Source: a virus. From it: DNA of 64,000 bases. Where the stretch lies: the IMG/VR virus record IMGVR_UViG_3300034683_000333; one strand, written 5' to 3'. Below are positions 1 through 64,000 of the stretch, piece after piece. A program made the position numbers and the translations under genes. The notes below the pieces were generated by a model. That model saw nothing but the letters and a program-made list of their open reading frames with translations. It was not told where the DNA came from and ran no database searches. Numbering within the stretch: the first letter of the stretch is position 1; every line of letters begins with the position of its first letter.

Positions 1-218
1 TTAACTGAACAGCAACAGAAGTCGCCCACTTCTGTAAGTGGGTGATGAATGTTGCAAAAATATATAAAAAATGCTAAAATTATTATAGCGAAAACCAAGC
101 TAATTAGCCATGTAATTGGTAAAGCTGGGGAAGGAACAGCCCTTTGAGCGTGGGATAACTTGCTCCGTTGGGAGTATTGACCACGAAGCCACCACTTCTA
201 TAAGTGGGGGTAGTTCAC
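1..218 (+). mobile_element. Miniature non-autonomous IS200/IS605 (TnpB-type) element: left end, promoter and omegaRNA-like right end, no transposase or TnpB ORF
   Basis: Left-end hairpin CCCACTT-CTGT-AAGTGGG (25-42) followed by TGATGAATG. Right-end hairpin CCACTT-CTAT-AAGTGG (192-207) ending GGGTAGTTCAC (218). Region 130-218 resembles the 3' tail of tnpB loci. The left boundary may be cut by the window edge. Confidence 0.7.
52..80 (+). promoter_or_regulatory. sigma70-like promoter inside the miniature IS element
   Basis: TTGCAA-N17-TAAAAT with TG at the extended -10 position. Confidence 0.55.
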
Positions 219-344
219 TGCGTTACTAATATACATAGAATTAGTTATTTATTCAATGTAAATCAGAATTTTATGTTTGTGGGGTGTATTTAGTTGTTAC
301 ACTGGCGTTGTCACGAGAATTTTTGACAATGATTGGAGGAAACA

Positions 345-827
345 ATGAAGCACTAGAAATATTTAAAATACATAACAAAACATAAGTAGTATGTATTTAT
401 CGAGTGTGTTAAAATGGGGATTCCATTGACTGGAATTTTCCATGATTGGAGTAAATTTAGGCCATCTGAGTGGTTTCCATATGCAAACTACTTTTTTGGA
501 AAAAAATCAAAATACACCGAGGCTAAATTTGATTTCGCTTGGTTACTTCATCAAAAACGAAACAAGCACCATTGGGAGTATTGGGTTTTGCGTGGGAAAA
601 ATGGCAAGGTAAAGGTGTTCCCTATGCCGCTGAGATACAGAAAGGAAATGTTAGCTGATTGGATTGGGACAGGTAAAGCAAAAAACAATAAAAACGACGT
701 TGTTGAGTGGTATTTGAACAATAAACATCGTATTATTCTACACTAGCATACTAGGAGATAGATTGAGCGAGAATTGGGTATTGATCCATTATTTAATCAA
801 CCGCTAAAGCCATCAAAACAAAAGTAA
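345..827 (+). CDS. HD-like metal-binding protein (DUF5662-type), 160 aa, with 4 in-frame TAG read as Trp
   Basis: GGAGG SD before ATG 345. Reads MKH*KYLKYITKHK*YVF...FHDWSKF...NKHHWEYW...EMLADWIG...ILH*HTRR*IERELG and ends TAA 825-827. TAGs at 354, 387, 744, 759. Confidence 0.7.
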
Positions 828-895
828 TGATTTTTTTCTTTACTTGTTGTCATGTATATGATATAAGATAATCAAAATAGATGGAGGAGGGTGTT

Positions 896-1441
896 ATGGA
901 AGTCAGAGTTTTCTTTTTCAGGGGAAAGAAGGGTGACATCATTGGACATTCCGAAGACGGGAAGATCGTCTTTATTGACCGAAAGTCCACTTTGATCCCC
1001 AATGATGGGGAAGCTTGGTTTGCTAGGGTTGTAGCTGAAACACGTTCGGGTCATAAGATTGTTAGCCCGGTGGAACGTGTGAGTGATCGGCAAAAACGTG
1101 AAGCCGCCGCCATGACATCGGAGGCGGTTTCTTGCGCTCGTCGTTGGGCCAATGGGGACCCGGATCGGCTTGAATTTGTGAAGAAGTTCAACGACGACAC
1201 AATTCTATATTATTACAAAAATGGTGTTGATTTTCTTCAAAGGTCGCTTTCGGATGCGTTTGATCTTTGGATGAAGACGCAAAAGAGAGTGAGAAAATCC
1301 CCCGATTTTATCCATGAGGTAATTTCGGCCATCGAACCCGGTCCCGAAACGGAACCGCCCAAGGCTCCCGAAAAGCCTGAATGTGATCGACCTGGGTTGG
1401 TTCCCCTTTTCAATCGAGAAGAGGGGGGTGTGTTTCGGTGA
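896..1441 (+). CDS. Hypothetical protein (possible small OB/TRAM-like N-terminal fold)
   Basis: ORF track 881-1441. GGAGGAGGG SD favours ATG 896. Ends TGA. Confidence 0.6.
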   Translation: MEVRVFFFRGKKGDIIGHSEDGKIVFIDRKSTLIPNDGEAWFARVVAETRSGHKIVSPVERVSDRQKREAAAMTSEAVSCARRWANGDPDRLEFVKKFNDDTILYYYKNGVDFLQRSLSDAFDLWMKTQKRVRKSPDFIHEVISAIEPGPETEPPKAPEKPECDRPGLVPLFNREEGGVFR

Positions 1442-1873
1442 TATGCGTATCATCCATTTGAGAATGTTTTCTATGTCACGGGCGTTTCGGATAGTCCCTA
1501 CAAGGGGGATCTGAAGGTTTCGAAATCTCTTCGGAGGCCCGTTGAGATCACCACAACCCAGGAAACTTTGGATTGGGATGCTTTCGGGTATCCTACGGAT
1601 TCGGTCGAGATTATGAAGAAAAAGATCCATGATGCCAGAGAACGGGCCTTGATTTGGATGGACTACGAAGCGAAGCTCGAAGATTATAAAAAGGCAAAGG
1701 CTCAGTGGCTCTCCGGTTCCGTTAGGAACCAGCTTTAGCATTTCAATTGGACCGTCGAAGATGGGAAGGTTTACGTTCCCGGTGAAGAAGGTCTGGTTGA
1801 GGTTCATCCCACGTCATGGGAAGATGTTCATGAACTCCTGGATGTGCAAAGACGGCGGGGTGGTGTAATTTAA
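1442..1873 (+). pseudogene. Protein-like open frame (one TAG at 1736, ends TAA 1873) with no usable start codon
   Basis: Frame continues directly after TGA 1439-1441 (YAYHPFENVFYVTG...RNQL*HFNWTVEDG...). No ATG or GTG near the 5' end, so a small indel or a TGG>TGA change is possible. Confidence 0.45.
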
Positions 1874-1897
1874 ATAAAAAAAAAAATGATTACTTTT

Positions 1898-1928
1898 AAC
1901 CCGGTCATTTCAAAATGACCGGGTTTTT
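1898..1928. terminator. Bidirectional intrinsic terminator
   Basis: AACCCGGTCATTT-CA-AAATGACCGGGTT flanked by T/A runs, between convergent genes. Confidence 0.8.
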
Positions 1929-2069
1929 ATTTTGTTATCTATCAGCAAATATACACGGCGAAATAATTAGCATCCAAATAAATATGGAAAATCCGAAAAA
2001 ACAAGCGCAAAGAAAAATAAAAAAGAGATCTACGAAGACATCTGTTTTATTTCTCATCGAATTGTCCTA

Positions 2070-3248
2070 TTAACAAACAAATCCAAAAGTTTCGTATTCG
2101 ATGTTGTTCTTTTTTAGAAATTCCTTTGCCTGTTCAAGCCGATACGTCTTTTTGAGAATCATGTTTTTAAGACAGTTAGCCACAATTTGTTCATCTCCAT
2201 TTTCGTAAGCCCCAAAGAGAACCGGGGAATATTCTTTGTAATCTTTCATCACAATTTCCGCAAATTCTTTCCTCGAATTAGTTGAATTACGTAAATCGTT
2301 AAGTAATTTATGAAGTTCATCAACCGTTGTGTTAAAATAGTTAACAAATCCCTGCCACAACGAAGTTACATAGTCTCGTATTGCTGTTTGATCGTTTGGT
2401 ATGTTATTCATCAAATCATCAATTTTTTCTTCGAGAACGAGACGAATAATGTCATTTTCCCGAATGCCACTTCCCGATATCAACCGATGCCGTTCAAAAT
2501 ACCAACTGGTTTTCAGCTTAACAAGTTGATCGGAATAAACCAAAATCCAACCTTCAACACCTTCCAAGGTTTTGCTCTGGTTTATCAAGTGATCCAAAGT
2601 CATGTTGTCGAATCGCCGTGCAACTGGGATATCGTACTTGGTAATGAGATTGGTTGCGTAGGGGTCGTTATAAATATCAAGGTATTCTCCAGTCGTCTCA
2701 TCCCTCATCTGAATGAGGGTAAGCGATGGTTTGTCATAATAGATGACGATCTGATTTCCCGGAGCACAATATTCAAAAATTGCCGCTTTTCCATCGGAAA
2801 TCGTTTGTTCAACGAATGCACGTACATTTGGGTTATTTTCGAAAATGATCTGTGCGTTTTTGGCCGGATCAGATTCAAATGAAAGTTTCGTTTTGGCTCG
2901 AATGTTTCCGTTCACAGGAACAAAGCGAATCATTGATCCATCGAGTTTTTCAACAACGTACAACAGGTTTTTATTTTTCAATTCATGATACTGGTAACCA
3001 TCGGTTTCATTGAGATTGAAAAATTTATGAAGATGTAAAAATCTAGAAAAACAATCCGATCCGTTTTCGACAAAAGTAAGTCCCCTCAATTCCTGTGCAT
3101 TGAAAATGGAAAAATCTTGGGGAGTCGCAAGCATATAGGAAAACTGATAGACCTTTTTGCCATCAATCAATTCTTCTTTTACCCGAAAGGAAGTAGAATT
3201 TTTAACAATTTCAAAACAAGTGTTGAGATCTGGTAAATAAAAAGACAT
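2070..3248 (-). CDS. T4 Rnl1-like RNA ligase
   Basis: Nucleotidyltransferase motifs VEKLDGS (I), EGVEGWIL (IV), VKLKTSWY (V), plus HLHKFFNLNE. No internal TAG; ends TAA. Confidence 0.85.
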   Translation of the reverse strand: MSFYLPDLNTCFEIVKNSTSFRVKEELIDGKKVYQFSYMLATPQDFSIFNAQELRGLTFVENGSDCFSRFLHLHKFFNLNETDGYQYHELKNKNLLYVVEKLDGSMIRFVPVNGNIRAKTKLSFESDPAKNAQIIFENNPNVRAFVEQTISDGKAAIFEYCAPGNQIVIYYDKPSLTLIQMRDETTGEYLDIYNDPYATNLITKYDIPVARRFDNMTLDHLINQSKTLEGVEGWILVYSDQLVKLKTSWYFERHRLISGSGIRENDIIRLVLEEKIDDLMNNIPNDQTAIRDYVTSLWQGFVNYFNTTVDELHKLLNDLRNSTNSRKEFAEIVMKDYKEYSPVLFGAYENGDEQIVANCLKNMILKKTYRLEQAKEFLKKNNIEYETFGFVC

Positions 3249-3268
3249 GGATTAAACACCCCCTTCAA

Positions 3269-3622
3269 TTAAATTTCTTTATACATTTCTTCTTCTGTCC
3301 AATCAAGTGATGGATCAATTGGATTACCATTTTCATCAACGAGATTGGTGAAGATGTTTGGTCCCGAAGACCAGATATCTGCGGCTTCTATTTCATAAAC
3401 GGTTCTACCATCTTTTAATACGTATCCTGGTAGCATTACTTCGTGGCTATATGGATTAAACACGTCAATGTAGAAATATTTTCCGTCAACTATTTTCATT
3501 TTGTCGTATGTTTCTTGTAGTTTGCCATCAACGTACACTTCGACTTTTTCTGTTGCGGCGTTTTCATCGAGAAATTCGTAGGCACGTTGTGTTAAACCTA
3601 TAAAAGTTGTGGATCTTGCCAT
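3269..3622 (-). CDS. Hypothetical acidic protein
   Basis: ORF track. GGGGG SD before ATG 3622. Ends TAA. Confidence 0.6.
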   Translation of the reverse strand: MARSTTFIGLTQRAYEFLDENAATEKVEVYVDGKLQETYDKMKIVDGKYFYIDVFNPYSHEVMLPGYVLKDGRTVYEIEAADIWSSGPNIFTNLVDENGNPIDPSLDWTEEEMYKEI

Positions 3623-3639
3623 TGTAAGTCCCCCATGGT

Positions 3640-3867
3640 TTAATCTAGTGTCCAAGCGGTTTTACCATAAACTTGAAGATAAATAATTGCATGATTGATA
3701 AAAAGGGCTTCTGGATCGATGATTACTGGAACTTGTTTATCAACAAGCACCATGGCCTCACCCAAGGAAAGATCATGTACGTTTACAAGAACGTACTCAT
3801 CGGTTCTGAAAACATCAAGATTTTTGGAATGTTCGGGATGATAGACAACGACGGTTTTCATAATCAA
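3640..3867 (-). CDS. Small hypothetical protein
   Basis: ORF track. GGAGG SD before the ATG. Ends TAA. Confidence 0.55.
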   Translation of the reverse strand: MIMKTVVVYHPEHSKNLDVFRTDEYVLVNVHDLSLGEAMVLVDKQVPVIIDPEALFINHAIIYLQVYGKTAWTLD

Positions 3868-3884
3868 CCTCCAACAACAGTGTT

Positions 3885-4152
3885 TTAAGTACGAACACTA
3901 ACAAGAAGTGTTCCTCCTTTCGGAGTTATTTTGCCCATCCCCAATGTTAGACTGGCTTGTTTTGTATGTACCACTGTCCCTACCCCTCAGGACTGTTTAG
4001 GTACATGCGGCAGAGCATGGGACTTGAGCAGCATCCCATGGTGTCATGACCAGTCTAACGTAGCCCGATGGAAAGTTAATCTTTCCCATGGCTGAGGGTA
4101 GTCAACTAAGGCTTTTGCAAGCCTCCACCTCTATAGGTGGTGGGTAGTTGAC
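3885..4152 (-). ncRNA. Orphan IscB omegaRNA (second copy), truncated after the first few iscB codons
   Basis: Near-identical to the 36590-36848 region: GTCAACTACCC...GTTGACTACCCTCAG...CTACGTT...AACATTGGGGATGGG...CCGAAAGGAGG...TTGTTAGTGTTCGTACTTAA, then diverges. No iscB ORF and no right-end hairpin. Confidence 0.85.
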
Positions 4153-4227
4153 AAATACCTCCGTAAGTTAAGGCACAAGGAAGTCTCTAGAACTTCCAAG
4201 TGCCCCCAAAAGCCGAGTGTTGTTGTT

Positions 4228-4437
4228 TCAGTACCAATACTTAATCCGATCAAACCAAGTATTTTTCTGTTTGAACCTCATACCATGTTCTTTATAAAAA
4301 TTATTGAGATCTTTTTCCCGTTGTTTTTCATTTTCATCAATTCTTGACTCAAAATCTTCTTTTAATTGATTAAATCTATAATCAGCAAAAACGGTAGCAA
4401 GTAATGACCATTGAAAAAACGGGTAATAGGCAAACAT
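4228..4437 (-). CDS. Small membrane-anchored / coiled-coil hypothetical protein
   Basis: AAGGAG SD before ATG 4437. Hydrophobic N-terminus followed by a charged helix. Ends TGA. Confidence 0.55.
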   Translation of the reverse strand: MFAYYPFFQWSLLATVFADYRFNQLKEDFESRIDENEKQREKDLNNFYKEHGMRFKQKNTWFDRIKYWY

Positions 4438-4456
4438 AACGATCTCCTTCCCAGGC

Positions 4457-4465
4457 AACTAATTA
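4457..4465 (+). promoter_or_regulatory. Putative late-promoter motif AACTAATTA upstream of the tape measure gene
   Basis: The same motif recurs on the coding strand upstream of most virion gene units. Confidence 0.6.
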
Positions 4466-4523
4466 TATTGATTACATTAAATCTATTATATACCAAAACA
4501 CATTAGGGGTCAATAGTAAACCA

Positions 4524-7500
4524 ATGCCTAAAACAAAATACGAACAAACCGAACCCAAAATGATCGATCCAGAAATTTCTGGTGCCGCTGAAATGATTGG
4601 TCAAAGTCTTGAAATGCTTTCAACCGCTGTTTCTAAATTTGAACGTGCGGGATCGGCGGTGGATGCATTTGCCACGAAACTTCGTTCGGTGAGTGAGGGA
4701 TTTTCAAATGCCTTGTCAACACTTAATAAGTTGGCAAGTGGTGGTGGAGGTGGCGGAACACCGTCGGGAGTTGGCGTTGGTACTCGACCTTTGCCGGGTG
4801 ATCCCACATCACTATTGCAACAAATCAGTCAAATGTGGGGTCAACCTTCCCCGTTAACGGGCCGTAGAATGGGTGCTGGTTCGATTTCAAAATTATTGTC
4901 AGAACAAGCCGGGTATTCACAAATGGATGTTCAACGTCTTATTAAAGAAGCTCAACGTGGAGAATATGGAGATGTTTTTAAGAGAAAATTAAACGAATAT
5001 GTTCACCAACCCAACTTGGAACGGATGCAGACAACGAACATGGCTCCGTCTTCCAACGTGGCACGTACATGGAGCGATGTTCAATACCTAAATCGAAAAC
5101 TTTCCGATTGGGTTGAAAAACAAACCCAGCGAATTGCTTCACTTCCAGGACCGGAACAACAACGACGGTCCATGGGGCCGACACCACAGACGCAACAACC
5201 ACCGTGGTATGCACCCACTCAGCCTCAACGTATTGCTTCCACGGCCCTTGTCCCGGTATCTCAAGTCGGGAAAACACCCCCACCACCCCCACCTTCTCCC
5301 GCAACTCCTCCACCGACGGGTGGTCCAAAGCAGTTGCCTGTCCCGACCAAACCCCAGGTTATTGTTATTGAACCTAAAGATATACCACGTAGGGGTGGGT
5401 TTGGTCCAACTGCTACTGGTGCCGGTGGCGGTTATTTACCACCTCCTGGTGGCCCTGGTGGTGGAGAGGGTAGAAACTGGCGAGATTGGGAACCACCCCC
5501 TGGTGGTGGAGATGATGGTGGTGAATCTGGTGGTAGTCGTGGCGGTGGTGGAAGGATGGATGATTTTCTAATGACATTTGAGATGATGAACCCATTTGCG
5601 CCGAGGAACTTGGCGTGGTTGGGAATGTTTTCCTTTTCTGGTCAACTCTAGCCTGCAACCATGGCCCTTAGTCAACCAACCATGATGGCTGGTCAACATT
5701 ACCAAAATGTCGTGGAAGGTCTCAAGCAATTTGGATCTTCTTTTTCCGGGCTTCCAAGGTTATCTGGTTTATTTCAACAAATTATTCAAACAGATGCCTT
5801 TGATCTTTATGAATCAATGCACCAAAGTTTTACTGTTTTGAAAAATGTGTATTCAAGTTCAACACGTGCAGAAAAGATTATGGGACAATCCATTCAGTTG
5901 GCCCGTTCAACTCCCCTTGAAGTACGAGATCTTTTGGGAATCTTTTCAACATTTTCGGTTAACCCCGAACTTCGTGGGATTTTAAGTAACAGGCAACAAA
6001 TGACTCAATTAGCAACGGGTGTTGCTGGTTTATCGTTCTTAGTTCCAGAACAGGGAACGGAAGGTGCTATTTTTGCCATTCGTGAAGCTTTGGCTGGACA
6101 ATACCGATCCATTAAACGCCGTTTTAATATTTCACCCGAAATTATTGCATCATCGGCTGGTATGACGCTTGGAGAACTCAAGGAAAAACCAGTTTCATTC
6201 CTCGAAGCACTTGATATATTTTTGAAACAAAACCTTGGTCAAAATACATTTACGGAACTTCAAGATACATTTACCAAACAGGTTGGAAATATTTATGACT
6301 CATTGATGGGTGGAATTTTCCGTGGTTTCAGGGAAACGAGTATATATTCAAACGTGACGATGTTTGCCAAGGAAACTAGTAATGTTGTGGATCGTTTGTT
6401 TAAATCAGACGTATTTGGTAATTTTTTTCAAAATTTCTCTCAAAGTATTAACACCAATTTTACTCGTGCTGTTGATGTTCTAAGAACGATTGATTTTGAT
6501 CGTGATCCACCGGAACAAATTCGTGAAAAAGCCCAAAATGCTTTTCAATATGCCTTTTCGAGTATCATTAAGGACACGATTCCAGCCGTTGATGCGTTGA
6601 AGGAAGTAGTAACGCCTATTGCAAGTAAGCTAAGTGATGCCATGATTTCAAGCATGAGTCGAACGGTTGGATCAATTTTTACTGGAATGATGGGTGCCGG
6701 TGTTAAACAAACCATTCTATTGGGAACCAGTGTTGCCAGTAAATTGGTTCCTGGAGAAACGCTTTCGGGTGCAGTCGAACAGATGGGAGAATCGTTTGGT
6801 ACGTTCGCAACGGAAAATCCGTTTTTAACGATTGGTGGACTTGCCGTTGCAAGCAAGGGAATCATGGGTCGTGTAAGGGGATTTCTCACAAGACCGGATG
6901 TTGCGGATGCCGGTGGGGTGCTAAATTACCTGAGTGCTAGGGCAACCCAAAGTCGTGGAATTGGATATTTGATGAGTCAATCCTTTTTGGGTTCACGGGC
7001 GGCGATCCCAACCTTCATGGCTCCGGCAATTCTTTACCAATTTTATCGAGATTATCAAAAAATTCAAGAAGCTACCAAAGCTCAACCAGTTGATTACGAA
7101 CAACAAGCCGATATTCTCCAATATATGGCGGCCCGTCCAGGAGCACCCATTTCTGATATCATGGATCAGATCAACGCTCTTGGAACCAACTTTGAAACCG
7201 AAAAAATCCGTTTCGGTTATGGTGATATTGCCACCCACTCACTTCTTGCCGGAAGTCTCGCTTAGGGTGCTTTGGGTCGTGTGACTCCCGATTGGGCACT
7301 ACAACGCATCGGAACTCTCCCACAGAACCGCTTTGTGAATGCGTTTCGTCGTCCAACCGCCTGGGCATTGGACCGATTGGCCTCCATGTCAACCCTTCGT
7401 CGTCAATTTTTGGGAGCGGCTGGAGTTGGATCAGCCGTTGGACTTGCCGGACTTATGATGGAAGGTGATATTGATGTTTCTAAAAGATTCATGGCAGATT

Positions 7501-10037
7501 ATCGCCAAGGTGTCGGTTTGGTTCACACACTTGGTAGTGGTCTTTCCATGTTGGGATTTATGACAGGTAATCCTTACGTTGGTTTGGCTGGAGTGGCCTT
7601 ATCTGTTGGTGGTGAGTTTGCTGTATCTAAGTATTACGAACATAAAACCGACGAATATAGAAAAACAATTAACAAACGAATTGAAGAAAACCGACAAATT
7701 GTTAACAAACAATTATCTTCTTATCTTAGTATATTGGATAAACAACCAGAAGAAATTGTAAAAACACTTTCTCAAGATACTGGTGAATTATCCAATGTTC
7801 TAGGACTTATTGATGTTATGGGTACGAATTGGTCACAGAAACGAGATGAGTATTTTTCAAAACTTGTTTCTTCTGGTGATATTGGTCAAGAACGGTCTCA
7901 AAAACTAAAAGGAGTGATTGCACGGAACATAAAGCGAATTTCGTCAAATGAAAAACAATATAAGGCTTTAATGGATGCAATTGGTAAGAGTAATGTGGAA
8001 AGAGTGAAGGATATTCTTAGTTTAACTTCAGAAGATGTCGGTGGAATTAGAAATGAACAACTATTTTTATCTGCTATTATGGCAGAAGCATTAAATCTTC
8101 AACAACAGTTGCAACCAACACTGGCGACGGATCTCATGTCAACGATTACTCAGTCACTTATCGAGCGAACGAGAGGAACTGCATTTGGTAATGTTTTAAG
8201 ACGAAATTATACGGGTGAAGTGCAACGTACACGAACCATATTTTCATTGGATAGACAACAAAGAAATCTCAATCAAATTAAAGAGTCTTTAGAGGATGTT
8301 TTTACTGCTTCTATAATGACTTCGATGCCAGAAATGAAGCTTGAAAAAGCGCAAAATTTGGCTTCAAAGGAAGTATCTCGTGTTTATGATCTGGATAAAG
8401 TTTCTGGTATCATGAACACATTGCGTCAATATGCTGTATCTGAAAGAAATTTTTATGAAAGTCAGGTATTTGGTCTTGATGAATTTGCTAAGTCGGAAAT
8501 AAACCGAAATGCTGGTCCACGAACAATTTTTCAAGAAGCTGACGAACGGGTAAAGGCGCTTCGTCAATTTGATCAACAATCTATTGGAAGATTGTTCTTA
8601 AGTAGAAGTGTTGATATGTTCGGACAACAAAGCGCTTTGCCGTGGATTGGTTATCAGTTTGCACAGAAAAATCCACAGATGATGAGTCCAGAACTTTTTA
8701 GAGAATTTTCAACAAGAACAACAGATTTGTACGGACAAATTTTTGAAAAACAAGTTTCACAGTATTGGAATGTTACCGCAACAGCAAGAACTTCCATCGG
8801 AGAACTATCAGAAGGTATAAACAAGTTCAAAAATGTTGCAACAGAAAGTCAACTAAACGAAAGCATTAAAAAATACAATAATGCTAAAAATGAGTTTATT
8901 GATAGTGTTGTAAAGCTTATGGATACACGTCCCATTGAAAGTGCAATTGATAAGAATACTCGGCTGTATGATATGGCACCAGAATCCATAACATCCCAAC
9001 AACTTGATCGTGAAAAAGTTATAGAAAAGATTACTAAAGAAGCTGGTACTTGGGATGTTAATAAAATGCGTGAATATCTAATGGGTGAAATGACACGTGG
9101 ATTGGCACCCGAAGAACGTGGTACCATGCTTGAACGTATTGATAAGGAAATTTTACCAAAATATGGCGAAACTTTAAAATTTAAAAACGTTTCATCAACC
9201 GTGGAAAATCTACGTTCGTTTATGCAGTCATCGACGGAAGAAATTACTCCAATGTTGGTACAATCCATGAATGCACAGCAGGTACAAAATGTTTATGCCA
9301 CGATGCAAAATTATTTGGAACAGGTATATGGTGGAATGGGAACATCCATGAATATTATGGGTATGATGGCTGGTGGTGTCCAACAAACCCTTGGGGGTGG
9401 TGGCGGTCTATTTGGTTATGTGGGAATGGGCGAAACGTTGCTTCCTGGACAAATAACCGTCGGGGGTGTTCGGGCCACCAACCCCTTTGTTCTATCCGAA
9501 CAGCGAAAACTCGAAGAGGAGTCCCAGATTTCATAGGAAGATCTCAATAAACTTCAGGGCCAGCGATCCGTGGTTCGAGAACAATGGACACAGCAAATGA
9601 GCAAGGTCCTGAACTTCATGGTGGAAAATCCAGAACAGGTTGATCCGGCCATGCTTAAGCAGGTTGCGGAATATCAAAAGATGGGTGTATCCATGGGATT
9701 TGGGATGAGTGGAGAACAACGGGCCATGCTTGCCCAGGTGCAACTCAACATGCTCTCCAGGCAAGGAGAAGTTGTGGGATCGTTTTTTGATGAGATGCAA
9801 TCGGGTCGTATGGGGCTTGCCAAGGACATTCTTTCCCTTGCAGGTCAATCGGGTCTCGATTTGGGCGAAATCGGTGGAAAATCTCCCATTGATGATCTCG
9901 TTCGAGCAAAAGACGGAATTGTTGGAGCACTTCAAGAGCTTAAGGAATCGCTTTCCAATGCGGCAAAGGACATCGGAGAATTGTTTGAAAATCTTGGTAC
10001 CACTCCCGGTAGCCGGGTGGAGGTTCCCAGTCCATGA
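4524..10037 (+). CDS. Tail tape measure protein, 1837 aa, 3 in-frame TAG
   Basis: Track ORFs 4524, 5661, 7272 and 9570 share one frame and are separated only by TAG (5649, 7263, 9534). Ends TGA. Has the tape-measure-like motif GAIFAIREALAGQYRSIKRRFNI, Ala/Gly/Leu-rich helices and a Pro/Gly-rich linker. Confidence 0.8.
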
Positions 10038-10957
10038 AACGAAAAATTATTCTATTTTGTTTGATGATCGTTTTCACTTGGGGAACGGTTTATTCCATGG
10101 GTTGGGTTGGGAATAATCCAACCCAACCTATTTCTGAACAAGAAGGTTCTGATGTAAAAGATGATTCGATGGAAAAGCCGGTTATTGATTCAGTATCCAC
10201 ACCACAAAAGATTTCCATCACGAAAGAGTGGTTGCAAACGATTAAAGATACATTTTTGGAACAACACGATGAAATGTTGGAAATTTTGAGTGAAAAATAC
10301 GGTATCGAAGATTACAAGAAAGCATCGCAATATAAGTTTCGTGTATGTGGTGCAAAATTTTACAATTGTTACGTAGAAAGTCGTTATAAGTATTTTGTTT
10401 CCTATGCAAAATACATTGAGAAATAGGGAAAATTTTATTTTAATTTAGATTATGATGAATTGGCTTTCAGGCTTATTTCATCTATTGCTTGGTGTGAATC
10501 TGGATTTAAAGCAAATTTGGTAAGCCCCGATGGTGGTTATGGAGCTTTTCAGGTTACTCCATCGGCGGTTGGAGATAAAACAATTGATGTTTCCCGACTT
10601 TTGAATCCAGATTATAATACTCAACAAGGAGTCTATATTCTTTATAAATTTTGGAAATCTTCATTTGATCTACTCCCACGAAGTCTTAAAGAATATGACG
10701 AAACGATTCGGTGGTAGATCACGTTACGTGGATATAACGGTGGATATAAATGGATTAAGAGAATTCTGGATCGGTGTGTGGAAGAAAATGACTATCAAGC
10801 TTTTATCGAGACTGTAGTTTCGGGTGATTTTTTGAATACAAGTAAGTGCAACGGTAGATTTTTATGTTACGAACGTGTCAATGTATCCTACCCAATCAAA
10901 ATATATATAACAGAAGACTGGTTACTTAAATTAAATATAACGATTGGGGGGTTTTAA
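10034..10957 (+). CDS. SLT-family lytic transglycosylase with N-terminal signal/TM segment, 307 aa, 2 in-frame TAG
   Basis: Motif I AWCESGF, motif II GYGAFQV. Motif III TLRGYNGG lies beyond TAG 10715, so readthrough is needed for a complete domain. Ends TAA overlapping the next ATG. Confidence 0.8.
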
Positions 10958-11469
10958 TGGAAAGAACATATAGAAGGTCCACCCGTTTTTCTACATATAC
11001 ACATTTCGAAAAAGACGAACTTGAAGATATTATTGATGAAATAAAGAAAACGGGTGTAATTCCTAAAGGAAAATATATTTCTCCGCCACAAATCGAGCCC
11101 TTTTTAAAGGACTTGTACTTTAGATTACAAGATATGTACGAAGATGTGAGAAACGGGAACGTTGATGATTCGACGAAACGATAGTTTGACATGACATTTG
11201 ACCAAATGAAAGCCGATTTCATCAATTTAAGCCAACCTATTTAGTTACCACTTATCAAAAAATTCTAGATCGGAAATTCCTTCAGAGAATTACAACACAC
11301 CGTTATAATAAAAATAATGGAAATTTTAAATAATAATACATATAATAAGGATAAGGCGGCTATTACGTCGTGGATTTACGAAAATGTATACTGGGTCCTT
11401 TTGAAAAACCTCAAGGATGAAAAAGAATATGAACAAAAAATGCTTACTTTAATTGATTTTGAGGGATAA
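10957..11469 (+). CDS. 170-aa protein with sigma-factor region-2-like pattern, 3 in-frame TAG
   Basis: Reads ...FINLSQPI*LPLIKKF*IGNSFRELQHTVIIKIMEIL...KAAITSWIYENVYWVLLKNLKDEK and ends TAA 11467-11469. Similarity judged by eye only. Confidence 0.35.
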
Positions 11470-11473
11470 AAAA

Positions 11474-11887
11474 ATGGCTATGCAAATCGATACAGGATTT
11501 ATTCGTGGAACCATTTCTGATGTATATGAAACAATCAAGGGATTGGGTTATGAATTTGATATTGTGGTGCAGGAAGTGGATCTCAATACGGGAACAACCA
11601 CCGATTTTACGACAAAGGGTCTTTGGGTGAGTCACGATACGGTGACGATCAACGAACACGTGTCGTTGCAGGTGCAAAATTCGCCTACAGTTTACGTGAA
11701 ATTTGAAAACCTCATGGATGGAACAAATTACATTGTACCAAAATTTAATTAGCGTATTAAACGGATAGATGTTATTGATTTTGATCTTGATAGAACAGGT
11801 GAAGAAGTCGTTTACGAATCGAAAGTATATAGTATTCAATCCATCAACCGTGTATTTAATTTATGGATTCTTAGGTTGAAACTCTAA
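11474..11887 (+). CDS. Putative head-tail/neck protein, 1 in-frame TAG
   Basis: ATG 11474, TAG 11750, TAA 11885. Beta-rich and located between tape measure and terminase. Function inferred from context only. Confidence 0.45.
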
Positions 11888-11903
11888 TTTTGGGAGTTTT
11901 TTA

Positions 11904-12380
11904 ATGGATTTAACAAGTAGCCACCTAAACAATTTTTATACGTTTGCGATGTTGGAACCCGTCTATGGGTTTGGCGAGGGGGAGAGTCGTTTGACTTCGT
12001 TGGAGTTTTCTCCCACGTAGGATCTGGGTTGTGTCATGCCGTCTTTGCTCAGTCGGGAAATGTCTCATTTGATTATTAACGATTACGTGATGGAAGAACT
12101 TACTCGCACCACAATCATCAACGATATTTTGTCGAAACATGATTCAGTCGTCGTTTGGGATGGAACGAATATTCAAACCGATGATACTGGGATAACATTT
12201 ATAACAAATAGATTAAATTTTTATGATTATCTTCTTATACTAAACATAGATAATCCACTTATTGATAAAATCAATTTACAATTATCGGAAGATCTCATTC
12301 AAGAAAAGTATTTTGCGAATTTGGTGATTGATGAGGAATTTTTCAAGGTTTTTAGAATTTATACAAAAATGAAGATATGA
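11904..12380 (+). CDS. Hypothetical protein, 1 in-frame TAG
   Basis: GGGAG SD, ATG 11904 in frame with track ORF 12036, separated by one TAG (PT*DLG). Ends TGA. Confidence 0.6.
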
Positions 12381-12398
12381 TAATATATGGGGGTTTGA

Positions 12399-14141
12399 AT
12401 GGCAAAAAAAAGAAGATTTCGTAAACAAGATAGCCATCTTATTCAACCAAATAGCGAGATAGATGATAAGTATAAAGGTAAAGATCCAGAATAGTATAAA
12501 AAAGAAATCCAGAAATGTAACAACGGATTGGATGGAGCAAAGTATTTTATCAACAATTATATATATGTACCGAATAAAATTGAACAACGTATTATCGAAT
12601 CAAAACCTAATTGGTTTAAGCATCTCATATTTGAAGGCGATCGAATCAATTTAAAACTATATGGAAAACAAGAAGAATATCTTGAACACTTGTTTTCAAA
12701 CCGTTTGGTTGCTACATATAAAAGCCGCCAAACTGGTATTAGTACAATTACATAGGCTTATATATTGTGGTATGCCACATTCAATAGTAGTAAGGAAGTT
12801 GTTATTGTGTCCAAATCAGAGACGGAGGCCATTAAATTTCTTGAAACGATTTATTATATGTATAATCATCTTCCGTTCTTTTTGCGGCGTCCCTATTCCA
12901 AGGCCGTCACCAAATCGTTTTGGTTGGGGGATCGAAACAGTGCAACGAAAATCAACGTTCTCACCTCCACCGCCAAATCCGGTCGTAGTTTTTCAGCGAC
13001 AATTCTTGTCCTTGATGAATGTGAGTTTATTGACTATGCCGATACGCTTTGGGGAGCTGCCCAGCCCACATTGTCCGCCACGGGTGGTCAGGGTATTTTG
13101 ATTTCCACACCCTGGATGTATAATTCGTGGTTTTGGGGTGTATGTAATCCCACCGATCCCGAAAATCATCCATTCGACGTTTTCAAAATTCACTGGAGCG
13201 ATATTCCCGGTCGTGATAAGGACTGGTACGAAGAACAGTGCAAGGAATTGAACTGGGATCAAATGAAAATCAAAACGGAATTGGATATGCAATGGATCAT
13301 TCCTTACACACTATATTTCAACGAAGAACACTTAAATGATAAATATATTGTTGATAAGAAAAGTGTGTATAAATACGATAAACAATAGAACTTATACATT
13401 CTTCATGAATATAACCCAAATGAAACATATTATTTTGGAATTGATACATATGAACAGGGTAATGATTTTAATGCTGGAACTATAATTGATTCAACGGGAA
13501 GAGTATATGCGTTTTTTAAAACTAAGCGAATTGATATAAGGGAATTGATTATTCATCTTTGCGAAAAATACCATGTATTGGCAAACGTAGAGCGCAATCG
13601 TGGTTTTTGGTTAATCAAGGAATTTATGGATAACGATATTGCTGAAAAGTATTTATTATATCAAGCGAAAAAGTGGAAAGGCATTGAACGCAAATATTTT
13701 GGATATGTAGTTAATGAAAATCGCCAAATGATCTTAAGTTATCTTTCATCCTGGCTGAAGGATGTAAATGTTTACAACGAAGTTGTTGATAAAAAGGAAT
13801 GGATTCTAATACCAGATGAATTGATGGAGGAAATGAAATACTTTGTAATTAAAAATCGACGCATTGAAGGTTTGAAACATGACGATGGTTTATTTTCACT
13901 TGGTGCCGCACAATTCGTGTTGAATAATCAAGATGTTTTTAAGAACATCGAAAAAGAACACGATGGAAAAACGGTTCCACCCGATGAATTTTATAAAAAC
14001 GTAAATGATCCAAAACGAAAACACCAACGAAAAATGTCCGTTGAAAATATGAAACGTCTCCTTTTGGGAAGCCGTGAGATGAGTCCATCGATGTCCGTTG
14101 AAGAGTTATTGGAGATGGAAAGGTTGCTCAATAAAAAATAA
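12399..14141 (+). CDS. terL: Terminase large subunit (T4 gp17-like), 580 aa, 3 in-frame TAG
   Basis: Walker A KSRQTGIST, Walker B ILVLDECEF, coupling motif LISTP, nuclease YFGID and KHDDGLFSLGAA. ATPase and nuclease domains join only through TAG at 12492, 12753 and 13386. Ends TAA. Confidence 0.9.
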
Positions 14142-14144
14142 TAA

Positions 14145-14173
14145 AAAAACACCGGGGATCACCCGGTGTTTTT
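14145..14173. terminator. Bidirectional intrinsic terminator
   Basis: AAAAACACCGG-GGATCAC-CCGGTGTTTTT between convergent genes. Confidence 0.8.
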
Positions 14174-14201
14174 AGTTTGATGTCTTTTGAACACCGTGTT
14201 T

Positions 14202-14669
14202 TTAACTGGATAGACTCTTAATCCAATCCATTTCTCCATCTGTATCCATATTTTTCGTTGTATCGTTTAGAAGTTTCTTCCATTTAATTAGGTATTCTTG
14301 AATCTTACAACTTGTTTCCAATAGTTTGAAAAGAATATCTTTACGATGTCCAATTAGGTTTACAATGGAATCGTTTAATTTCTTGGCCGTGTCAAAAACA
14401 GAAATGTCAATAGATTCCTCGATTTTTTCAATGTATGTTCGAATGTATTCAAGTTCATCAATCAGCATAATAAGACTATAATAAAGTAGGTTGTTTATTC
14501 TATTTGGCGAATGTTTCAGATCAATAGTTTCTGCTATATCTTGTAAAATACCATTTAATTCATCAATAGCTTCTTTAATACTGTCACGGACTGTATCTTT
14601 ATTTGGTTGTATAAGTTGTTTATTTATTTGTTCAAAATTATATGAATCTTTGTTAAATTCTAATCCCAT
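14202..14669 (-). CDS. Helical hypothetical protein downstream of the major capsid gene
   Basis: AAGGAG SD before ATG 14669. Ends TAA. Confidence 0.65.
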   Translation of the reverse strand: MGLEFNKDSYNFEQINKQLIQPNKDTVRDSIKEAIDELNGILQDIAETIDLKHSPNRINNLLYYSLIMLIDELEYIRTYIEKIEESIDISVFDTAKKLNDSIVNLIGHRKDILFKLLETSCKIQEYLIKWKKLLNDTTKNMDTDGEMDWIKSLSS

Positions 14670-14692
14670 AATCTCACTCCTTAAGTTGAATT

Positions 14693-14722
14693 GGGGGAGA
14701 TGGCTTTTACACCATCTCCCCC
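14693..14722 (-). other. Strong 11-bp hairpin directly after the capsid gene (attenuator or mRNA stabiliser)
   Basis: GGGGGAGATGG...CCATCTCCCCC, with no U-tract on the transcribed strand. Confidence 0.5.
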
Positions 14723-14744
14723 CCAGATCAGTTAGGATCATTCA

Positions 14745-15896
14745 TCAGACGAAGACGACCTTACCGAGGGTGTTGGGAGTCACCACCTCGAAGGCATCGC
14801 AACGATAAATGATCCGATAGGTGTTGGCGTTCTTCTCGGTGATCGGAGGCGTGGTGCCCACGAGATAAGGAGCAAACACACCGGAGAACACTTCGTGTTC
14901 GGGATAGTTACAGGTCATGAGAACGCCGGGCATGAAGGGATCGTAGACGATCTCATAGGCCATGTTATACACACCGAGGAAAATACGACCGAGAGTGCCG
15001 GAAAATGGCGTGCCGCCGGGAACGATCTGGAGCTTTTCACGATCGAGGAGGGAGTAGGCATCGGGTCCCACAACGAGAACGTTGGGCTTCACGCCGTACT
15101 GACGGAAAATCTGAGCGGCAAGTTGTTCAATTACATCTCCAAATGTCTTCTTGTAGTATTCCAGCTTCACGGGATCGTTGCTAAAATCGGTGGGATTGAG
15201 TTCAAAATTTGCTGTGTTGACGGCGGGAACGTAGTTCCACAGTTCATTGATCACGTCGAATTCAGCCTCGTCCTTCAGCTTGCTGTAAATGGTGTTGGTG
15301 AGGCGTTCGTCAACGAAAGAATTGGCGTTTTCAAGGCCCATTACGGAGGCCAGGGCGATGATGGACTCAAGGGTCCATTCGGCATTGATTCGACGGATCT
15401 GGGTCGTTACGCTCTTGGAGCGAACGGAAGCCTTGATGCCACGGGCAACGGAGCTTTCGCCAACCATACCGTAGGTACGGGTGCGCTTTTCCCGAAGCAG
15501 GTCACCGGCAACCAGCGTGGTGTCGGAGGCACCGAGAGCGCCGGTCTCGGTGAAGGCGTCGGCATATTCCTAATCCACAAAGTAGATTACGGGATAAGGA
15601 GTTTCGGCCTTCTGCACGTTCACCACCTTGTCCACGATGGTGTTGATCCAGAACTTGGGAACCACAACGGAAAGTACATTGCTGAACACATCGATGTCGG
15701 ATGCGCTCATGCCACTTTCCATCGTCTTCTTCATGGTGATGAGCTTTTCGGAGTTTTCAAGCACGGACTTCACAACGGAGCGCTTGCTATAAGTGAGTGA
15801 ACTCCCGAGATTGTCCAGAATGGCATCAATACGATTGCGCTTTTCTTCTGGAATGGTGATGCGATTTAGAACTTCTAGGTTAGTCTGTAGCTTCAT
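14745..15896 (-). CDS. Major capsid protein (T4 gp23-like), 383 aa, 1 in-frame TAG
   Basis: gp23-like segments VVNVQKAETPYPVIYFVD*EY and SVTTQIRRINAEWTLE. Two track ORFs in one frame, separated by TAG 15570-15572. Ends TGA. Confidence 0.8.
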
Positions 15897-15991
15897 TTTT
15901 GTTTTTCCCCCTATGGTTTTTATTTAAGTTTTTCTGCTTTTTTTTTTTAATTTATTTTGACTATCCAATAAAATCAATTTATACGATTACT

Positions 15992-16000
15992 TAATTAGTT
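15992..16000 (-). promoter_or_regulatory. Putative late-promoter motif AACTAATTA upstream of the capsid gene
   Basis: Plus-strand TAATTAGTT in the intergenic region. Confidence 0.6.
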
Positions 16001-16012
16001 ACACGTTATAGA

Positions 16013-18730
16013 TTATTTAGACTTGATTAGCGTAACAATGTTATCAATTACGGTGTTTTTCTTATTGCTATTGTCTTCCATCACAACATTCTTGTTAATC
16101 TTAGCCGCATCTGCTGTAACCGTTTGGGTGTCGATGTCCATTTTTTCAAAAATGTCAGACACCACCAGCTTGTTCTTTCCGGCCATTTTTGCTAGCCATT
16201 TCTGAACAAGTTTCAACTGATCAGCGTTTTTGATTCCACTGATTTCGGTGAATACATCGTTGTCCAGCACTTCACGGAACCTGTAACAAAGTTCCATCTT
16301 CTTTTGCTCAAGTTCCATTTTGTCCATGAGCGCCTTGTGGTTGCTTTCCACTTCGTGGTATTTCGCCTCAAGGCTTTCCCGTTCTGACTTGATGGATTCC
16401 ATTGTCTTCTCAAGTTCTTCCTTTTCGCTCTTAAGTGATTTCATTGCGCTGCTAAGGGTTGATACTTGGTCACGTAACTTGCTAATTTCACCGTTCATCG
16501 TGTTGAAAATTTCAGAATTTTCCGTAGACTTAAACGCATCAACAGATTCTCCATTCACAATCTTCGCAACGTCTACTGCAAACTTATTGAGATGTTTTGC
16601 AAGAGTTACAAATCGATCCTCATTGAGTTCGATAATTGCATAATCCTCAATAAATGGATCGATGGTTTTAACGATAGAATCAAGGATAGAATACATTTCT
16701 TCATTGGTAATGTTTAGAGTTTCCTTGAAGTAATCACCATTGTCGATAAGTTTTTCAATCATCTTATCGTCAAGCTTAACGGAGATTTTGTCGGTTTCAT
16801 AGAAAACTTCCGCAAACTTGACGCTTTCACCCATCTTCATGAGATTTTCGGGTGCTTCCAGTTCCAGTTCCTCGTAATGGCGAAGGAGATGTTGGGCGGC
16901 GGCCTGCTTTTCTTCACCGGTTGCCACCACACCACCTCGTGCGCCACTTAGGGCCTGGGAGGCGGCGAGGAGTCCCTGCTTGCTCACAGATACGGAAACA
17001 ACATCATCTTCGACGCTCACCGCATGGTGGGGAAGCTTCCATTCCTCGGCCTTTTCGTAGCCACGAACGATTCCGAAAACCTCGTCAACGAGTGCCTTGA
17101 AATCTTCTTCTTCGAGAAGTGCATCTTCCTTGACCTTTAGAACCATGGAGCGGACTTCATCGCCATTCCACTTTTCTTCGTTCAACTCATCCGTCTTATT
17201 CATCAAGGAAGCATCGGCCACTTCCTGCTTTCCATCATCACCGGCATCACTATCATCATCCTGGGGTTCATCGTCGGTCTTCATTTCGGGCTTATCGGAA
17301 CTATCCTTGAGTTCGTTCCAAAGACACACAAAATATTCCTTTTCTTCGGCCATTGTGGAAAGATTCTGGTGAACCGCATCCAGAACTTCTTCCAGATCGC
17401 CTTCATCCACGGAATCGGCGATAATTGTTTTAAGTTCGTCTCCGTTGAGAACAAATCCGTTGTCAACAAGTTCTCCAAATTTTTCGTCTCCAAATAGCTG
17501 AACAATTGTCTTTAGTGCATCCATGTTAATTTCCTTGAGATATCCACCAACCCATTCTTCAACGGATTCCTTGGTTTCTTCCAGCGATTCAACAACCGCT
17601 GAAATAGATTCACGAATTTCGTCCGTTACTTTGTAGTCTTCCTTGATGTTTGCGGTCATCCATTCATCAATGTTGTCGGTGGTTAGTTCAACAATTTCAT
17701 CCATGTTGTCAAAAATCAACGCCAAATCATCAAGAACGTTGAACATGTAGTTCGCATCTTGTAGTTTTTCCTTGTTAATTTTCATGTCCAAATCCTTCCC
17801 CTTAAGTAAAAATTTTAATTCATCCAACGTTGTAGTTGGTTTAACATGCTCCTTGAGCAGTTTATCATTTACCTTCATTGCACAAAGCGCAACGGGTGAT
17901 TTTACATCTATATATTCTTCGGAGATGTAGTTAAAAACCACATCATCTTTTGTAACATGTTTATTTGTGTTAATTGTATCTGTTACGTTTACACCAACAA
18001 TGTCATATTTTGTTGATTGACATAGAAAATCACCGGGATATGTTACGATATCAAATCCAAGTAGGCGAAGCACATCAATTTGAGAAACGTAATCGGAATC
18101 TACATCCCAAAAATCAAGGGATTCGAATACTTCCTTAAGATAGGTGATTCCATTGAAGTTATTTCTATGTGTCGGTCGATCATACTTTTGTATTCCAGCC
18201 ATGAATCCACGCTGTGAAATTCCTATTACCGGATCAACCGATCGCATGAAATAATCAATGAGTTGTTGTTTTACCAAAACAAAATCAAGAATGATTGCCG
18301 CATGTTTTCTTCCTTTAATATTTATATATTCAAGATTTGCATCAAGAATATATCCAGCGATATCCTCATAACGATTGTTTTCACCCATGTTAGGATCTTC
18401 AGAATCTTCCGTGGTAGGATGACTATCAAACATCATTCTGTAGTAATTTTGTTCATCTATTAGTTTCTTATATTTATGATAGGCTTCTTCAATGGCTTCG
18501 TTCGAATAGATTCTGTTTTTACTAATTTCGAGATTTCCAACTGTTCCAATACCACGCAAAACGATGTTGAAAAGCTTTCCTTGTTTATAGAGTTCGACAG
18601 CCTTTTTCCATTTACCGTCGTCTCGATTTGAAAATATATAAGAATCGACGGTGATGTTGGTATTTCCAAGCTTTAGTGGTTGAATATGTTTTGCGTTGTC
18701 AAAATAAGATAATTCTGCCATTTTTTGCAT
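16013..18730 (-). CDS. Prohead protease (gp21-like) fused to an acidic scaffold/coiled-coil region, 905 aa
   Basis: N-terminal KNRIYS, FDSHP, GISQRG and FDIVTYPG match gp21-type protease motifs. C-terminal acidic coiled coil. Lies immediately upstream of the capsid gene. Confidence 0.7.
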   Translation of the reverse strand: MQKMAELSYFDNAKHIQPLKLGNTNITVDSYIFSNRDDGKWKKAVELYKQGKLFNIVLRGIGTVGNLEISKNRIYSNEAIEEAYHKYKKLIDEQNYYRMMFDSHPTTEDSEDPNMGENNRYEDIAGYILDANLEYINIKGRKHAAIILDFVLVKQQLIDYFMRSVDPVIGISQRGFMAGIQKYDRPTHRNNFNGITYLKEVFESLDFWDVDSDYVSQIDVLRLLGFDIVTYPGDFLCQSTKYDIVGVNVTDTINTNKHVTKDDVVFNYISEEYIDVKSPVALCAMKVNDKLLKEHVKPTTTLDELKFLLKGKDLDMKINKEKLQDANYMFNVLDDLALIFDNMDEIVELTTDNIDEWMTANIKEDYKVTDEIRESISAVVESLEETKESVEEWVGGYLKEINMDALKTIVQLFGDEKFGELVDNGFVLNGDELKTIIADSVDEGDLEEVLDAVHQNLSTMAEEKEYFVCLWNELKDSSDKPEMKTDDEPQDDDSDAGDDGKQEVADASLMNKTDELNEEKWNGDEVRSMVLKVKEDALLEEEDFKALVDEVFGIVRGYEKAEEWKLPHHAVSVEDDVVSVSVSKQGLLAASQALSGARGGVVATGEEKQAAAQHLLRHYEELELEAPENLMKMGESVKFAEVFYETDKISVKLDDKMIEKLIDNGDYFKETLNITNEEMYSILDSIVKTIDPFIEDYAIIELNEDRFVTLAKHLNKFAVDVAKIVNGESVDAFKSTENSEIFNTMNGEISKLRDQVSTLSSAMKSLKSEKEELEKTMESIKSERESLEAKYHEVESNHKALMDKMELEQKKMELCYRFREVLDNDVFTEISGIKNADQLKLVQKWLAKMAGKNKLVVSDIFEKMDIDTQTVTADAAKINKNVVMEDNSNKKNTVIDNIVTLIKSK

Positions 18731-18769
18731 CCTATAAGTTTAGTGTGTAAATATCATTTATACATCGAA

Positions 18770-18778
18770 TAATTAGTT
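18770..18778 (-). promoter_or_regulatory. Putative late-promoter motif AACTAATTA upstream of the protease-scaffold gene
   Basis: Plus-strand TAATTAGTT, 40 nt upstream of ATG 18730. Confidence 0.6.
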
Positions 18779-18817
18779 ATATGTTAAGCGCTTAAAATCC
18801 TTAGATTTGAGGTATAA

Positions 18818-20443
18818 ATGAAAGAAAACCGCACCACCAATGGATTTAACGCCCTTATAAGTATATTTTCCTTTGCTGAATTCGTACAAAAAAACGTTTT
18901 TGAAGTGAACCCAGAACCCGTGATATTGGGTGGAAATCCATGTGTTGTGTATCCATTTGATATCAAGCGAGGTTTGAAATTCTACTATTCAATGATTTCG
19001 AAAAAAATGTTTCCAGAATTTGGGAAATTTTTTAAATTGGGGTAGAGTAAGTTTTCAACCATCGACGTTATGAAGCTAATAAATTTTGATTTTCTAATGG
19101 ATGTCCTTTCGGATACTCTCATTTTATACAACGAAGAAAATGAAGATGTTAGGGACCTTCTTTTGAAATCAAGCTTCAAACAAATTGTCTATTTATTATA
19201 TGTTATTAAAAAGATGAATTTTCCGAAGTCGATTTTTGAACCACTCGATAAAAACATCTATGGTGAACGGTGGATCATTGATGAACTTCAACGACTCATC
19301 CATGGGCGTCAAGAGGTAAAATCCGATGGGTTTTCTGTCGTCAGTCTGGGGGGTGTGGACTATGCGGGTAATGTTGTGGATTCGACCATGCTTTCATTTC
19401 AGGATGCTTGGGTTCTCGATTATGTGATGACCTATGATCGGTTTTATCTTGTGGTGTTCGATTCGCTCATAAATCGCCTTATCCCCCATTGGTTTGAAAT
19501 TGACGATCGCTTTGGTGTCCCACGGGTTTTGTGCCGACGTTCGCTTGAAAATTGCCATCCTGGATGTTCACGATTTTTCGACGTGTGTGGATACCGTCGT
19601 TTGGACTGGAATGGATTTGTCCCCTTTTCATTTGTCTATGTTATGACCCAGTGCATCGAAGCCGCCAGGCTTTACGAGAAGGAGGATATGCTTGATACCC
19701 TTGTTCGCTCATTTGGATATACAATTTCTGCGGTCATGGGGAAACAAAACACCGAACTTTTGCATGTCCATCCAACATCATCACTCAATCGTGTGAAAAC
19801 ATCGATGCTTGAAACTGCAATTGATTATGTATTTGGTTCTGATCATACACTATTTAATTATGATAACTATAGGGTTCTATTGGGTATCGGAGAACAAAAA
19901 GACGTAACATCGTTTGAGTATTTAAAATCGGTGCTTATGAAAGTATATTCAATGATTGATACAAACGTTCAAATATGGTGTAACGACAAAAATCGTGAAG
20001 CCGTGGATGATGTTGTTAAGAAGTTTCAAAAATTTTTGCTAAATGATTCTGACGATTTTACGGCTTATTTATATCAAAAAGCAAATGATATTGCCAAACT
20101 CGATAAAATGTTAAAGTATTTTCCACACGATATTGAAAATGTGGATCAATTGGCAAATAGAATCGTTGACGAAATGAAGAAAATGGAAGCGGAAGCCAAG
20201 AAAAATAAAATGCCCATTGGATTCAATCCCAAAAAGCCTTTGTTGGAATCGTCATCGTCACTACATAAACGAATTGCCATTGATGATGCTTTATTTGAGT
20301 TTTATAAAGAAAATAAAAGAACAAAGAAAATAAACGATATTATATTTTGGAAATGGTCGATAGCACTTTATTATGTAGCTGAAATTATTTTAGATCTACC
20401 CAAAGAGCATCCGGTTTATACAATTGATTTTAACGATATGTAA
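18818..20443 (+). CDS. Hypothetical protein, 541 aa, 1 in-frame TAG
   Basis: Track ORFs 18818 and 19070 are in frame across TAG 19043 (KLG*SKF). GAGG SD. Ends TAA. Confidence 0.65.
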
Positions 20444-20469
20444 AACAACAAAAGAAAGGAGATTTTACG

Positions 20470-20826
20470 ATGTTTGTTAAAAAATGGAATGAAGAAAAGG
20501 AATGGATTATCAACCGATGGAAAGATTTTCTCTGGACAATTGTGGCCTGGATGCCTATACTCATCCTTGGATGTGTATTTTTTGCTCTTGGAGTGGTCTC
20601 TGAGCCGACGGGAACACTCTTTGACATGGTGATCCGGTTGAACCTGGTGGTGGGAAAGATTTTACTTGCGGTTTATCTCGGAGAAGTGTTCTGGAATCTG
20701 TTTTTCCCCACACTGGAGGCCACGGTGTTTCGTCCACTGAAGAACGTGGAGGCAAAATTTTTCCATATCATGTACGGTCGTTTGATCATGCATTTCATTA
20801 TGCAGTTTGCCATCATGAATGTTTAA
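20470..20826 (+). CDS. Small multi-TM membrane protein (holin-like candidate)
   Basis: 118 aa with about 3 hydrophobic segments and a charged N-terminus. AAGGAG SD. Confidence 0.45.
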   Translation: MFVKKWNEEKEWIINRWKDFLWTIVAWMPILILGCVFFALGVVSEPTGTLFDMVIRLNLVVGKILLAVYLGEVFWNLFFPTLEATVFRPLKNVEAKFFHIMYGRLIMHFIMQFAIMNV

Positions 20827-20840
20827 TGGAGTGTTGGTGA

Positions 20841-22082
20841 ATGAGTGATGATATTATTCTATCAATTATCAAAACGCTCGAATCGGTTCTCTCCAATGTT
20901 CGTATAACAAATCGGAAGGGGGATGTGTTTCTTGAATCCGATTGTCCTTATTGCGGAAGGTCGAAGAGCGGCCATCCCCATTTTTCGGTTCTCATTCAAC
21001 AAACCGATTCTGGAAAGATCACTGGATGTGTGGGATGTTTCCGATGCGGTGAAACGAAATCGTTGACCCGATTTTTGCTGGAATATAAGAACGTATTTTC
21101 AACAATTGGTTTGACAAAAACCGTAATCAACGAAAATATTGAGACCGTTCCAGGGAATAAGGCACGAGAAAATGGTTTTTTATCAGCCGTTCGTTATTCC
21201 AATCAACGATTTATTGATCGACAGCTTTTTTACAAAAAACTTTTTCAGAAAGAAAATGCGGTACAAATTGCACAAAATAAACTTTTAGCATTTAAATATG
21301 TCAAGGATCGGTTGAAAATTCAAAGTGAATTGACGGTTTTTGATGCCTATTCCATGCTTCATCGACTTCATGTCAATACCAAGTCCTATTCTGATGGTAT
21401 GGTGATGCGATTTCAAAATCATATCGATTATGTCTTTGAATATGGAAATAATCCTAAATATATTCAGCTAAAAGAGCCGATGGATATTAAGCTATTCGGC
21501 AAGGACACGATTTCATATAATATATCTTCATATCGAAAACATTTTTATGGGGAAAAGCGTGAACCATATATTCTTGGGCAAGATATGGAAATGAAACCCG
21601 TTGTTTTGTCTGAAATATCAAACAAGTATGATACACTGAATATTTACATAGCAGAAGGTGTATTTGACACACTGACTATGTATTTTCATAATCATTACAT
21701 GAACATCCATTTCGAGAACATGAAGAAATACGCACAATTTTTTGTCGCAACGGGATCGAATAAGTTGGAAACAGTTGTTACGAATAGTATTTATGCCCTA
21801 ATGAATATTGATAATCCAGGTAGTCTTGGAATTCCAAAACAATTAAACGTTGTGTTTGTTCCTGATCGAAACATGAATTGGAAAAGGTATTTATTGCGTC
21901 TGAATAAGTTTTTTAGAAAATCGGATATCGTGTCACTTTTGAGATCGCTTTCTCTGCAATCGTTGAAAATATATTACATAGACATATATTCGTTGGATGG
22001 TAGTCCATCTGATATTAATGAATATCTCATGCAAAATCCTCTTACAAAACTTAATGCGGTTGATGCAATAAGAGTTGCATAA
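20841..22082 (+). CDS. DNA primase (T4 gp61-like, Zn finger plus TOPRIM)
   Basis: CPYCG...CFRCG zinc finger and TOPRIM motif IYIAEGVFD. No internal TAG. Confidence 0.7.
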   Translation: MSDDIILSIIKTLESVLSNVRITNRKGDVFLESDCPYCGRSKSGHPHFSVLIQQTDSGKITGCVGCFRCGETKSLTRFLLEYKNVFSTIGLTKTVINENIETVPGNKARENGFLSAVRYSNQRFIDRQLFYKKLFQKENAVQIAQNKLLAFKYVKDRLKIQSELTVFDAYSMLHRLHVNTKSYSDGMVMRFQNHIDYVFEYGNNPKYIQLKEPMDIKLFGKDTISYNISSYRKHFYGEKREPYILGQDMEMKPVVLSEISNKYDTLNIYIAEGVFDTLTMYFHNHYMNIHFENMKKYAQFFVATGSNKLETVVTNSIYALMNIDNPGSLGIPKQLNVVFVPDRNMNWKRYLLRLNKFFRKSDIVSLLRSLSLQSLKIYYIDIYSLDGSPSDINEYLMQNPLTKLNAVDAIRVA

Positions 22083-22127
22083 GGGTACTAATTTAGAGAT
22101 ATTATAGCGATTTAACAAACCAAACCA

Positions 22128-23420
22128 ATGGAAACCAAGATGGTTATAAACGGAAATCTTAACATTGTTGGTAAACTAACAACAGGAGAACTCGAACTTT
22201 CACAATTTTTGGATGTTTCTTCTTCCCCGAAGGGGTTGTTAGTCGATCCCATAAACGGGTATCTCATTTATAAAATTGACAATGAAATTATTCATCGATT
22301 CCCAACGGAAGAGAAAATCAGCGAACTGACGGGTGGAGTCACCCCCCAGGTCGTTTCGGAATATGTTACCAAAGAAAAAACACTGAACAATTTGTTGAAT
22401 CGTGCACTCTTTCCCGTTTTTGATTCATCAACGCTTTAGTTGGTGGGATTCAACCTCGATGAAACGGTGGATTATCCCGAAATGTCGTTTGCGTTGGATA
22501 AATTCTCGTTTCTTCATCGGGATGGGGAGGATATGACAAGTTTTTCTTATTGGTTACAGCCCTACAAATCAGTTCAATTTTTTGAAAACCACGATGTTCT
22601 TCCTCGTTTCAGTATGATCCGGTTTGAAGCTCTCACCGATTCCACCGAAGATTCCACCGATCTTATCTAGAACATATTGAATAAATGGTTGGATCATACA
22701 AGTTTTGATATAACAAATATTCTCGATATGTTGGTATTCGATGAAACGACCATTTCACGAATGGATATCAATTGGTTTCCAGTTTTTTGGATTGCCTAGC
22801 CCAATTCGAGGCTTTCTCTCGTGGATTATAAAAACGCAATGGATAAATTCTTTAACGATTTCATTGGATGGAAACTTCATATCTCAACGCCCGTTATGCT
22901 TCCAACATGGGTAAAATACGATACAACAAACGAACAACTTTATGCACACCTACGATTTTTTGATTATTCCTAGTTTTTTATCAATCAAATTGCACAACTT
23001 GTAAAACACGTCATCACCCCCGTTTGGAACGGAGACATAACAACCCAATCACCATTACTAAATTTTGTAAATCAATATAAAATTGATAATTCCATCAGTG
23101 CTGATCTTGATTTGACCCAAGTTGGGATTTCGTTTAATCCAGATTACATATTCGAAGATTGGCTCCATACCCCATTTTTACATATACTTGATACAACAAA
23201 AAATAACATTTTTATCAACGTGTTAAAATAGAATGTTGAATCACTAAATAATACAAGTTATAGTGATATGGACACCGAAATAATCCATAATGTAAAATAT
23301 AATAAAGAAGAATTCATTAAATTTTACATCGATCTGCCAAATTACATCGAGAATGAGTTATTCGTTCCACTGATTGAGTTTCAAATAGAGTTGAGAAACC
23401 ATTTGGATATGCTTATTTAA
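22128..23420 (+). CDS. Putative virion structural protein, 430 aa, 5 in-frame TAG
   Basis: Continuous frame from ATG 22128 to TAA 23418. TACTAATTT motif at 22086-22094. Confidence 0.65.
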
Positions 23421-23454
23421 TGGAAGCTTTGGCGAATAAAATGGAGAGACATAA

Positions 23455-25029
23455 ATGATTTATCTTTCTACTGGATATATCGATAAAGATGAACGCATTG
23501 CATTTCCAACATATATGTTTGATATTGTAAAATATCCTATTTATTTCGATTTATCCAATGCCATGCAATTGATTGATTGCACGGAAGATGTTGGTTGGGT
23601 TGACTACAACTGGAAACAAATTTAGTCGGTGGATATTTTACCAAAAGTAGATGTAATTTACAATCATTTTAAGACATTTTCCAATCCAGACGATTACACA
23701 ATTACACCAGCAATTCAAAATGATTATAATGAACTTTATGATACCTTAATGGATTTTATCTGGGATATTCAAAAAAAGAATGCTCAGTTCATTGGAAGGG
23801 CGGCGGCCATCACTGACGTTCATCGCTTGGTTCCATTGGCCGAAATTGTGATCGTGCGAAAAAACGGATATGTTGCAACGGCATTTTTGAACGAGTTTCT
23901 TCGAAGTACGGATTCGGCCATTGAATTGCTCCAATCTAACTTTCTTTCCAATTTCTACAACTTTTATTCCGATAATACATCAAGATATGCGACTACGTAT
24001 CTGCGATAGACGACCAATGAAAATGAACTTAAAATTTATCCACGTGTTGTCTCACTCGAACTTGATTCCACAAGTTCACCAAGATTTTCCATCATGCTCG
24101 ATTCGACGGTTGTGGATACGTCGTTTGCTTACCGATTACCCTATGCCGAAACCGCCACAATTTGGTTTGTAAACGGAACGTGGCTTTGCCATCTTGACGC
24201 TACCGGAGATTCCACCATCTGGGACGGAACATTTTATACCGTAACCCATGATTACACATTTTCATTAATGGATTTTACATCAGAAGACCATCTTCGTCGG
24301 TTTACCAATGGTTCAAGTTACGTGGATTTTACCGAATTCGGAGTTTCCGAGATTTTATTTAAAATTCAATCACTCAAACCACTCGATCTCATGACACTGG
24401 GAACCGACACACATTTTTCAAATTATGTTTCGTTTAAGTCGTTGTGCGACTTCTTTTCATCATATACCGATACCACATACGCCTCTTATTCCGATCTTTG
24501 TTCCGATTTTACAACCACTTCCCTTATAAAATATGATGGAAAGTACATTCCCTCTCATAATTCCAATATCGACATTCAACAAAACTAGTCACTTCTAAGA
24601 AATTACAAGATTGACATTCCCAGTGGAACAACAGTTGATAAAACGTCGCTCGTTTCAGATGGAACAATATCGATCACGTTTGTTTTTGGTGACTCAACGT
24701 CATACTCAGTTGCATTTTTAAACACATATCGATCTCTTCTCCATATACTTCATGATGGGTCATTTGACAATGAAGTTCTTGTTCTTCGTGTACTCGATTA
24801 TACAAACGTAAGTGCAAATGTACTTAAGATTAATTATAAAATAGTTTAGTTGAATGATTCTTGGAAATTGGGAATTCCAGATACTTATGAATTTCCTATT
24901 GGATCACAAATGATTTGGTATAAACATAGTTTATTTGGAATTTTAAATGTGTTTAATATAAAGGATGCGAAGCTTTCTAAGCGAACCATAAACCTCATGC
25001 AACAGGGGTATGAATTTACGAATGTATAA
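23455..25029 (+). CDS. Putative virion structural protein, 524 aa, 4 in-frame TAG
   Basis: GGAG SD and ATG 23455. Joins track ORFs 23629 and 24094. Ends TAA 25027. Confidence 0.65.
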
Positions 25030-25546
25030 TAAAACTAATGAAATAAATATCGTTTAGTTGAATAATGAGCCACTACAAAATGAATGTTCCGATTGTTTGA
25101 GTGGCAAACTTCACCAACTTGTTGTTTCTGGTTGTCGCTTATTTATGAATCAAAACTTTGTTTATAGAATAACTGATATTTTTGTAAAATCAGAAACCTG
25201 TGTTGAAATACATGCAAAATATATAACTCCAATTCCAAACATTTTACATTACAACAATATAGATGACATTGTTTTCGTTGTTTCCAATACAAATATCAAT
25301 GAGTTTATTTTCTTTGAAAAAAATGAGTGTGTTGTGGATGTTTTTGGTAATATTTATTATGACGGTATATTTATTGAAAATCTATTGATAATGTTCGATA
25401 AGCAAGATATCTATTCTTTTAATCAAAATGTAATCAATTATATATACGACAAGATTCGAAATGAAACCGACAAGGTAATTATGATTTGGTCACCGTGGAA
25501 TTGTCTTGGATTTTTTGAACAAACCAATGAAAAAGGAGAAGTTTAA
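25022..25546 (+). CDS. Hypothetical protein, 1 in-frame TAG
   Basis: ATG 25022 overlaps the end of the previous gene. TAG 25055, TAA 25544. Confidence 0.55.
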
Positions 25547-26643
25547 TGTTTCGATTACAAGTAAATATCGGAACAAATGCCAATCCCCAGTGGATGGATG
25601 TGGAAAATACCGATTCCATCGTTTTCTGTGATGGATACAAAGGAAGTTCCGGTTTTTCTGGAATAAATCGAATTGCTAATGATTTTGTTGAAATTTCTGG
25701 GAACTATGCCAAAAAATCATATCTTCTTCGTGATAATAATGTTTGGGAAATCAACTGGGATTCGGAAAAAATCATGGGAGATGACACGTCCAATCTCAAA
25801 ACCCTATCGTTTCGTTATGTGTATGTGAACGATTCGATTGATTGGATTCGTGTCCCGGAATTCAGAACGATCATACCCAAGACGTTTTACGGTTATACGC
25901 CGATCAATACAAATCTATTGACGTTTTTCTAGACAGATCAATCCGATATTGCTGTGGGATATGAGATTGAATTGGATGGAAATATCGTTGAAGTGACAAA
26001 AGTGGAACCATATGGAGATACTTGGAAAGTTTTTTTCCGTGTTCTTGAGTCAAACTTTATTATTGATAAAAGCAAATATATTTGTAGAAATTACAGTCTT
26101 CATCAAAATGTATCTGGAATCAAGATGAAGGTTTTCTTCCACGATCAATTTGCGACTTCGTTTGTTCCTCCAGATCCAGCCGACGACGTAACCGATCAAA
26201 CGATACGAAAGCATACCAATGAGGGCGTGTGGATGGATGTTGATACGGCACCCATTTGGTTCGAACTGAGTCCCATTGACGATCTCACCAATTGGGCATT
26301 GATTTCCGATGCCACGCTGACACAAAATGTTGAGTATTCATCTACTGTTCTTTATCTCGATACCACCAGGTTTGTTGATTTTAGGCGTGGAGATTGGATT
26401 GTTTTGAGAAATAGTGTGTGGAATGAAGCCATGAGAATTGAAACAATCAACTCAAACAATCACACCCTTACAGTTTATCGTCCATTTACCCACCAAAACT
26501 TTCTTTCCTCGGATAACAGCGTCAAGGTGTTTCTCAATATGCCAGTCTATTTTCAATCGTTTATTTTTACGGATGGAAACAATTCAGGTGGAGTCAATGC
26601 CCCGGTGGTCGTGTATTTTGATCTTAGATAGTTAGGAATTTGA
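25546..26643 (+). CDS. Putative tail/baseplate protein, 365 aa, 2 in-frame TAG
   Basis: Track ORFs 25546 and 25954 are in frame. Ends TGA 26641, just before a terminator. Confidence 0.6.
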
Positions 26644-26653
26644 AAAAAAAAAT

Positions 26654-26673
26654 GGGGGACTACTTTGTCCCCC
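26654..26673. terminator. Bidirectional intrinsic terminator
   Basis: GGGGGAC-TACTTT-GTCCCCC flanked by A and T runs. Confidence 0.75.
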
Positions 26674-26682
26674 TTGTTTTTT

Positions 26683-29430
26683 TTAGATCAGGATGATCAA
26701 CTCACTTTCACCTAATGCGTGTCCAAAATAAAGGTTTTTGTTCCTAATATGTTCCATACCATCGTGATCAAGTAGCATAATAACGTTTTTCACAGGAATA
26801 TCTTTCATTTTGAGTTTATAACCATTTTCTGGATCATCTCCGTGAGCAATTGCAGTTAAATAGGGTTGCCAATTTTTCTTGATACGTACATCCACACCAT
26901 GTTTCTTCCAAACATCCAACGTTTCCTCAATGGGTAAATAATTATCGTCGGCTTTTGAAAAAATACTTGGTATTCCACTATCATAAGTTGTGGAGACAAC
27001 ACCTCCCATTATATACCACTTGCCATGTACGGAAGGACCATGTTTTTGTGGATCGATTAAATAATTTCCACGGTATATATCGTGGCTTATAACTTTTTCT
27101 CCATTTTTGTCTTTTATACCAAAAAATATCTGTGCATCTTGTCTGTTAAGATATTCTTGGGTGGTTTCATATATAGCTTTAAATTCTTTTACCTAAAGTT
27201 CTGGTACATCTTCTTCTCGTAATGAATTTGGGTTCTAATTATAAATTGAATTTCTTACATAGTCGAAATCATCCGATACTGAAATATTAAGGATATTTCG
27301 TGCAGTTCTCCTTATAAGAAGTGAATTGTTTTTATTTGAACTATTGAGCCAATTACCAATAATATTATGTGAAGAGATTCTAAGCATATCTATAATATTG
27401 TCATCGTTATGACCAATGCGCTTGAGTAAATCTGACTATGCTTTTGGCTTTATTGAATTGAAATATAAACGATGAAAATAAGTACGATTTAGGTATGGAT
27501 CAAGTTTTTTGAGATGTTCTGCGAATGTTGATCCATCAAATCCATCGGGTCGATATACCACGTCATGATCGATAAGTGCACCAATCTGTTTTTTAAGTGG
27601 GTCATTTACATAGTATCTAAAAGCATTGTATGTGAATGCATCTTCAAATTCCTTACTATCTACCAAGCCTTTGGCTATGGCGACACTCTAGGCATCAGTG
27701 ATGTTTTCTTCCTTACCATATTTATCCCATAGTTTTGCCGTATGTGGTAAATCTAGGTCTGTAACCATTTGTGACCATTTTTTATGATAATCTTTATCAT
27801 ATATACTTTCAACCCAAGAACTATTCGAATAAAGATAGGATAGCTTTGTTATCATCGATCGTGGATCATCTTTATCCCATAAGCTATCCACGATCTTCAC
27901 AAAATCTTTTACTGGAGTATTTCCAAAAACGTGTTGTCGATCCGATGTGAGACCCCATTTAGACATCGTGTTGGCAACCGCAAGATAAAAGATAGCGGGT
28001 TCTTTGTCTTTAACTTTTTTAGTCCAATCGATTCCAGAAAAAATATCAAAATTTTTTTTCTTTGTGGAGCTAACATATCCAAGAAAATCAAGCGTTGTTT
28101 TCAAGAACTCAGTAAATGATACTGGATAACCAGTTTTAGAAAGCGTCATGTAAGACTGACCTTCTCCAGTTTCAATAAAGTGTTTAATGAAGGATTTAAG
28201 TCTTGTAAATGTGTATTCTTCATTACCCCATTCACCACCCATATATTTTTGATGCCAATTTGGTCCACGTTCCGAAACACCGACAAAATCTCCAATGAGT
28301 TTTTCAAAGTTTTTAGTTTTCGTGAGTTCATTAAAGTCAATTAACTTTTCGACATTCACAACTTCACCTTTGTAAATACCATATTCATTAACTTGTTCTT
28401 TTTTGACATCAACGGTGGTTTTCATCTTGTCAATTGAGGTTTCCAGTTTTGTGACTCCAGGACCGAACAACCGATTAACATTTAGAATGCCAACAATCTC
28501 CCTTGCATGGCGCATGGCAAATGTTTTGATATCCGCCCGATCTTGCATCGAAAGTTTTCCGGTTTTGGCGTACTCTCGAATCCAATTATCAACTTGAAGT
28601 TGTTTGGTTGGAGTAAGCTTGAAAACACCCTTACCAAGGTATTGTTCGTAAAACGGTCTGATGTTGGGATCTCCATGAATTGATCGGTACATGTGAACAA
28701 GCTGAAGGGCATAAATGGAGCTTTTTTCAATAGACGAAATAAGACCATCGGTCGTTAGTGGGCGTCTCTTTTTGCTTGGCTTCCCACGCTTTGGCTTAGC
28801 TTCGGGTACTGGTGTAAGGGATTTCGATTTTGTTGCTTTCGCTTCAACGGGTTTGGAGACCGAAGTGAGATTGAATTCCTTCGCCTTCTTTGCAATCACA
28901 TCCTTTGGAAGCTTGAATTGTCGCCAACGATTGTTACCATTTAAAATATCGGCAAGCTGGTGGGAATACTTAGGCATTTTTGCCTGTACCGCATCGATGG
29001 CCCGTTGAAAACTACGTGGATCGGTTTTTTCCCAATTTCTGAATCCTCCGTAGTTTCTTATTTTACGAATGAAATCGGCAACAAAAATACCATCTGGTTT
29101 ATTAAAACCAACGTTATTTTTGAAAATTGTTCTTCCAAAGTTTTTTTCGGTATCGGTTTGAAACTCCCAAAGAAAAAGAAATGCTTCCATTGCGTAATCT
29201 TTATCGGTTGATATTCTATGCCTTATGTCTTTCCAGTGATATCGATTTATGGGTTGATCCATGAAATAATCCACATTTTCCTTCATTTTCTTGAAACTCT
29301 TCTTATTTGGGTCTACCCAATAGGCATTAAGTTTACGAATAGTTTTGACTTTTCCACCCTTTGTTTTGATTCTAGTAGTAATAAACTTATGAATTTTAAT
29401 TAGCTTACCTTTGTTCTTTAAACGAGGCAT
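26683..29430 (-). CDS. 915-aa multidomain protein with a basic N-terminal hairpin (probable virion-packaged internal protein), 4 in-frame TAG
   Basis: Track ORFs 27688-29430, 27436-27666 and 26683-27009 share one frame. Ends TAA. Paralogue of 29481-30518. AACTAATTT motif at 29474-29482. Confidence 0.7.
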
Positions 29431-29480
29431 TTTAACTATCCTTTTTTATTTGCCTTTTATGTAAAATTAGAAAAAATTAG

Positions 29481-30518
29481 TTAAAAGTAGTTGTTAAATA
29501 ACCACCACGAGTTCTCCTTCGTGGTAACCACCCCAGCCTGGACAATCCTTTGTATTTTTGATTCAAGGTTTGCCTCATGTGGATTGAAAAGCTTATTCAC
29601 GTTAAGAATACCGGCAAGTTCCGTTGCTAAATAACTAGCCGTTCGTTTTACCCATTTCTTTTCTTGATTTGAAAGTTTACCCTCGCTTGTGACGGATTTG
29701 TAAACCATCCATGTGGGAGCATCGATCGTATTCCATGCGTCAACAAGCGTCCTCCTTCCAAGATAGGCACCGTAACGATCGAGTAAATCCTTGTTATTTA
29801 CGATTGTGTCAAGTAGATGAATCATCTGAAGGGCGTATTCTGAACTACGGTTGATTGAATTTTTGATTCCATCAGCCGTAACAAGTTTGATGCGACGACT
29901 TGGTTTTCCCTTTTTTGTCTTAACACCGCCCTTTGCAAATTCCTTAACGGTCTTTGACTTATTGTGTAGTTGTTTCGTTTTCTTGACAAACACGTCTTCG
30001 GGAAGTACAAATTGGCGACGAGAATTATTTCCGTTTAGAATATCTGCAATTTGGCGTGCATATTTAGGCATAACCATTGTAAGTTTTTCACGCCATAGAT
30101 TGAATTCACGGGCATTTTGTTTCTTCTATCCAGCAAGACCCCCCATTCGTCGAATATGTTCAATGGATTGTGATACAAAAGCTCCATCGGGCTTGTTGAA
30201 ACCAACGTTATTTTTGAGTATCGTTTTCCAAAGTTCCTTTTCCATATCCGTTTGAAATTCATACAACATAAGGAAATTTTCAAGTGCATAATCTTTATCG
30301 CTAGACAATTTCTTTCTAATATTTCTGTGATCACATTTTGGTTTATCGACGAGAAAATAATCAACACCTTCCTTGAGTTTTTTGAATGACTCTTTGTTGG
30401 GATCAACATAATATGTGCGAAGAATTGTTACTGGAGTCTTACTTTTACCAACTTTTGTATTCACAAGCTTTTTTATCTTCAGCAACTTGGAATAGTTCTT
30501 TTTTCGACCCATATCCAC
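29481..30518 (-). CDS. Shorter paralogue of the 26683-29430 N-terminal half, 1 in-frame TAG
   Basis: Shares YVDPNK, DKDYA, EFQTD, KNNVGFNKPDG, MPKY and ADILNGN. TAG 30126-30128 aligns with Trp in the paralogue. AACTAATTA motif at 30538-30546. Confidence 0.75.
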
Positions 30519-30577
30519 ATTCCTATTTAGTTTTTGTTAATTAGTTGGTTTATTTATGAAGCCTATAAAAAGCGAAA

Positions 30578-30602
30578 GCCCGCCATGAATTGGGTGGCGG
30601 GC
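30578..30602 (-). terminator. Intrinsic terminator after the UDG gene
   Basis: GCCCGCCA...TGGCGGGC hairpin followed by T-rich sequence on the minus strand. Confidence 0.6.
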
Positions 30603-30627
30603 ATCGAATTGGAAATGTATTTTTTTT

Positions 30628-31224
30628 TTATTCTAAAAGTGATTTAATCTTGCGTATCGCCTCAACGAAAATTTCACGATTATTGGGATTGTAAAAACAA
30701 GACGATGGATGAATACAATGAAGAACTTTGAAGGAATTTCCACCGAGAATTTCCATTTTCTCAATTTTGCCACAATCAGCGGTCACGCCGCTCATTTTTC
30801 CCCAAAAGAGTTGCCTCGGATAGGCCCCCAAAAGAAGAATGCTGTCAATGCCGAACTCACGTTTGATAGCATCGAGAAGGTTGGTACGCTTAAGAAAACA
30901 ACTCGCCATGGCATCGGGTGTGGGTTTTCCGATCCGCTTTCCGTTTTCGGGTGTAGGCATACAAAAGACGGTGTTTAAAATGATGAGATCATCCCTGGTC
31001 ATTCCAGCTTCCGACTGGAGAGTATCGGTTAGAAGCTTTCCGCTTCGTCCCACAAAAAACGTCCCCTCGGAAATCTCATCAACGTGGGGTGCTTCACCAA
31101 CGACAATAAGTTTTGGGTGTTTTCCAAACCAGGGATACGCCTTTCCATTCTTGTAAAAATCACAAAGCGTACAATCACGAACTTTTTCATGCACTCGTTT
31201 GATGAAATCGATGGGTCGCTTCAT
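30628..31224 (-). CDS. Family 4 uracil-DNA glycosylase (4Fe-4S)
   Basis: CTLC, VGEAPH, FVGRSGKLL, TVFCMP and IHPS motifs. AGGAG SD favours ATG 31224. Confidence 0.85.
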   Translation of the reverse strand: MKRPIDFIKRVHEKVRDCTLCDFYKNGKAYPWFGKHPKLIVVGEAPHVDEISEGTFFVGRSGKLLTDTLQSEAGMTRDDLIILNTVFCMPTPENGKRIGKPTPDAMASCFLKRTNLLDAIKREFGIDSILLLGAYPRQLFWGKMSGVTADCGKIEKMEILGGNSFKVLHCIHPSSCFYNPNNREIFVEAIRKIKSLLE

Positions 31225-31255
31225 TTTCTTTACTCCTCTCATAATGGGTAAAAAA

Positions 31256-32929
31256 TTATGATTTTTGCAATCTATAATTGTGCCACTCTAAGATGTTCTT
31301 CGTTTCATTATATACATCTTTGAAACGTTTTGCAATAAGATAATTTTCCTTGAACATGTCGATTGAAGTAGCTCCATAGTGAAGGCTCTGTATCTTTTCA
31401 AAAACTCCAAGTCGTTTTAATATATTGTCATACGATTCTGTTTCAGGTAAAATATCTTCGATAACTTTTTCAAGTTTTTTAGTGAACTGTATACTTTTTT
31501 CAACGTCGTAATTCTGGACGATAGCCAAATGTTCACCATCTAATTCTTCAAATTGTTTTTCACGTTTCAGGAGATGATCATACACACCGTCCTGAATATC
31601 ATACTCTTTTATCGGTCTATCTTTATTTGCTATTGGCATATTTTTCCAGAACGTTTTATAAATATCTAAATCATTCATTCCGTACCATTCTCCATATTCC
31701 CAATTGACAAATTCATTTTCCAATAAAGTCACGCTTTTTCTGCTTGTTTTTTCATATCCGTTTTTTGTTTTTTCTGCCGTGTACCACACAAAATCATCAT
31801 AACTGTTGGCCCAAATGTGACTTAGGATATTTGAGTTATTAGTATTTACCGTATCTGAAATGCTTTGGCAACTTTCAAATCTTCCCTTTGGACTCATTGA
31901 TAGAAAATCCAATGGGTTGTTGCTAATATAAGAATATCGTAGACTGCTGATTTTTTGACCTATTGTGGATTGAAAAATACTTAAAAGATTTTTTTGAAGT
32001 TTATCGATCATATCGGTATTCCTAAATTCACTAACATCGTGTCCCGTTGCTAGAAAAGCATCACGCCATGGAATAAAGCGATTGATTTTCATTTCTTTGA
32101 TGTTTTTTCGTAAATCGTCGGTAAGAAGTCCTTTTTCACCGAGAAACCGAATAAAATCTTTCCGATATTTTTCGGGATCGCTTCCAGGCTTTACCTGAAA
32201 TCGTTCCATGGCCTTCGGATTGTTCAAATCCACAAGGGGTTTTATTCCTTCGCTTCGTGTCGTTAGAACGTGTTCGACGGCCAATTTGGGAACAATATCA
32301 TAGAGAATCGTTCCCTTTTGAATCCCCCCCGTTTTCATGATTTCCTTAATCGCCCCCGTAACAAGATTTCGTAATAAATTTGGATTGTTCGTCTGCTATC
32401 CAGCCGTAGCACCCAAAAATTCCCAGCCCATTTCCGATGACAGCGAAGAAATCATTTCATCGGGAAACTCGTGTTCGAGTCGCAAAACAAATGGACTCAA
32501 CCGTTCTGTATTTTTGACTTTGTACATCTTTTTGAATTCTTCGGTTTGAAAAAGTTGCTCCACCTTATCAAGGCGTTTCTTTCTACCTTCACCATCGACG
32601 AGTGAATGTAAAGCAGATTTTCCATTGAGTTTCTTTGGAATAAGTTCCATCATGTTCTTATAAATTTCGTGTGAAACACTATCATTTTCGCCCATCAAAT
32701 CAAATTCATGAAATGTGTGAAATCCGCCCGAATAGGCTTCAAGCGTATCCATCCAATCGTTGTATTGTAGTGGATAATCTTTTCCTTTTGATTGGAGTTT
32801 TTTAATTCTTTTTTGAAATTCATCGAGAGTTTGTTCTTTCACGTCCATTTTCCGTGAGTGCGATCGTACAGTTTCCACGTGACCTTGTTTGTGTCGAACG
32901 TGACCTTTAATATTCACGAGTTTTTTCAT
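31256..32929 (-). CDS. 557-aa protein with a basic N-terminal hairpin, 1 in-frame TAG
   Basis: Track ORFs are in frame across TAG 32396 (GATAG*QT). N-terminus LVNIKGHVRHKQGHVETVRSHSRK and internal SNNPLDFLSMS...ESCQS motif. AACTAATTA at 32964-32972. Confidence 0.65.
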
Positions 32930-32983
32930 TTATTGGACTCCAGACAAGTTATTCGATATCTAATAATTAGTTTTAAATAAAAA

Positions 32984-33006
32984 AACACGCCAACTAGTGG
33001 CGTGTT
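32984..33006 (-). terminator. Intrinsic terminator
   Basis: AACACGCCA-ACTAG-TGGCGTGTT with a T run on the minus strand. Confidence 0.7.
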
Positions 33007-33043
33007 AGGTGAAATTTTATTGATGATCAATTATTTTAACTTG

Positions 33044-33415
33044 TTATGAGACACGATAGATGTAAAAATCGTCGTCCTCTCCTTCGACAAAATTTTCAAC
33101 GCCATCATAAGTTGCAAGAATCCTACCCCGATCTTCATAATTTGCCAAGTCTTCCTTGTAGGAATCAACATCAAAGTACGAAAGAAGAAAATTGGGAATA
33201 TGCCGATCGATCATTTCTTCAACGTAAAGATCAATCTCACGATAAAAAGCTTCGTCTGCTTCTTCATCGGTCAGTACAAGATAATCACAACCATCATGTC
33301 TGAAGGCTGGACCATAAACATGATCAATTTCGGTGAGATCTTCAACATTAACGCCAAGAAATGTTGCAAGTGCCCGAGCTTCTTCCATGTTTTCAATGTT
33401 GTTCGTGTTTTCCAT
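33044..33415 (-). CDS. Very acidic small protein (DNA-mimic/ArdA-like candidate)
   Basis: 123 aa, D/E-rich, YLVLTDEEADE and RGRILATYDGVE motifs. AGGAGG SD and its own sigma70 promoter. Confidence 0.45.
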   Translation of the reverse strand: MENTNNIENMEEARALATFLGVNVEDLTEIDHVYGPAFRHDGCDYLVLTDEEADEAFYREIDLYVEEMIDRHIPNFLLSYFDVDSYKEDLANYEDRGRILATYDGVENFVEGEDDDFYIYRVS

Positions 33416-33468
33416 TTTTACATCCTCCTAATGAAAGAGTTTAAAAAGCAACGATCATTATTAAAGCT

Positions 33469-33497
33469 ACTATACAATATTCTTTTATGTTTGTCAA
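33469..33497 (-). promoter_or_regulatory. sigma70-like early promoter
   Basis: TTGACA-N17-TATAGT on the minus strand. Confidence 0.75.
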
Positions 33498-33516
33498 TGA
33501 AAAAACAATAAAGGCA

Positions 33517-34065
33517 TTACTTCGTTGATAACTTAACCTTTTTTTCAATTGTTTTCCATCGTGATTTAAAAGCTTCTTCTGCTGAATGTGCCTTGGTTTC
33601 TCTAATTAACCTTAGACGACTTTGTTGATAATCTTCAAGTGAACCATCAGATAATATATGAATTACCTGCTCACCGTAGGTATTTAATATCGGAGAAATC
33701 AGAAGACCCCTATGACACACCAGTGGATCACCCTCGGAACACATAATGACAACCATGTCACCACTAAATGACAATAAATTTTTTATGTTTTTAAGAAACA
33801 GTGGTTCTTTTATATATAGTTCATAGGAAATATGCCCATTGGGGTAAAGATGAGGCAATTGTGGGCGGCCACCCAATTCTGGAATATGTTTATAAAATAT
33901 TCCATATTCTTGTAAAGTTGAAGCCAACGAACGTTGATTAAAATGGGGTACCCAACGACTATACGGAGCGGATCGAACATCAAATACAGATCGAATATTA
34001 TGATATTTCAATAACTCAATAAACTTATCCAACGTATGATTTGAATGTCCGATTGTAAAAAGCAT
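33517..34065 (-). CDS. DUF488-family protein
   Basis: LFTIGHSNH, DVRSAPYSR, ELGGR, MCSEGDPLVCHR and HIL motifs. Confidence 0.85.
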   Translation of the reverse strand: MLFTIGHSNHTLDKFIELLKYHNIRSVFDVRSAPYSRWVPHFNQRSLASTLQEYGIFYKHIPELGGRPQLPHLYPNGHISYELYIKEPLFLKNIKNLLSFSGDMVVIMCSEGDPLVCHRGLLISPILNTYGEQVIHILSDGSLEDYQQSRLRLIRETKAHSAEEAFKSRWKTIEKKVKLSTK

Positions 34066-34076
34066 AGCAATCCTTT

Positions 34077-34594
34077 TTATTTCGATAAAACCAAATATCG
34101 ATCATCAAGGTATTTATCGAGCAATTTTTTAACATCCGAAAAATCAAGCTCACCAGCCCCGCATCCAGGCCGAGGCATGGCAATCAATGGGAAAATTGAC
34201 TTGTTTACGAGATTGACAAGCTCCCGCAAACTACGTTCAATAATCTCAATATCCGCTTTAGCCGCCCATCCCGGAACCCTATCACCCGGTTTAAATCGAT
34301 TCATCATGTGCGTGACCACATTGTTTCCATTGAAAATTACAAAATCGGGTTTTACGGGAAATGAAAAAATGGCCTTTCCGTCTTTTTTCGATTTTCCCAA
34401 AAGAAGACGTGATTTCCATGTTCAAGGATTCGTTTTCCCAAAACCGCATCAATTCCGGGATAGCGGTCACGGGCTTCCTTGGCACACCCACGGCCCATGA
34501 CGGCTCTCCCAGTCTTTTTCGATACATATCCGTTTGTTGTGATGACTACAACATCGTAATTCCACAAATCATCGTTTTTGTAAATGGGTGGCAT
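34077..34594 (-). CDS. Macro-domain (ADP-ribose binding/hydrolase)-like protein split by a -1 frameshift
   Basis: N-half has TTNG...AVMGRGCA...GNHV; C-half has SFPVK...MPRPGCGAGEL...LDDR. The frames join at A-AAA-AAG (34388-34382). Confidence 0.7.
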
Positions 34595-34604
34595 CTAAAA
34601 GTCC

Positions 34605-35117
34605 TTATTCCTTTTTTCGGGGCCAAAGTCCAAGTACAAGAAGTCGGAAAAGACCCCATATTGTATATTTCTCAAACTGTTCACCTTGTTTCATGCTCGA
34701 AATTAACCAGCTATAATACTCCGGTTCGGATTCCTTGTATGCCATTTCGAAATATTCTTCTTGTGTAGGTACAGAAACATTAACGGGTTGATCATCAATT
34801 TCAATCACAACTTTAACAACTTCAAGCTCATTAGGTTTAAATGGATTTTGCGGCATTTGATAATGCGCTTTGTAATCTTCTGTGTTCGTTTGACGAACGT
34901 ATTCAGCATGATATGGATTATCGACCAACCATAGACCATAGTGGGGAGAATCAACAGCACCCGCCCCACTATTATCAATTACCAATTTGTGAACAACATC
35001 AGCACCGGAAAAATCATCTTCCCAATAACCTGGTGTTGTCTCAACAGACAAGAGCTTTTTAGCTATCTTGTGGCGTAATCCATACTTAATCAATTTTTCA
35101 CCCATGGTATACCCCAC
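34605..35117 (-). CDS. Hypothetical protein
   Basis: ORF track. SD upstream. Ends TAA. Confidence 0.6.
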   Translation of the reverse strand: MGYTMGEKLIKYGLRHKIAKKLLSVETTPGYWEDDFSGADVVHKLVIDNSGAGAVDSPHYGLWLVDNPYHAEYVRQTNTEDYKAHYQMPQNPFKPNELEVVKVVIEIDDQPVNVSVPTQEEYFEMAYKESEPEYYSWLISSMKQGEQFEKYTIWGLFRLLVLGLWPRKKE

Positions 35118-35132
35118 TTTCGATGCGGTAAC

Positions 35133-35280
35133 TCACCTATCCATTCGAAGATCTGCAAGTGCTTTAGTAAGATCCAAACTTGCCCTTCGAACAGCCGCAG
35201 TATACGAAAGAAAATTGTATGCTTCAAATTCTAATTTACTATCGGGAGATAGAGAAATTTTTTCTTCTTTAACGAAAAAT
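35133..35280 (-). pseudogene. 3' part of a small phage gene interrupted by the IscB element (ATG CC at 36853-36849)
   Basis: Removing 35281-36848 gives GGAGGAAG-ATG-CC|A-TTT-TTC-GTT..., which reads MPFFVKEEKISL...MDR and ends TGA. Confidence 0.7.
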
Positions 35281-35298
35281 GCGAGAAGTCTCCACCTT

Positions 35299-36606
35299 CT
35301 ATAAGGTGGAGATGAATCGCTCACAAATGTAGTTATTATTTCTGTACATCAGTTGTAGTTTTTTGGTATTTATTTGTTTGTATTTATCAGACAATTGCAA
35401 ATAATTACCATAGATGTCTTGTATATATACCCAATTGTTCGTAAAACCACTGATAAACCCTGTCTTATCGATGTCTGATATATATACTTTATCCCATAAA
35501 CACCATTTATTGCCGTTAACCACTATTTCCTTTGTATTCTTGCTGTTACGTTTTGCTTCTCTGTTTGGTTCTTTCCTGCCTTTACGTGGTATTTCTTCAT
35601 GCAGGCTTCTCTTCTTCTTACGAACCTGCTTTATATAGTACCACACGTTATCCTGCCATCTTGGTTTTATCCCTGCTATTGCTATAGCATCGTTTATATG
35701 CGACTTTTCCAATTTCCATTCCCTGCGTGTTCTTCTGGTATACAAACCAAATGTATATCCTGTAGGTGCTATTTTCTGCAACATCGGAACAAGATAATCT
35801 CTCAAAACATTCATGAATACTGTAGAACGAAAATCCTCGATTTTAGATGGTTCTTGTCCGGTAAATTGCTTGTAATTCATATTTCCTTTCGCTCTATTAT
35901 GTGCTTCACAACAACAAACTAGATTTGACGGATTGTCTGTCCCACCTTTGCTTCTTGGAATAATGTGGTCTACTGTCAATTTCCCTGAACATGGTATATC
36001 AGGTCTTAACTTGGCATAATGGCACTTAAAACCATCTCTGATTTTCACATATTCCTTAACACTGTCAAAACCATGCATTCTGCCTTTTTGATATTCTTCA
36101 CCATGAATGTTTGGATTGAGAATAGCCTGTATATCAAATCGTGCTACTTCTACTCTGATTTCTTTTATTGGAATTATCTGAGCAAGTTTTTTGATGAGAT
36201 TGTAGTGTGCTTCTACTCTTGCCCTTATAGATGGTGGTAACCATCCTTCTGGTCTTCTGCGGTTAAGAAATCTGGGTTTGCGATAACGTGTTTTCCTATT
36301 CCTTCTTGCTCTTCTGAGTCTGCGCCTTGTTTCTATATTTTCTTTTATATCCTGCCTCAACTCTACCTGTGCCTTGTAAATCACCCTGCCGTCTTCAGTT
36401 GTAACTGCTATACCGACATTTTTACTTCCTGCATCAATTCCCACTATGCACTTCTGCTTATATCCACTACTTCCATACAAAAGTTGAATCGTGAAAGGTT
36501 CTTTCTTAACCACTTTTGCTTTTCCCTGTTTCAACAGTTTTCTTGCTTTTGATGGTTTGCACGGCATAAGGGGTTTTCCATGCTTGTTAAGTACGAACAC
36601 TAACAA
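35299..36606 (-). CDS. iscB: IscB RNA-guided endonuclease (PLMP, RuvC, HNH)
   Basis: PLMP domain, RuvC-I GIDAGSK, Arg-rich bridge helix, RuvC-II VEVARFD, HNH DHIIPRSKGG..N..NLVCCCEAHN and RuvC-III HINDA. Ends TAG, or TAA 10 codons later under readthrough. Confidence 0.92.
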   Translation of the reverse strand: MLVFVLNKHGKPLMPCKPSKARKLLKQGKAKVVKKEPFTIQLLYGSSGYKQKCIVGIDAGSKNVGIAVTTEDGRVIYKAQVELRQDIKENIETRRRLRRARRNRKTRYRKPRFLNRRRPEGWLPPSIRARVEAHYNLIKKLAQIIPIKEIRVEVARFDIQAILNPNIHGEEYQKGRMHGFDSVKEYVKIRDGFKCHYAKLRPDIPCSGKLTVDHIIPRSKGGTDNPSNLVCCCEAHNRAKGNMNYKQFTGQEPSKIEDFRSTVFMNVLRDYLVPMLQKIAPTGYTFGLYTRRTRREWKLEKSHINDAIAIAGIKPRWQDNVWYYIKQVRKKKRSLHEEIPRKGRKEPNREAKRNSKNTKEIVVNGNKWCLWDKVYISDIDKTGFISGFTNNWVYIQDIYGNYLQLSDKYKQINTKKLQLMYRNNNYICERFISTL

Positions 36607-36848
36607 GAAGTGTTCCTCCTTTCGGAGTTATTTTGCCCATCCCCAATGTTAGACTGGCTTGTTATGCATGTACCACCGTCCCTACCCCTCAGGACTGTTT
36701 AGGTACATGCGACAGAGCATGGGACTTGGGCATCATCCCATGGTGTCATGACCAGCCTAACGTAGCCCGATGGCGTTTTAGCCCTGGCTGAGGGTAGTCA
36801 ACTAAGGCTTTTGCAAGCCTCCACCTCTATAGGTGGTGGGTAGTTGAC
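36607..36848 (-). ncRNA. IscB omegaRNA scaffold (5' guide from the flank, ...ATGTGGAGGAAGATGCC)
   Basis: Canonical GTCAACTACCC, GTTGACTACCCTCAG, CTACGTT and AACATTGG segments directly upstream of iscB. Confidence 0.85.
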
Positions 36849-36876
36849 GGCATCTTCCTCCACATAATTATCAAAA

Positions 36877-37200
36877 TCAATTAAGCTCTCCTAGCCATCG
36901 GATGTATTTCTCTAATTCTTTTTTGGCTTTAGTTTTTATAGTTTCAAATTCATCTCTACTATTAAGATATTTATTTCCGAAGTCTTTAACGATCAGACCA
37001 CGATTATTTACTGTAAATCGTAGTTTATGTTTGGTGGCGATATCTCCCAGTACATCGACTAAATCGGCTGAAGTGTAAATGGCAATCCTCAACGAGAACG
37101 GAGAAAGCCAATTGTCACCAAGTTCGTGTAAATCAATATAATAATCAATGCCCGATTTTGTGAGTTTATCAATAACTTCCCGAAAGGCCCTTTTTGTCAT
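36877..37200 (-). CDS. Hypothetical protein
   Basis: GGAG SD and ATG 37200 overlapping the upstream TGA. Ends TGA. Confidence 0.6.
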   Translation of the reverse strand: MTKRAFREVIDKLTKSGIDYYIDLHELGDNWLSPFSLRIAIYTSADLVDVLGDIATKHKLRFTVNNRGLIVKDFGNKYLNSRDEFETIKTKAKKELEKYIRWLGELN

Positions 37201-37733
37201 TGATTTTCTCCGTAAAACCCCCATTTAGTAAAAAAATGAAAGGCTTTATCGTAAGCATAAAGCGTATTTTTTTCCCATGTTTTGTAAATGGGTTTGTTTA
37301 TCAAACCATGACGTGGAAATTTATCTGTAGGGTCTGTTAGGTAAAATGAACGTACACTAACATTTACACCATCATAAAAAATAAGGTCGAACCAATCAAA
37401 TAAAACGAGACAAGCGTTAGAATATTTTTTGGAGTTAATGAGTGGATAGATGGGTGTCCCCAAATTTAGTCTTACATGTTGTGGAACCGTTGTTATTTCT
37501 TTTATCAAATACATTGGCACATTAATTTCAACACTTTGTTCTTGAATTGGCGCTGTAAGTTTTATAAGGCCGCCTCTCTCATATCTCATTTCGTATTTTG
37601 TTTTGGTATATGGTTCGTAGATACCGTCTTCTAAAATGTCAAAAAACTTTAATCCCATGAAATATTCTTTTGATTGAGTACACGCACTTGCGAAATAATA
37701 TTCTTTGATAGCTGGATGGATTTGATGACCCAT
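37197..37733 (-). CDS. Hypothetical protein
   Basis: ORF track. Start uncertain. Ends TGA. Confidence 0.55.
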   Translation of the reverse strand: MGHQIHPAIKEYYFASACTQSKEYFMGLKFFDILEDGIYEPYTKTKYEMRYERGGLIKLTAPIQEQSVEINVPMYLIKEITTVPQHVRLNLGTPIYPLINSKKYSNACLVLFDWFDLIFYDGVNVSVRSFYLTDPTDKFPRHGLINKPIYKTWEKNTLYAYDKAFHFFTKWGFYGENQ

Positions 37734-37769
37734 TGTGACTATCTCCGATTGATTGAAGAAAAACTAAAA

Positions 37770-37979
37770 TTATACACACTGCATAATATCATCGAGAACG
37801 CTAATGAGATATGTTACATAATTATAATTAAACTTAATGATATGATCAGAATCAATATATCCAAACTTTTTACAAATTTTCTTAAATTTGTTAAATCTCA
37901 TAATGGCAATCTCAATGTCATCGTTCACCGATTGGATCACACAATCAAGACTACTCATCCTACGGACCCCAATCTTCAA
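37770..37979 (-). CDS. Small hypothetical protein
   Basis: ORF track. Lies downstream of a sigma70-like promoter. Confidence 0.5.
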   Translation of the reverse strand: MKIGVRRMSSLDCVIQSVNDDIEIAIMRFNKFKKICKKFGYIDSDHIIKFNYNYVTYLISVLDDIMQCV

Positions 37980-37993
37980 TTCAAGTTTATGTT

Positions 37994-38022
37994 ACTATAA
38001 CGGAACGGACAGGATTAGTCAA
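37994..38022 (-). promoter_or_regulatory. sigma70-like early promoter
   Basis: TTGACT-N17-TATAGT on the minus strand. Confidence 0.65.
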
Positions 38023-38112
38023 TAAAAAAAATGCGCATATCTAAACAACAAAAATATCAATTTGAACTATATCGTCTCATTTTAATGTATAATTCCCTGC
38101 ATCCCATCTTGA

Positions 38113-38391
38113 TTAGGTGGTAAATGAGGAACACAAGGCCAACAATTGCCAAACATGAAAGTGCCCAAACAACAAATAACATAACCCAATAGAAAACAAA
38201 AAACAGTATCTTGGGCGGCCATAGCAAAAAATTTTCGATTTCATGTTATGCGAAATTTGTAATCTCCGATAAGCACCAGCAAGAACCCTCAATGCCCACG
38301 CCAAATCAAACTTATCATGTTTTTCACACGACTTGTTAAAATCATGTGGATCGATCGAATCAGCCAATTGCAATGCGTCTTTTGTGTTCAT
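38113..38391 (-). CDS. Small protein with a hydrophobic C-terminus
   Basis: GCGGAG SD. Ends TAA. Confidence 0.5.
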   Translation of the reverse strand: MNTKDALQLADSIDPHDFNKSCEKHDKFDLAWALRVLAGAYRRLQISHNMKSKIFCYGRPRYCFLFSIGLCYLLFGHFHVWQLLALCSSFTT

Positions 38392-38409
38392 AGTAACACC
38401 TCCGCATTT

Positions 38410-40605
38410 TTATTTTTCGGATGCCTTCCTACCACGCCTTTTCGGAAGAAATGCCTTGATCAAACTTTTTACAACAACATCACGCTTGGACTCGATCAAA
38501 GAATAGATGTTTTCTTCAATCGTTCCTTCAGCAATAAGATACCAAGCGTTGACCGTGTTCTTCTGTCCAATACGATGGCAACGATCTTCCGCTTGGTCGT
38601 GGGTCGCCGGGTTCCAGCCAAGCTCCACAAAGAGCACGTGGGATGCGGCAGTAAGCGTCAGACCAACACCAGCCGCCTTGAGCGAACAGATGATAAGGCG
38701 GCAATCGGGATCGTTTTGGAACGTGTCCACAGCCGCTTGACGATCCACGGAAGCATCATCGCCGAAAATATGGACGGGGTTGTAATCGGCAAACCGTTTG
38801 ATAAGCTCACGTCCGACTTCCCGATGATCCACAAAGACCACCAGCTTTTGGACCGATTCCAGAGTGTCGGAAATCCAATTACAAACCGATTCCATCTTAG
38901 CTTTGACGGCCAACTGCTTGAGCTTTTCAATCCTGACCAACGCTTCGGCCTGAAGGCTGTCATATGCTCGATCTTCTTCCCCACGCTTCGTGTATTCATC
39001 CACGAGCCACTTTTTGAAATTAGCAACGGCCTTGTTGTATTCACCCAGGGAAACACGAATGGGAATAACGGTTCGTTGCTTTTCGGGAAGCTCCGTCAAA
39101 ACATCGGCCTTCTCACGACGGATCATCACCGTGGCCCGGAGACGTTCTTGGAGTTCATCAAGGTTCGAAGCCCCGCTAAAATCCCACCCAAATCTGGTTT
39201 TGTAGGCATCACAGTAGCGCTTCGCAAAGTTAAAGAATCCACCAAATTCGTTGAGCTTTCCCAAAAACTCCAACTGAGTGGTAAGCTCAATCGGACGATT
39301 CACAATGGGGGTTCCCGTCAAACAGATCTTCACGGGGATCTTTTCCGAAAGCTCCAGACAAGCCTTGGAGCGAAGAGCCTTCTTATTCTTGATGTAGTGG
39401 CTTTCGTCCAATACAATCGCCTTGAAATCCACGTTCTTGAGATCGTCCATGCGGCGGTTCAAAAGATCGTAGGAAATGATGATCACATCCGCCGAATAAT
39501 CATTGTTTTTTCCATTGATTACCGAAATGGAGACACCAGGAATCCACCTCTTGAATTCACGCTCCCAATTGATCGTAAGCGAAGCCGGACAAACAACAAT
39601 ACACGGATAAGCTTTCTTTAGTGCAACCGTGCAAATTGCCTGGATCGTCTTACCCAATCCCATCTCATCGGCAATCAAGACGGCATCACGTTTGCTGGCA
39701 AAATAGACACCGGCATTCTGGAACGGACGAAGTGTTCCAGTAAATCCTGGAATATTCAAATCAACGTCAATTTCAACCATCTTACTTTCTTCGATGGCTT
39801 TTTTGGCCTCGGCAATTTTTTCGTCAATCACCCGATGAAGGTGATCAACACCATCAAAATCACCAACAACTTCATCAATCTTGTCCTTGGGGACATCCAT
39901 AACCTTTTCAAGTGTTGCGATCCATTTCTTGGTCTTTGGTTCAAATCGTGCCTTGAAGGTTTCCTTAATCGCATCCTTGAGATTGGGATCATAGGTAAAC
40001 GAAAAGATCACAGATTGTCCATCAATCGTGATACGACGATGGGGACGAATCGAGCGGGTTTTTTGAAGAATATCTTCCACCGTCGAATCGACGGCTACGA
40101 TTCCATTCGTCTTCACGGCATGGACGAATTTTTCAAAACCACGAACGGAATCAATAAAATTCGTGTCGATTTTCCACTGCTTCGTGTCCCAGTCAAATCG
40201 AGGCTTTGCATAGGATTTCAACATATCAATGAGAGTCTTGTCCTTGGGAATCCTAATCGAGATCACTTTTCCGTCAAAATCTGCAAAGACGGCCTTTTGG
40301 GGTTTGGGAGCACTCTTGGAAAGCTTCAACAACTTATTGTACTTTTTTTCAAGCCTTTCAAAGAGTTCGGGAAACTGGCCCTTGTACTTGATCAATCGGG
40401 AATAGATGTTTTGGATGGTTTCAAACGATTCATCCCAGACGGGGTTAAAATAGATTTGATTCATGAATCGAACATCATATTTGTTGAATCCACGCCCGTC
40501 TTCTGAAACGGCACCATCACAAACACCCTTCAGGTTCTCAATGATGACAACCATATCCGAGAAAACTTCCTGACAAAAATTGTGAAAATCTTTCATCATC
40601 AACAC
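38410..40605 (-). CDS. SNF2/SWI2-family (HARP-like) helicase/ATPase, 731 aa
   Basis: ADEMGLGKT (I), LDESH (II), LTGTP (III), GVGLTLT (V) and QAEDRCHRIGQ (VI). No TAG. Confidence 0.92.
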   Translation of the reverse strand: MLMMKDFHNFCQEVFSDMVVIIENLKGVCDGAVSEDGRGFNKYDVRFMNQIYFNPVWDESFETIQNIYSRLIKYKGQFPELFERLEKKYNKLLKLSKSAPKPQKAVFADFDGKVISIRIPKDKTLIDMLKSYAKPRFDWDTKQWKIDTNFIDSVRGFEKFVHAVKTNGIVAVDSTVEDILQKTRSIRPHRRITIDGQSVIFSFTYDPNLKDAIKETFKARFEPKTKKWIATLEKVMDVPKDKIDEVVGDFDGVDHLHRVIDEKIAEAKKAIEESKMVEIDVDLNIPGFTGTLRPFQNAGVYFASKRDAVLIADEMGLGKTIQAICTVALKKAYPCIVVCPASLTINWEREFKRWIPGVSISVINGKNNDYSADVIIISYDLLNRRMDDLKNVDFKAIVLDESHYIKNKKALRSKACLELSEKIPVKICLTGTPIVNRPIELTTQLEFLGKLNEFGGFFNFAKRYCDAYKTRFGWDFSGASNLDELQERLRATVMIRREKADVLTELPEKQRTVIPIRVSLGEYNKAVANFKKWLVDEYTKRGEEDRAYDSLQAEALVRIEKLKQLAVKAKMESVCNWISDTLESVQKLVVFVDHREVGRELIKRFADYNPVHIFGDDASVDRQAAVDTFQNDPDCRLIICSLKAAGVGLTLTAASHVLFVELGWNPATHDQAEDRCHRIGQKNTVNAWYLIAEGTIEENIYSLIESKRDVVVKSLIKAFLPKRRGRKASEK

Positions 40606-40626
40606 CCCCCTGTTTTGTTTGATTCT

Positions 40627-40656
40627 CTTATATCAAATTAAGGATGTGGTTGTCAA
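40627..40656 (-). promoter_or_regulatory. sigma70-like early promoter
   Basis: TTGACA-N18-TATAAG, with TGATATAAG as an extended -10. Confidence 0.7.
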
Positions 40657-40736
40657 TTAAAAAATGATATTATAGAGCATTTATTAAACTTTTATTAACC
40701 ATTCAATAAGTCATTAACAATTGTAAAAACAAAAAA

Positions 40737-40757
40737 GCCGGTCATTGTTAGACCGGC
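40737..40757 (-). terminator. Intrinsic terminator
   Basis: GCCGGTC-ATTGTTA-GACCGGC with a T run on the minus strand. Confidence 0.65.
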
Positions 40758-40775
40758 GAAAAGATGTTTTTTTTT

Positions 40776-41000
40776 TTATTTATTAAACTCTTTAACTGCA
40801 ACAACCGACCACTTGTGAAGTGCAGTTTCAAGTTTTCCCAATCTGCCAGAAGGCAAACGATAAAGTTTTTTATCTGCAACATACACGTGTTTTTTGAATT
40901 CTTTTAGTTTTTCTTTATATTCATTATTGAAAGCATACATTTCATGGAGAAGAAAAAGATCACGTGCCAGTACACTCACCATCTTTCTATCAACTTTCAT
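40776..41000 (-). CDS. Small basic hypothetical protein
   Basis: AGGAGG SD. Ends TAA. Confidence 0.55.
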   Translation of the reverse strand: MKVDRKMVSVLARDLFLLHEMYAFNNEYKEKLKEFKKHVYVADKKLYRLPSGRLGKLETALHKWSVVAVKEFNK

Positions 41001-41030
41001 GATTGGCCTCCTATTGTTCTTGTTGATAAT

Positions 41031-41060
41031 CTTATATCACATGAAATAAATGATTGTCAA
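41031..41060 (-). promoter_or_regulatory. sigma70-like early promoter
   Basis: TTGACA-N18-TATAAG, same architecture as 40627-40656. Confidence 0.65.
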
Positions 41061-41401
41061 GAATCCTCTTCCCAATCCATTAGAATGCGTTCCCACATTG
41101 GCATAATTCCTTTACGTTTCCATACATTACCACAATGATTACAAACAATGTGAACAACAATATATGCCATGTGAAGATCTGCCCCATCCATTCGAACATA
41201 ACCTGCAAGATACCCACATTTTTTGCACACAAAGTTCATTCCATCGGCAAATCTTGTGTCATCAAAAACTGGAAGAAATTTATTTGTAACATCGTCATAC
41301 CACCACACAACCCAATCGAGTTGATTGTAGAACCATTTAAATTTTTTGTATTCATCTATTTTAATAACTTTCTGTTGCATGGTTTTACTCTTAGTCATCA
41401 A
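41057..41401 (-). CDS. Zinc-ribbon protein
   Basis: CKKC and CNHCGNVW motifs. Ends TGA. Confidence 0.6.
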   Translation of the reverse strand: MMTKSKTMQQKVIKIDEYKKFKWFYNQLDWVVWWYDDVTNKFLPVFDDTRFADGMNFVCKKCGYLAGYVRMDGADLHMAYIVVHIVCNHCGNVWKRKGIMPMWERILMDWEEDS

Positions 41402-41687
41402 AAGATACGACTTTAATCAAATCGTCATTGAGCATTGTTGCCAACGCTTCAGTTTTTTCATTTGATTCAGTAATTTTAAGAAGAATGATTTTACCATGAA
41501 GAGATTGGATGTAAGAACAATTATAGGGAGTTTCGCATGTATAGACTTCATCACACATATTACAAGCTTCTTCAATGCAATACGGGCAACCTTTTTTGCT
41601 CAAATTCTTCAAAACATCTATGGCTAGCTTACCCTTTTCTGACTATACTTTTTCACAATTAGTACATTTAAACCATAAAATTTTCAC
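41391..41687 (-). CDS. Cys-rich zinc-binding protein, 1 in-frame TAG
   Basis: GTG 41687 overlaps the upstream TGA and has an AAGGAG SD. Reads MKILWFKCTNCEKV*SEKG...CPYC..ACNMC. Ends TAA. Confidence 0.6.
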
Positions 41688-42094
41688 GGCTCAGCTCCTT
41701 TCTTTTTACTATTTACTGTTAATATCATTTCAATTGGCGAATAAAATTGCTTGATTGTATCAATGGCATCATTAACATCAAACTCTTTACATGTATAAAT
41801 ATCAACACTAATAAATTGCAATTCCGGCTAAGTGTGCACACTACAAGAACATACGACCGTTCCGCTTAATCCGCAATCCGTTTCCGTGGCAATGGATTCA
41901 TAGGCATTGACCACTGGAACTTGAACAATAATCGGGGGGACTAACACACGCATTCCGATCCGCTTGGTCAACTCATTCATAAATTGGTGTAAATGATCGA
42001 TCTTACCGAGAAGAGTAGCATCGACTCCATAGCAGTCCACGCAAAGTCGCTGGCGAAACGGTCCAACACGATTGTAATCGATGCCGTAACTCAT
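41684..42094 (-). CDS. speD: S-adenosylmethionine decarboxylase proenzyme (SpeD/SpeH class)-like, 1 in-frame TAG
   Basis: GLSG..SVHT*PELQFISVDIYTCKEFD matches the family signature HTWPE..xxVDxFTC. AAAGGAG SD. Ends TGA 41684-41686. Confidence 0.75.
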
Positions 42095-42173
42095 TTTAGA
42101 TACTCCTTTCACGTCTCTCATCTAGTATATTTTTTGTGGTTTGTACTATTAGTATATTCTTTAATGACAAATA

Positions 42174-42182
42174 AACTAATTA
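42174..42182 (+). promoter_or_regulatory. Putative late-promoter motif AACTAATTA
   Basis: 51 nt upstream of ATG 42233. Confidence 0.6.
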
Positions 42183-42232
42183 AACAACACGGAAAAAACA
42201 ATACACAAAACATTTTTTTTACCGAGGGCGAC

Positions 42233-45200
42233 ATGCTTGCATATTTTAAGGTTTACTGGGATTTAGAATATACCGGATTTCCATCGAGTTCATACAGTAA
42301 ATTGGAGAAAATTTATATTTACGAACCAATTCCAGATATCAACATGAGTATCCAGGAACTATGCGACTGGTTAAACGAGAAAAAAGAACGAACGAATACA
42401 AAAGTTGTTCTCGATAAGTATTATTATGGAATTCTTCTGGCAAACTTTTATATGTACCCATTTGAACCAGGCTACATTTACGGATTCATTTCGTTCGTAA
42501 ATCCCATCAAAAATGCCACAATTCGTGGGATTTGGACAAAATCATTGAAGATGTTTGATCATAATGTTATCAAAACAGAAATCGACAGTTAGAATAAAGA
42601 CTTTCTCGTTAAATTAGATGATTTTATTGAATATGACCATACAATACTAAGAGATCTTAATTATTCAAAATGGTATATTTTGTCAAAACAATTCAATGCT
42701 GGTGGTTCAGAAGGATATCTTAAACTAAATTATCAATACGATTTTAGCAAACCAGGAGAAAATTGGTATTACAACACAATAGCAACAAATAAATGGAACC
42801 TATTGGAACTGAACGATATTACAATATCAAACATTACTATTGAACCATTGTCAATTTATAAAGGATATCCAATCATCCCAACCAATCTTATCGACAAATC
42901 TACATGGGAAGTGTCGGATGAAACAACACGGGTGGATTTGGTTAGTTCTTCAATTGAAAATCCACAAAACAAAGTATTTTTGGGTATCGATCCACGAAAA
43001 TTATCTGAATTTAATCGTTGGTTGAGAAGTTTTTGGCTGAATAAAATTTATACTCCACCTAGTTACATAATTATTGAAGAACAAGAAACGGCTGAATTTC
43101 AATGGCTATCCGGTGTAAATGGCGTTTTATTGGATCATTTTATTGTAAAAGCAGATTTTACAACAAACGACATTTCCTTTACATCACTTTTATCAGATGA
43201 TGATTATACTCATATTCCTATTGATCTTTTAGCAAGCGATCTCTACGCAACGGATCGAACATATTCAGAACGTCACTTTACATCACCCATTGCTTTGGAT
43301 GAAGAAGCAATGAAGAGATTGCCAACATATTTTTATGATATGGGTGAATAGCAAAATGAAAAAAATCATCACTATCTATGGGAAACCAACCACGTTCTTG
43401 ATAATTGGTTTTCCAAGGAACGATCCATCGAAGACTATACGGATACGGCAGACTGGATGGTAAACCAAAACAATGCCGTATAGTCCCTCGACGTTACCAC
43501 CTTCAATTGGTTTCAAAAGGTCCATAGTCGATTTCGTCCATTCTGGTCTGATTCCTGGGCCGTAGGAGATATTTCGAGTGCTCAACCCCATTTTTAGGTG
43601 TTTTACAACCTGCGATGGATGGACCAAACCTCCCTGGATCTACTCAATTCCATCAACTGGAATCCACGAGACGTACAATGGTGGGTTGAAAACATCCATA
43701 TTCTTCCCCAAATAAAATTTCATCAGCGATGGTTCATGTGGGAAATCGACGGAACCGACATGAACATCGTCAATAAAAACATCCACACATTCGATGATTT
43801 GCATCCCGTTCAAATAATCGACAATTCCAGTATGGTTCTCCGAGATTGGAACATTGTATTCAATGCCAACGATTCGACCCAAAATTACGTTCTTGTAGAA
43901 AAAACCTGGGAATGGAATCATTCGTGGGAGTTTGAAACCACGGATTCCACGTTTGCTTCAAAACCTAAACAAACTCTCCTCTTAAACCTCAATTTTTACG
44001 ACGACAACACCACACACCTTTTCGATGCAACTCACCTAGTTTCCGATGTAACATTCTCATTTGGATTTGGAGATTCTTCAAATCTTGATTCCACATTTTA
44101 TGAAAATCTAATTACGCAAAAACTTTATGAACAGGATAGCTCCGTTTTCTTCGCTTGGCAGTTCCTTTCGTCAATGTACTTAAATTTTGATGAACCGTTT
44201 AGTGTAAACGAAATTTATTCTAACGATAATTCCACATTCATTTTTCCAGTATCCGTTCCACATATGGATCTAACTCAAATAAACTTTCCTGATACAACAA
44301 TGGATCACCCAACGCTTGGGTTGATTCTTTACAATCTACACGGAATTGAGTTTAAAACGGAAGTAGAACAATTTTTGTTGTGTATCAATTTGATGCACCC
44401 GATTACAAGTGGTTATGTATCCAACCAAAATGGAACATAGATAAGTCATAACAAGTAGCCGTGGGTCATACAATTCAACAATCTTGATCGTCCAGTCTAT
44501 AACGGGCGACGATATGACATGCTCTATCAGAAATCCCTGACAACCAACAAGCCAACAAGTCGTGATGTTACATACATAAACTGGGATATGACGGACATCA
44601 ACGATCCACAACCAAAACCAGTTGTTGACTAGACATTTGATAAGTGGCTCATTGTTCCGTATTCTGATGGAAAATATGACGCATTGGCTGTTTATGAAGA
44701 TTATCCAAGTGATGTGACGAACTACTATAGTATGTCATTGTACGAGGCGTCTCAAGGATGGAGATTTTCAATTATTGTTCTTTACTCTACCGAAGATTCT
44801 TCAGTTGCGTTATCAAATAGTGGTTTTGTTGATGATGCATATAAAAAAGTCACGATTTCGAAAATCAACAACCCCAATTAGAAAATCCGATTTGTCGCTC
44901 CCAACATGTAGATCGTGAGAGATCCTGGTAAGCAAGAATATTACGTCGATCCTACAAGAACCATCGGTAAAATAACATTTTTTGAAAACACGCAAATTCT
45001 TTGCGATGATATCCACGATTACTTCAATGAAATTGGAGTATCACCCGTTTTCATAAGCGATGGTACTACATTTGATATACCAACCCCAAATTATGCATTT
45101 GGAAAAAAATTTACTGATTTTACAGGAAAACTTTATAACATCGACCAAACGACACAAGTAATAAAAGAATTATCTGGTAAAAGTATCGCCAATAAGCTTT

Positions 45201-46789
45201 TTAACTAGAGTTCATTGGATTCAACAAGCCTATGGAAGCTTGAAGCGATTACTGCCCCGATGAATAACCTCGCTATTCGAATGTACCACCGTTAGTTCGC
45301 TTGGGCTTCACAATAGGATGCATTTAACTACCCACAACAACATTTGAGACAGGCAAATGCTTTCGTCGGTATGTTAAGTGATTCACACGTTTATCTATCT
45401 TAGTATCCAATGAATAGAAATTACATTGTACGTGGCAATGGAGTTCGTAATCCATTGATTTATCCTAATACAGGAGAAAAAAATCCAAGCGCTTATTATT
45501 ATGACTATGACTATTATTATTCATTACCAATGACATTTGCTTATTATGATAAAATAGAAGATACATTAACAACAAAATCAAATAATACAATGGAATCTTG
45601 GATTTCTTGGATTCTACTCTTATATGGAAAGAGAATAGTTAAATTCAACGAAAAATACACTGATAAAACTAGTTATGTAATATATGAAAATGGTTCTATT
45701 GGTTCACCACTTCAAAAAGTCGATGTAACAACTAACATTCCAATAAAATAGCACGATAGTTCAATATCATATCCAATGATTTTGTCAACAGATAATTTTG
45801 ATACATCAACGACAATTTATCAATCAAAAAATATTATACACGGAGCACCATTTATTGATTTAACGGCTGTACTTTCAAATATAAACTACGGCGAATCGTT
45901 TAGTGCTAACCAATATAATGGATCACTTTTCATTAACGAAAATGTACTCCGATTTGATGCAACATATGAACAATTGCTAACTCCTACAAACATCGTGGGA
46001 TTAAGTAGCGGAAACTACATTTTTGCGGCATTGTGGTCGAATGTTACTTCAACACAAAATGCTCATACACCAAACTACTTTTTACAAATAATGCATCAAA
46101 ACACTATCTCCGGTGCTTATACCCTTTAGGATGTAGCTCATCCAAAGACAGAACTTCTCTCACACGAAAATCCAAGTGTAGACATGCTTGAAAACTCGAA
46201 TACAGGATATTTCAGTAAGTAGTATGCTATGTTTCGTTTGAATGCACAATCATCTGATAGATTGTTAACATCAGAATATTTTGATGATTTAAATTACTGG
46301 GTATATGATATTGGATATTGGGGTAGTGATATAGAGACTTATAATAATAATGAAATTATAGAAAAAGCAACAACTTTGCCACCTGGAAAATGTATGCTAA
46401 TTCAAAAAGATCTACCAAATATTCTTTTTGATGATGAAAATGATCTTGATGTATAGTATTATGGAGTTATCGACTCTTCAGGAAATGTATATTGTGCCAC
46501 AACAAACAATTATGGTGATGCATATTAGGCAAGCACAATTGACTTAAATGAATTTATTGCTCGTGGCGTTCAAGATAATATTGATAGAAATGATCCAAAT
46601 CTTGACTCAGACGATGATTAGAGGATGAAATGGTTCTACAGCATTGTCGATGAAACTGAAGAGTATGTACAGAATTTTATAAATATTGTAAAAAATTAGA
46701 ATATTCCACCAAAAACCGGAAACTTATATATGATTCTTCCTTATTCCGAGTATCTAAGTAAGAAAATGATAAAATATTTGATTGAGTAA
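42233..46789 (+). CDS. Large putative tail/baseplate protein, 1518 aa, about 20 in-frame TAG
   Basis: Eight track ORFs and the gaps between them share one frame with only TAG interruptions. GAGGG SD. Ends TAA 46787, then a terminator. Confidence 0.75.
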
Positions 46790-46797
46790 ATAGAATG

Positions 46798-46840
46798 TGG
46801 TGGTGGGATGAGAATTAAGCCCACCACCATTTTTTTTTTT
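46798..46840. terminator. Terminator between convergent virion genes
   Basis: TGGTGGTGGG...CCCACCACCA followed by a long T run. Confidence 0.75.
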
Positions 46841-46842
46841 AC

Positions 46843-47931
46843 TTAGATTAGATCTGATTCGTCATTGAATCGATCATAAACAACTGAATCCATGATAACT
46901 TCATTTGTATACTTTAGCGGTTTCAACCAAGGATTTGTTTGTTCAGTAACAACTGATGTAAGTCCACTTAAGTTAGTTTCACTTGAAAAAAGACCATGTT
47001 TTTCCAATAAAATTTTTCCAATCGACCACTGAAAAAGATCTTGATTTCCTTCCAATTGAACAACCAATTCTTTAAAAATATTATACTTATGAGAAGAAAA
47101 AACAACTTGTGAACCAGCATTTCCCCTTTTAAATGCCGTTGGAACATGAAGCATACGGTAGGTGGTTCCAGATCGTGTGATCACGGTTGAATTGTTTGCA
47201 AAAACCACCCAGTCGTGACCAACGAATGCACCCTGAAGAAACGATTGCAAATTACTACTCGATGGTTCAACGGTGAATGCGGTTTCGGAATTCTCAAGAA
47301 GGGATTTAGTAGCTTCAAAATCCCACGAATAGAATCCAACATTCGATACATCGAGATAAAATGTCCACTGCATCCGATCCAAAATTTGATAAGTTTGAAA
47401 GACAGTCCATGGTTCACCCACGGAAATTAAAGTTGCTTCTAGAGACGCCAGAGTGGAATCATCACCCAAGGAAATTGATTGGAGCTTGGTCGTCCTTGTG
47501 CCGTCCCACCCAGCAAGAACCCAATTATCTGTTGTCTATGATAGATGGAGCGGGGTTTTTGATTTGACGAACGAGACCGTCTTGGAAGAATCGGTGCTAT
47601 CCAGAAAAAACCTACATTCGTCGTATTCAGAAATGAGAAACGACAAGATTTGACTGTTGTTTATCTGAAACGATGCAAAGAAAAGATTTTTATCTGTATC
47701 GTTCCACAACTTTAAGAGTTCCATTCGATCAACGATTAATGTTTCTGGGCATTTAAATGATTTGTACGCACCAGAAAGTGCTTCAGCAGTTATATAAAGT
47801 TGATTATTGTTTACCAAAATACAATTACAATATAAATCTCCAAATGGATAAACTTCACACAAGTGTGTTACGTCAGAATAAAAATGTTCATCAATCTATT
47901 GCGTTAAAAAGTTGTGCCAAAGGAATTTCAT
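46843..47931 (-). CDS. Putative virion protein, 362 aa, 2 in-frame TAG
   Basis: GGAGG SD and ATG 47931. Joins track ORFs 47536-47862 and 46843-47469. Confidence 0.65.
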
Positions 47932-47946
47932 TCGGCATCCTCCATA

Positions 47947-50256
47947 TTATATTGTCGCATCCTTACTTGCTATAATTTCCTGTAATTCACGATTACCAAT
48001 TACAAATCGAAGAGCAATATCTTCCGATGTTAGCTTCTTAAAATGTAACTTCAATTGATCCAAATTTTTTAATAGCCGTTCTAAATACAAATTTTTCTCA
48101 TCTACTGATTTATCAATAACAATGTAAAGAAGTTTCAAAATATCTGCATCCGTAAGGTTTTCACTTGATACGAGTTCAAAACCAAGACCATATTCATATA
48201 ACAAGTTTACTGGTATGCTAACCGTTTTTCCGCCATGAAAATCAAATCGAATCAACCGTTGTGTTAATTGATTATCCATCTGATGAAGCTTAAATTCGAG
48301 TTTCCATTGGTTCCTCGTATCGTCCCGATGAATCATGATTTTTGATAACTCTAGAACATCTCCATCCATTGCCGTTTTAAGAAAAAGAAGACCGTCATAA
48401 TCCACATAGAATGTGTTGGGTTGATCGGCATGAATCGGGACAATCTGAAAATTGGTTTTATCAGCAATGATATTCAATTGTCTGTTCCCATTTTGATTTC
48501 TTAATGCGAAAAGGTAAGAAGGAACTTTATTTTTCCACGAAATCTTTGCAAGTGAAGTATTGTCCAACGGGGTTGACACAAAACCCGTGTCTTCCTAGAG
48601 GCCGTAACATTGCTCACTGGAATCCAAGACCATTTTGGGCTGGGCACGTGACAAAAGACTTTGATCTTCAATCTCCGAAAGATTTTGTCCCGATGACCAT
48701 GTTTCCATCGTTACCTGAGCGCTCTTAATAGAATCAACAAAAACGGGATGAAATACGTAAGATTGTATATCAATAAATCCAAGTTCTTTCCATATGTCCA
48801 TAATATACGTAATGGCAGATGAATCTCTCTAGCTTGTTGTCTACTGAGAGTTTGTGTAATGATAAGGTACTGTATTTAATGCAATTAAAGTCTCGAAGCT
48901 ATAATAAGATTTATAGTTCTAAATGGTACCATCAGTGCTTGTATAATCAGTTTCATTTAAAATATTTTCAAGTGATTTTGTAATATAAGCCGATGTAACA
49001 AGTAATTTAATACTTTCTTCATCGTTTGTTGGATAAAGTGTATCTGGTAAAAGGAGCGACACTGGTTTTTGGCTTCTAATAAAATCCAAAGATAATTCAA
49101 CATTTAACATATCATCAAGTTGACCGGGTGTTGCATCTGGAAAAATGGAATATAACATGTTTGAGATATCCATCATGTCGAATGTGTAATACAAAATAGT
49201 GTCTTTCTAATATGAAATTCCAACTTTATCCCCATCACGTGTAAAATTCATAACCTATCTCGGACTTATGGTATGCTAAGTATATGGAAAATCACTCCGT
49301 TTTACAAAGCAACATTCATAATCTTTAGATGATAATGCCCTACTATTGCTCATCTTACAAATTGGAAATAACCACGAAAGAGCATTGGATGTAATGTCAT
49401 AAACGTCCTTAAAGTATGTATCAACAACTGTTGTAAATTTAAAATAATCATCAAAATCGTAATTATATAAATATTCAATTGCTAAGTTGGTGTGGTAGTC
49501 CAATTTCTCAGTACCGTCAACAGCAAACCAGCTAACAACTTTCATTTTATCTGAATCTGGTTCAAGATAACAATCAAAAAGAGATTGACCTAGATATTTC
49601 ATATCACCAAAATACAAGCTGTAAATTGGGTAAAGAGCTAAGTTTGGTTTCCAATCATCCTGCTTTCCAATTGCGCCTAGAAAAACGACAATATGATCAT
49701 TTACGGTACCGGTGTTTTTAATTGCATATAACAATTCATGAGGAAGCGCTTCCTTAACTTCTAAAACTTCATGTGTTTCAATGTTAAGCTTTACAGCAAT
49801 TGGCTTAAGTGAGTCAAATATGTATTTAGGTATCACACTTCCTTTACTTGCTTTATGAATGAGCTTTTTATCTATAATTAACTAATTATAATACAACTAG
49901 TAAGTGTCTTCAGTCACATATTTAAGCATCTATTTTGATTTATCATTAAACAATGAAATCGTCTATGCTGGCTCTTGTTCATAATTCAATAAAAGTTTAG
50001 CATACCAGTCTAAATAGACGGCACCAGGAGAACAAAAAACGTCAGTTAGCTTGTTGACAAACACACCATTGGAATATAAAATGAAGTCGTCGTTTTCAAA
50101 GAGTTTAAGCGTTTTTGTGAAGTCCCACACATCAACATTATCCATGACTGGGGTAGATTCATAAAATTCATTCCATTTAGATAATGACGTGGGAAGTTCG
50201 AAGTTTATATAGGACTATTTCGGTAAAAGCGTTCTAAAATAAAACGGAGAAAGCAT
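47947..50256 (-). CDS. Putative virion protein, 769 aa, about 12 in-frame TAG
   Basis: AAGGAG SD and ATG 50256. Joins five track ORFs. Ends TAA. CACTAATTT motif at 50290-50298. Confidence 0.7.
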
Positions 50257-50322
50257 TATAGTTGTTCTCCTTATCTCAAAAGTTTTGATAAATTAGTGAC
50301 CTTTAGGAGGATTGATACCAGA

Positions 50323-50412
50323 ATGTGGTTTTTTGTTTTGGGTGTTCTGAGTGGATTGGTTATTGGACATTTAATGGTAATTAAAATAAGCATAGAGGAA
50401 AATAAAAAATGA
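50323..50412 (+). CDS. 29-aa single-TM membrane peptide
   Basis: AGGAGG SD. MWFFVLGVLSGLVIGHLMVIKISIEENKK. Below the ORF-track cutoff. Confidence 0.55.
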   Translation: MWFFVLGVLSGLVIGHLMVIKISIEENKK

Positions 50413-50540
50413 TATATGTTTTTACTCTTTTATACATAATAGGATATGTGATTGGATTGTTTATTGCTTGGTATTTTGATCGTGATCTTTTATTGTATAA
50501 GCACGAAAGAAAAATAGGTAAAAGTAGGATTTATGTGTAA
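50409..50540 (+). CDS. 43-aa single-TM membrane peptide
   Basis: ATGA overlap with the previous peptide. MIYVFTLLYIIGYVIGLFIAWYFDRDLLLYKHERKIGKSRIYV. Confidence 0.5.
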   Translation: MIYVFTLLYIIGYVIGLFIAWYFDRDLLLYKHERKIGKSRIYV

Positions 50541-50548
50541 AAAAAAAA

Positions 50549-50570
50549 GTGGGGGACCATGATCCCCCAC
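50549..50570. terminator. Intrinsic terminator
   Basis: GTGGGGGA-CCATGA-TCCCCCAC with a T run on the minus strand. Confidence 0.7.
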
Positions 50571-50580
50571 TCAACAAAAA

Positions 50581-52866
50581 TTAGACCAACGTAAATTTAA
50601 AAAACCTTCTCTATTGTCCGTAATGTTCTCTTATGTTACCATAACTAACTATATACCAGTCTGTTGTGAAATTAAGGGTACCTGCGTATGGTCTTAAATC
50701 AATTAGAAAGGGTCTTGATACATTGTTAAAATCGATATGTTGCCAACCACCGTCATTCCACCAAATTTCAAGATTTAGAGTGCTAACGGGATAAAAGAAT
50801 AACATCAGAAAATCGAACGCCTCTCCTGGATTGAAATAAGAAACAAGTGCACCTTTTCCGGGGTTCTGCAAATTACCATAGGTAATATCTTTGATATTCC
50901 ACCGTGAATTACTTACAGTTTCGATGATTGTTGTATCACTACACGCATATACAGTTCCATATTCCAATAGTTTAATTTCATCAGCAAAATTTGGTAGAAC
51001 CTGTCGTATCTACGGAGTTGCATTAGTATACATATCCATATAAGTCTAATCAACTAATGGAAAACCATCAAAACCATTATAGTAACCGCCTGTAAACTTA
51101 GTATACGTACCACCGAACACAACAAACTTTTTGTCGTCTACCTGAACAACACGCTGTCCATAAGCGGGACGAAAGTCAAATTGATACTGTGAAAGTTTAT
51201 TATTCATGACATCTAATCTGCTAATGGTATTAGAAAGTATCGACTTCGTGAAAAAATCATTATAAGATGGTTGAATCCCTTCTTTAACTTGTGCAACGGC
51301 TTTCCAAGCGGTCCAACCATCAAACGTACCGTCGGCGGAATTGTAACAACGTGGAATAATGGCGTAAGCAGGATCAATACAAATTGCTATCCTTGACATT
51401 GGACTATACCAAGGATCGCCATTTTCGTAATTCGCTATATCAACGACTGTTTGATCACTCCATTCATACTCCTTAATCGTCCAAGCCAATTCACCACTAC
51501 TAACCTGATCCGTGAAGTAAATGATATACACATCAGAAGAGGATATTGAGTTAGTCTCCGTTGCCAGAAAAGAGCGACCACCAAAATTATTATAATTATA
51601 TAAAGTTCCATCCTATGTCATAACTGACATGCCAGTATATGTCGAATAACCATAGGCATATGCTGTTTTTCCTTCATCATAATAAGTTCCAGATGAATTA
51701 TAGTTGCAAAATGGACCACCACCAAAATAAACATACCCAGCACCATTTTCTACATTAAAATCATGTGTATAACATTTAGAGACTAAGGCCCCATATTTAC
51801 CGGTTGTATAATCTGTCATGCTAGATACTACAGTACGATCTGTTGATTCATTCAACGTTAACTGAAGCTGGTGGTGCATGATGGAAGTTCCGTCGGCAGG
51901 ATTCAAACCACCATTTATATAAATTTTAATATCGGCGGTTTTATATAGTGATAATATTGGCCCAATGGATGGGTATGGATTAGTCCAATCAGTAGAATTA
52001 TCACTGTTCTTGACAATTGTGTAACTAGAAGTATCAAGAGAATATGCATATAAAAATTGATTTACTGTATTATCATCTTGATACCAGCCACCAGCCATAT
52101 ATAAACTATTGTTATATGGTACCTAAATGATATCATGCTTTGCAAGTGGAATACCAGTGTTAATTATTGTATAAGAACTTGGATTATTTTTTACATCTGG
52201 AAAAACAATTAGTTCATCACTTATATTTCCACTGGCGTCATATCCACCATGTACATACATTCTCGTTCCATCATAACATGCGGCGTGCCACTTGTTAATC
52301 ACAACATCCATCGGGGCGGAATAACAACCATAACATTTTGTATCAAAATAAATATTACCATCCTAATCTTCCTGTTTTATCGTCTTGAAGGTCATAAGTG
52401 TTGCATTTGGACTATCCGAGTGTTCAACGTAAACAGAACTAGTTACAGGATTCTTATAGTCATCGGTATCAGTATAATGATACATCTCATCTTCTTGAAC
52501 AGTTAGATTCTGTACTTTAGGACTTACATCGAAAACCCACACATCAGTTGAATCCAAGCTTACACACAAAATCCACGTTCGATTATTTGGGATAAATTTA
52601 GTGGAACTATATATATATCCACCAGTAACAATAAATGATTTGACTTTATGGTTTAAGTAGGTTTGTGTTCCTCCAATTTCGTGTACATGTTGCATACATA
52701 TATTATCCACACCAAAAAGAGTTGAAAAATCAAACAAAACGACTTCGTTGGTATTTGAATTAAACACATAAAGGTTTGTATTTACCTAACTTGGGTCTGT
52801 TGAATGTAGTCCAACGTCTTTTCCATAAGTTGTGTCAACCTTAAGCTAAGCTCTATCGTATGCCAT
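50581..52866 (-). CDS. Kelch/beta-propeller protein, 761 aa, 8 in-frame TAG
   Basis: TAGGAG SD and ATG 52866. Kelch-like RMYVHGGY, LYMAGGW, YVYFGGG and FVVFGGT motifs. Ends TAA 50581. Confidence 0.7.
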
Positions 52867-52920
52867 TCTTTATTCTCCTAATTTAAGAAGTTTTATTTCA
52901 GTTTGTAATTAATAACCATA

Positions 52921-53532
52921 TCATAAACTCGAAACCATGGCTTTCCAGGCTCCCAAACCATCCTCTTTTACCCACACACCCTTGGTGGCATCAAAAATCC
53001 AAAGATCGCTAAACTGAATTTCATTTCCATTATCATCAAGACCCCACCCACCAAAAATTCCAAACCCACTGGGCGTTGGAAACCCACGTGCAAATACTCT
53101 AGGTTCCGGTTGTTCGCCACCAGCAATTTCAACAGTACTGTCATACTAAGACACACTAGATTCTTCATAATCTCCCCAATAATAAGTTCCACTAACGCTC
53201 TAGTAAATGATACGATTTGAAAGCCCTCCATTATCGACATCGAATCCCCCAAAGGCATAACCTTCAAATAAATATGATTGATAACTTAAATTCGTGCCCC
53301 ATATTGTATTGTTTCTTTTTACAACAATCGTTGTATGTAATAAATCACAAATATTTTTTGACGAGGGATTTCTGACTACACATTTTGTAAAGAATGATGG
53401 TGTGTTTTCTATATTTGGACCAACAATATTCTTTGAAAGTGTATCAAAATATATATACAAATTTTTTGAAAATAGTTTTGGATATGCAGGTACCAGGAAT
53501 GCACCCTTTTGAACTGGGATAATAATTGGCAT
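52921..53532 (-). CDS. Protein with a Kelch repeat, 203 aa, 2 in-frame TAG
   Basis: GGAGG SD. PEPRVFA...GIFGGWG...FSDLWIFDATKGVW. Ends TGA 52921. Confidence 0.65.
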
Positions 53533-53553
53533 AATGTTCCTCCAAGTATTTTA

Positions 53554-54759
53554 TTAAATTATTTGTTCGTCTTTAGAAGACATCTCAACAAATGAAACTA
53601 CCTTAATACCTTCAGATGTGAAAATGCTTAGTGGTAAACCAAAATCAACAAATATATAGCGACTCTCAGCCTCACTTTCCTCGACTGGTTGTACATTATT
53701 ACTAACAATAGTTAGAATACTATTTAGTGTTGGAAAATAAAGTCCTGGTAAATAATTATAAATTGTAAAATCAACTTTTGTGCTAAATGTTCCAACAAAA
53801 CCGTTTGTAAGATCATCACATTCAACACGAAAATGATAATCAACATCCTCTTTCATAGTAAAGGGATGTGCATATTGTCCAGTTGTAGAGTGGGTGTTTG
53901 AAAATAACGTCGTTCCATCAGAATCCACAAGTGAAACATTCAACTCGTGACTTGTTGTAACATCATAAGTAAGGACTTTATTAACAAAAAGGTGTGGTTC
54001 CTGTGAAGATAGGGTGTATTCCAGGACAACCGCACCGGATGGTGTATTGTCTGTATCAAAATTATAGGAAAGATCATAATGTTGCGTATCGGTTAGTTGA
54101 AATTGTGGATGATGAATGAAAAATAACGAAGAATCTTGGTATTGCTAAGATGTAATATCTGGTAATTTAAAAGAGTCAATAGAATAAGTACTATAAATGG
54201 TAGTGTTGTCACTTGTGTTTCGCTAAAATATAAGTAGCAGGTCATTTTCAAGATTAGAATTAATCGTTGATTCTGTATTGTCTCTAATATAAAACTTTCG
54301 TACTAAGTTAGAAGTTGTAGAATAATCGTAAGCAATTATATTGTAAAAGTTATCATATGTGGAATCAACTTTACCTGTTTTTATTGAATCATTATCCTCA
54401 TCACCACTGACTAACAAAACGAAAATTTGAGAAGAGTCTGTCCACGAAGCAACATTTTCGTGTTCTTGTAGTTCAAAGATTTCCTATTCGTCGAAATTAT
54501 AGAGATTTATGAGATTTGTGACATCCAACACACTCAATTTTTCAATGATAGCTTCGACATAAGTGACATCGGAAACGTTTCCGTGACCCGAAATGTTGTT
54601 TAGAACCCAAATCATAACTTGATCATTAATGTAATTATCTACTCTGATTTCATGTGTATCATCACTTTTAGTTACAAAACCAAAATCTTTCAGCGATGGT
54701 GTATAAGATTTGTATCCACGTGTAAGTGCTACATTTGTTATATCGAGTTTTACAGCCAT
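53554..54759 (-). CDS. Putative virion protein, 401 aa, 3 in-frame TAG
   Basis: Joins track ORFs 54484, 54223 and 53554. Ends TAA. Confidence 0.65.
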
Positions 54760-54777
54760 AGAGACATCCTTTTATTT

Positions 54778-57700
54778 TTACCGAATATATTTTACAGTTG
54801 CTTTGTATGATAAATTGGTACCATCACTTGTTGTCACTTTAATACCACCTATTTGTTTTTTATTTTTAAATTTACCCTTAATTTTTACCTTTTTAGCTGT
54901 AGTTGTGAAGAAACCGAACTTCGGAGGCTCCATTTGCTCAAATTGATCTTTCACGGTAAAATCATAATTATAGTTCCATATAGACAACATTTGTTTTGCT
55001 AACTTGTCGTGTGGAATCATTGGACCAATAACAAACAAGTAATCACCAGCTTCCCTATCCTATAATCTAAACGACTGTAACATATTTTTCTATTCTGGAA
55101 TAATAATATGTTCCAGGTTCGTATCAAGAATACCACCAAGCGGTGTATTCAAAGGTGTGTCAGATTTACGAACGATACGTACTGGAGATACTTGTAAATA
55201 CATATAAGTAGGATATTTGCGTGTCATTTTCAACCGCATGGTAGTGGAATCAACATTTGATAGTGTATAATCACAACCATTTACATAACTAGTCGAACTT
55301 GAATATCTGTGTGTATACGTAAAAGCAAACATATATGGAGACAACTTTGATGCATCATACGTTCCATCCATGGTAAAGTCCATGGTGACAGTAGACAAAG
55401 AATCCATGAAAAATCCATTACGAGCTTCGTTTTCGCTAATGTTGCTAGGTGAATAATATCCTATTACATGATCCTAAAAATTCCAATCAACCGAATTGTC
55501 TATGTAATCCAAAACAAGCGTGAATCCAAAAAGATCCAAACTATCAGCAAGATTTTCGACAGATTGATCATATTGTTCTGGTATCGTAGCAACATCCGTT
55601 GCAACGGTTGGTAAAGGTGTTTTATCTGAATGAAGAACAACATATGAAAATGGATATCCGGTTATGTCAGTAACAAAGTATGAAAAATCAACTGGTGTAA
55701 AATCTGGATATTTAAGTTCCGATGAAGCAAAATTATAAGCAAATCGATTATACTTCAAAGATATGGTACCAACGACTCGTGGTTTGGTTAGCTTATAAAG
55801 TTCTCGTTGAATTACATATTCATAATTCGGATAAAAATTATCATACATAGCATTGGAAAATGGAACAAAAACAAATTCAGTATTATTCTGCAAATCAATT
55901 GTTAATAAATTCCGTCCTTGTTCATTGGACATAATGGCTTTTGTTCCACCATTAGAACTAGCGTTACCATAAACAATTTGATCCTATGTAACCGATCCAT
56001 TTTTACACGAATCAACAAAAGCGGTTTCACTGTTAATATAAGCAGAACTAAACGGATTAAGTGCTGGATGAGATAAAAAGGTTTCTTTTGAAAAAGAATT
56101 TGAATAATCAACAAATGTTAAGTCCAGATCTATAAAAACATCATTGAAATTGTATAGATTTCTATCTTGGGATTGACTAAGTGTATATACTATGTAAGGA
56201 AAATAACCATCTACAGTATAGTCAATTGAATCGTATACATCATCTGAGAATACTATGGTATTGTCCCATAAATCATAATTCCAAGTCGATAACCAAAATA
56301 CGTCAAAATCAAGAGATACACGCTTCACAAATTCTGGAAATACGATGGATGTCTTGAATGAAGTGGCGTCCCAAAGCTGGGGTACATTGTATCCAACAAC
56401 CTTCCCTGAACGAGTTTTTTGACGGTTGAAATCAAAAAGAACGATCGGAAGACCATTGTGCCAACGCACCGTTGGATGAAGCGAATTCCAGAAAATGTAC
56501 TCATGTTCCAAATCAACATCTTCAAAATTTTCATAAAAGATCAATCCATCATAAATGTCAACCGCATCGCTTTCAAACAAAAGATGATTTCGTGCATCAA
56601 TGTATCTAAGTTGATCCATTTCCCTATCATAATAAACAATAAACTTTGGATTTGGATCAAACCAATATATTAGAGTTTCTTGTTGGGGTTCTGCAATTGA
56701 GGCATTAAAAGCCTTATACAATAGTTGATGATAGTTATGAATGTTGTCAATTGAATAACAAAGATGTCCATAAGTAGAATCAACATTATCGTTGGCGTAG
56801 TGATACGTGCAATTCACCTTATTGCAATAAACAATGATCTCATCAAATGTCTGCACATCATAATTATAAAAAGTAAGTGACAAAATGTAATAATCATCAT
56901 TTTCATAAAGACGATCCACAATTACTTCACCAAAACGCTTTACCAGTTCAATATGTTGATAAGTTGTGTCGTTTATGATGATATCAATGGTATGCTCATG
57001 TTTATTGATAATTACGTTTGTTGGTGATAAAGTAGAATCCGTATAGAATGTCATTGGCAACTTATCAAGATATGCTGGGTTGAATGTACCATCGGGGCTT
57101 AGTTCGCCACCATAGAGAAGATTATTGTCATAAAACTCTATAAAGAAACGTGAATCGTCGAGGTTTGTTTTATAAAGATTGTAAACACCCAATTTTTCAT
57201 CGATTATCGCATTCGCAGGAACATTCATTGAAAAAAGTCTTCCAGAAACTTCATTGTAAAACCACCAAATGTCCCCATATTTTGCCAACGGATAGGCATA
57301 AAGAAGACCCGTAACATCCCAGGAATGAGTCAAACTAGCTTGAGCTGATTCGTCGTGCCACCAAACGGATTTCTAGGTCTTATCAGTTGTGGCGTTGAGG
57401 TTTCCAAACACGGTGTGATCCTGAATGTAGGGAATTGATACTTCCAAAAACTTATCAAAATAAGGAAGACTCACGTAGACTAATGGATTACTTGAAAAAT
57501 CGAATGACAAATGAGAAATCCAAGGAATCTTCTTTGCAATCTCCCACTGAAGCGGTGAATGGATGTTTTTAACCACCAATTCTGTACTCATACCCGTGGA
57601 ATCGGTGACATCCAAATGAATGGCAAAATCATTCACCCGAGTAATCGTCGTTTCGACGATGTTTGACCAATCCACCGCAGGATTTGGCGTTCCCCAGTGA

Positions 57701-60700
57701 AAAACGGTTTCTTGATTTGTTAGATCATAAGTTCCAAGATCAAGCGAACCGGTTGTAAATCTCCTATACGTTTCTCGATCTTCGGATACAAGATCATCTG
57801 CCGCCTCCCACTTGAGCCAAAAATGCATTCTCGTCACAAAATCCCCCGTAACTTGAAGGGTCGTCCCATCAAATGAAAAGGTCGCTGGAACAAAATCCGT
57901 CGTCCAGTCGTTTGATAGGGTGGCCCATAGATGATTTCGATCGTCATTGAAATTGCAACCCGAAACGGATGTGTTGAGATTTGTGATGTCCACCTGACGC
58001 CAGTTGAATGCAAGCTCCAGATTGATCTTGGCATCTCTTAAAAGCGCCTAGTGAGTGGAATCGGCTGTAAGATCGTACTTGTATATTGCCAATTTATCCT
58101 TTTCAGTTCGATTGAACGTTCTGCCAAAACCCAACACCCAGTCGTTACCTTCGTTGGTTGTCCAAACCGTTCCCGTTTCCGGGTTCCATTGCTTTGGTGA
58201 AAGAACTGGAAAATAGATATTTGAGTGGAGAATGGGCTTTTGGACCAATTTTTCCGGTTGTTTTACTGGATATAGAAATTCATTTGTCGTTTTATCAAAC
58301 GTACCGGAAACGGGTTTTACAAGTCGTGTCCAAACCGTAGACTAAATTTCGGGGTCCTTAGACTAATAACCATACGGTAACAGCACAAAATCGTCACACG
58401 AAATGACACCATCGGTTTCAATTAATCCAACTCCTTCTGTAGTACGCTGAATCCAGCGCATATCATAAAATCGATTCGTTTTAAATACGTAATTTGCCCA
58501 TACATATCCATTATAGGACGCCGAAAAACAATCATTCGTTGGAACATAAAAATACTTCCACATTGCATTGTGATAATTTTCCAGACTAATATACGTTGAG
58601 TCAAAATTCTATTTACCAAACTAACCAAGACCACTTAACCACATTTCCTTCTTTTCTGGATGAAGTGTTGATGTATAAATCGTTGGAACATTATCAAGAA
58701 CTTCTTCATTGAGCAGTTCTGGAACCTTGTAGGATGGTGCGTAATAATATCGTTTTTTATCGCTAGCTTCGAGTAATACATATTTACTAATATCTGTTTT
58801 ATAACTTATTGTGTAATAGTTATCAAACTTTGCTCCTAGAAGCCTTGTATGAGTATTCACATCTAGGTGTTGTCCGTAAATAGAACTTAATTCTTCGGTA
58901 TAATAGGGCTTCCCATTTGTTCCTTGTCGAGATGAACGTAATTCCAATGTATTTTGAGTGTGTATAAGTAATTTAGGATAATTTATTGATAACCAACCAA
59001 AATCATACCGATCATAAATTTGGTATTCAGATGGATATGGAAATTGAATGTCATATTCATCTTTAAAAATCAAATCATAATTGTCCGATATTCTATCGAA
59101 CCTGGACAACCACAAATACATTCGATCCTGCGGCTAACGCTGTGCCATTAGAGTTCCATGCGCCAAAATCTAACTATACACATTATCATTATCTAAAACA
59201 TATTCATACTTTGTGCTGTTAAATGTTATTCTATTACCGATTCTTGAATGACTAACATTTGGTGGATTAGAAAGATCCACGATAAATTGATAAAGCGAAC
59301 CACTCGCATCAAAAAATATTGGATCTAATTCTATTGTCCATATAAACCATCTGTTTGTCTTGTGATCCTAAAACGTCTAGTGTTTATTATATCCTGTGTT
59401 ATTATAATTCCATAAGAGACTTTCATCACTAAGATAATAAGCATCTTCTTCGACCCATTCCGTACCATCCACAAGACTCATAAACACAATCATAGGTCGT
59501 TTGCTTTCTGAATAATAGTTATCTGTAACGTCTTCTGGGCCGATGAATACAAATTTTGTGTCGTCAATTTGTTCAAATGCCTCTGCTAACCCAATGTACG
59601 TATTGGGAATGTCTGGTAAATCAATCCAAGTTGATGTATCTAGATCAAAAAGAGCTAAATTCTAAGGCTTGGTAAATCCACCCTAACTAAATCGCTTATT
59701 GATCATGTGAACCTTATTGTTCCTAACAGTAGATGGCAACCACATCGTATCTGATGTATTGACACCAAGTCTCTCAACTGAACGGTTTTCTAAATCATAT
59801 AATAGTGTCCCAACCCCATCAGGATTCCATCCACCAATAGTACCCTACGAGTACTTACGGACAATTAAATATCTACTATTAAAATAAAAAATATTAAGAT
59901 TTGTCATTCCAGCATTATCATTTATCTAACTTTGTAATGATGTTCCGTCCCATCGAAATACTTTACCAGTACCTTGATCGTAGTGAAACAGTTGTGTATT
60001 ATCTACAGCAAAAACGGAATCCGTGAAAAATGAATAAAACAATTCGGAGATCTATGTATTTTTCTGAAATACCTTCAACGATGGATTATTGAATACTGTC
60101 TGGTCAGCATTAACCGTTACAGAGTCATAATCATATAAAATATCGTTTTTAAAGCTGTTAGTTATAACAATGGATGTTTCATCAATATGCGTCACATCAA
60201 ATGATCGCACATCATATTCAGGTAATTCATATCCTTTATAAATAAAAGTTGATGCTGTATAATCCGGTGAAATGGTTAATGTAACAAAACTATCAACAAA
60301 TGACTAATGTTTGGTAAATACGCCAGATGAATCAATTTGTAAGAAACCACGATTACCTGGAATATCCTCTTCTGCTACATCAAACTTACCCTTTAATGAA
60401 CTGTGAAGTGAATAGTATTCTGTATTATATATAAAATCATAATAACCAAGACTCTAATTTCCTGTAATATCGTTTATTGTGCCACCATAAATATTATAGA
60501 CTTGCTTATATGCTGGATTCTAATAGGCTGCTTGTACAATATATGGTAATGTTCTAGGAATAGTAATTTCTTGTACTGAATCAACAAAAATACTACCCAC
60601 ATTAATAAGACTCTTTCCAAAAATTGTAGGATCAAGTGAATTTATCAACCAACCACCGCTACTTTGTATGTTATAAAATTTTACATTGTCCCAAAAACGT

Positions 60701-62313
60701 GTTTCAACAAAATCATACGGACGAGATATTACACCGAATGGCGTCCGCTTGACACACGGATTGCTCTTTGACCACTGACCCAACGTAGCAACCGGAGCCG
60801 CATCATAGGGTCGGTTTCTTGAATACGTAAACGTTCCAACCATTGGCGTTCCATTGATAAACGAAATCCTCGAAACATCGCTCACGATTGTAACATCAGA
60901 CGAAAGTTTAAGCTTGTTACGATTGATCCAATAAATTCCAGTCGTAGTATCCACCAAAACATCTGTGAGCGAAAAAGTATCTTGGTCGATAACCTAATTT
61001 GAAATGGAATAATCGATAAGTAGGTTATTCAACGGATGAAGAATAAGCTTTGTTGAATCGATGAGATTAGAAACTTCATGCTGTAATGTATCTGAATTAA
61101 AAACTACCTGGATCGGCACATACCCCACAACACCGGAATTGAATTGAATCATCATTTGATAGCACGAAACATAAGTTGTTTCATCCGTGTGTTTATGTAT
61201 GTTTGAAGATTGAATTTTTATGAGCTTAGCTTGTGAAAGTAAAGAATTGTCTATAAAGTTTAAAACATTAAACGTTGTATCAAATGAACCGTTTTTTCCG
61301 GTATACCACTTATTTCTTACAGATTCGAAAGTTGATCGTACTTCACCTTCTTTATGTTCTGGAGCATATTGTAGTAGTAATTTGTGTGTTGGAATAGTAT
61401 AAATATCATTAGAATTTATAAGCGGCGGAGTCGATAAACCCTAATTATATGTTGGCTAGTCATTCCACGAATATCCATAAAATGCGGAACCGTAGTTTAC
61501 TGATGTACTATCCAAGCCTCGAATAGAATATTCTTTTGTTATTGGAGAATATTGAAAAAACTTCCAATTCCAATCGAATGAATACTTATATGTTCTTATT
61601 ACAAGGTTGGTAGAATCCACATACATATCATAGAAAACTGAAGTCACATTATTTGCTGGTTGTCCAGAAATGAGTGCAATGAATGATTTTCTTCGGTGCT
61701 TAAAAAGATTATAAAATTTTTCCTGAATCGTAAATGAACTCTTAATAATGTCGTTTGGTGGAACAAAAAGATGCTTAATCGCTTTCTTATTATATACCGC
61801 ATCCACAACCTTTGAAAAATCCGTGAAATCCGTTTCCAAAACCTTAAAAGAATGAAGAATCAATTGGGGTTTTATTCTTTGATGGGTTGAATCAATAAGT
61901 AAATCTTCTACAATAGGATCACTCACTTTAGCTAATACGTCATCGAAATTGATGGAAAGATTACTATCAAGATAATTATACCAATTGTTTACAAGATCTT
62001 TTCCATATTGTTCGTTACTAGCAAGATTATTTTCCAATTGGATCATTTCATCAACAAAAATATTATTTAACCGGCTTGCATAAACATTGAAACAAAACCA
62101 TTTTAACGAATCGTTTCCTATAGTCTTATAATCAAAGAGTGCATTCTTGTTATTTTCGAGTGTAAAATCACGCAGTGGTGTCTTGATGGCAACCCATTCC
62201 ACACCAGGCACGGCATAAATGGACTCATCAACATATTCTGCAAAAAATTCTTGTGTTTCTCTCCGCTAATCAATAATCTTCTAATCCAGGTTTTTAACCG
62301 AAAATTTATTCAT
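54778..62313 (-). CDS. Giant beta-rich putative tail/baseplate/receptor-binding protein, 2511 aa, about 27 in-frame TAG
   Basis: Hand translation from ATG 62313 (GCGGAG SD) to TAA 54778, using the ORF track inside its ORFs, found no TAA or TGA. Joins ten track ORFs plus about 1.4 kb with no track ORF (59122-60519). Confidence 0.75.
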
Positions 62314-62347
62314 AAATGGACTCCGCTATATTTAGGGTAGCATTCAT

Positions 62348-62358
62348 ACTAATTAGTT
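62348..62358. promoter_or_regulatory. Palindromic ACTAATTAGT, a bidirectional copy of the putative late-promoter motif
   Basis: Lies between divergent ATGs at 62313 (-) and 62393 (+). Confidence 0.6.
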
Positions 62359-62392
62359 GATATGCAAAACTACAACTCGGAGCAAAGACAAC

Positions 62393-64000
62393 ATGTTCCT
62401 AACAACGAAGCAAACTACATTCAATCAATTATCTAAAATTGAAACCGTAACATCTGTCATTCCTTCCAGCGTTTTTTATGACGATGTTTCAACCTATGGA
62501 AATATCATTCAATAGAGGGAAAACATTTTGAAAACTTATTTTGATGAAATTGTGCAAAACGGAGGAAGTATAAAGATTTCTAAAAACAACGACATTTATA
62601 TTACGAAAGATTTTGAATCACTCTACGAATCCGTTGCCACCATGTGGGACGGCGACTCGTGGATGGTGGACAAAGATTATTACTTCTTCAACGTAAGCAC
62701 CGACGAACGTTGGGTTCAATCCAATGCGGAATGGGAAAAATGGAAATCCAACCGTGCATGGAGCATCTTGGAACGCTACATGGACGAGGACGACCTGGAT
62801 CGAGCCCTCGTTGACTATGCCTATTATTTAACGAAAATTGACGAAATACGTGATGAAATGGCCGAAATTGTCTTTGGAGTTGAAACGCCACTTTATAACT
62901 GGCTCGAAAAGGCCATACCAGAAATATCCACCATGATTGATTCGCATGAATTGATTGAAATCCTTCAAACAATGAAAATCCGAACACTTAACATTTCCAA
63001 GTATACCGATAAGCGTTTCTGGTTGTTTGGTTTTCTAAAACGAATCTATCCTTTCATTTACATGAAAGCTGGGGAAATTAAACTTTTGGGACATGGTGGT
63101 CTAATTGAATCTTACGAAGATTTTACAAATAACGTAAATATTGAATCTATGAATCACCTTTATTCGTCGATTGCTGTTGACAAAAAAAACCTGATGACAA
63201 TCTGTAAATGGGTAAATGATGAATATTACCTTGAAAAACTCGGAAAACTAAAAAAATGGATGTTTGACGACGAAGTACGAAAAACCGCAATCGGGGACGA
63301 AGACATAATCGAAGAATCCGTTGAAGTTGAAAAGGAAAATAAAGGAACGTACATCAATATTGAAATGAAACTCGATAACGCCGCCGCAACGGCACGACTT
63401 GAAGAATTCCTCGAAGATACGTTCAAGGATATGGTTTGGATTGGAACAAAAAATATCAACTATTCGAATAGCAAAACAAAATACTTCGTAGATTATGGAG
63501 TAAACGTACCGATATCTCAGTTTCAAGTTCAGAAAAACGAATCATTCAAACAACGGGAAGGTATTAAATTTGTTGTTGCTTTTGTTTTTAGTTATGATCC
63601 AGATCTATTCGATTTATGGCAATATGTAAAACAAGGTCGATTCATCACATGGCAAACTTTTCCAATTTGGACACAAAAGGATTTTAATCTATCGGGGAAA
63701 GAACTTATTTCCTAGCCGCTTCTAAATAAACTGGAACTGCCACCAGATACAATGGAAACAATTGAATATGAAAACTGGTCCATGGAAGATTACGAGTACG
63801 ATACAACTTACATTAATGACGGATACATCAAAGGCGATTACCTCTATATGACAAAGCGAAGTCAAAAAACAAGCGCAGGATATCTTGGCTATGAAGTAAG
63901 TATCAAAATGAAATTACCAAGGAGCATTTATTGGAATGATGGAGCTATTTCAGTCATTACAAGAGATAAAATTTTTAATCTGCATACAGTTGTCTCTCTT
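62393..64000 (+). CDS. Large hypothetical protein (over 535 aa, runs off the window), 2 in-frame TAG
   Basis: GGAG SD and ATG 62393. TAG at 62513 and 63713. Frame stays open to 64000. Confidence 0.65.

Follow-up and report, generated by a model that had tools for sequence, protein, structure and literature searches.

Reports of stop codon recoding in phages have hitherto been limited to TAG-to-Gln, TGA-to-Trp, and, in phages whose hosts use that code, TGA-to-Gly. Where the code of the phage differs from that of its host, only TAG-to-Gln and TGA-to-Trp were seen by Borges et al. (bioRxiv 10.1101/2021.08.26.457843), and 28 of 29 phage tRNA(CUA) genes inserted Gln in E. coli extract, one inserted Ala, and none inserted Trp (PMC12636597). 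This pattern has been attributed to suppressor tRNAs that host GlnRS and TrpRS accept; it does not hold for an amber-to-Trp code, which raises the question of how a CUA tRNA could avoid charging with Gln and gain Trp. Two described systems are similar to the phage presented here. The code 15 phages (crAss-like, Lak, Garnet, Topaz, and Agate; 10.1101/2021.08.26.457843; PMC9523058) likewise use amber as a sense codon, mostly in structural genes, encode a tRNA(CUA), carry release factor 2 (RF2) in some members, and possess some genes that avoid the recoded codon. The TGA-recoded Jade phages and the phage-derived AP1 TrpRS:tRNA(UCA) pair (PMC12636597) share with it the stop-to-Trp reassignment, a phage suppressor tRNA, and a codon-sparing release factor. 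However, code 15 phages have Gln at TAG, whereas Trp is inferred here, and the Jade module (TrpRS, tRNA(UCA), and RF1) concerns UGA and RF1, as opposed to UAG and RF2 in the present lineage. The assignment of UAG to Trp corresponds to NCBI translation table 32 (Balanophoraceae plastids), which has AT-rich genomes in common with the studied phage, but belongs to a plant organelle and not to a virus, with unrelated lineage and machinery. Among the literature searched, no paper describing a UAG = Trp code in phages was found, in agreement with the first-pass annotation of this DNA, and the UAG-to-Trp phrase occurred in one paper only, which deals with organellar translation in holoparasitic plants.

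The window, i.e., the whole stretch of 64,000 nucleotides analyzed here, most probably (at a probability of roughly 0.88) represents part of an uncultured T4-type phage genome of about 195 kb, in which UAG is predicted to encode Trp and only UAA and UGA to serve as stops. The T4-type assignment is based on the gp23 capsid and the gp17-type terminase. Proposed previously from the letters of the window alone, the Trp reading is now supported by the codons of relatives, by standard-code references, and by a tRNA(CUA). Nevertheless, the identity of the amino acid rests solely on inference from alignments, without protein-level evidence.

When TAG was read through, the recoded segment (positions 333-64000) yielded 42 genes (19,779 codons) with 120 in-frame TAGs, confirming an earlier hand count of about 115, and no in-frame TAA or TGA was present within this gene set. 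A few of these TAGs are doubtful, namely those in the 5' extension of the UDG gene, at the C-terminus of an IscB-like ORF, and in the small ORFs at 33044-33451 and 872-1807. As had been claimed for all resulting genes, each of the 41 complete ones stops at TAA (31) or TGA (10). With these two stops, coverage of the window by ORFs with a length of 100 aa or more amounts to 95.7% compared to 78% under table 11, while the ORF number remains nearly unchanged (105 vs. 103); the longest ORF under table 11 measures 909 aa, as opposed to 2518, 1866, and 1599 aa with TAG read through. Counted as Trp codons, the 120 TAGs stand beside 330 TGGs, corresponding to a TAG share of 27%. Alignment to relatives revealed uninterrupted homology across the TAGs of the terminase, the capsid protein, the SLT transglycosylase, and others.

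Fragments of the TAG-bearing genes are obtained from table-11 gene callers (JGI calls), as would be expected if TAG still were a stop in split or decayed genes; alternatively, the TAGs could be sequencing or base-modification artefacts of TGG. As far as sequence can show, both versions are refuted. All in-frame stops are TAG, not only in the window (120/120) but also in six related metagenomic loci used for comparison (66/66; L002, L011, L013, L015, L016, and L041), no gene needs TAG as its end, homology runs past the TAGs, and a dedicated tRNA(CUA) is kept in three lineages. Moreover, the same phage was recovered with 99.8-100% identity in 12 additional pieces of contigs, drawn from JGI, Logan/SRA, and ENA assemblies of no fewer than 11 samples; they are identical at all TAGs, none of their 21 single-base differences falls on a TAG, and the 330 TGGs persist. 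The TAG sequence is not artefactual, and TAG is a sense codon in the window phage.

Regarding the residue encoded, 25 of the 56 TAGs of the six relatives that pair with a sense residue lie opposite a window W encoded by TGG (binomial P of about 7e-32 at a W frequency of 1.4%). In the large terminase (T4 type; 12399-14141, plus strand, three TAGs) alone, a TGG faces a relative's TAG in 14 pairings distributed over nine different Trp positions. Other residues opposite the relatives' TAGs were Y (7), L (6), and I (4). Considering only sites with a local identity of at least 0.35, the BLOSUM62 log2 likelihood was highest for W (-126.7), followed by Y (-218.7), F (-229.5), and Q (-267.7). Judged by these alignments, the same code is used in six or more related contigs, which come from different samples, so that the lineage is not a lone oddity.

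Decoding of TAG as Gln (NCBI table 15), known from crAss-like, Lak, and further recoded phages, with the Trp signal being an accident of alignment, is the sole amber reassignment reported for phages, and database gene calls of the related contigs are translated 'with_TAG=Q'. One well-aligned site also fits it: two relatives have CAA (Gln) opposite the terminase TAG at 12753-12755, the column there being variable (Q, E, and I). Even so, this explanation is very improbable, since TAG is not located at Gln columns as table 15 would demand: none of the 377 aligned window Gln sites faces a relative's TAG, compared to 25 of the 182 aligned Trp sites. Q also ranks about 140 log2 units below W, it brings no gain over an undetermined residue in three Pfam families (see below), and the 'Q' residues of the database are found in columns in which other relatives have W. 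What a table-32-type code would demand, TAG at Trp columns with TGA and TAA still acting as stops, is met. Because the database calls use TAG = Gln, the TAG-bearing proteins of this lineage carry Gln in place of Trp there, to the detriment of homology searches as well as structure prediction.

The window's own TAGs are less informative. At these sites, relatives have TGG in five cases and TAG in another five (10/55); W or TAG is found at the best-aligned ones, but the sites are poorly conserved overall, with Y, F, L, V, and K opposite at badly aligned positions, and if the window TAGs are taken alone, all low-identity sites included, the likelihood favours no residue. Individual genes nonetheless provide clear cases. 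The SLT transglycosylase (10034-10957, plus strand) has one TAG (10424-10426) opposite W and TAG in relatives, and another (10715-10717) opposite W in both. In the tape-measure-like protein (1837 aa; 4524-10037, plus strand, three TAGs), the TAG at 5649-5651 is opposite a TAG of L015. A 170-aa protein (10957-11469, plus strand, three TAGs) has a TAG at 11242-11244 facing TAG in two relatives and another at 11266-11268 facing TAG in one relative and AAG (Lys) in the other. The terminase TAG at 13386-13388 shares its column with aromatic residues (Y, Y, Y, W, W, F, and F). For the gp23-like major capsid protein (14745-15896, minus strand), the motif YFVD*EY (asterisks denote TAG) was found as first described, with its TAG (15570-15572) opposite TGG, TGG, and TTC in three relatives, i.e., W, W, and F.

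Further motifs that had been put forward for Trp from the window itself were also recovered. Two paralogous genes (26683-30518; 26683-29430 and 29481-30518, minus strand) align without gaps around the TAG at 30126-30128, which is opposite W, at 43.5% identity. CTNCEKV*SEKG is present with its TAG at 41643-41645, and CNHCGNVWKRKG occurs near 41143 on the minus strand. The AdoMet decarboxylase-like protein (41684-42121, minus strand) features HT*PE at 41828-41830, where the solved AdoMetDC structure PDB 2iii has W (HTWPE). Of the repeated *DG motif, two copies were found in a Kelch protein; the repeat exists, but is weak as evidence.

Standard-code references led to the same residue. A Pfam-based comparison of residues, suggested by the first-pass annotation, placed W best in all three informative families: the summed bit scores were 235.8 for W, 228.5 for Y, 228.2 for F, 224.5 for L, and 223.3 for Q. 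In each of AdoMet_dc (W 63.1 vs. Q 55.4), SLT (39.9 vs. 36.8), and DUF5662 (132.8 vs. 131.1), Y, F, and L remained below W, and the scores with Q equalled those with X. With W, a weak, sub-threshold Kelch match reached 37.7, less than with X (41.3). The DUF5662 protein (333-827, plus strand) contains four TAGs, at 354, 387, 744, and 759, at which homologues from standard-code phages have F/I, W/W/I/N, P/E/P/P, and W/Y/L/L, respectively; W is thus present at two of the four sites.

Outside the window, a tRNA(CUA) gene was identified on contig L023 (154-230) and, in identical form, on L024 (ARAGORN anticodon CUA; Rfam tRNA, 72.8 bits). Both contigs originate from the same samples as the window phage and contain the 107-base repeat of the window; furthermore, their protein P0048 is also encoded on a 195,227-base contig, and the longest contig with window proteins equally measures 195,227 bases. 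L023 and L024 are contigs of the window phage. A search for a tRNA-Trp(CUA) in the rest of the genome had been suggested; the tRNA(CUA) gene identified lies on these contigs and not within the window. A single in-frame stop type, whose read-through restores the terminase, capsid, SLT, and other genes, together with a matching suppressor tRNA(CUA), as is characteristic of stop-recoded phages, is present.

The tRNA forms a canonical class I cloverleaf with a 5-nt variable loop, the acceptor stem CCCCGUG/CACGGGG, U73, the anticodon loop CUCUAAA, and an encoded CCA end. Within the annotated tRNAs of a phage collection, its strongest blastn matches (lowest E-value, single aligned piece) were mycobacteriophage tRNA-Trp genes (83.6% over 67 nt, E 4e-10), with the D arm, anticodon arm, variable loop, and T arm aligning. 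Bacterial TrpRS recognizes G73 and the anticodon CCA as identity elements, and the phage tRNA has neither. A tRNA(CUA) was also detected in the relatives L011 (U73) and L041 (A73), and the acceptor stems differ among the three lineages. Given the missing identity elements and these differences, the sequence of the tRNA does not by itself account for charging with Trp. In E. coli, the su+7 (supU) suppressor is a tRNA-Trp with anticodon CUA that mainly receives Gln from GlnRS. The phage tRNA resembles it in its tRNA-Trp-like body, the C35-to-U change, and the reading of UAG, but the codon stands at Trp positions in the window phage, and the acceptor end (C1:G72 and U73) differs from the A1:U72 and G73 of tRNA-Trp.

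That TAG encodes another residue (Tyr, Phe, Leu, or a non-standard one) or is decoded ambiguously is unlikely, although it retains some weight. The Y, L, and I opposite the relatives' TAGs, the mixed residues opposite the window TAGs at poorly aligned sites, the lack of a known Trp identity set in the tRNAs, and an anticodon loop that is one base off that of tRNA-Tyr are all compatible with it. On the other hand, W ranks about 90 log2 units above Y at well-aligned sites and exceeds Y and F in all three Pfam families, and a spread over Y, F, and L is typical of true Trp sites, as window W sites in the same alignments have Y opposite in 19 cases and F in 11. In addition, a class I tRNA with a 5-nt variable loop is unlike bacterial tRNA-Tyr, -Leu, and -Ser, and its canonical cloverleaf is unlike tRNA-Pyl.

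Among release-factor genes, for which a search had been proposed, RF2 (prfB) was found only in one of the two tRNA(CUA)-bearing relatives (locus L035, 237-1250; TIGR00020, 392.7 bits vs. a cutoff of 370). Its translation contains the SPF and GGQ motifs. RF2 terminates at UAA and UGA, not at UAG. The gene itself ends with TAG-TAA, and the IscB-like ORF of the window has a TAG ten codons ahead of the TAA closing its frame; a TAG followed by a nearby second stop in two genes fits a setting in which TAG can still terminate. In the replication block of the relative, 20 of the 26 ORFs listed are TAG-free. Within the window, the Rnl1-like RNA ligase (2070-3248, minus strand) and the SNF2 helicase (38410-40605, minus strand, 11 TGGs) have no TAG. 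An early/late division of TAG usage is not clean, however: the DUF5662, AdoMet_dc-like, and small zinc-ribbon genes have TAGs, and several structural-block genes have none.

These features bear on whether the code could be owned by the host (a bacterium or archaeon not yet described) and merely be matched by the phage. Phages of TGA = Gly bacteria share the code of their hosts according to the literature, and the host is unknown in the present case. Still, ownership by the host appears quite unlikely, considering that the phage and its relatives have their own tRNA(CUA), one of them with RF2, that many genes avoid TAG, and that a close second stop follows TAG in the relative's RF2 gene and in the IscB-like ORF. 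We know of no bacterial UAG-to-Trp code.

Under the preferred reading of a phage-imposed Trp code, TAG-free genes could be translated under the host code prior to the switch, including the RNA ligase and the SNF2 helicase as well as, in the relative, RF2 and most of the replication block. After infection, the phage tRNA(CUA) would be charged with Trp, either by a phage-encoded divergent TrpRS or by the host TrpRS, and would then outcompete host RF1 at UAG, on which TAG-rich genes for tail-fibre and propeller proteins would depend. Within 51 kb from one relative, no TrpRS was detected, and none of the loci examined contained a TrpRS motif. As a tentative proposal, with slightly less than even odds, this large-phage lineage may possess a self-contained kit consisting of an amber tRNA with a Trp-like body and an acceptor identity unlike that of bacteria (U73), a divergent TrpRS of the phage itself, and RF2 in some of the members, by which the cell would be switched from UAG as stop to UAG as Trp, gating the TAG-rich virion genes; such a code would not have been described before from viruses or bacteria. 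Should there be a dedicated TrpRS, it would form with the tRNA(CUA) a natural candidate pair for orthogonal Trp amber suppression.

Rich in TAG are the large tail/fibre-like and Kelch-propeller genes at 41993-62313, in which TAG accounts for 33-60% of the Trp codons. They are located at 41993-46789 (plus strand, 20 TAGs), 47947-50256 (12), 50581-52866 (8), 53554-54759 (3), and 54778-62313 (27), the latter four on the minus strand. The window closes with the 5' part of an 848-aa gene (62393-64000, plus strand), which also contains TAGs and ends about 940 bases beyond the window. All other retrieved assemblies of this phage end just past this gene.

Reading through TAG raised the share of the window covered by ORFs of at least 100 aa to 95.7%, from 78% under the standard bacterial code (table 11), the number of ORFs being nearly unchanged (105 vs. 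103). Proteins of 2511, 1837, and 1598 aa resulted, which table 11 breaks into fragments. Within a set of 42 genes comprising 19,779 codons, 120 TAGs and not a single TAA or TGA were counted in frame; the 41 complete genes ended in TAA (31) or TGA (10). The reading of TAG as a sense codon in the first-pass annotation was confirmed. TAG was also considered as an additional stop near gene ends, for which no signal was obtained, the last 15 codons holding 3 TAGs at 3.8 expected. Treating TAA as sense gave a coverage of 93.8%, which was not accepted as evidence for TAA recoding, since spurious, overlapping ORFs inflated the figure (209 ORFs).

The window has a GC content of 37%, and Pfam searches identified DUF5662, an Rnl1-like RNA ligase, an SLT transglycosylase, a T4-type large terminase, a gp23-like capsid protein, UDG, DUF488, an SNF2 helicase, Kelch propellers, an RRXRR+HNH (IscB-like) protein (35269-36606, minus strand), and an AdoMet decarboxylase-like protein (41684-42121, minus strand). 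TAG represents 27% of all Trp codons in the window, and between 33% and 60% of those in tail-fibre and propeller genes; 11 genes are free of TAG, among them those for the RNA ligase, the SNF2 helicase, DUF488, and the 905-aa and 413-aa proteins. Of the 26 ORFs listed for the replication block of a related phage (contig L011), 20 lack TAG. The distribution in the window can be reconciled with the timing model of code switching proposed for other recoded phages (Borges et al.), the early-late split by TAG use not being clean there. For one gene, a strain variant (L010) carries AGG in place of the ATG at 22128 and the Logan gene call begins at 22140, so that 22140 rather than 22128 is probably the true start.

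The window represents real DNA and not an artefact. Its proteins are present on many contigs of independent assemblies, the longest having 195,227 bases, and 12 contig pieces (L004, L005, L007-L010, L017-L022), which stem from 11 or more samples (JGI, Logan/SRA, and ENA), matched it at 99.8-100%. None of the 21 single-base differences among these pieces falls on a TAG, and the possibility that the TAGs are artefacts, which had been named as a potential refutation, was not borne out at the level of assembled sequence. A DNA search of the phage collection with 22 kb of the window and tblastn searches of the same collection with the 2511-aa and 1598-aa proteins yielded no match, and exact and peptide-pattern scans of viral_contigs retrieved nothing close, only terminases of 23-29% identity.

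Every other retrieved assembly stops 0.07-0.6 kb beyond the 848-aa gene running off the window, where the break coincides with an intergenic dispersed repeat some 107 bases long. Copies that are 93-97% identical were located at window 113-219, at L023:14974-15080 (a contig of the same phage outside the window), and at L018:238-329, the last of these about 1.3 kb beyond the end of the window. The repeat contains CCACTT-N-AAGTGG hairpins, and contigs from several independent assemblies of the window phage terminate in or beside a copy; possible readings of the repeat are a terminator, a promoter element, or a miniature mobile element.

Regarding the amino acid, TAG is assigned to tryptophan in the window phage with a probability of roughly 0.9, and the corresponding claim was supported by TAG/TGG pairings with relatives, Pfam scores, and a solved structure. 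The terminase on a 1.1-kb metagenome contig (L002, GC 29%) is 55% identical to that of the window, and all six of its in-frame TAGs face TGG there. Five further related contigs (L011, L013, L015, L016, and L041) were reached via homologues of the terminase, of a phosphoesterase, and of the 413-aa protein that lacks TAG. Across the homologous genes of the six relatives, every one of the 66 in-frame stops is TAG. Tryptophan is faced by 25 of the 56 relatives' TAGs that stand opposite a sense residue of the window, compared to 1.4% expected (binomial P = 7e-32); the remainder fall opposite Y (7), L (6), I (4), and various other residues. The rival assignment of TAG to glutamine (table 15) found no such pairing: Q was faced in no case, and none of 377 aligned window Gln sites stand opposite TAG, compared to 25 of 182 aligned Trp sites. 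A BLOSUM62 likelihood limited to sites with a local identity of at least 0.35 ranked W (-126.7 log2 units) before Y (-218.7), F (-229.5), and Q (-267.7).

Glutamine does appear in public proteins of this group. In the protein collection, the relatives' genes are called and translated 'with_TAG=Q' (proteins at L015:10001-11797 and L016:10001-11800), and the resulting Gln sits in Trp columns; the terminase Trp columns accordingly show a false Q (e.g., in collection proteins P0007 and P0009) because of this translation.

The window's own TAGs face TGG (five) or TAG (five) in relatives, the sites being SLT 10424 and 10715, 11242, 11266, 5649, and capsid 15570, the last being the YFVD(TAG)EY site for which an aromatic residue had been suggested. 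TAG 13386 of the terminase falls within a column of aromatic residues (Y, Y, Y, W, W, F, F). An all-against-all BLAST of window proteins gave only one informative paralogue pair, in which the TAG at 30126 faces W, as had been claimed. Pfam, PDB, and DUF5662-homologue references use the standard code and are independent of the phage's lineage. The summed Pfam bits for DUF5662, AdoMet_dc, and SLT were highest for W (235.8), followed by Y (228.5), F (228.2), L (224.5), and Q and X (both 223.3), and W was also best in each family singly. At 387, the DUF5662 homologues from Moorella phage MTATph1 and from an environmental podovirus both carry W, and at 759 they carry W or Y. Contrary or neutral observations were also made: TAG 12753 of the terminase faces CAA, a glutamine codon, in two relatives (the column also has E and I), most TAGs of a 769-aa protein that evolves fast lack an informative counterpart in the alignments, and a sub-threshold Kelch match scored lower with W than with X.

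The HT(TAG)PE site, proposed to correspond to HTWPE, has W at the matching position of the solved Aquifex AdoMetDC (2iii). By our own reading of the HMMER alignment, the protein has ...CSCSVHT(TAG)PE where PDB 2iii has ...AESHISIHTWPE; judged from sequence alone, the usual Glu-Ser self-cleavage site may be altered, and the protein possibly lacks decarboxylase function. Two small ORFs next to each other, Cys-rich and zinc-ribbon-like, at 41391-41687 and around 41143 (both minus strand) have a common CxxC...V(W/TAG)xxKG motif. The pairing reported for these two ORFs was reproduced, the same motif position being TGG in one and TAG in the other.

No tRNA was found in the window by ARAGORN and Rfam. 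In the relative L011, a tRNA(CUA) adjoins a Metallophos gene, whose orthologue P0048 also lies on a contig of 195,227 bases; other P0048 contigs (L023 and L024) share their samples of origin with pieces of the window. These carry a 77-nt tRNA with the anticodon CUA (L023:154-230; 72.8 bits on the Rfam tRNA model), so that, of the genes that the first-pass annotation suggested searching for in the remaining genome, the tRNA was found. It features a canonical cloverleaf with an encoded CCA end, the anticodon loop CUCUAAA, a 5-nt variable loop, the acceptor stem CCCCGUG/CACGGGG, and discriminator U73. When annotated phage tRNAs were ranked by the blastn E-value of a single aligned piece, mycobacteriophage tRNA-Trp genes came first (E 4e-10; 83.6% over 67 nt), the alignment extending through the D and anticodon arms, the variable loop, and the T arm. 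L011 and L041 encode their own tRNA(CUA) between the UDG and Metallophos genes, with the same anticodon loop, differing acceptor stems, and U73 and A73; blastn of the L011 tRNA against the phage collection gave no match. Gene order varies by lineage: in L011, L041, and L013, the UDG, tRNA(CUA), and Metallophos genes are directly beside the capsid block, a place occupied by the terminase in the window phage, whose tRNA(CUA) lies outside the window.

The L011 phage encodes a release factor 2 above the NCBIfam prfB cutoff with SPF and GGQ motifs. Its gene (L035:237-1253, an SRR18053989 contig) ends in TAG immediately followed by TAA and is correctly terminated whether TAG is read as Trp or not. 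Used as query in an exhaustive search, this RF2 gave only matches of 39-59% identity, none pointing to the window phage. No TrpRS was detected by a motif scan of all related and same-phage contigs retrieved, nor along 51 kb of a relative in which RF2 was found; the charging of the tRNA is therefore inferred. Regarding decoding, the tRNA is verified, RF2 is verified in a relative, and the synthetase is still to be shown.

Phages with a code unlike that of their host have been described by Borges et al. (bioRxiv 10.1101/2021.08.26.457843) and Cook et al. with TAG-to-Gln and TGA-to-Trp only. Among 162 phage tRNA(CUA) genes screened elsewhere, 29 were analyzed and assigned to Gln (28) or Ala (1) (PMC12636597). 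The searchable literature contained one relevant paper on UAG/TAG-to-Trp, concerning organellar translation in holoparasitic plants, and no phage case, in agreement with the claim that such a phage code had not been described. The window phage is an amber-to-Trp variant, new among the known class of stop-codon-recoded phages.

Finally, two HEARO RNAs were detected on the minus strand (36628-36848 and 3926-4152; 163 and 160 bits). One lies directly upstream of the IscB-like ORF; the other, 94% identical over 268 nt, stands alone without a nuclease gene. The HEARO family is known as the guide-like RNA of IscB nucleases. Under table 11, the IscB-like ORF ends at TAG; with TAG as Trp, it is nine codons longer and extends to TAA.

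Follow-up and report, generated by a model that had tools for sequence, protein, structure and literature searches.

We sought to determine whether in-frame TAG codons in a window of phage DNA (the whole stretch that was analysed, 64 kb in length) are partitioned between early genes, which could be translated under either code, and virion or late genes, which would need readthrough, as the initial annotation had proposed, and whether such a partition would point to a timed change in decoding during infection.

Meaning of TAG in the phage

Many ORFs in the window are interrupted by TAG, and reading it through merges them into proteins of 1837, 1598 and 2511 aa and raises the coding density of the 64-kb window from 0.80 under the standard code to 0.93, compared with 0.83 and 0.85 for control readthroughs of TGA and TAA, respectively. 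TAG is a sense codon in this phage; moreover, the alignment with a homolog from G001, a complete, distant relative, spans TAG 376 of the 1837-aa protein. Judging by sequence alignment, its meaning is Trp. Two of the genes concerned are:

345..827, plus strand: DUF5662 gene (Pfam, 1e-38), 4 TAG and 7 TGG
41684..42094, minus strand: AdoMetDC (SpeH-like) gene (Pfam PF02675, 2.9e-17)

In the DUF5662 gene, TAG codons 15 and 139 fall into alignment columns in which 107 and 114 of the 119 homologs, respectively, have Trp. The sole Trp codon of the AdoMetDC gene is a TAG, located within the HT[W]PE motif, and production of this non-virion enzyme requires TAG readthrough. All six TAGs in the terminase of a metagenome relative (L001) aligned with TGG in the window, and within the window a pair of paralogs has TAG opposite W; other aligned TAG positions correspond to hydrophobic or aromatic residues. 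Genetic code 15 (TAG=Gln) was considered and rejected, with TAG standing opposite near-invariant Trp, the paralogous W and TGG in relatives. No tRNA or aaRS gene was found in the 64-kb window; G001 encodes a tRNA-CUA with C1:G72 and U73, and a TrpRS-like gene which contains no TAG.

Distribution of TAG among genes and units

The statistics below are based on 47 curated genes with 116 TAG and 343 TGG codons. The units and genes concerned are:

2070..4437, minus strand: early unit 1, with RNA ligase (2070-3248; Pfam RNA_lig_T4_1, 7e-18) and three small genes; 0 TAG, 9 TGG
4524..14141, plus strand: unit with the 1837-aa protein, SLT, three small genes and TerL (Pfam SLT, Terminase_6N); 13 TAG, 42 TGG
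14202..18721, minus strand: head unit, with a 155-aa gene, gp23-like MCP and a ~902-905-aa scaffold-like gene (Gp23 Pfam 1.5e-13, G001 homologs); 1 TAG, 13 TGG
20841-22082: primase-like gene
22128..26643, plus strand: four genes of unknown function; 12 TAG, 28 TGG
26683..32929, minus strand: three units, with two phrog_21015 paralogs, UDG (30628-31242; PF03167, 6.8e-19) and a 557-aa gene; 6 TAG, 36 TGG
33044..40596, minus strand: early units 2-4, with genes for 123-aa, DUF488 (33517-34065; Pfam 1.9e-21), 166-aa, RRXRR-HNH (Pfam 1e-70), 107-, 178-, 62- and 92-aa proteins and SNF2 (38410-40605, 731 aa; Pfam 4e-39); 1 TAG, 32 TGG
35299..35301, minus strand: the lone TAG of early units 1-4, in RRXRR-HNH (codon 434 of 443), nine codons ahead of TAA
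41993-46789, plus strand: large-protein module, ~1518-1598-aa gene; 20 TAGs
large-protein module, minus strand: 362-, 769-, 761- (Kelch), 203-, 401- and 2511-aa genes
42233-62313: large-protein module as counted; 74 TAG, 134 TGG

TAG use is uneven, forming a gradient from ~2% of Trp codons in the pooled units with sigma70-like sites (2070-4437 and 33044-40596; 1 TAG, 41 TGG) through ~21% in head, packaging and unknown-function genes to ~35% in the large-protein module, with no clean split and no correspondence to virion versus non-virion genes. The proposed compartmentalisation holds for genes pooled by transcription unit, but not as an opposition of virion to non-virion genes, as the MCP and scaffold unit stands at 1/13 (TAG/TGG) and the AdoMetDC gene carries TAG. 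At the level of individual genes, 27 TAGs are found in 54778-62313, 12 in 47947-50256 and 8 in the Kelch gene, while TAG/TGG ratios are 3/15 in TerL, 2/8 in SLT, 1/3 in MCP, 0/8 in scaffold and 0/2 in UDG. These counts, together with the 20 TAGs in 41993-46789 and the gene coordinates, agree with those in the initial annotation (1-27 per gene), which had also correctly singled out the scaffold gene adjoining MCP as an exception. The genes in 41993-62313 which it called tail genes do contain TAGs, but that label drew on protein size and Kelch repeats, and the large proteins encoded there gave no PHROG hits, leaving a virion role without homology support. The RNA ligase, primase-like, UDG, DUF488 and SNF2 genes have no in-frame TAG, as claimed, and all end in TAA; the macro domain listed along with them was not found by Pfam, PHROGs, PDB sequence search or Atlas. 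The genes under sigma70-type promoters, described as TAG-free, are nearly so when pooled, with the exception of RRXRR-HNH. Alignment with homologs of this protein reaches only residue 427, either code yields a complete protein, and its TAG may act as a true stop early in infection.

Given Trp content, heterogeneity among the 47 curated genes is weak (P=0.046). SNF2 is the only single TAG-free gene that is unexpected in view of its Trp codons (P=0.04); the others are individually weak evidence because they have few Trp codons, mostly 1-3 (primase 1, DUF488 2, RNA ligase 3). Unevenness was detected by pooled and class-free tests: strand blocks differ from each other (chi2=29.4, df 8, P=2.7e-4), TAG and TGG form 150 runs versus the expected 174+-8 (P=0.002), and the longest TGG-only run extends over 33 codons, from 35433 to 41335 (P=0.004).

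The distant relative exhibits the partition strongly, with a per-gene chi2 of 338 versus 179+-14 and 229 runs versus 336+-13 (z ~8-11). Its helicase, PolB, RecA, NrdD, UvrD, two RNA ligase and TrpRS genes contain 0 TAG and 49 TGG, in contrast to 15 TAG and 14 TGG in TerL, MCP, scaffold and others (P=1.8e-8); TAG/TGG is 1/2 in its MCP and 1/1 in its scaffold gene, and its portal gene has 3-4 TAG with 3 TGG.

Upstream motifs and position of TAG within genes

Two kinds of motifs were found upstream of these units:

4485..4513, minus strand: sigma70-like TTGACC-17-TATAAT (11/12 match), 48 nt ahead of the gene start at 4437
33469..33497, minus strand: sigma70-like TTGACA-17-TATAGT (11/12), 54 nt ahead of the gene start at 33415
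37994..38022, minus strand: sigma70-like TTGACT-17-TATAGT (10/12), 36 nt ahead of the gene start at 37958
40669..40698, minus strand: sigma70-like TTAATA-18-TATAAT (10/12), 73 nt ahead of the SNF2 start
40737-40757: terminator-like hairpin just upstream of the SNF2 sigma70-like site
4458-4464: ACTAATT heading unit 4524..14141
15993-15999 and 18771-18777: ACTAATT heading unit 14202..18721
22087-22093: ACTAATT heading unit 22128..26643
29475, 30539 and 32965: ACTAATT heading the three units of 26683..32929
42175, 50291 and 62348-62357 (palindrome): ACTAATT in the large-protein module

The sigma70-like promoters are consensus matches, the total of which (27 versus 30 expected) is not above chance; four of the five intergenic sites with a match of at least 10/12 are positioned 36-73 nt upstream of TAG-free genes. 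Ten of the 17 ACTAATT copies are intergenic, with intergenic sequence making up 11.7% of the window (P=4e-6), and these copies have the sense orientation and precede gene starts by 27-97 nt. UDG, with its 0/2, sits within an ACTAATT-headed unit. No enrichment of ACTAATT was seen upstream of genes in G001.

As had been suggested, the partition tracks promoter type: sigma70-like units have a TAG/TGG ratio of 1/41 versus 106/254 in ACTAATT units (Fisher P=2.7e-5), a comparison in which the early-block boundaries were partly set after data inspection, and at least one TAG occurs in 1 of 13 genes in the former and in 21 of 24 in the latter (P=2.8e-6). When classes were defined by homology, enzymes (1/24) did not differ significantly from SLT, TerL and MCP combined (6/26; P=0.12). 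The initial annotation had named Trp content and AT% as a possible full explanation; paucity of Trp codons does cover most single genes, but GC3 fails to account for modules, the effect of which remains when GC3 is included as a covariate (likelihood-ratio P=2.4e-5), while GC3 makes no further contribution to a model that already includes module. The odds ratio for TAG/TGG in early units is 0.06, versus 0.36-1.0 for 12 synonymous A/G-ending pairs. Neither GC3 nor an overall bias towards G rather than A explains the TAG partition.

Within TAG-using genes, the first 20 codons contain 8 TAG and 3 TGG, as opposed to 103/258 in the rest (OR 6.7, P=0.004), an enrichment resting on 11 codons in the window. 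Other A/G codon pairs show no shift at the 5′ end. In G001, 5′ enrichment appears as TAG density only (OR 1.9) and is not significant.

Proposed timing of TAG decoding and comparison with other recoded phages

We consider it fairly probable that in this phage, which reads TAG as Trp, TAG use follows the transcription programme, with early genes selected against TAG. Genes in sigma70-like units are essentially without TAG and therefore translatable in an unmodified standard-code cell, while in genes of ACTAATT units TAG makes up ~20-35% of the codons for Trp and is often present among the first 20 codons of a gene. Early genes would avoid TAG if they are translated before the phage amber-suppressor tRNA and TrpRS build up, and full-length middle and late proteins would then depend on this machinery, making TAG a second, translational lock atop the promoter switch. 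We infer a standard-code host and a decoding switch in mid-infection, with support from the tRNA-CUA and TAG-free TrpRS of the distant G001; a scan of genome contigs for a relative that could provide a host link found none. Decoding of TAG may also be costly, with the most heavily expressed late genes avoiding it, as suggested by the low TAG content of head genes and its high content in large low-copy proteins. More tentatively, and with doubts of our own, we envisage a double lock, in which a phage promoter motif is combined with amber codons favoured in the first 20 codons of late genes, yielding a graded, position-tuned translational timer based on an undescribed TAG=Trp code; translation would abort just after initiation until the tRNA-CUA/TrpRS pair becomes active.

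Decoding cost could also act by itself: TAG, being slow or leaky with one phage tRNA competing against release factor 1, would be purged according to expression level or need for fidelity, and the early/late pattern would be a by-product. This is unlikely, even though it agrees with a gradient rather than a switch, with the scarcity of TAG in the presumably highly expressed MCP and scaffold unit, with an unusual MCP GC3 of 0.65, suggestive of codon bias, and with 35% TAG in large, presumably low-copy proteins, since TAG is also missing from small early genes whose function is unknown and for which high expression would not be expected, the MCP, scaffold and portal genes of G001 do carry TAG while its replication enzymes do not, and the first 20 codons are enriched in TAG rather than depleted.

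A mosaic origin, with TAG-free genes newly acquired from standard-code phages or hosts and given too little time for TGG-to-TAG changes, is improbable. It would suit SNF2, which has 46% GC versus 35-37% in most genes and has its best viral-contig relative (L178) in a standard-code phage with 50% GC, as well as RRXRR-HNH, a typical mobile endonuclease; the other early genes, however, are of ordinary composition (GC 0.28-0.39), and neither the lack of a GC3 contribution beyond module, nor the TAG-free state of all eight dispersed core replication genes in G001, nor that of RNA ligase in both phages would be expected from it. The view that early genes are merely poor in Trp codons and a little richer in G, with no real partition, is largely refuted and retains very little credibility. 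With longest-ORF gene calls, there are 12 zero-TAG genes versus 9.5 expected (P=0.17; heterogeneity P=0.08), and early units do favour G-ending codons; yet even at 0.36, the most extreme odds ratio among the synonymous pairs, finding no more than one TAG among 42 Trp codons has P ~0.03 (arithmetic from the codon-pair counts), and the pooled, class-free and promoter-class tests, as well as the G001 partition, argue against it. Scarcely credible is a host which itself reads TAG as Trp and makes a switch unneeded, as this would leave TAG avoidance in early units without explanation, G001 encodes its own tRNA-CUA and TrpRS, our literature search turned up no bacterium or phage reported to use TAG=Trp, and Borges et al. 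encountered no phage reassignments other than TAG to Gln and TGA to Trp (10.1101/2021.08.26.457843).

An early/late split of a recoded stop has precedents in other recoded phages, and in this phage it occurs with a TAG-to-Trp code. As far as the available text of Borges et al. describes, Lak, crAss-like, Garnet, Agate, Jade and other recoded phages combine standard-code early genes with recoded structural and lysis genes, and the timed-switch model, put forward in the literature for phages with TAG=Gln or TGA=Trp, has early genes translated in the host code until a phage suppressor tRNA (plus an aaRS in Jade) unlocks late genes (10.1101/2021.08.26.457843). Recoded stops in that description concentrate in structural and late modules, leaving replication machinery and code-change genes free; in our case replication and early genes are likewise almost without TAG, and TerL, SLT and MCP carry it whereas scaffold does not. 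Here TAG aligns with Trp, and the partition tracks two upstream-motif classes and is accompanied by a preference for TAG in the first 20 codons, which goes beyond what that text describes. It also reports a bias of recoded stops specific to lysis genes (10.1101/2021.08.26.457843); no cassette of holin or endolysin genes turned up in the window. As in dual-code phages analysed with Mgcod, the genome is organised into blocks compatible or incompatible with the standard code, except that, unlike the blocks of crAss-like phages with TAG=Gln or TGA=Trp, those in the window differ in degree (2%, 21%, 35%) and are not all-or-none (10.1101/2022.06.29.495998). The Jade-phage code-change module comprises tRNA-UCA, TrpRS and RF1, each of them encoded in the standard code. 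G001 similarly encodes a suppressor tRNA and a Trp-charging enzyme, the gene for which lacks the recoded codon, but the anticodon is CUA (amber) rather than UCA (opal), and no release factor was seen.

The early/late split of a recoded stop is the main argument for regulatory code changes in phages, and an independent reassignment of TAG to Trp with two promoter classes and a 5′ bias would, if true, provide convergent support for regulation, in a compact test system made up of a single tRNA, a single TrpRS and clear reporter genes. It should be kept in mind that gene callers set to the standard code or to code 15 break up or mistranslate such genes: in database relatives P0001-P0003, conserved Trp columns are occupied by "Q" residues, the likely output of callers using code 15.

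Assignment of TAG and gene content

Because the ratio TAG/(TAG+TGG) presupposes that TAG is read as Trp, we tested the amino acid assignment within the window. The standard code yields 90 ORFs covering 80% of the window, and reading TAG as sense yields 49 long ORFs and a coverage of 93%, as compared with only 83-85% in control translations that treat TGA or TAA as a sense codon; three proteins, of 1837, 1598 and 2511 aa, emerge with TAG readthrough only. No tRNA was found in a search of the 64-kb window. The following genes were identified by homology, the Pfam match being given for S-adenosylmethionine decarboxylase (AdoMetDC):

345-827: DUF5662
2070-3248, minus strand: RNA ligase
10034-10957: SLT
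12399-14141: TerL
14745-15896, minus strand: gp23-like MCP
20841-22082: primase-like gene
30628-31242, minus strand: UDG
33517-34065, minus strand: DUF488
35269-36600, minus strand: RRXRR-HNH
38410-40596, minus strand: SNF2
41684-42094, minus strand: AdoMetDC (PF02675, 2.9e-17)
50581-52866, minus strand: Kelch-repeat protein

When DUF5662 is aligned with 119 homologs, TAG15 falls in a column occupied by W in 107 of them and TAG139 in a column with W in 114, the two remaining TAGs lying in a hydrophobic and a variable column. The sole Trp codon of AdoMetDC is a TAG, within HT[TAG]PE; in this family the motif is HTWPE. In the paralog pair at 26683-29430 and 29481-30518, a single TAG lies opposite W, and the terminase of L001, a short metagenome contig, which is 55% identical to that of the window, has six TAGs, all six opposite TGG codons of the window, near-invariant Trp residues among them. 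Because of these Trp columns, the AdoMetDC motif, the paralog and the L001 terminase, the alignments support TAG=Trp, and TAG=Gln is not supported. Elsewhere, TAG330 of TerL is opposite Y/Y/Y/W/W/F/F in homologs, and TAG248 of the Kelch gene is opposite hydrophobic residues. Three database relatives of the terminase (P0001-P0003, 52-54% identity) have Gln on conserved Trp columns, which probably reflects gene callers applying code 15 (TAG=Gln), in which case public protein sets would hold mistranslated members of the lineage.

The macro domain named in the initial annotation could not be recovered, with no match in Pfam (E up to 1), PHROGs, PDB phmmer or Atlas. A gp55-like sigma factor identity for 10957-11469 was unsupported by Pfam or PHROGs, PHROGs gave no matches for the large proteins encoded by the window or by its distant TAG-recoded relative G001 (IMGVR_UViG_3300039008_000120), and a homolog search with the 524-aa gene at 23455-25029 was without matches. 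The 1837-aa ORF (4524-10037, plus strand) has three TAGs, which are the ends of four standard-code ORFs, with an ATG, TTG or GTG 3-11 codons past each ORF end, so that it resembles four genes; an alignment with a 2450-aa G001 protein spans the first TAG and favours a single protein.

Uneven use of TAG

TAG use was scored in 47 curated genes comprising 93% of the window, with starts backed by Shine-Dalgarno sites and with antisense ORFs dropped on their codon-usage score; those at 872-1807, 30728-31156, 34045-34500, 36610-36867, 40764-41138 and 62828-63526 were removed as spurious. The curated genes contain 116 TAG and 343 TGG codons, TAG thus making up 25% of Trp codons. Taken gene by gene, as the initial annotation had proposed, heterogeneity given Trp count is weak (P=0.046; P=0.08 for a crude longest-ORF list). 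Among TAG-free genes, SNF2 alone is individually unexpected (0 of 11, P=0.04), and the primase, DUF488 and RNA ligase genes have 1, 2 and 3 Trp codons, respectively. Trp content therefore suffices as an explanation for individual genes, but not in pooled tests: TAG use varies among blocks delimited solely by strand switches (chi2=29.4, df 8, P=2.7e-4), the 459 Trp codons, taken along the genome, form 150 runs vs 174±8 in a class-free test (P=0.002), and the longest TGG-only run comprises 33 codons, at 35433-41335 (P=0.004).

TAG accounts for 2.4% of Trp codons in the two early minus-strand blocks, 2070-4437 and 33044-40596 (TAG/TGG 1/41), 21% in head, packaging and unknown genes (38/141), and 35% in the large-protein module at 41993-62313 (74/135). 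GC3 does not explain these differences: the modules still differ after adjustment for it (P=2.4e-5), and GC3 adds nothing given the module. Early units do show a mild preference for G-ending codons, with odds ratios of 0.36-1.0 in 12 synonymous pairs, vs 0.06 for TAG/TGG. The early/late division claimed initially thus holds when genes are pooled, but as a gradient and not as a clean split between virion and early genes, because MCP and the adjacent scaffold gene together have only 1/13 and AdoMetDC, an enzyme gene, requires readthrough.

Position within genes was also considered. Among the first 20 codons of TAG-using genes that are 150 codons or longer, there are 8 TAG and 3 TGG, vs 103 and 258 in the rest of these genes (odds ratio 6.7, P=0.004; small sample), with overall Trp density unchanged and without a comparable shift in other A/G codon pairs. 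The starts of these genes have good Shine-Dalgarno sites, and one of the 5′ TAGs is a conserved Trp. Towards the ends of genes, TAG shows no excess in the window (3 observed vs about 3 expected), and the absence of TAG stops in about 17 early genes is uninformative by itself. The single TAG of the early units lies in RRXRR-HNH at 35299-35301, nine codons before TAA; since phage homologs end short of it, it may act as a genuine stop in the code of the host and be read through later, and the protein is whole under either reading.

Two classes of upstream elements

With a score threshold of 10 of 12, the window has 40 sigma70-like sites, a total not above chance, so that only their placement is suggestive: five are intergenic, and four of the five precede the starts of TAG-free minus-strand genes by 36-73 nt, in the correct orientation. 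The heptamer ACTAATT occurs 17 times, also no more often than by chance, but 10 of the 17 copies fall within the intergenic 11.7% of the window (P=4e-6), each of them oriented with a gene and 27-97 nt ahead of its start. Two further copies conform to this pattern, provided that the 1598-aa ORF begins at 42233 and that one includes the copy touching the stop codon at 29481. The positions, from consensus match and motif count, respectively, are:

4437, 33415, 37958 and 40596, minus strand: starts behind sigma70-like sites
4458, 15993, 18771, 22087, 29475, 30539, 32965, 42175, 50291 and 62348-62357, sense orientation: ACTAATT

We regard ACTAATT as a candidate promoter of the phage for middle or late genes. 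At 62348-62357 it forms a palindrome, ACTAATTAGT, between divergent genes, and the MCP and scaffold copies have TATAAAT nine bases downstream.

When each gene is assigned to its nearest upstream element, sigma70-like units have a TAG/TGG ratio of 1/41 vs 106/254 in ACTAATT units (P=2.7e-5), in agreement with the earlier proposal that genes under sigma70-type promoters avoid TAG; genes with at least one TAG number 1 of 13 vs 21 of 24, respectively (P=2.8e-6). The difference persists without the large-protein module (1/41 vs 32/119, P=0.002). UDG, initially listed as early, sits in an ACTAATT unit and is therefore not clearly so.

The distant relative and a proposed timing of readthrough

G001, whose terminase is 33% identical to that of the window, is 232,818 bp long with direct terminal repeats, is rated complete, and has 26% GC. 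It is TAG-recoded (density 0.82 to 0.925) and encodes a CUA-anticodon tRNA that has a C1:G72 pair and U73, as well as a TrpRS-like gene with 0 TAG, for which the best PDB match is TrpRS (1.8e-14). Its TAGs align opposite W of window proteins three times, and also opposite Y, F, I, K and E. TAG is again partitioned (per-gene chi2 338 vs 179±14; runs 229 vs 336±13): helicase, PolB, RecA, NrdD, UvrD, two RNA ligases and TrpRS have 0 TAG and 49 TGG, vs 15/14 in TerL, MCP, scaffold and two others (P=1.8e-8), and the T4-type portal has three TAGs. G001 is distant kin, and ACTAATT is not an upstream motif in it; the result shows that the partition holds in the lineage, and proves nothing about the window. 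Nine G001 TAGs (L162-L173) lie 0-2 codons before a TAA or TGA stop, vs about 3 expected, and may have served as stops formerly, or may do so in the early phase, with the codon behind them as a backup. Inteins are present in the G001 helicase and PolB (98603-101716, 164469-167096) and in the terminase of a close relative, L002 (Ga0315293_10150787).

The best-supported reading of these sequences is that early genes would be kept TAG-free because they are translated before the phage suppressor system works; such avoidance implies a host that would treat TAG as stop, and TAG-containing middle and late genes would then depend on the suppressor system. TAG may have been selected as a timer or may be tolerated where harmless: the 5′-end bias favours a gate, and the low TAG share of head genes favours a decoding cost.

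The compartmentalisation itself is already known from recoded phages, since the study of Borges et al. (10.1101/2021.08.26.457843) describes the same asymmetry and model in TAG=Gln and TGA=Trp phages, with code-change genes written in the standard code, and states that only these two reassignments were seen; here, in contrast, the asymmetry accompanies TAG=Trp. Our literature searches returned no report of TAG=Trp in bacteria or phages. The TAG=Trp code with its partition, and the link to two upstream-motif classes, are new, as is possibly the 5′ placement of TAG.

Some genes also stand out in composition. The MCP gene has 52% GC and a GC3 of 0.65, as compared with about 37% GC for the genome, a composition that suggests strong codon bias or foreign origin. 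SNF2 (46% GC, GC3 0.51) is well over its neighbours, and the viral contig that matches it best, L178, is that of a standard-code phage with 50% GC; SNF2 may be a recent acquisition. IMG/VR scans with MCP and SNF2 found no close recoded relative. Upstream of SNF2, a small zinc-ribbon protein gene (41057-41398, minus strand), flanked by two TAG-containing genes, has 0 TAG and 7 TGG in 113 codons.

Follow-up and report, generated by a model that had tools for sequence, protein, structure and literature searches.

Does one amber codon, aligned with a tryptophan in a paralogous gene, establish which amino acid a phage inserts at TAG? The question is raised by two genes, here called A and B, in a 64,000-nucleotide stretch of viral DNA (IMG/VR record IMGVR_UViG_3300034683_000333) that was analysed as a whole and that we refer to as the window. 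The original prediction saw in this pair a self-contained proof that TAG encodes tryptophan. Our analysis supports that conclusion through other genes of the window, and not through the paralogue column: sequence comparison favours, with a probability of roughly 0.8, a natural genetic code in which the phage uses amber TAG for tryptophan.

The paralogous genes A and B

The features of the pair are as follows.

29481..30512, minus strand: gene A, 343 aa from ATG 30512 (345 aa from GTG 30518), matching phrog_21015 (E = 3.5e-10)
26683..29430, minus strand: gene B, 915 aa, its N-terminal 340 aa paralogous to A
30126..30128, minus strand: the in-frame TAG of A, codon 131 with the GTG as codon 1, facing Trp133 of B
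29032..29034, minus strand: TGG encoding Trp133 of B, facing the TAG of A

The predicted homology of the two genes was confirmed: BLASTP of A against B, with X placed at the TAG, returned 146 identities in 342 residues (43%, E = 2e-78), and MAFFT gave the same register. The TAG indeed lies opposite a tryptophan, with 24 residues from GG to MPKY in both proteins, and no gapped alternative outscored the pairwise alignment that puts it there. Gene A itself also stood, its start moving from GTG 30518 to a likely ATG 30512 because an AGGA lies 8 nt upstream of the latter, which is aligned to Met1 of B. The only in-frame stop of A is TAG 30126-30128, and B contains four in-frame TAGs (27688, 27436, 27235 and 27193), all in its C-terminal part; every internal stop in the two genes is a TAG and the terminal codon of both is TAA. 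A and B are the only paralogue pair within the window.

Both proteins share a module of about 340 aa at the N terminus, the core of which is a helical domain of about 100 aa, phrog_21015, that is widespread in phages. The match in A spans residues 62-163 and profile positions 9-100 of 103, a full-length family match, and residues 67-165 of B match the same family (E = 4.6e-09). A search of 1.84 billion representatives with a profile of A and B yielded 215 homologues of the domain (A residues 62-166), with the conserved motif QT..E..T..N.VGFN..D; the domain has no Pfam family. Most phrog_21015 members are stand-alone proteins of 100-130 aa, whereas in A and B the domain is flanked by a basic N-terminus and by a C-terminal part that is helical. 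A few family members are fused to SNF2 helicases, with the domain at the N-terminal end (profile matches P0137 and P0140). The N-terminus of the window's own SNF2 helicase carries a GFNKYD motif resembling the N.VGFN..D core of the A/B domain.

An AlphaFold2 model of the module, made with 74 sequences, reached a pLDDT of 74.5, with residues 61-170 helical and above 89. Foldseek of this model against the PDB returned nothing at E <= 0.001, and VIA-align retrieved only generic helical bundles over residues 205-314, with Z up to 8.5. Beyond phrog_21015, B matches no Pfam or PHROG family; no family was detected for its C-terminal 575 aa, and phmmer of residues 341-915 against the PDB gave only spurious matches to Kelch designs. 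To judge by the late-gene context and the in-frame TAGs, A and B may be expressed late. A word-index search with A found a 99%-identical variant in a JGI metagenome (P0003) with a different, longer and Lys/Glu-rich C-terminus after ...ESKIQR (window 29481-29550), and the C-terminal end of A therefore seems to be exchangeable between strains.

What the alignment says about TAG is a separate matter. The homology of A and B is far beyond chance; a single tryptophan opposite the TAG is not. Tryptophan is poorly conserved between the two proteins: apart from Trp133, B has five Trp, aligned with Y, H, Y, R and W of A, and the partners in B of the five TGG-encoded Trp of A are G, A, T, W and D, so that Trp is kept at one of five other positions in either direction. 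Around the TAG of A, local identity is 4/23. Across the alignment, B has Trp at 1/5 of the positions where A has W, at 2/11 where A has Y and at 1/5 where A has H, against 0/10 for Gln, 0/48 for Lys and 0/32 for Leu. Because the first three values are alike, the column fails to separate Trp from Tyr or His; it weighs only modestly against Gln, Lys and Leu.

The claim of a self-contained proof had been staked beforehand on a column that does not vary among homologues, and it did not survive the homologue profile. Among the 150 listed of the 215 profile matches, the TAG column holds K in 23, T in 14, N in 10, L in 8, E in 8 and W in 6, with other residues in the remainder. In the five closest homologues the residue four positions after GG is L, Y, F, F or M, where B has W. 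The TAG of A thus seems to occupy a hydrophobic or aromatic position, GG-x-x-x-[aromatic], of the phrog_21015 domain, and the subfamily column, best described as 'hydrophobic or aromatic', argues against Gln and does not single out Trp. As a lesson in method, a single column from paralogues that are 43% identical hints at the residue and does not prove it.

TAG read through in a divergent tailed phage

The window is part of a large and very divergent tailed phage in which TAG is a sense codon. Its recognizable genes include the following.

12399-14141: T4-type large terminase (TerL)
14745-15896: Gp23-like major capsid protein
38410-40605, minus strand: SNF2 helicase
35269-36606, minus strand: RRXRR and HNH protein, IscB-like (PF14239, E = 1e-70)
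41993..62313: TAG-rich late and structural block, with genes of 1598, 362, 769, 761, 203, 401 and 2511 aa that contain 20, 2, 12, 8, 2, 3 and 27 in-frame TAGs, respectively

The sequence signature of TAG being read through as a sense codon in this phage is unmistakable. Same-frame segments of at least 80 aa joined by a single stop are joined by TAG in 26 cases, by TGA in one and by TAA in one, and the gene ends in the window are all TAA or TGA. Reading through TAG opens ORFs of up to 2511 aa (27 TAGs) and 1598 aa (20 TAGs). With such a block of TAG-rich genes, the recoding is genome-wide and not a local oddity. The codon is unevenly used: it accounts for 1.1% of the late block's codons versus 0.22% in the remaining genes, is frequent in structural and late genes with few occurrences elsewhere (DUF5662 and AdoMetDC), and is absent from the genes recognizable as those of replication and repair: the SNF2 helicase, the RNA ligase, the core of the UDG and DUF488. 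ARAGORN found no tRNA within the window; decoding would be by a phage tRNA with anticodon CUA that is charged with tryptophan.

In addition to the genes listed, the window encodes an SLT lysin, a T4-type RNA ligase, a uracil-DNA glycosylase (UDG) and DUF488. Most of its late proteins have no match in Pfam, PHROG or GenBank phages, and an SLT protein search against the PDB gave no match. The phage is very divergent: blastn of the window against GenBank phages produced no match, tblastn against phages found nothing for A or for the 2511-aa, 1598-aa and 769-aa proteins, and pattern scans of IMG/VR (with TerL, A/B and the 1598-aa fragment), of JGI metagenome contigs and of GTDB genomes retrieved no DNA of the phage's relatives. 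Word-index protein searches returned only the window's own fragments and fragments of relatives; apart from the variant of A, two further searches found fragments of one 66-79%-identical relative. Moorella phage MTATph1 was considered as a close relative and rejected, its whole genome sharing only four genes with the window.

Several smaller features of the window concern its gene borders. The standard-code frame of the RRXRR-HNH gene ends at TAG 35299-35301, and readthrough would add ten codons before a TAA; this gene is possibly a mobile element with TAG as its native stop. The heptamer ACTAATT occurs 17 times in the window against 15.2 expected and is not over-represented overall, yet nine of the copies precede gene starts by no more than about 100 nt (most of them by at most 70) and share the orientation of the gene, A, B and the capsid gene being among these (29475-29481, 30539-30545, 15993-15999, 18771-18777, 4458-4464, 22087-22093, 32965-32971, 50291-50297 and 62351-62357), which makes the heptamer a candidate late promoter element. 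At 30570-30600 (minus strand), in the interval that separates the UDG gene from gene A, a G+C-rich hairpin with a T run after it resembles an intrinsic terminator, directly upstream of the ACTAATT of A.

The amino acid at TAG

Two further genes with homologues outside the window carry in-frame TAGs.

333..827, plus strand: DUF5662 gene with four in-frame TAGs (PF18907, E = 6e-38, 130 bits)
354-356, 387-389, 744-746 and 759-761, plus strand: TAGs of the DUF5662 gene, at codons 8, 19, 138 and 143
41684..42121, minus strand: S-adenosylmethionine decarboxylase (AdoMetDC) homologue (PF02675, E = 6e-15)
41828-41830, minus strand: TAG of the AdoMetDC gene, at the aromatic position of HT[W/Y/F]PE

The DUF5662 gene is the strongest evidence on the code that the window's sequence offers, with two of its TAGs in Trp-dominated columns. 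Searches of GTDB genomes, GenBank phages and IMG/VR, with patterns that left out all four TAG columns, supplied 95 distinct homologues sharing at least 40% identity. In these, 78 of 93 residues at column 19 are W, against 8 Y, 3 F and 1 L; column 143 is W in 40 of about 90, R in 10, L in 8 and Y in 6. Column 8 holds L in 29, I in 15 and W in 12, and column 138 holds P in 52 and E in 14 of about 90. When sets of four non-Trp positions were drawn at random, none of 20,000 matched the Trp score of the four TAG columns. A smaller set of 12 homologues of at least 45% identity from GenBank phages and GTDB has ten Trp-majority columns, at which the window has TGG in six, TAG in two, a Leu codon in one and a Tyr codon in one. 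The TAG at 744-746 lies in the Pro-conserved column and, if TAG is Trp, represents an unusual Pro-to-Trp replacement.

The TAG of the AdoMetDC gene aligns with the W of HTWPE in the Aquifex structure 2III, the Thermotoga structures 1VR7/1TLU and cyanophage S-H38; Moorella phage MTATph1 has Y there, and two other phages have F. By this alignment the column is aromatic, and W is its commonest residue (three of six homologues). As a separate observation on this protein, it lacks the Glu-Ser self-cleavage site and reads VV-CSCSVHT where the 79%-identical P0005 reads VVYLESSCSVHT, a three-residue deletion; the homologue may be inactive or may cleave elsewhere.

A Codetta-like likelihood over six columns (four from DUF5662, one from AdoMetDC and the A/B subfamily column) was best for W; relative to it, the natural-log values are -6.2 for F, -7.4 for L, -10.4 for Y and -22.8 for Q, which corresponds to about 500-fold for Trp over Phe and e^23 for Trp over Gln. 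A nearest-homologue BLOSUM62 version with eight columns again placed W first and F next at -6.0, the informative columns numbering only about eight, with four from one protein. By these comparisons, homologues show a strong enrichment of Trp at the TAG columns. That the amino acid at TAG is tryptophan is the most likely reading, with good confidence.

The alternative that survives best, although unlikely, is that TAG stands for Leu, Phe or Tyr, a hydrophobic or aromatic residue other than Trp, inserted for example by a suppressor derived from tRNA-Tyr (GUA to CUA) or tRNA-Leu (CAA to CUA). Several TAG columns are generically hydrophobic and would accommodate it: column 8 of DUF5662 with its L and I, the A/B subfamily column (L, Y, F, F, M, W) and the AdoMetDC column, at which half of the six homologues have Y or F. 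In the 1598-aa protein, TAG816 likewise faces Met in the 279-aa fragment of the only closer relative found (66% identity), in which 11 of 11 TGG-encoded Trp are conserved. The single L, three F and eight Y against 78 W at column 19 of DUF5662 argue otherwise, as do the eight L and six Y against 40 W at column 143 and the lower log-likelihoods of all three residues. Two fragments of this relative end at TAGs that they share with the window, the 279-aa fragment at TAG822 and the relative's AdoMetDC fragment (P0005) at the TAG that it has in common with the window's gene.

Less probable still is a decoding that is not uniform, whether ambiguous, context-dependent or by a non-standard residue such as pyrrolysine from a Pyl-decoding host, although hosts of this kind occur in subsurface and oil-field settings. 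It could account for the TAG in a Pro-conserved column and the one that faces Met. However, ordinary divergence is itself expected to produce one or two odd columns, and a residue unrelated to Trp would not put two of four TAGs of DUF5662 into the four Trp-majority columns that lack TGG, nor would it fit the permutation result of 0/20,000.

Glutamine, the assignment of genetic code 15, is very improbable and strongly disfavoured by the alignments, even though counting TAG as Gln equalizes the Gln content of TAG-rich and TAG-poor genes: Gln leads no TAG column, is absent from columns 8, 19 and 138 of DUF5662 and from the AdoMetDC and A/B subfamily columns, makes up 3 of about 66 residues of the IMG/VR set at column 143 without being among the commonest residues of the pooled set, and has the log-likelihood of -22.8 relative to Trp.

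Three other approaches to the residue were set aside. With TAG counted as Trp, TAG-rich genes contain 3.0% Trp, which is high, in late proteins that are also rich in Tyr and Phe; with TAG counted as Gln, the Gln content is 3.84% in TAG-rich versus 3.73% in TAG-poor genes. Composition thus slightly favours Gln and cannot decide. A classifier based on neighbouring context was discarded after true Trp sites ranked 18th of 20 in its calibration, and TAG119 of TerL, opposite an Ala of T4 gp17, was uninformative at an identity of 23%.

Known recoded phages and the proposed code

In the anticodon of tRNA-Trp, CCA to CUA is a single change, and TGG to TAG is likewise a single transition. The E. coli suppressor Su7 (supU) is an amber suppressor from tRNA-Trp that has the anticodon CUA and reads UAG; it is a laboratory mutant that GlnRS mischarges with Gln to a large extent. 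A natural amber-to-Trp system would have to avoid Gln charging of tRNA-Trp(CUA), and it would therefore be of interest for the engineering of orthogonal tRNA/synthetase pairs. We know of no TAG = Trp assignment in the NCBI code tables, and a full-text literature search gave no report of TAG-to-Trp in phages or bacteria.

All TAG-recoded phages described so far read TAG as glutamine (genetic code 15), among them crAss-like, Lak, Garnet, Topaz and Agate phages (Borges et al. 10.1101/2021.08.26.457843; Peters et al. PMC9523058). The window's phage resembles them in having in-frame TAG over many genes, with few or none in early and replication genes and a high density in late and structural ones, and in having genes that standard callers split. 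It differs from them in that its TAG columns fit Trp and never favour Gln. Phages that read TGA as Trp (code 4) include the Jade phages, which have their own TrpRS, tRNA(UCA) and RF1 (Borges et al. 10.1101/2021.08.26.457843). The proposed code is like theirs in reassigning a stop codon to tryptophan and unlike theirs in the codon concerned, which is TAG; TGA still ends genes in the window, with one TGA junction against 26 for TAG. No phage with TAG = Trp is reported by Borges et al. (10.1101/2021.08.26.457843). Phages whose recoded stop codons set late genes apart from early ones are known, and TAG-to-Trp would be the new variant.

If the assignment is true, it is a third kind of phage stop-codon reassignment, beside TAG = Gln and TGA = Trp. 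Genomes of this kind would be mistranslated by standard and code-15 callers alike, the latter putting Gln at about 1% of late-protein residues, often at conserved tryptophans.

A TAG at a conserved tryptophan also occurs in another phage. An unrelated IMG/VR phage, IMGVR_UViG_3300017963_000242 (79.8 kb), has a DUF5662 homologue of 50% identity with a TAG at 853-855, and it is listed together with IMGVR_UViG_3300017971_000652 for a DUF5662 TAG opposite a family-invariant Trp (W84 in the window). No tRNA was found on the 80-kb contig of IMGVR_UViG_3300017963_000242, and none of its six candidate joined frames has a Pfam domain across a TAG. Its stop junctions comprise 19 TAG, 14 TGA and 8 TAA, an excess of TAG that is not clear. 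The codon in its DUF5662 gene may be a nonsense mutation, or this genome may be a second phage in which TAG encodes tryptophan.
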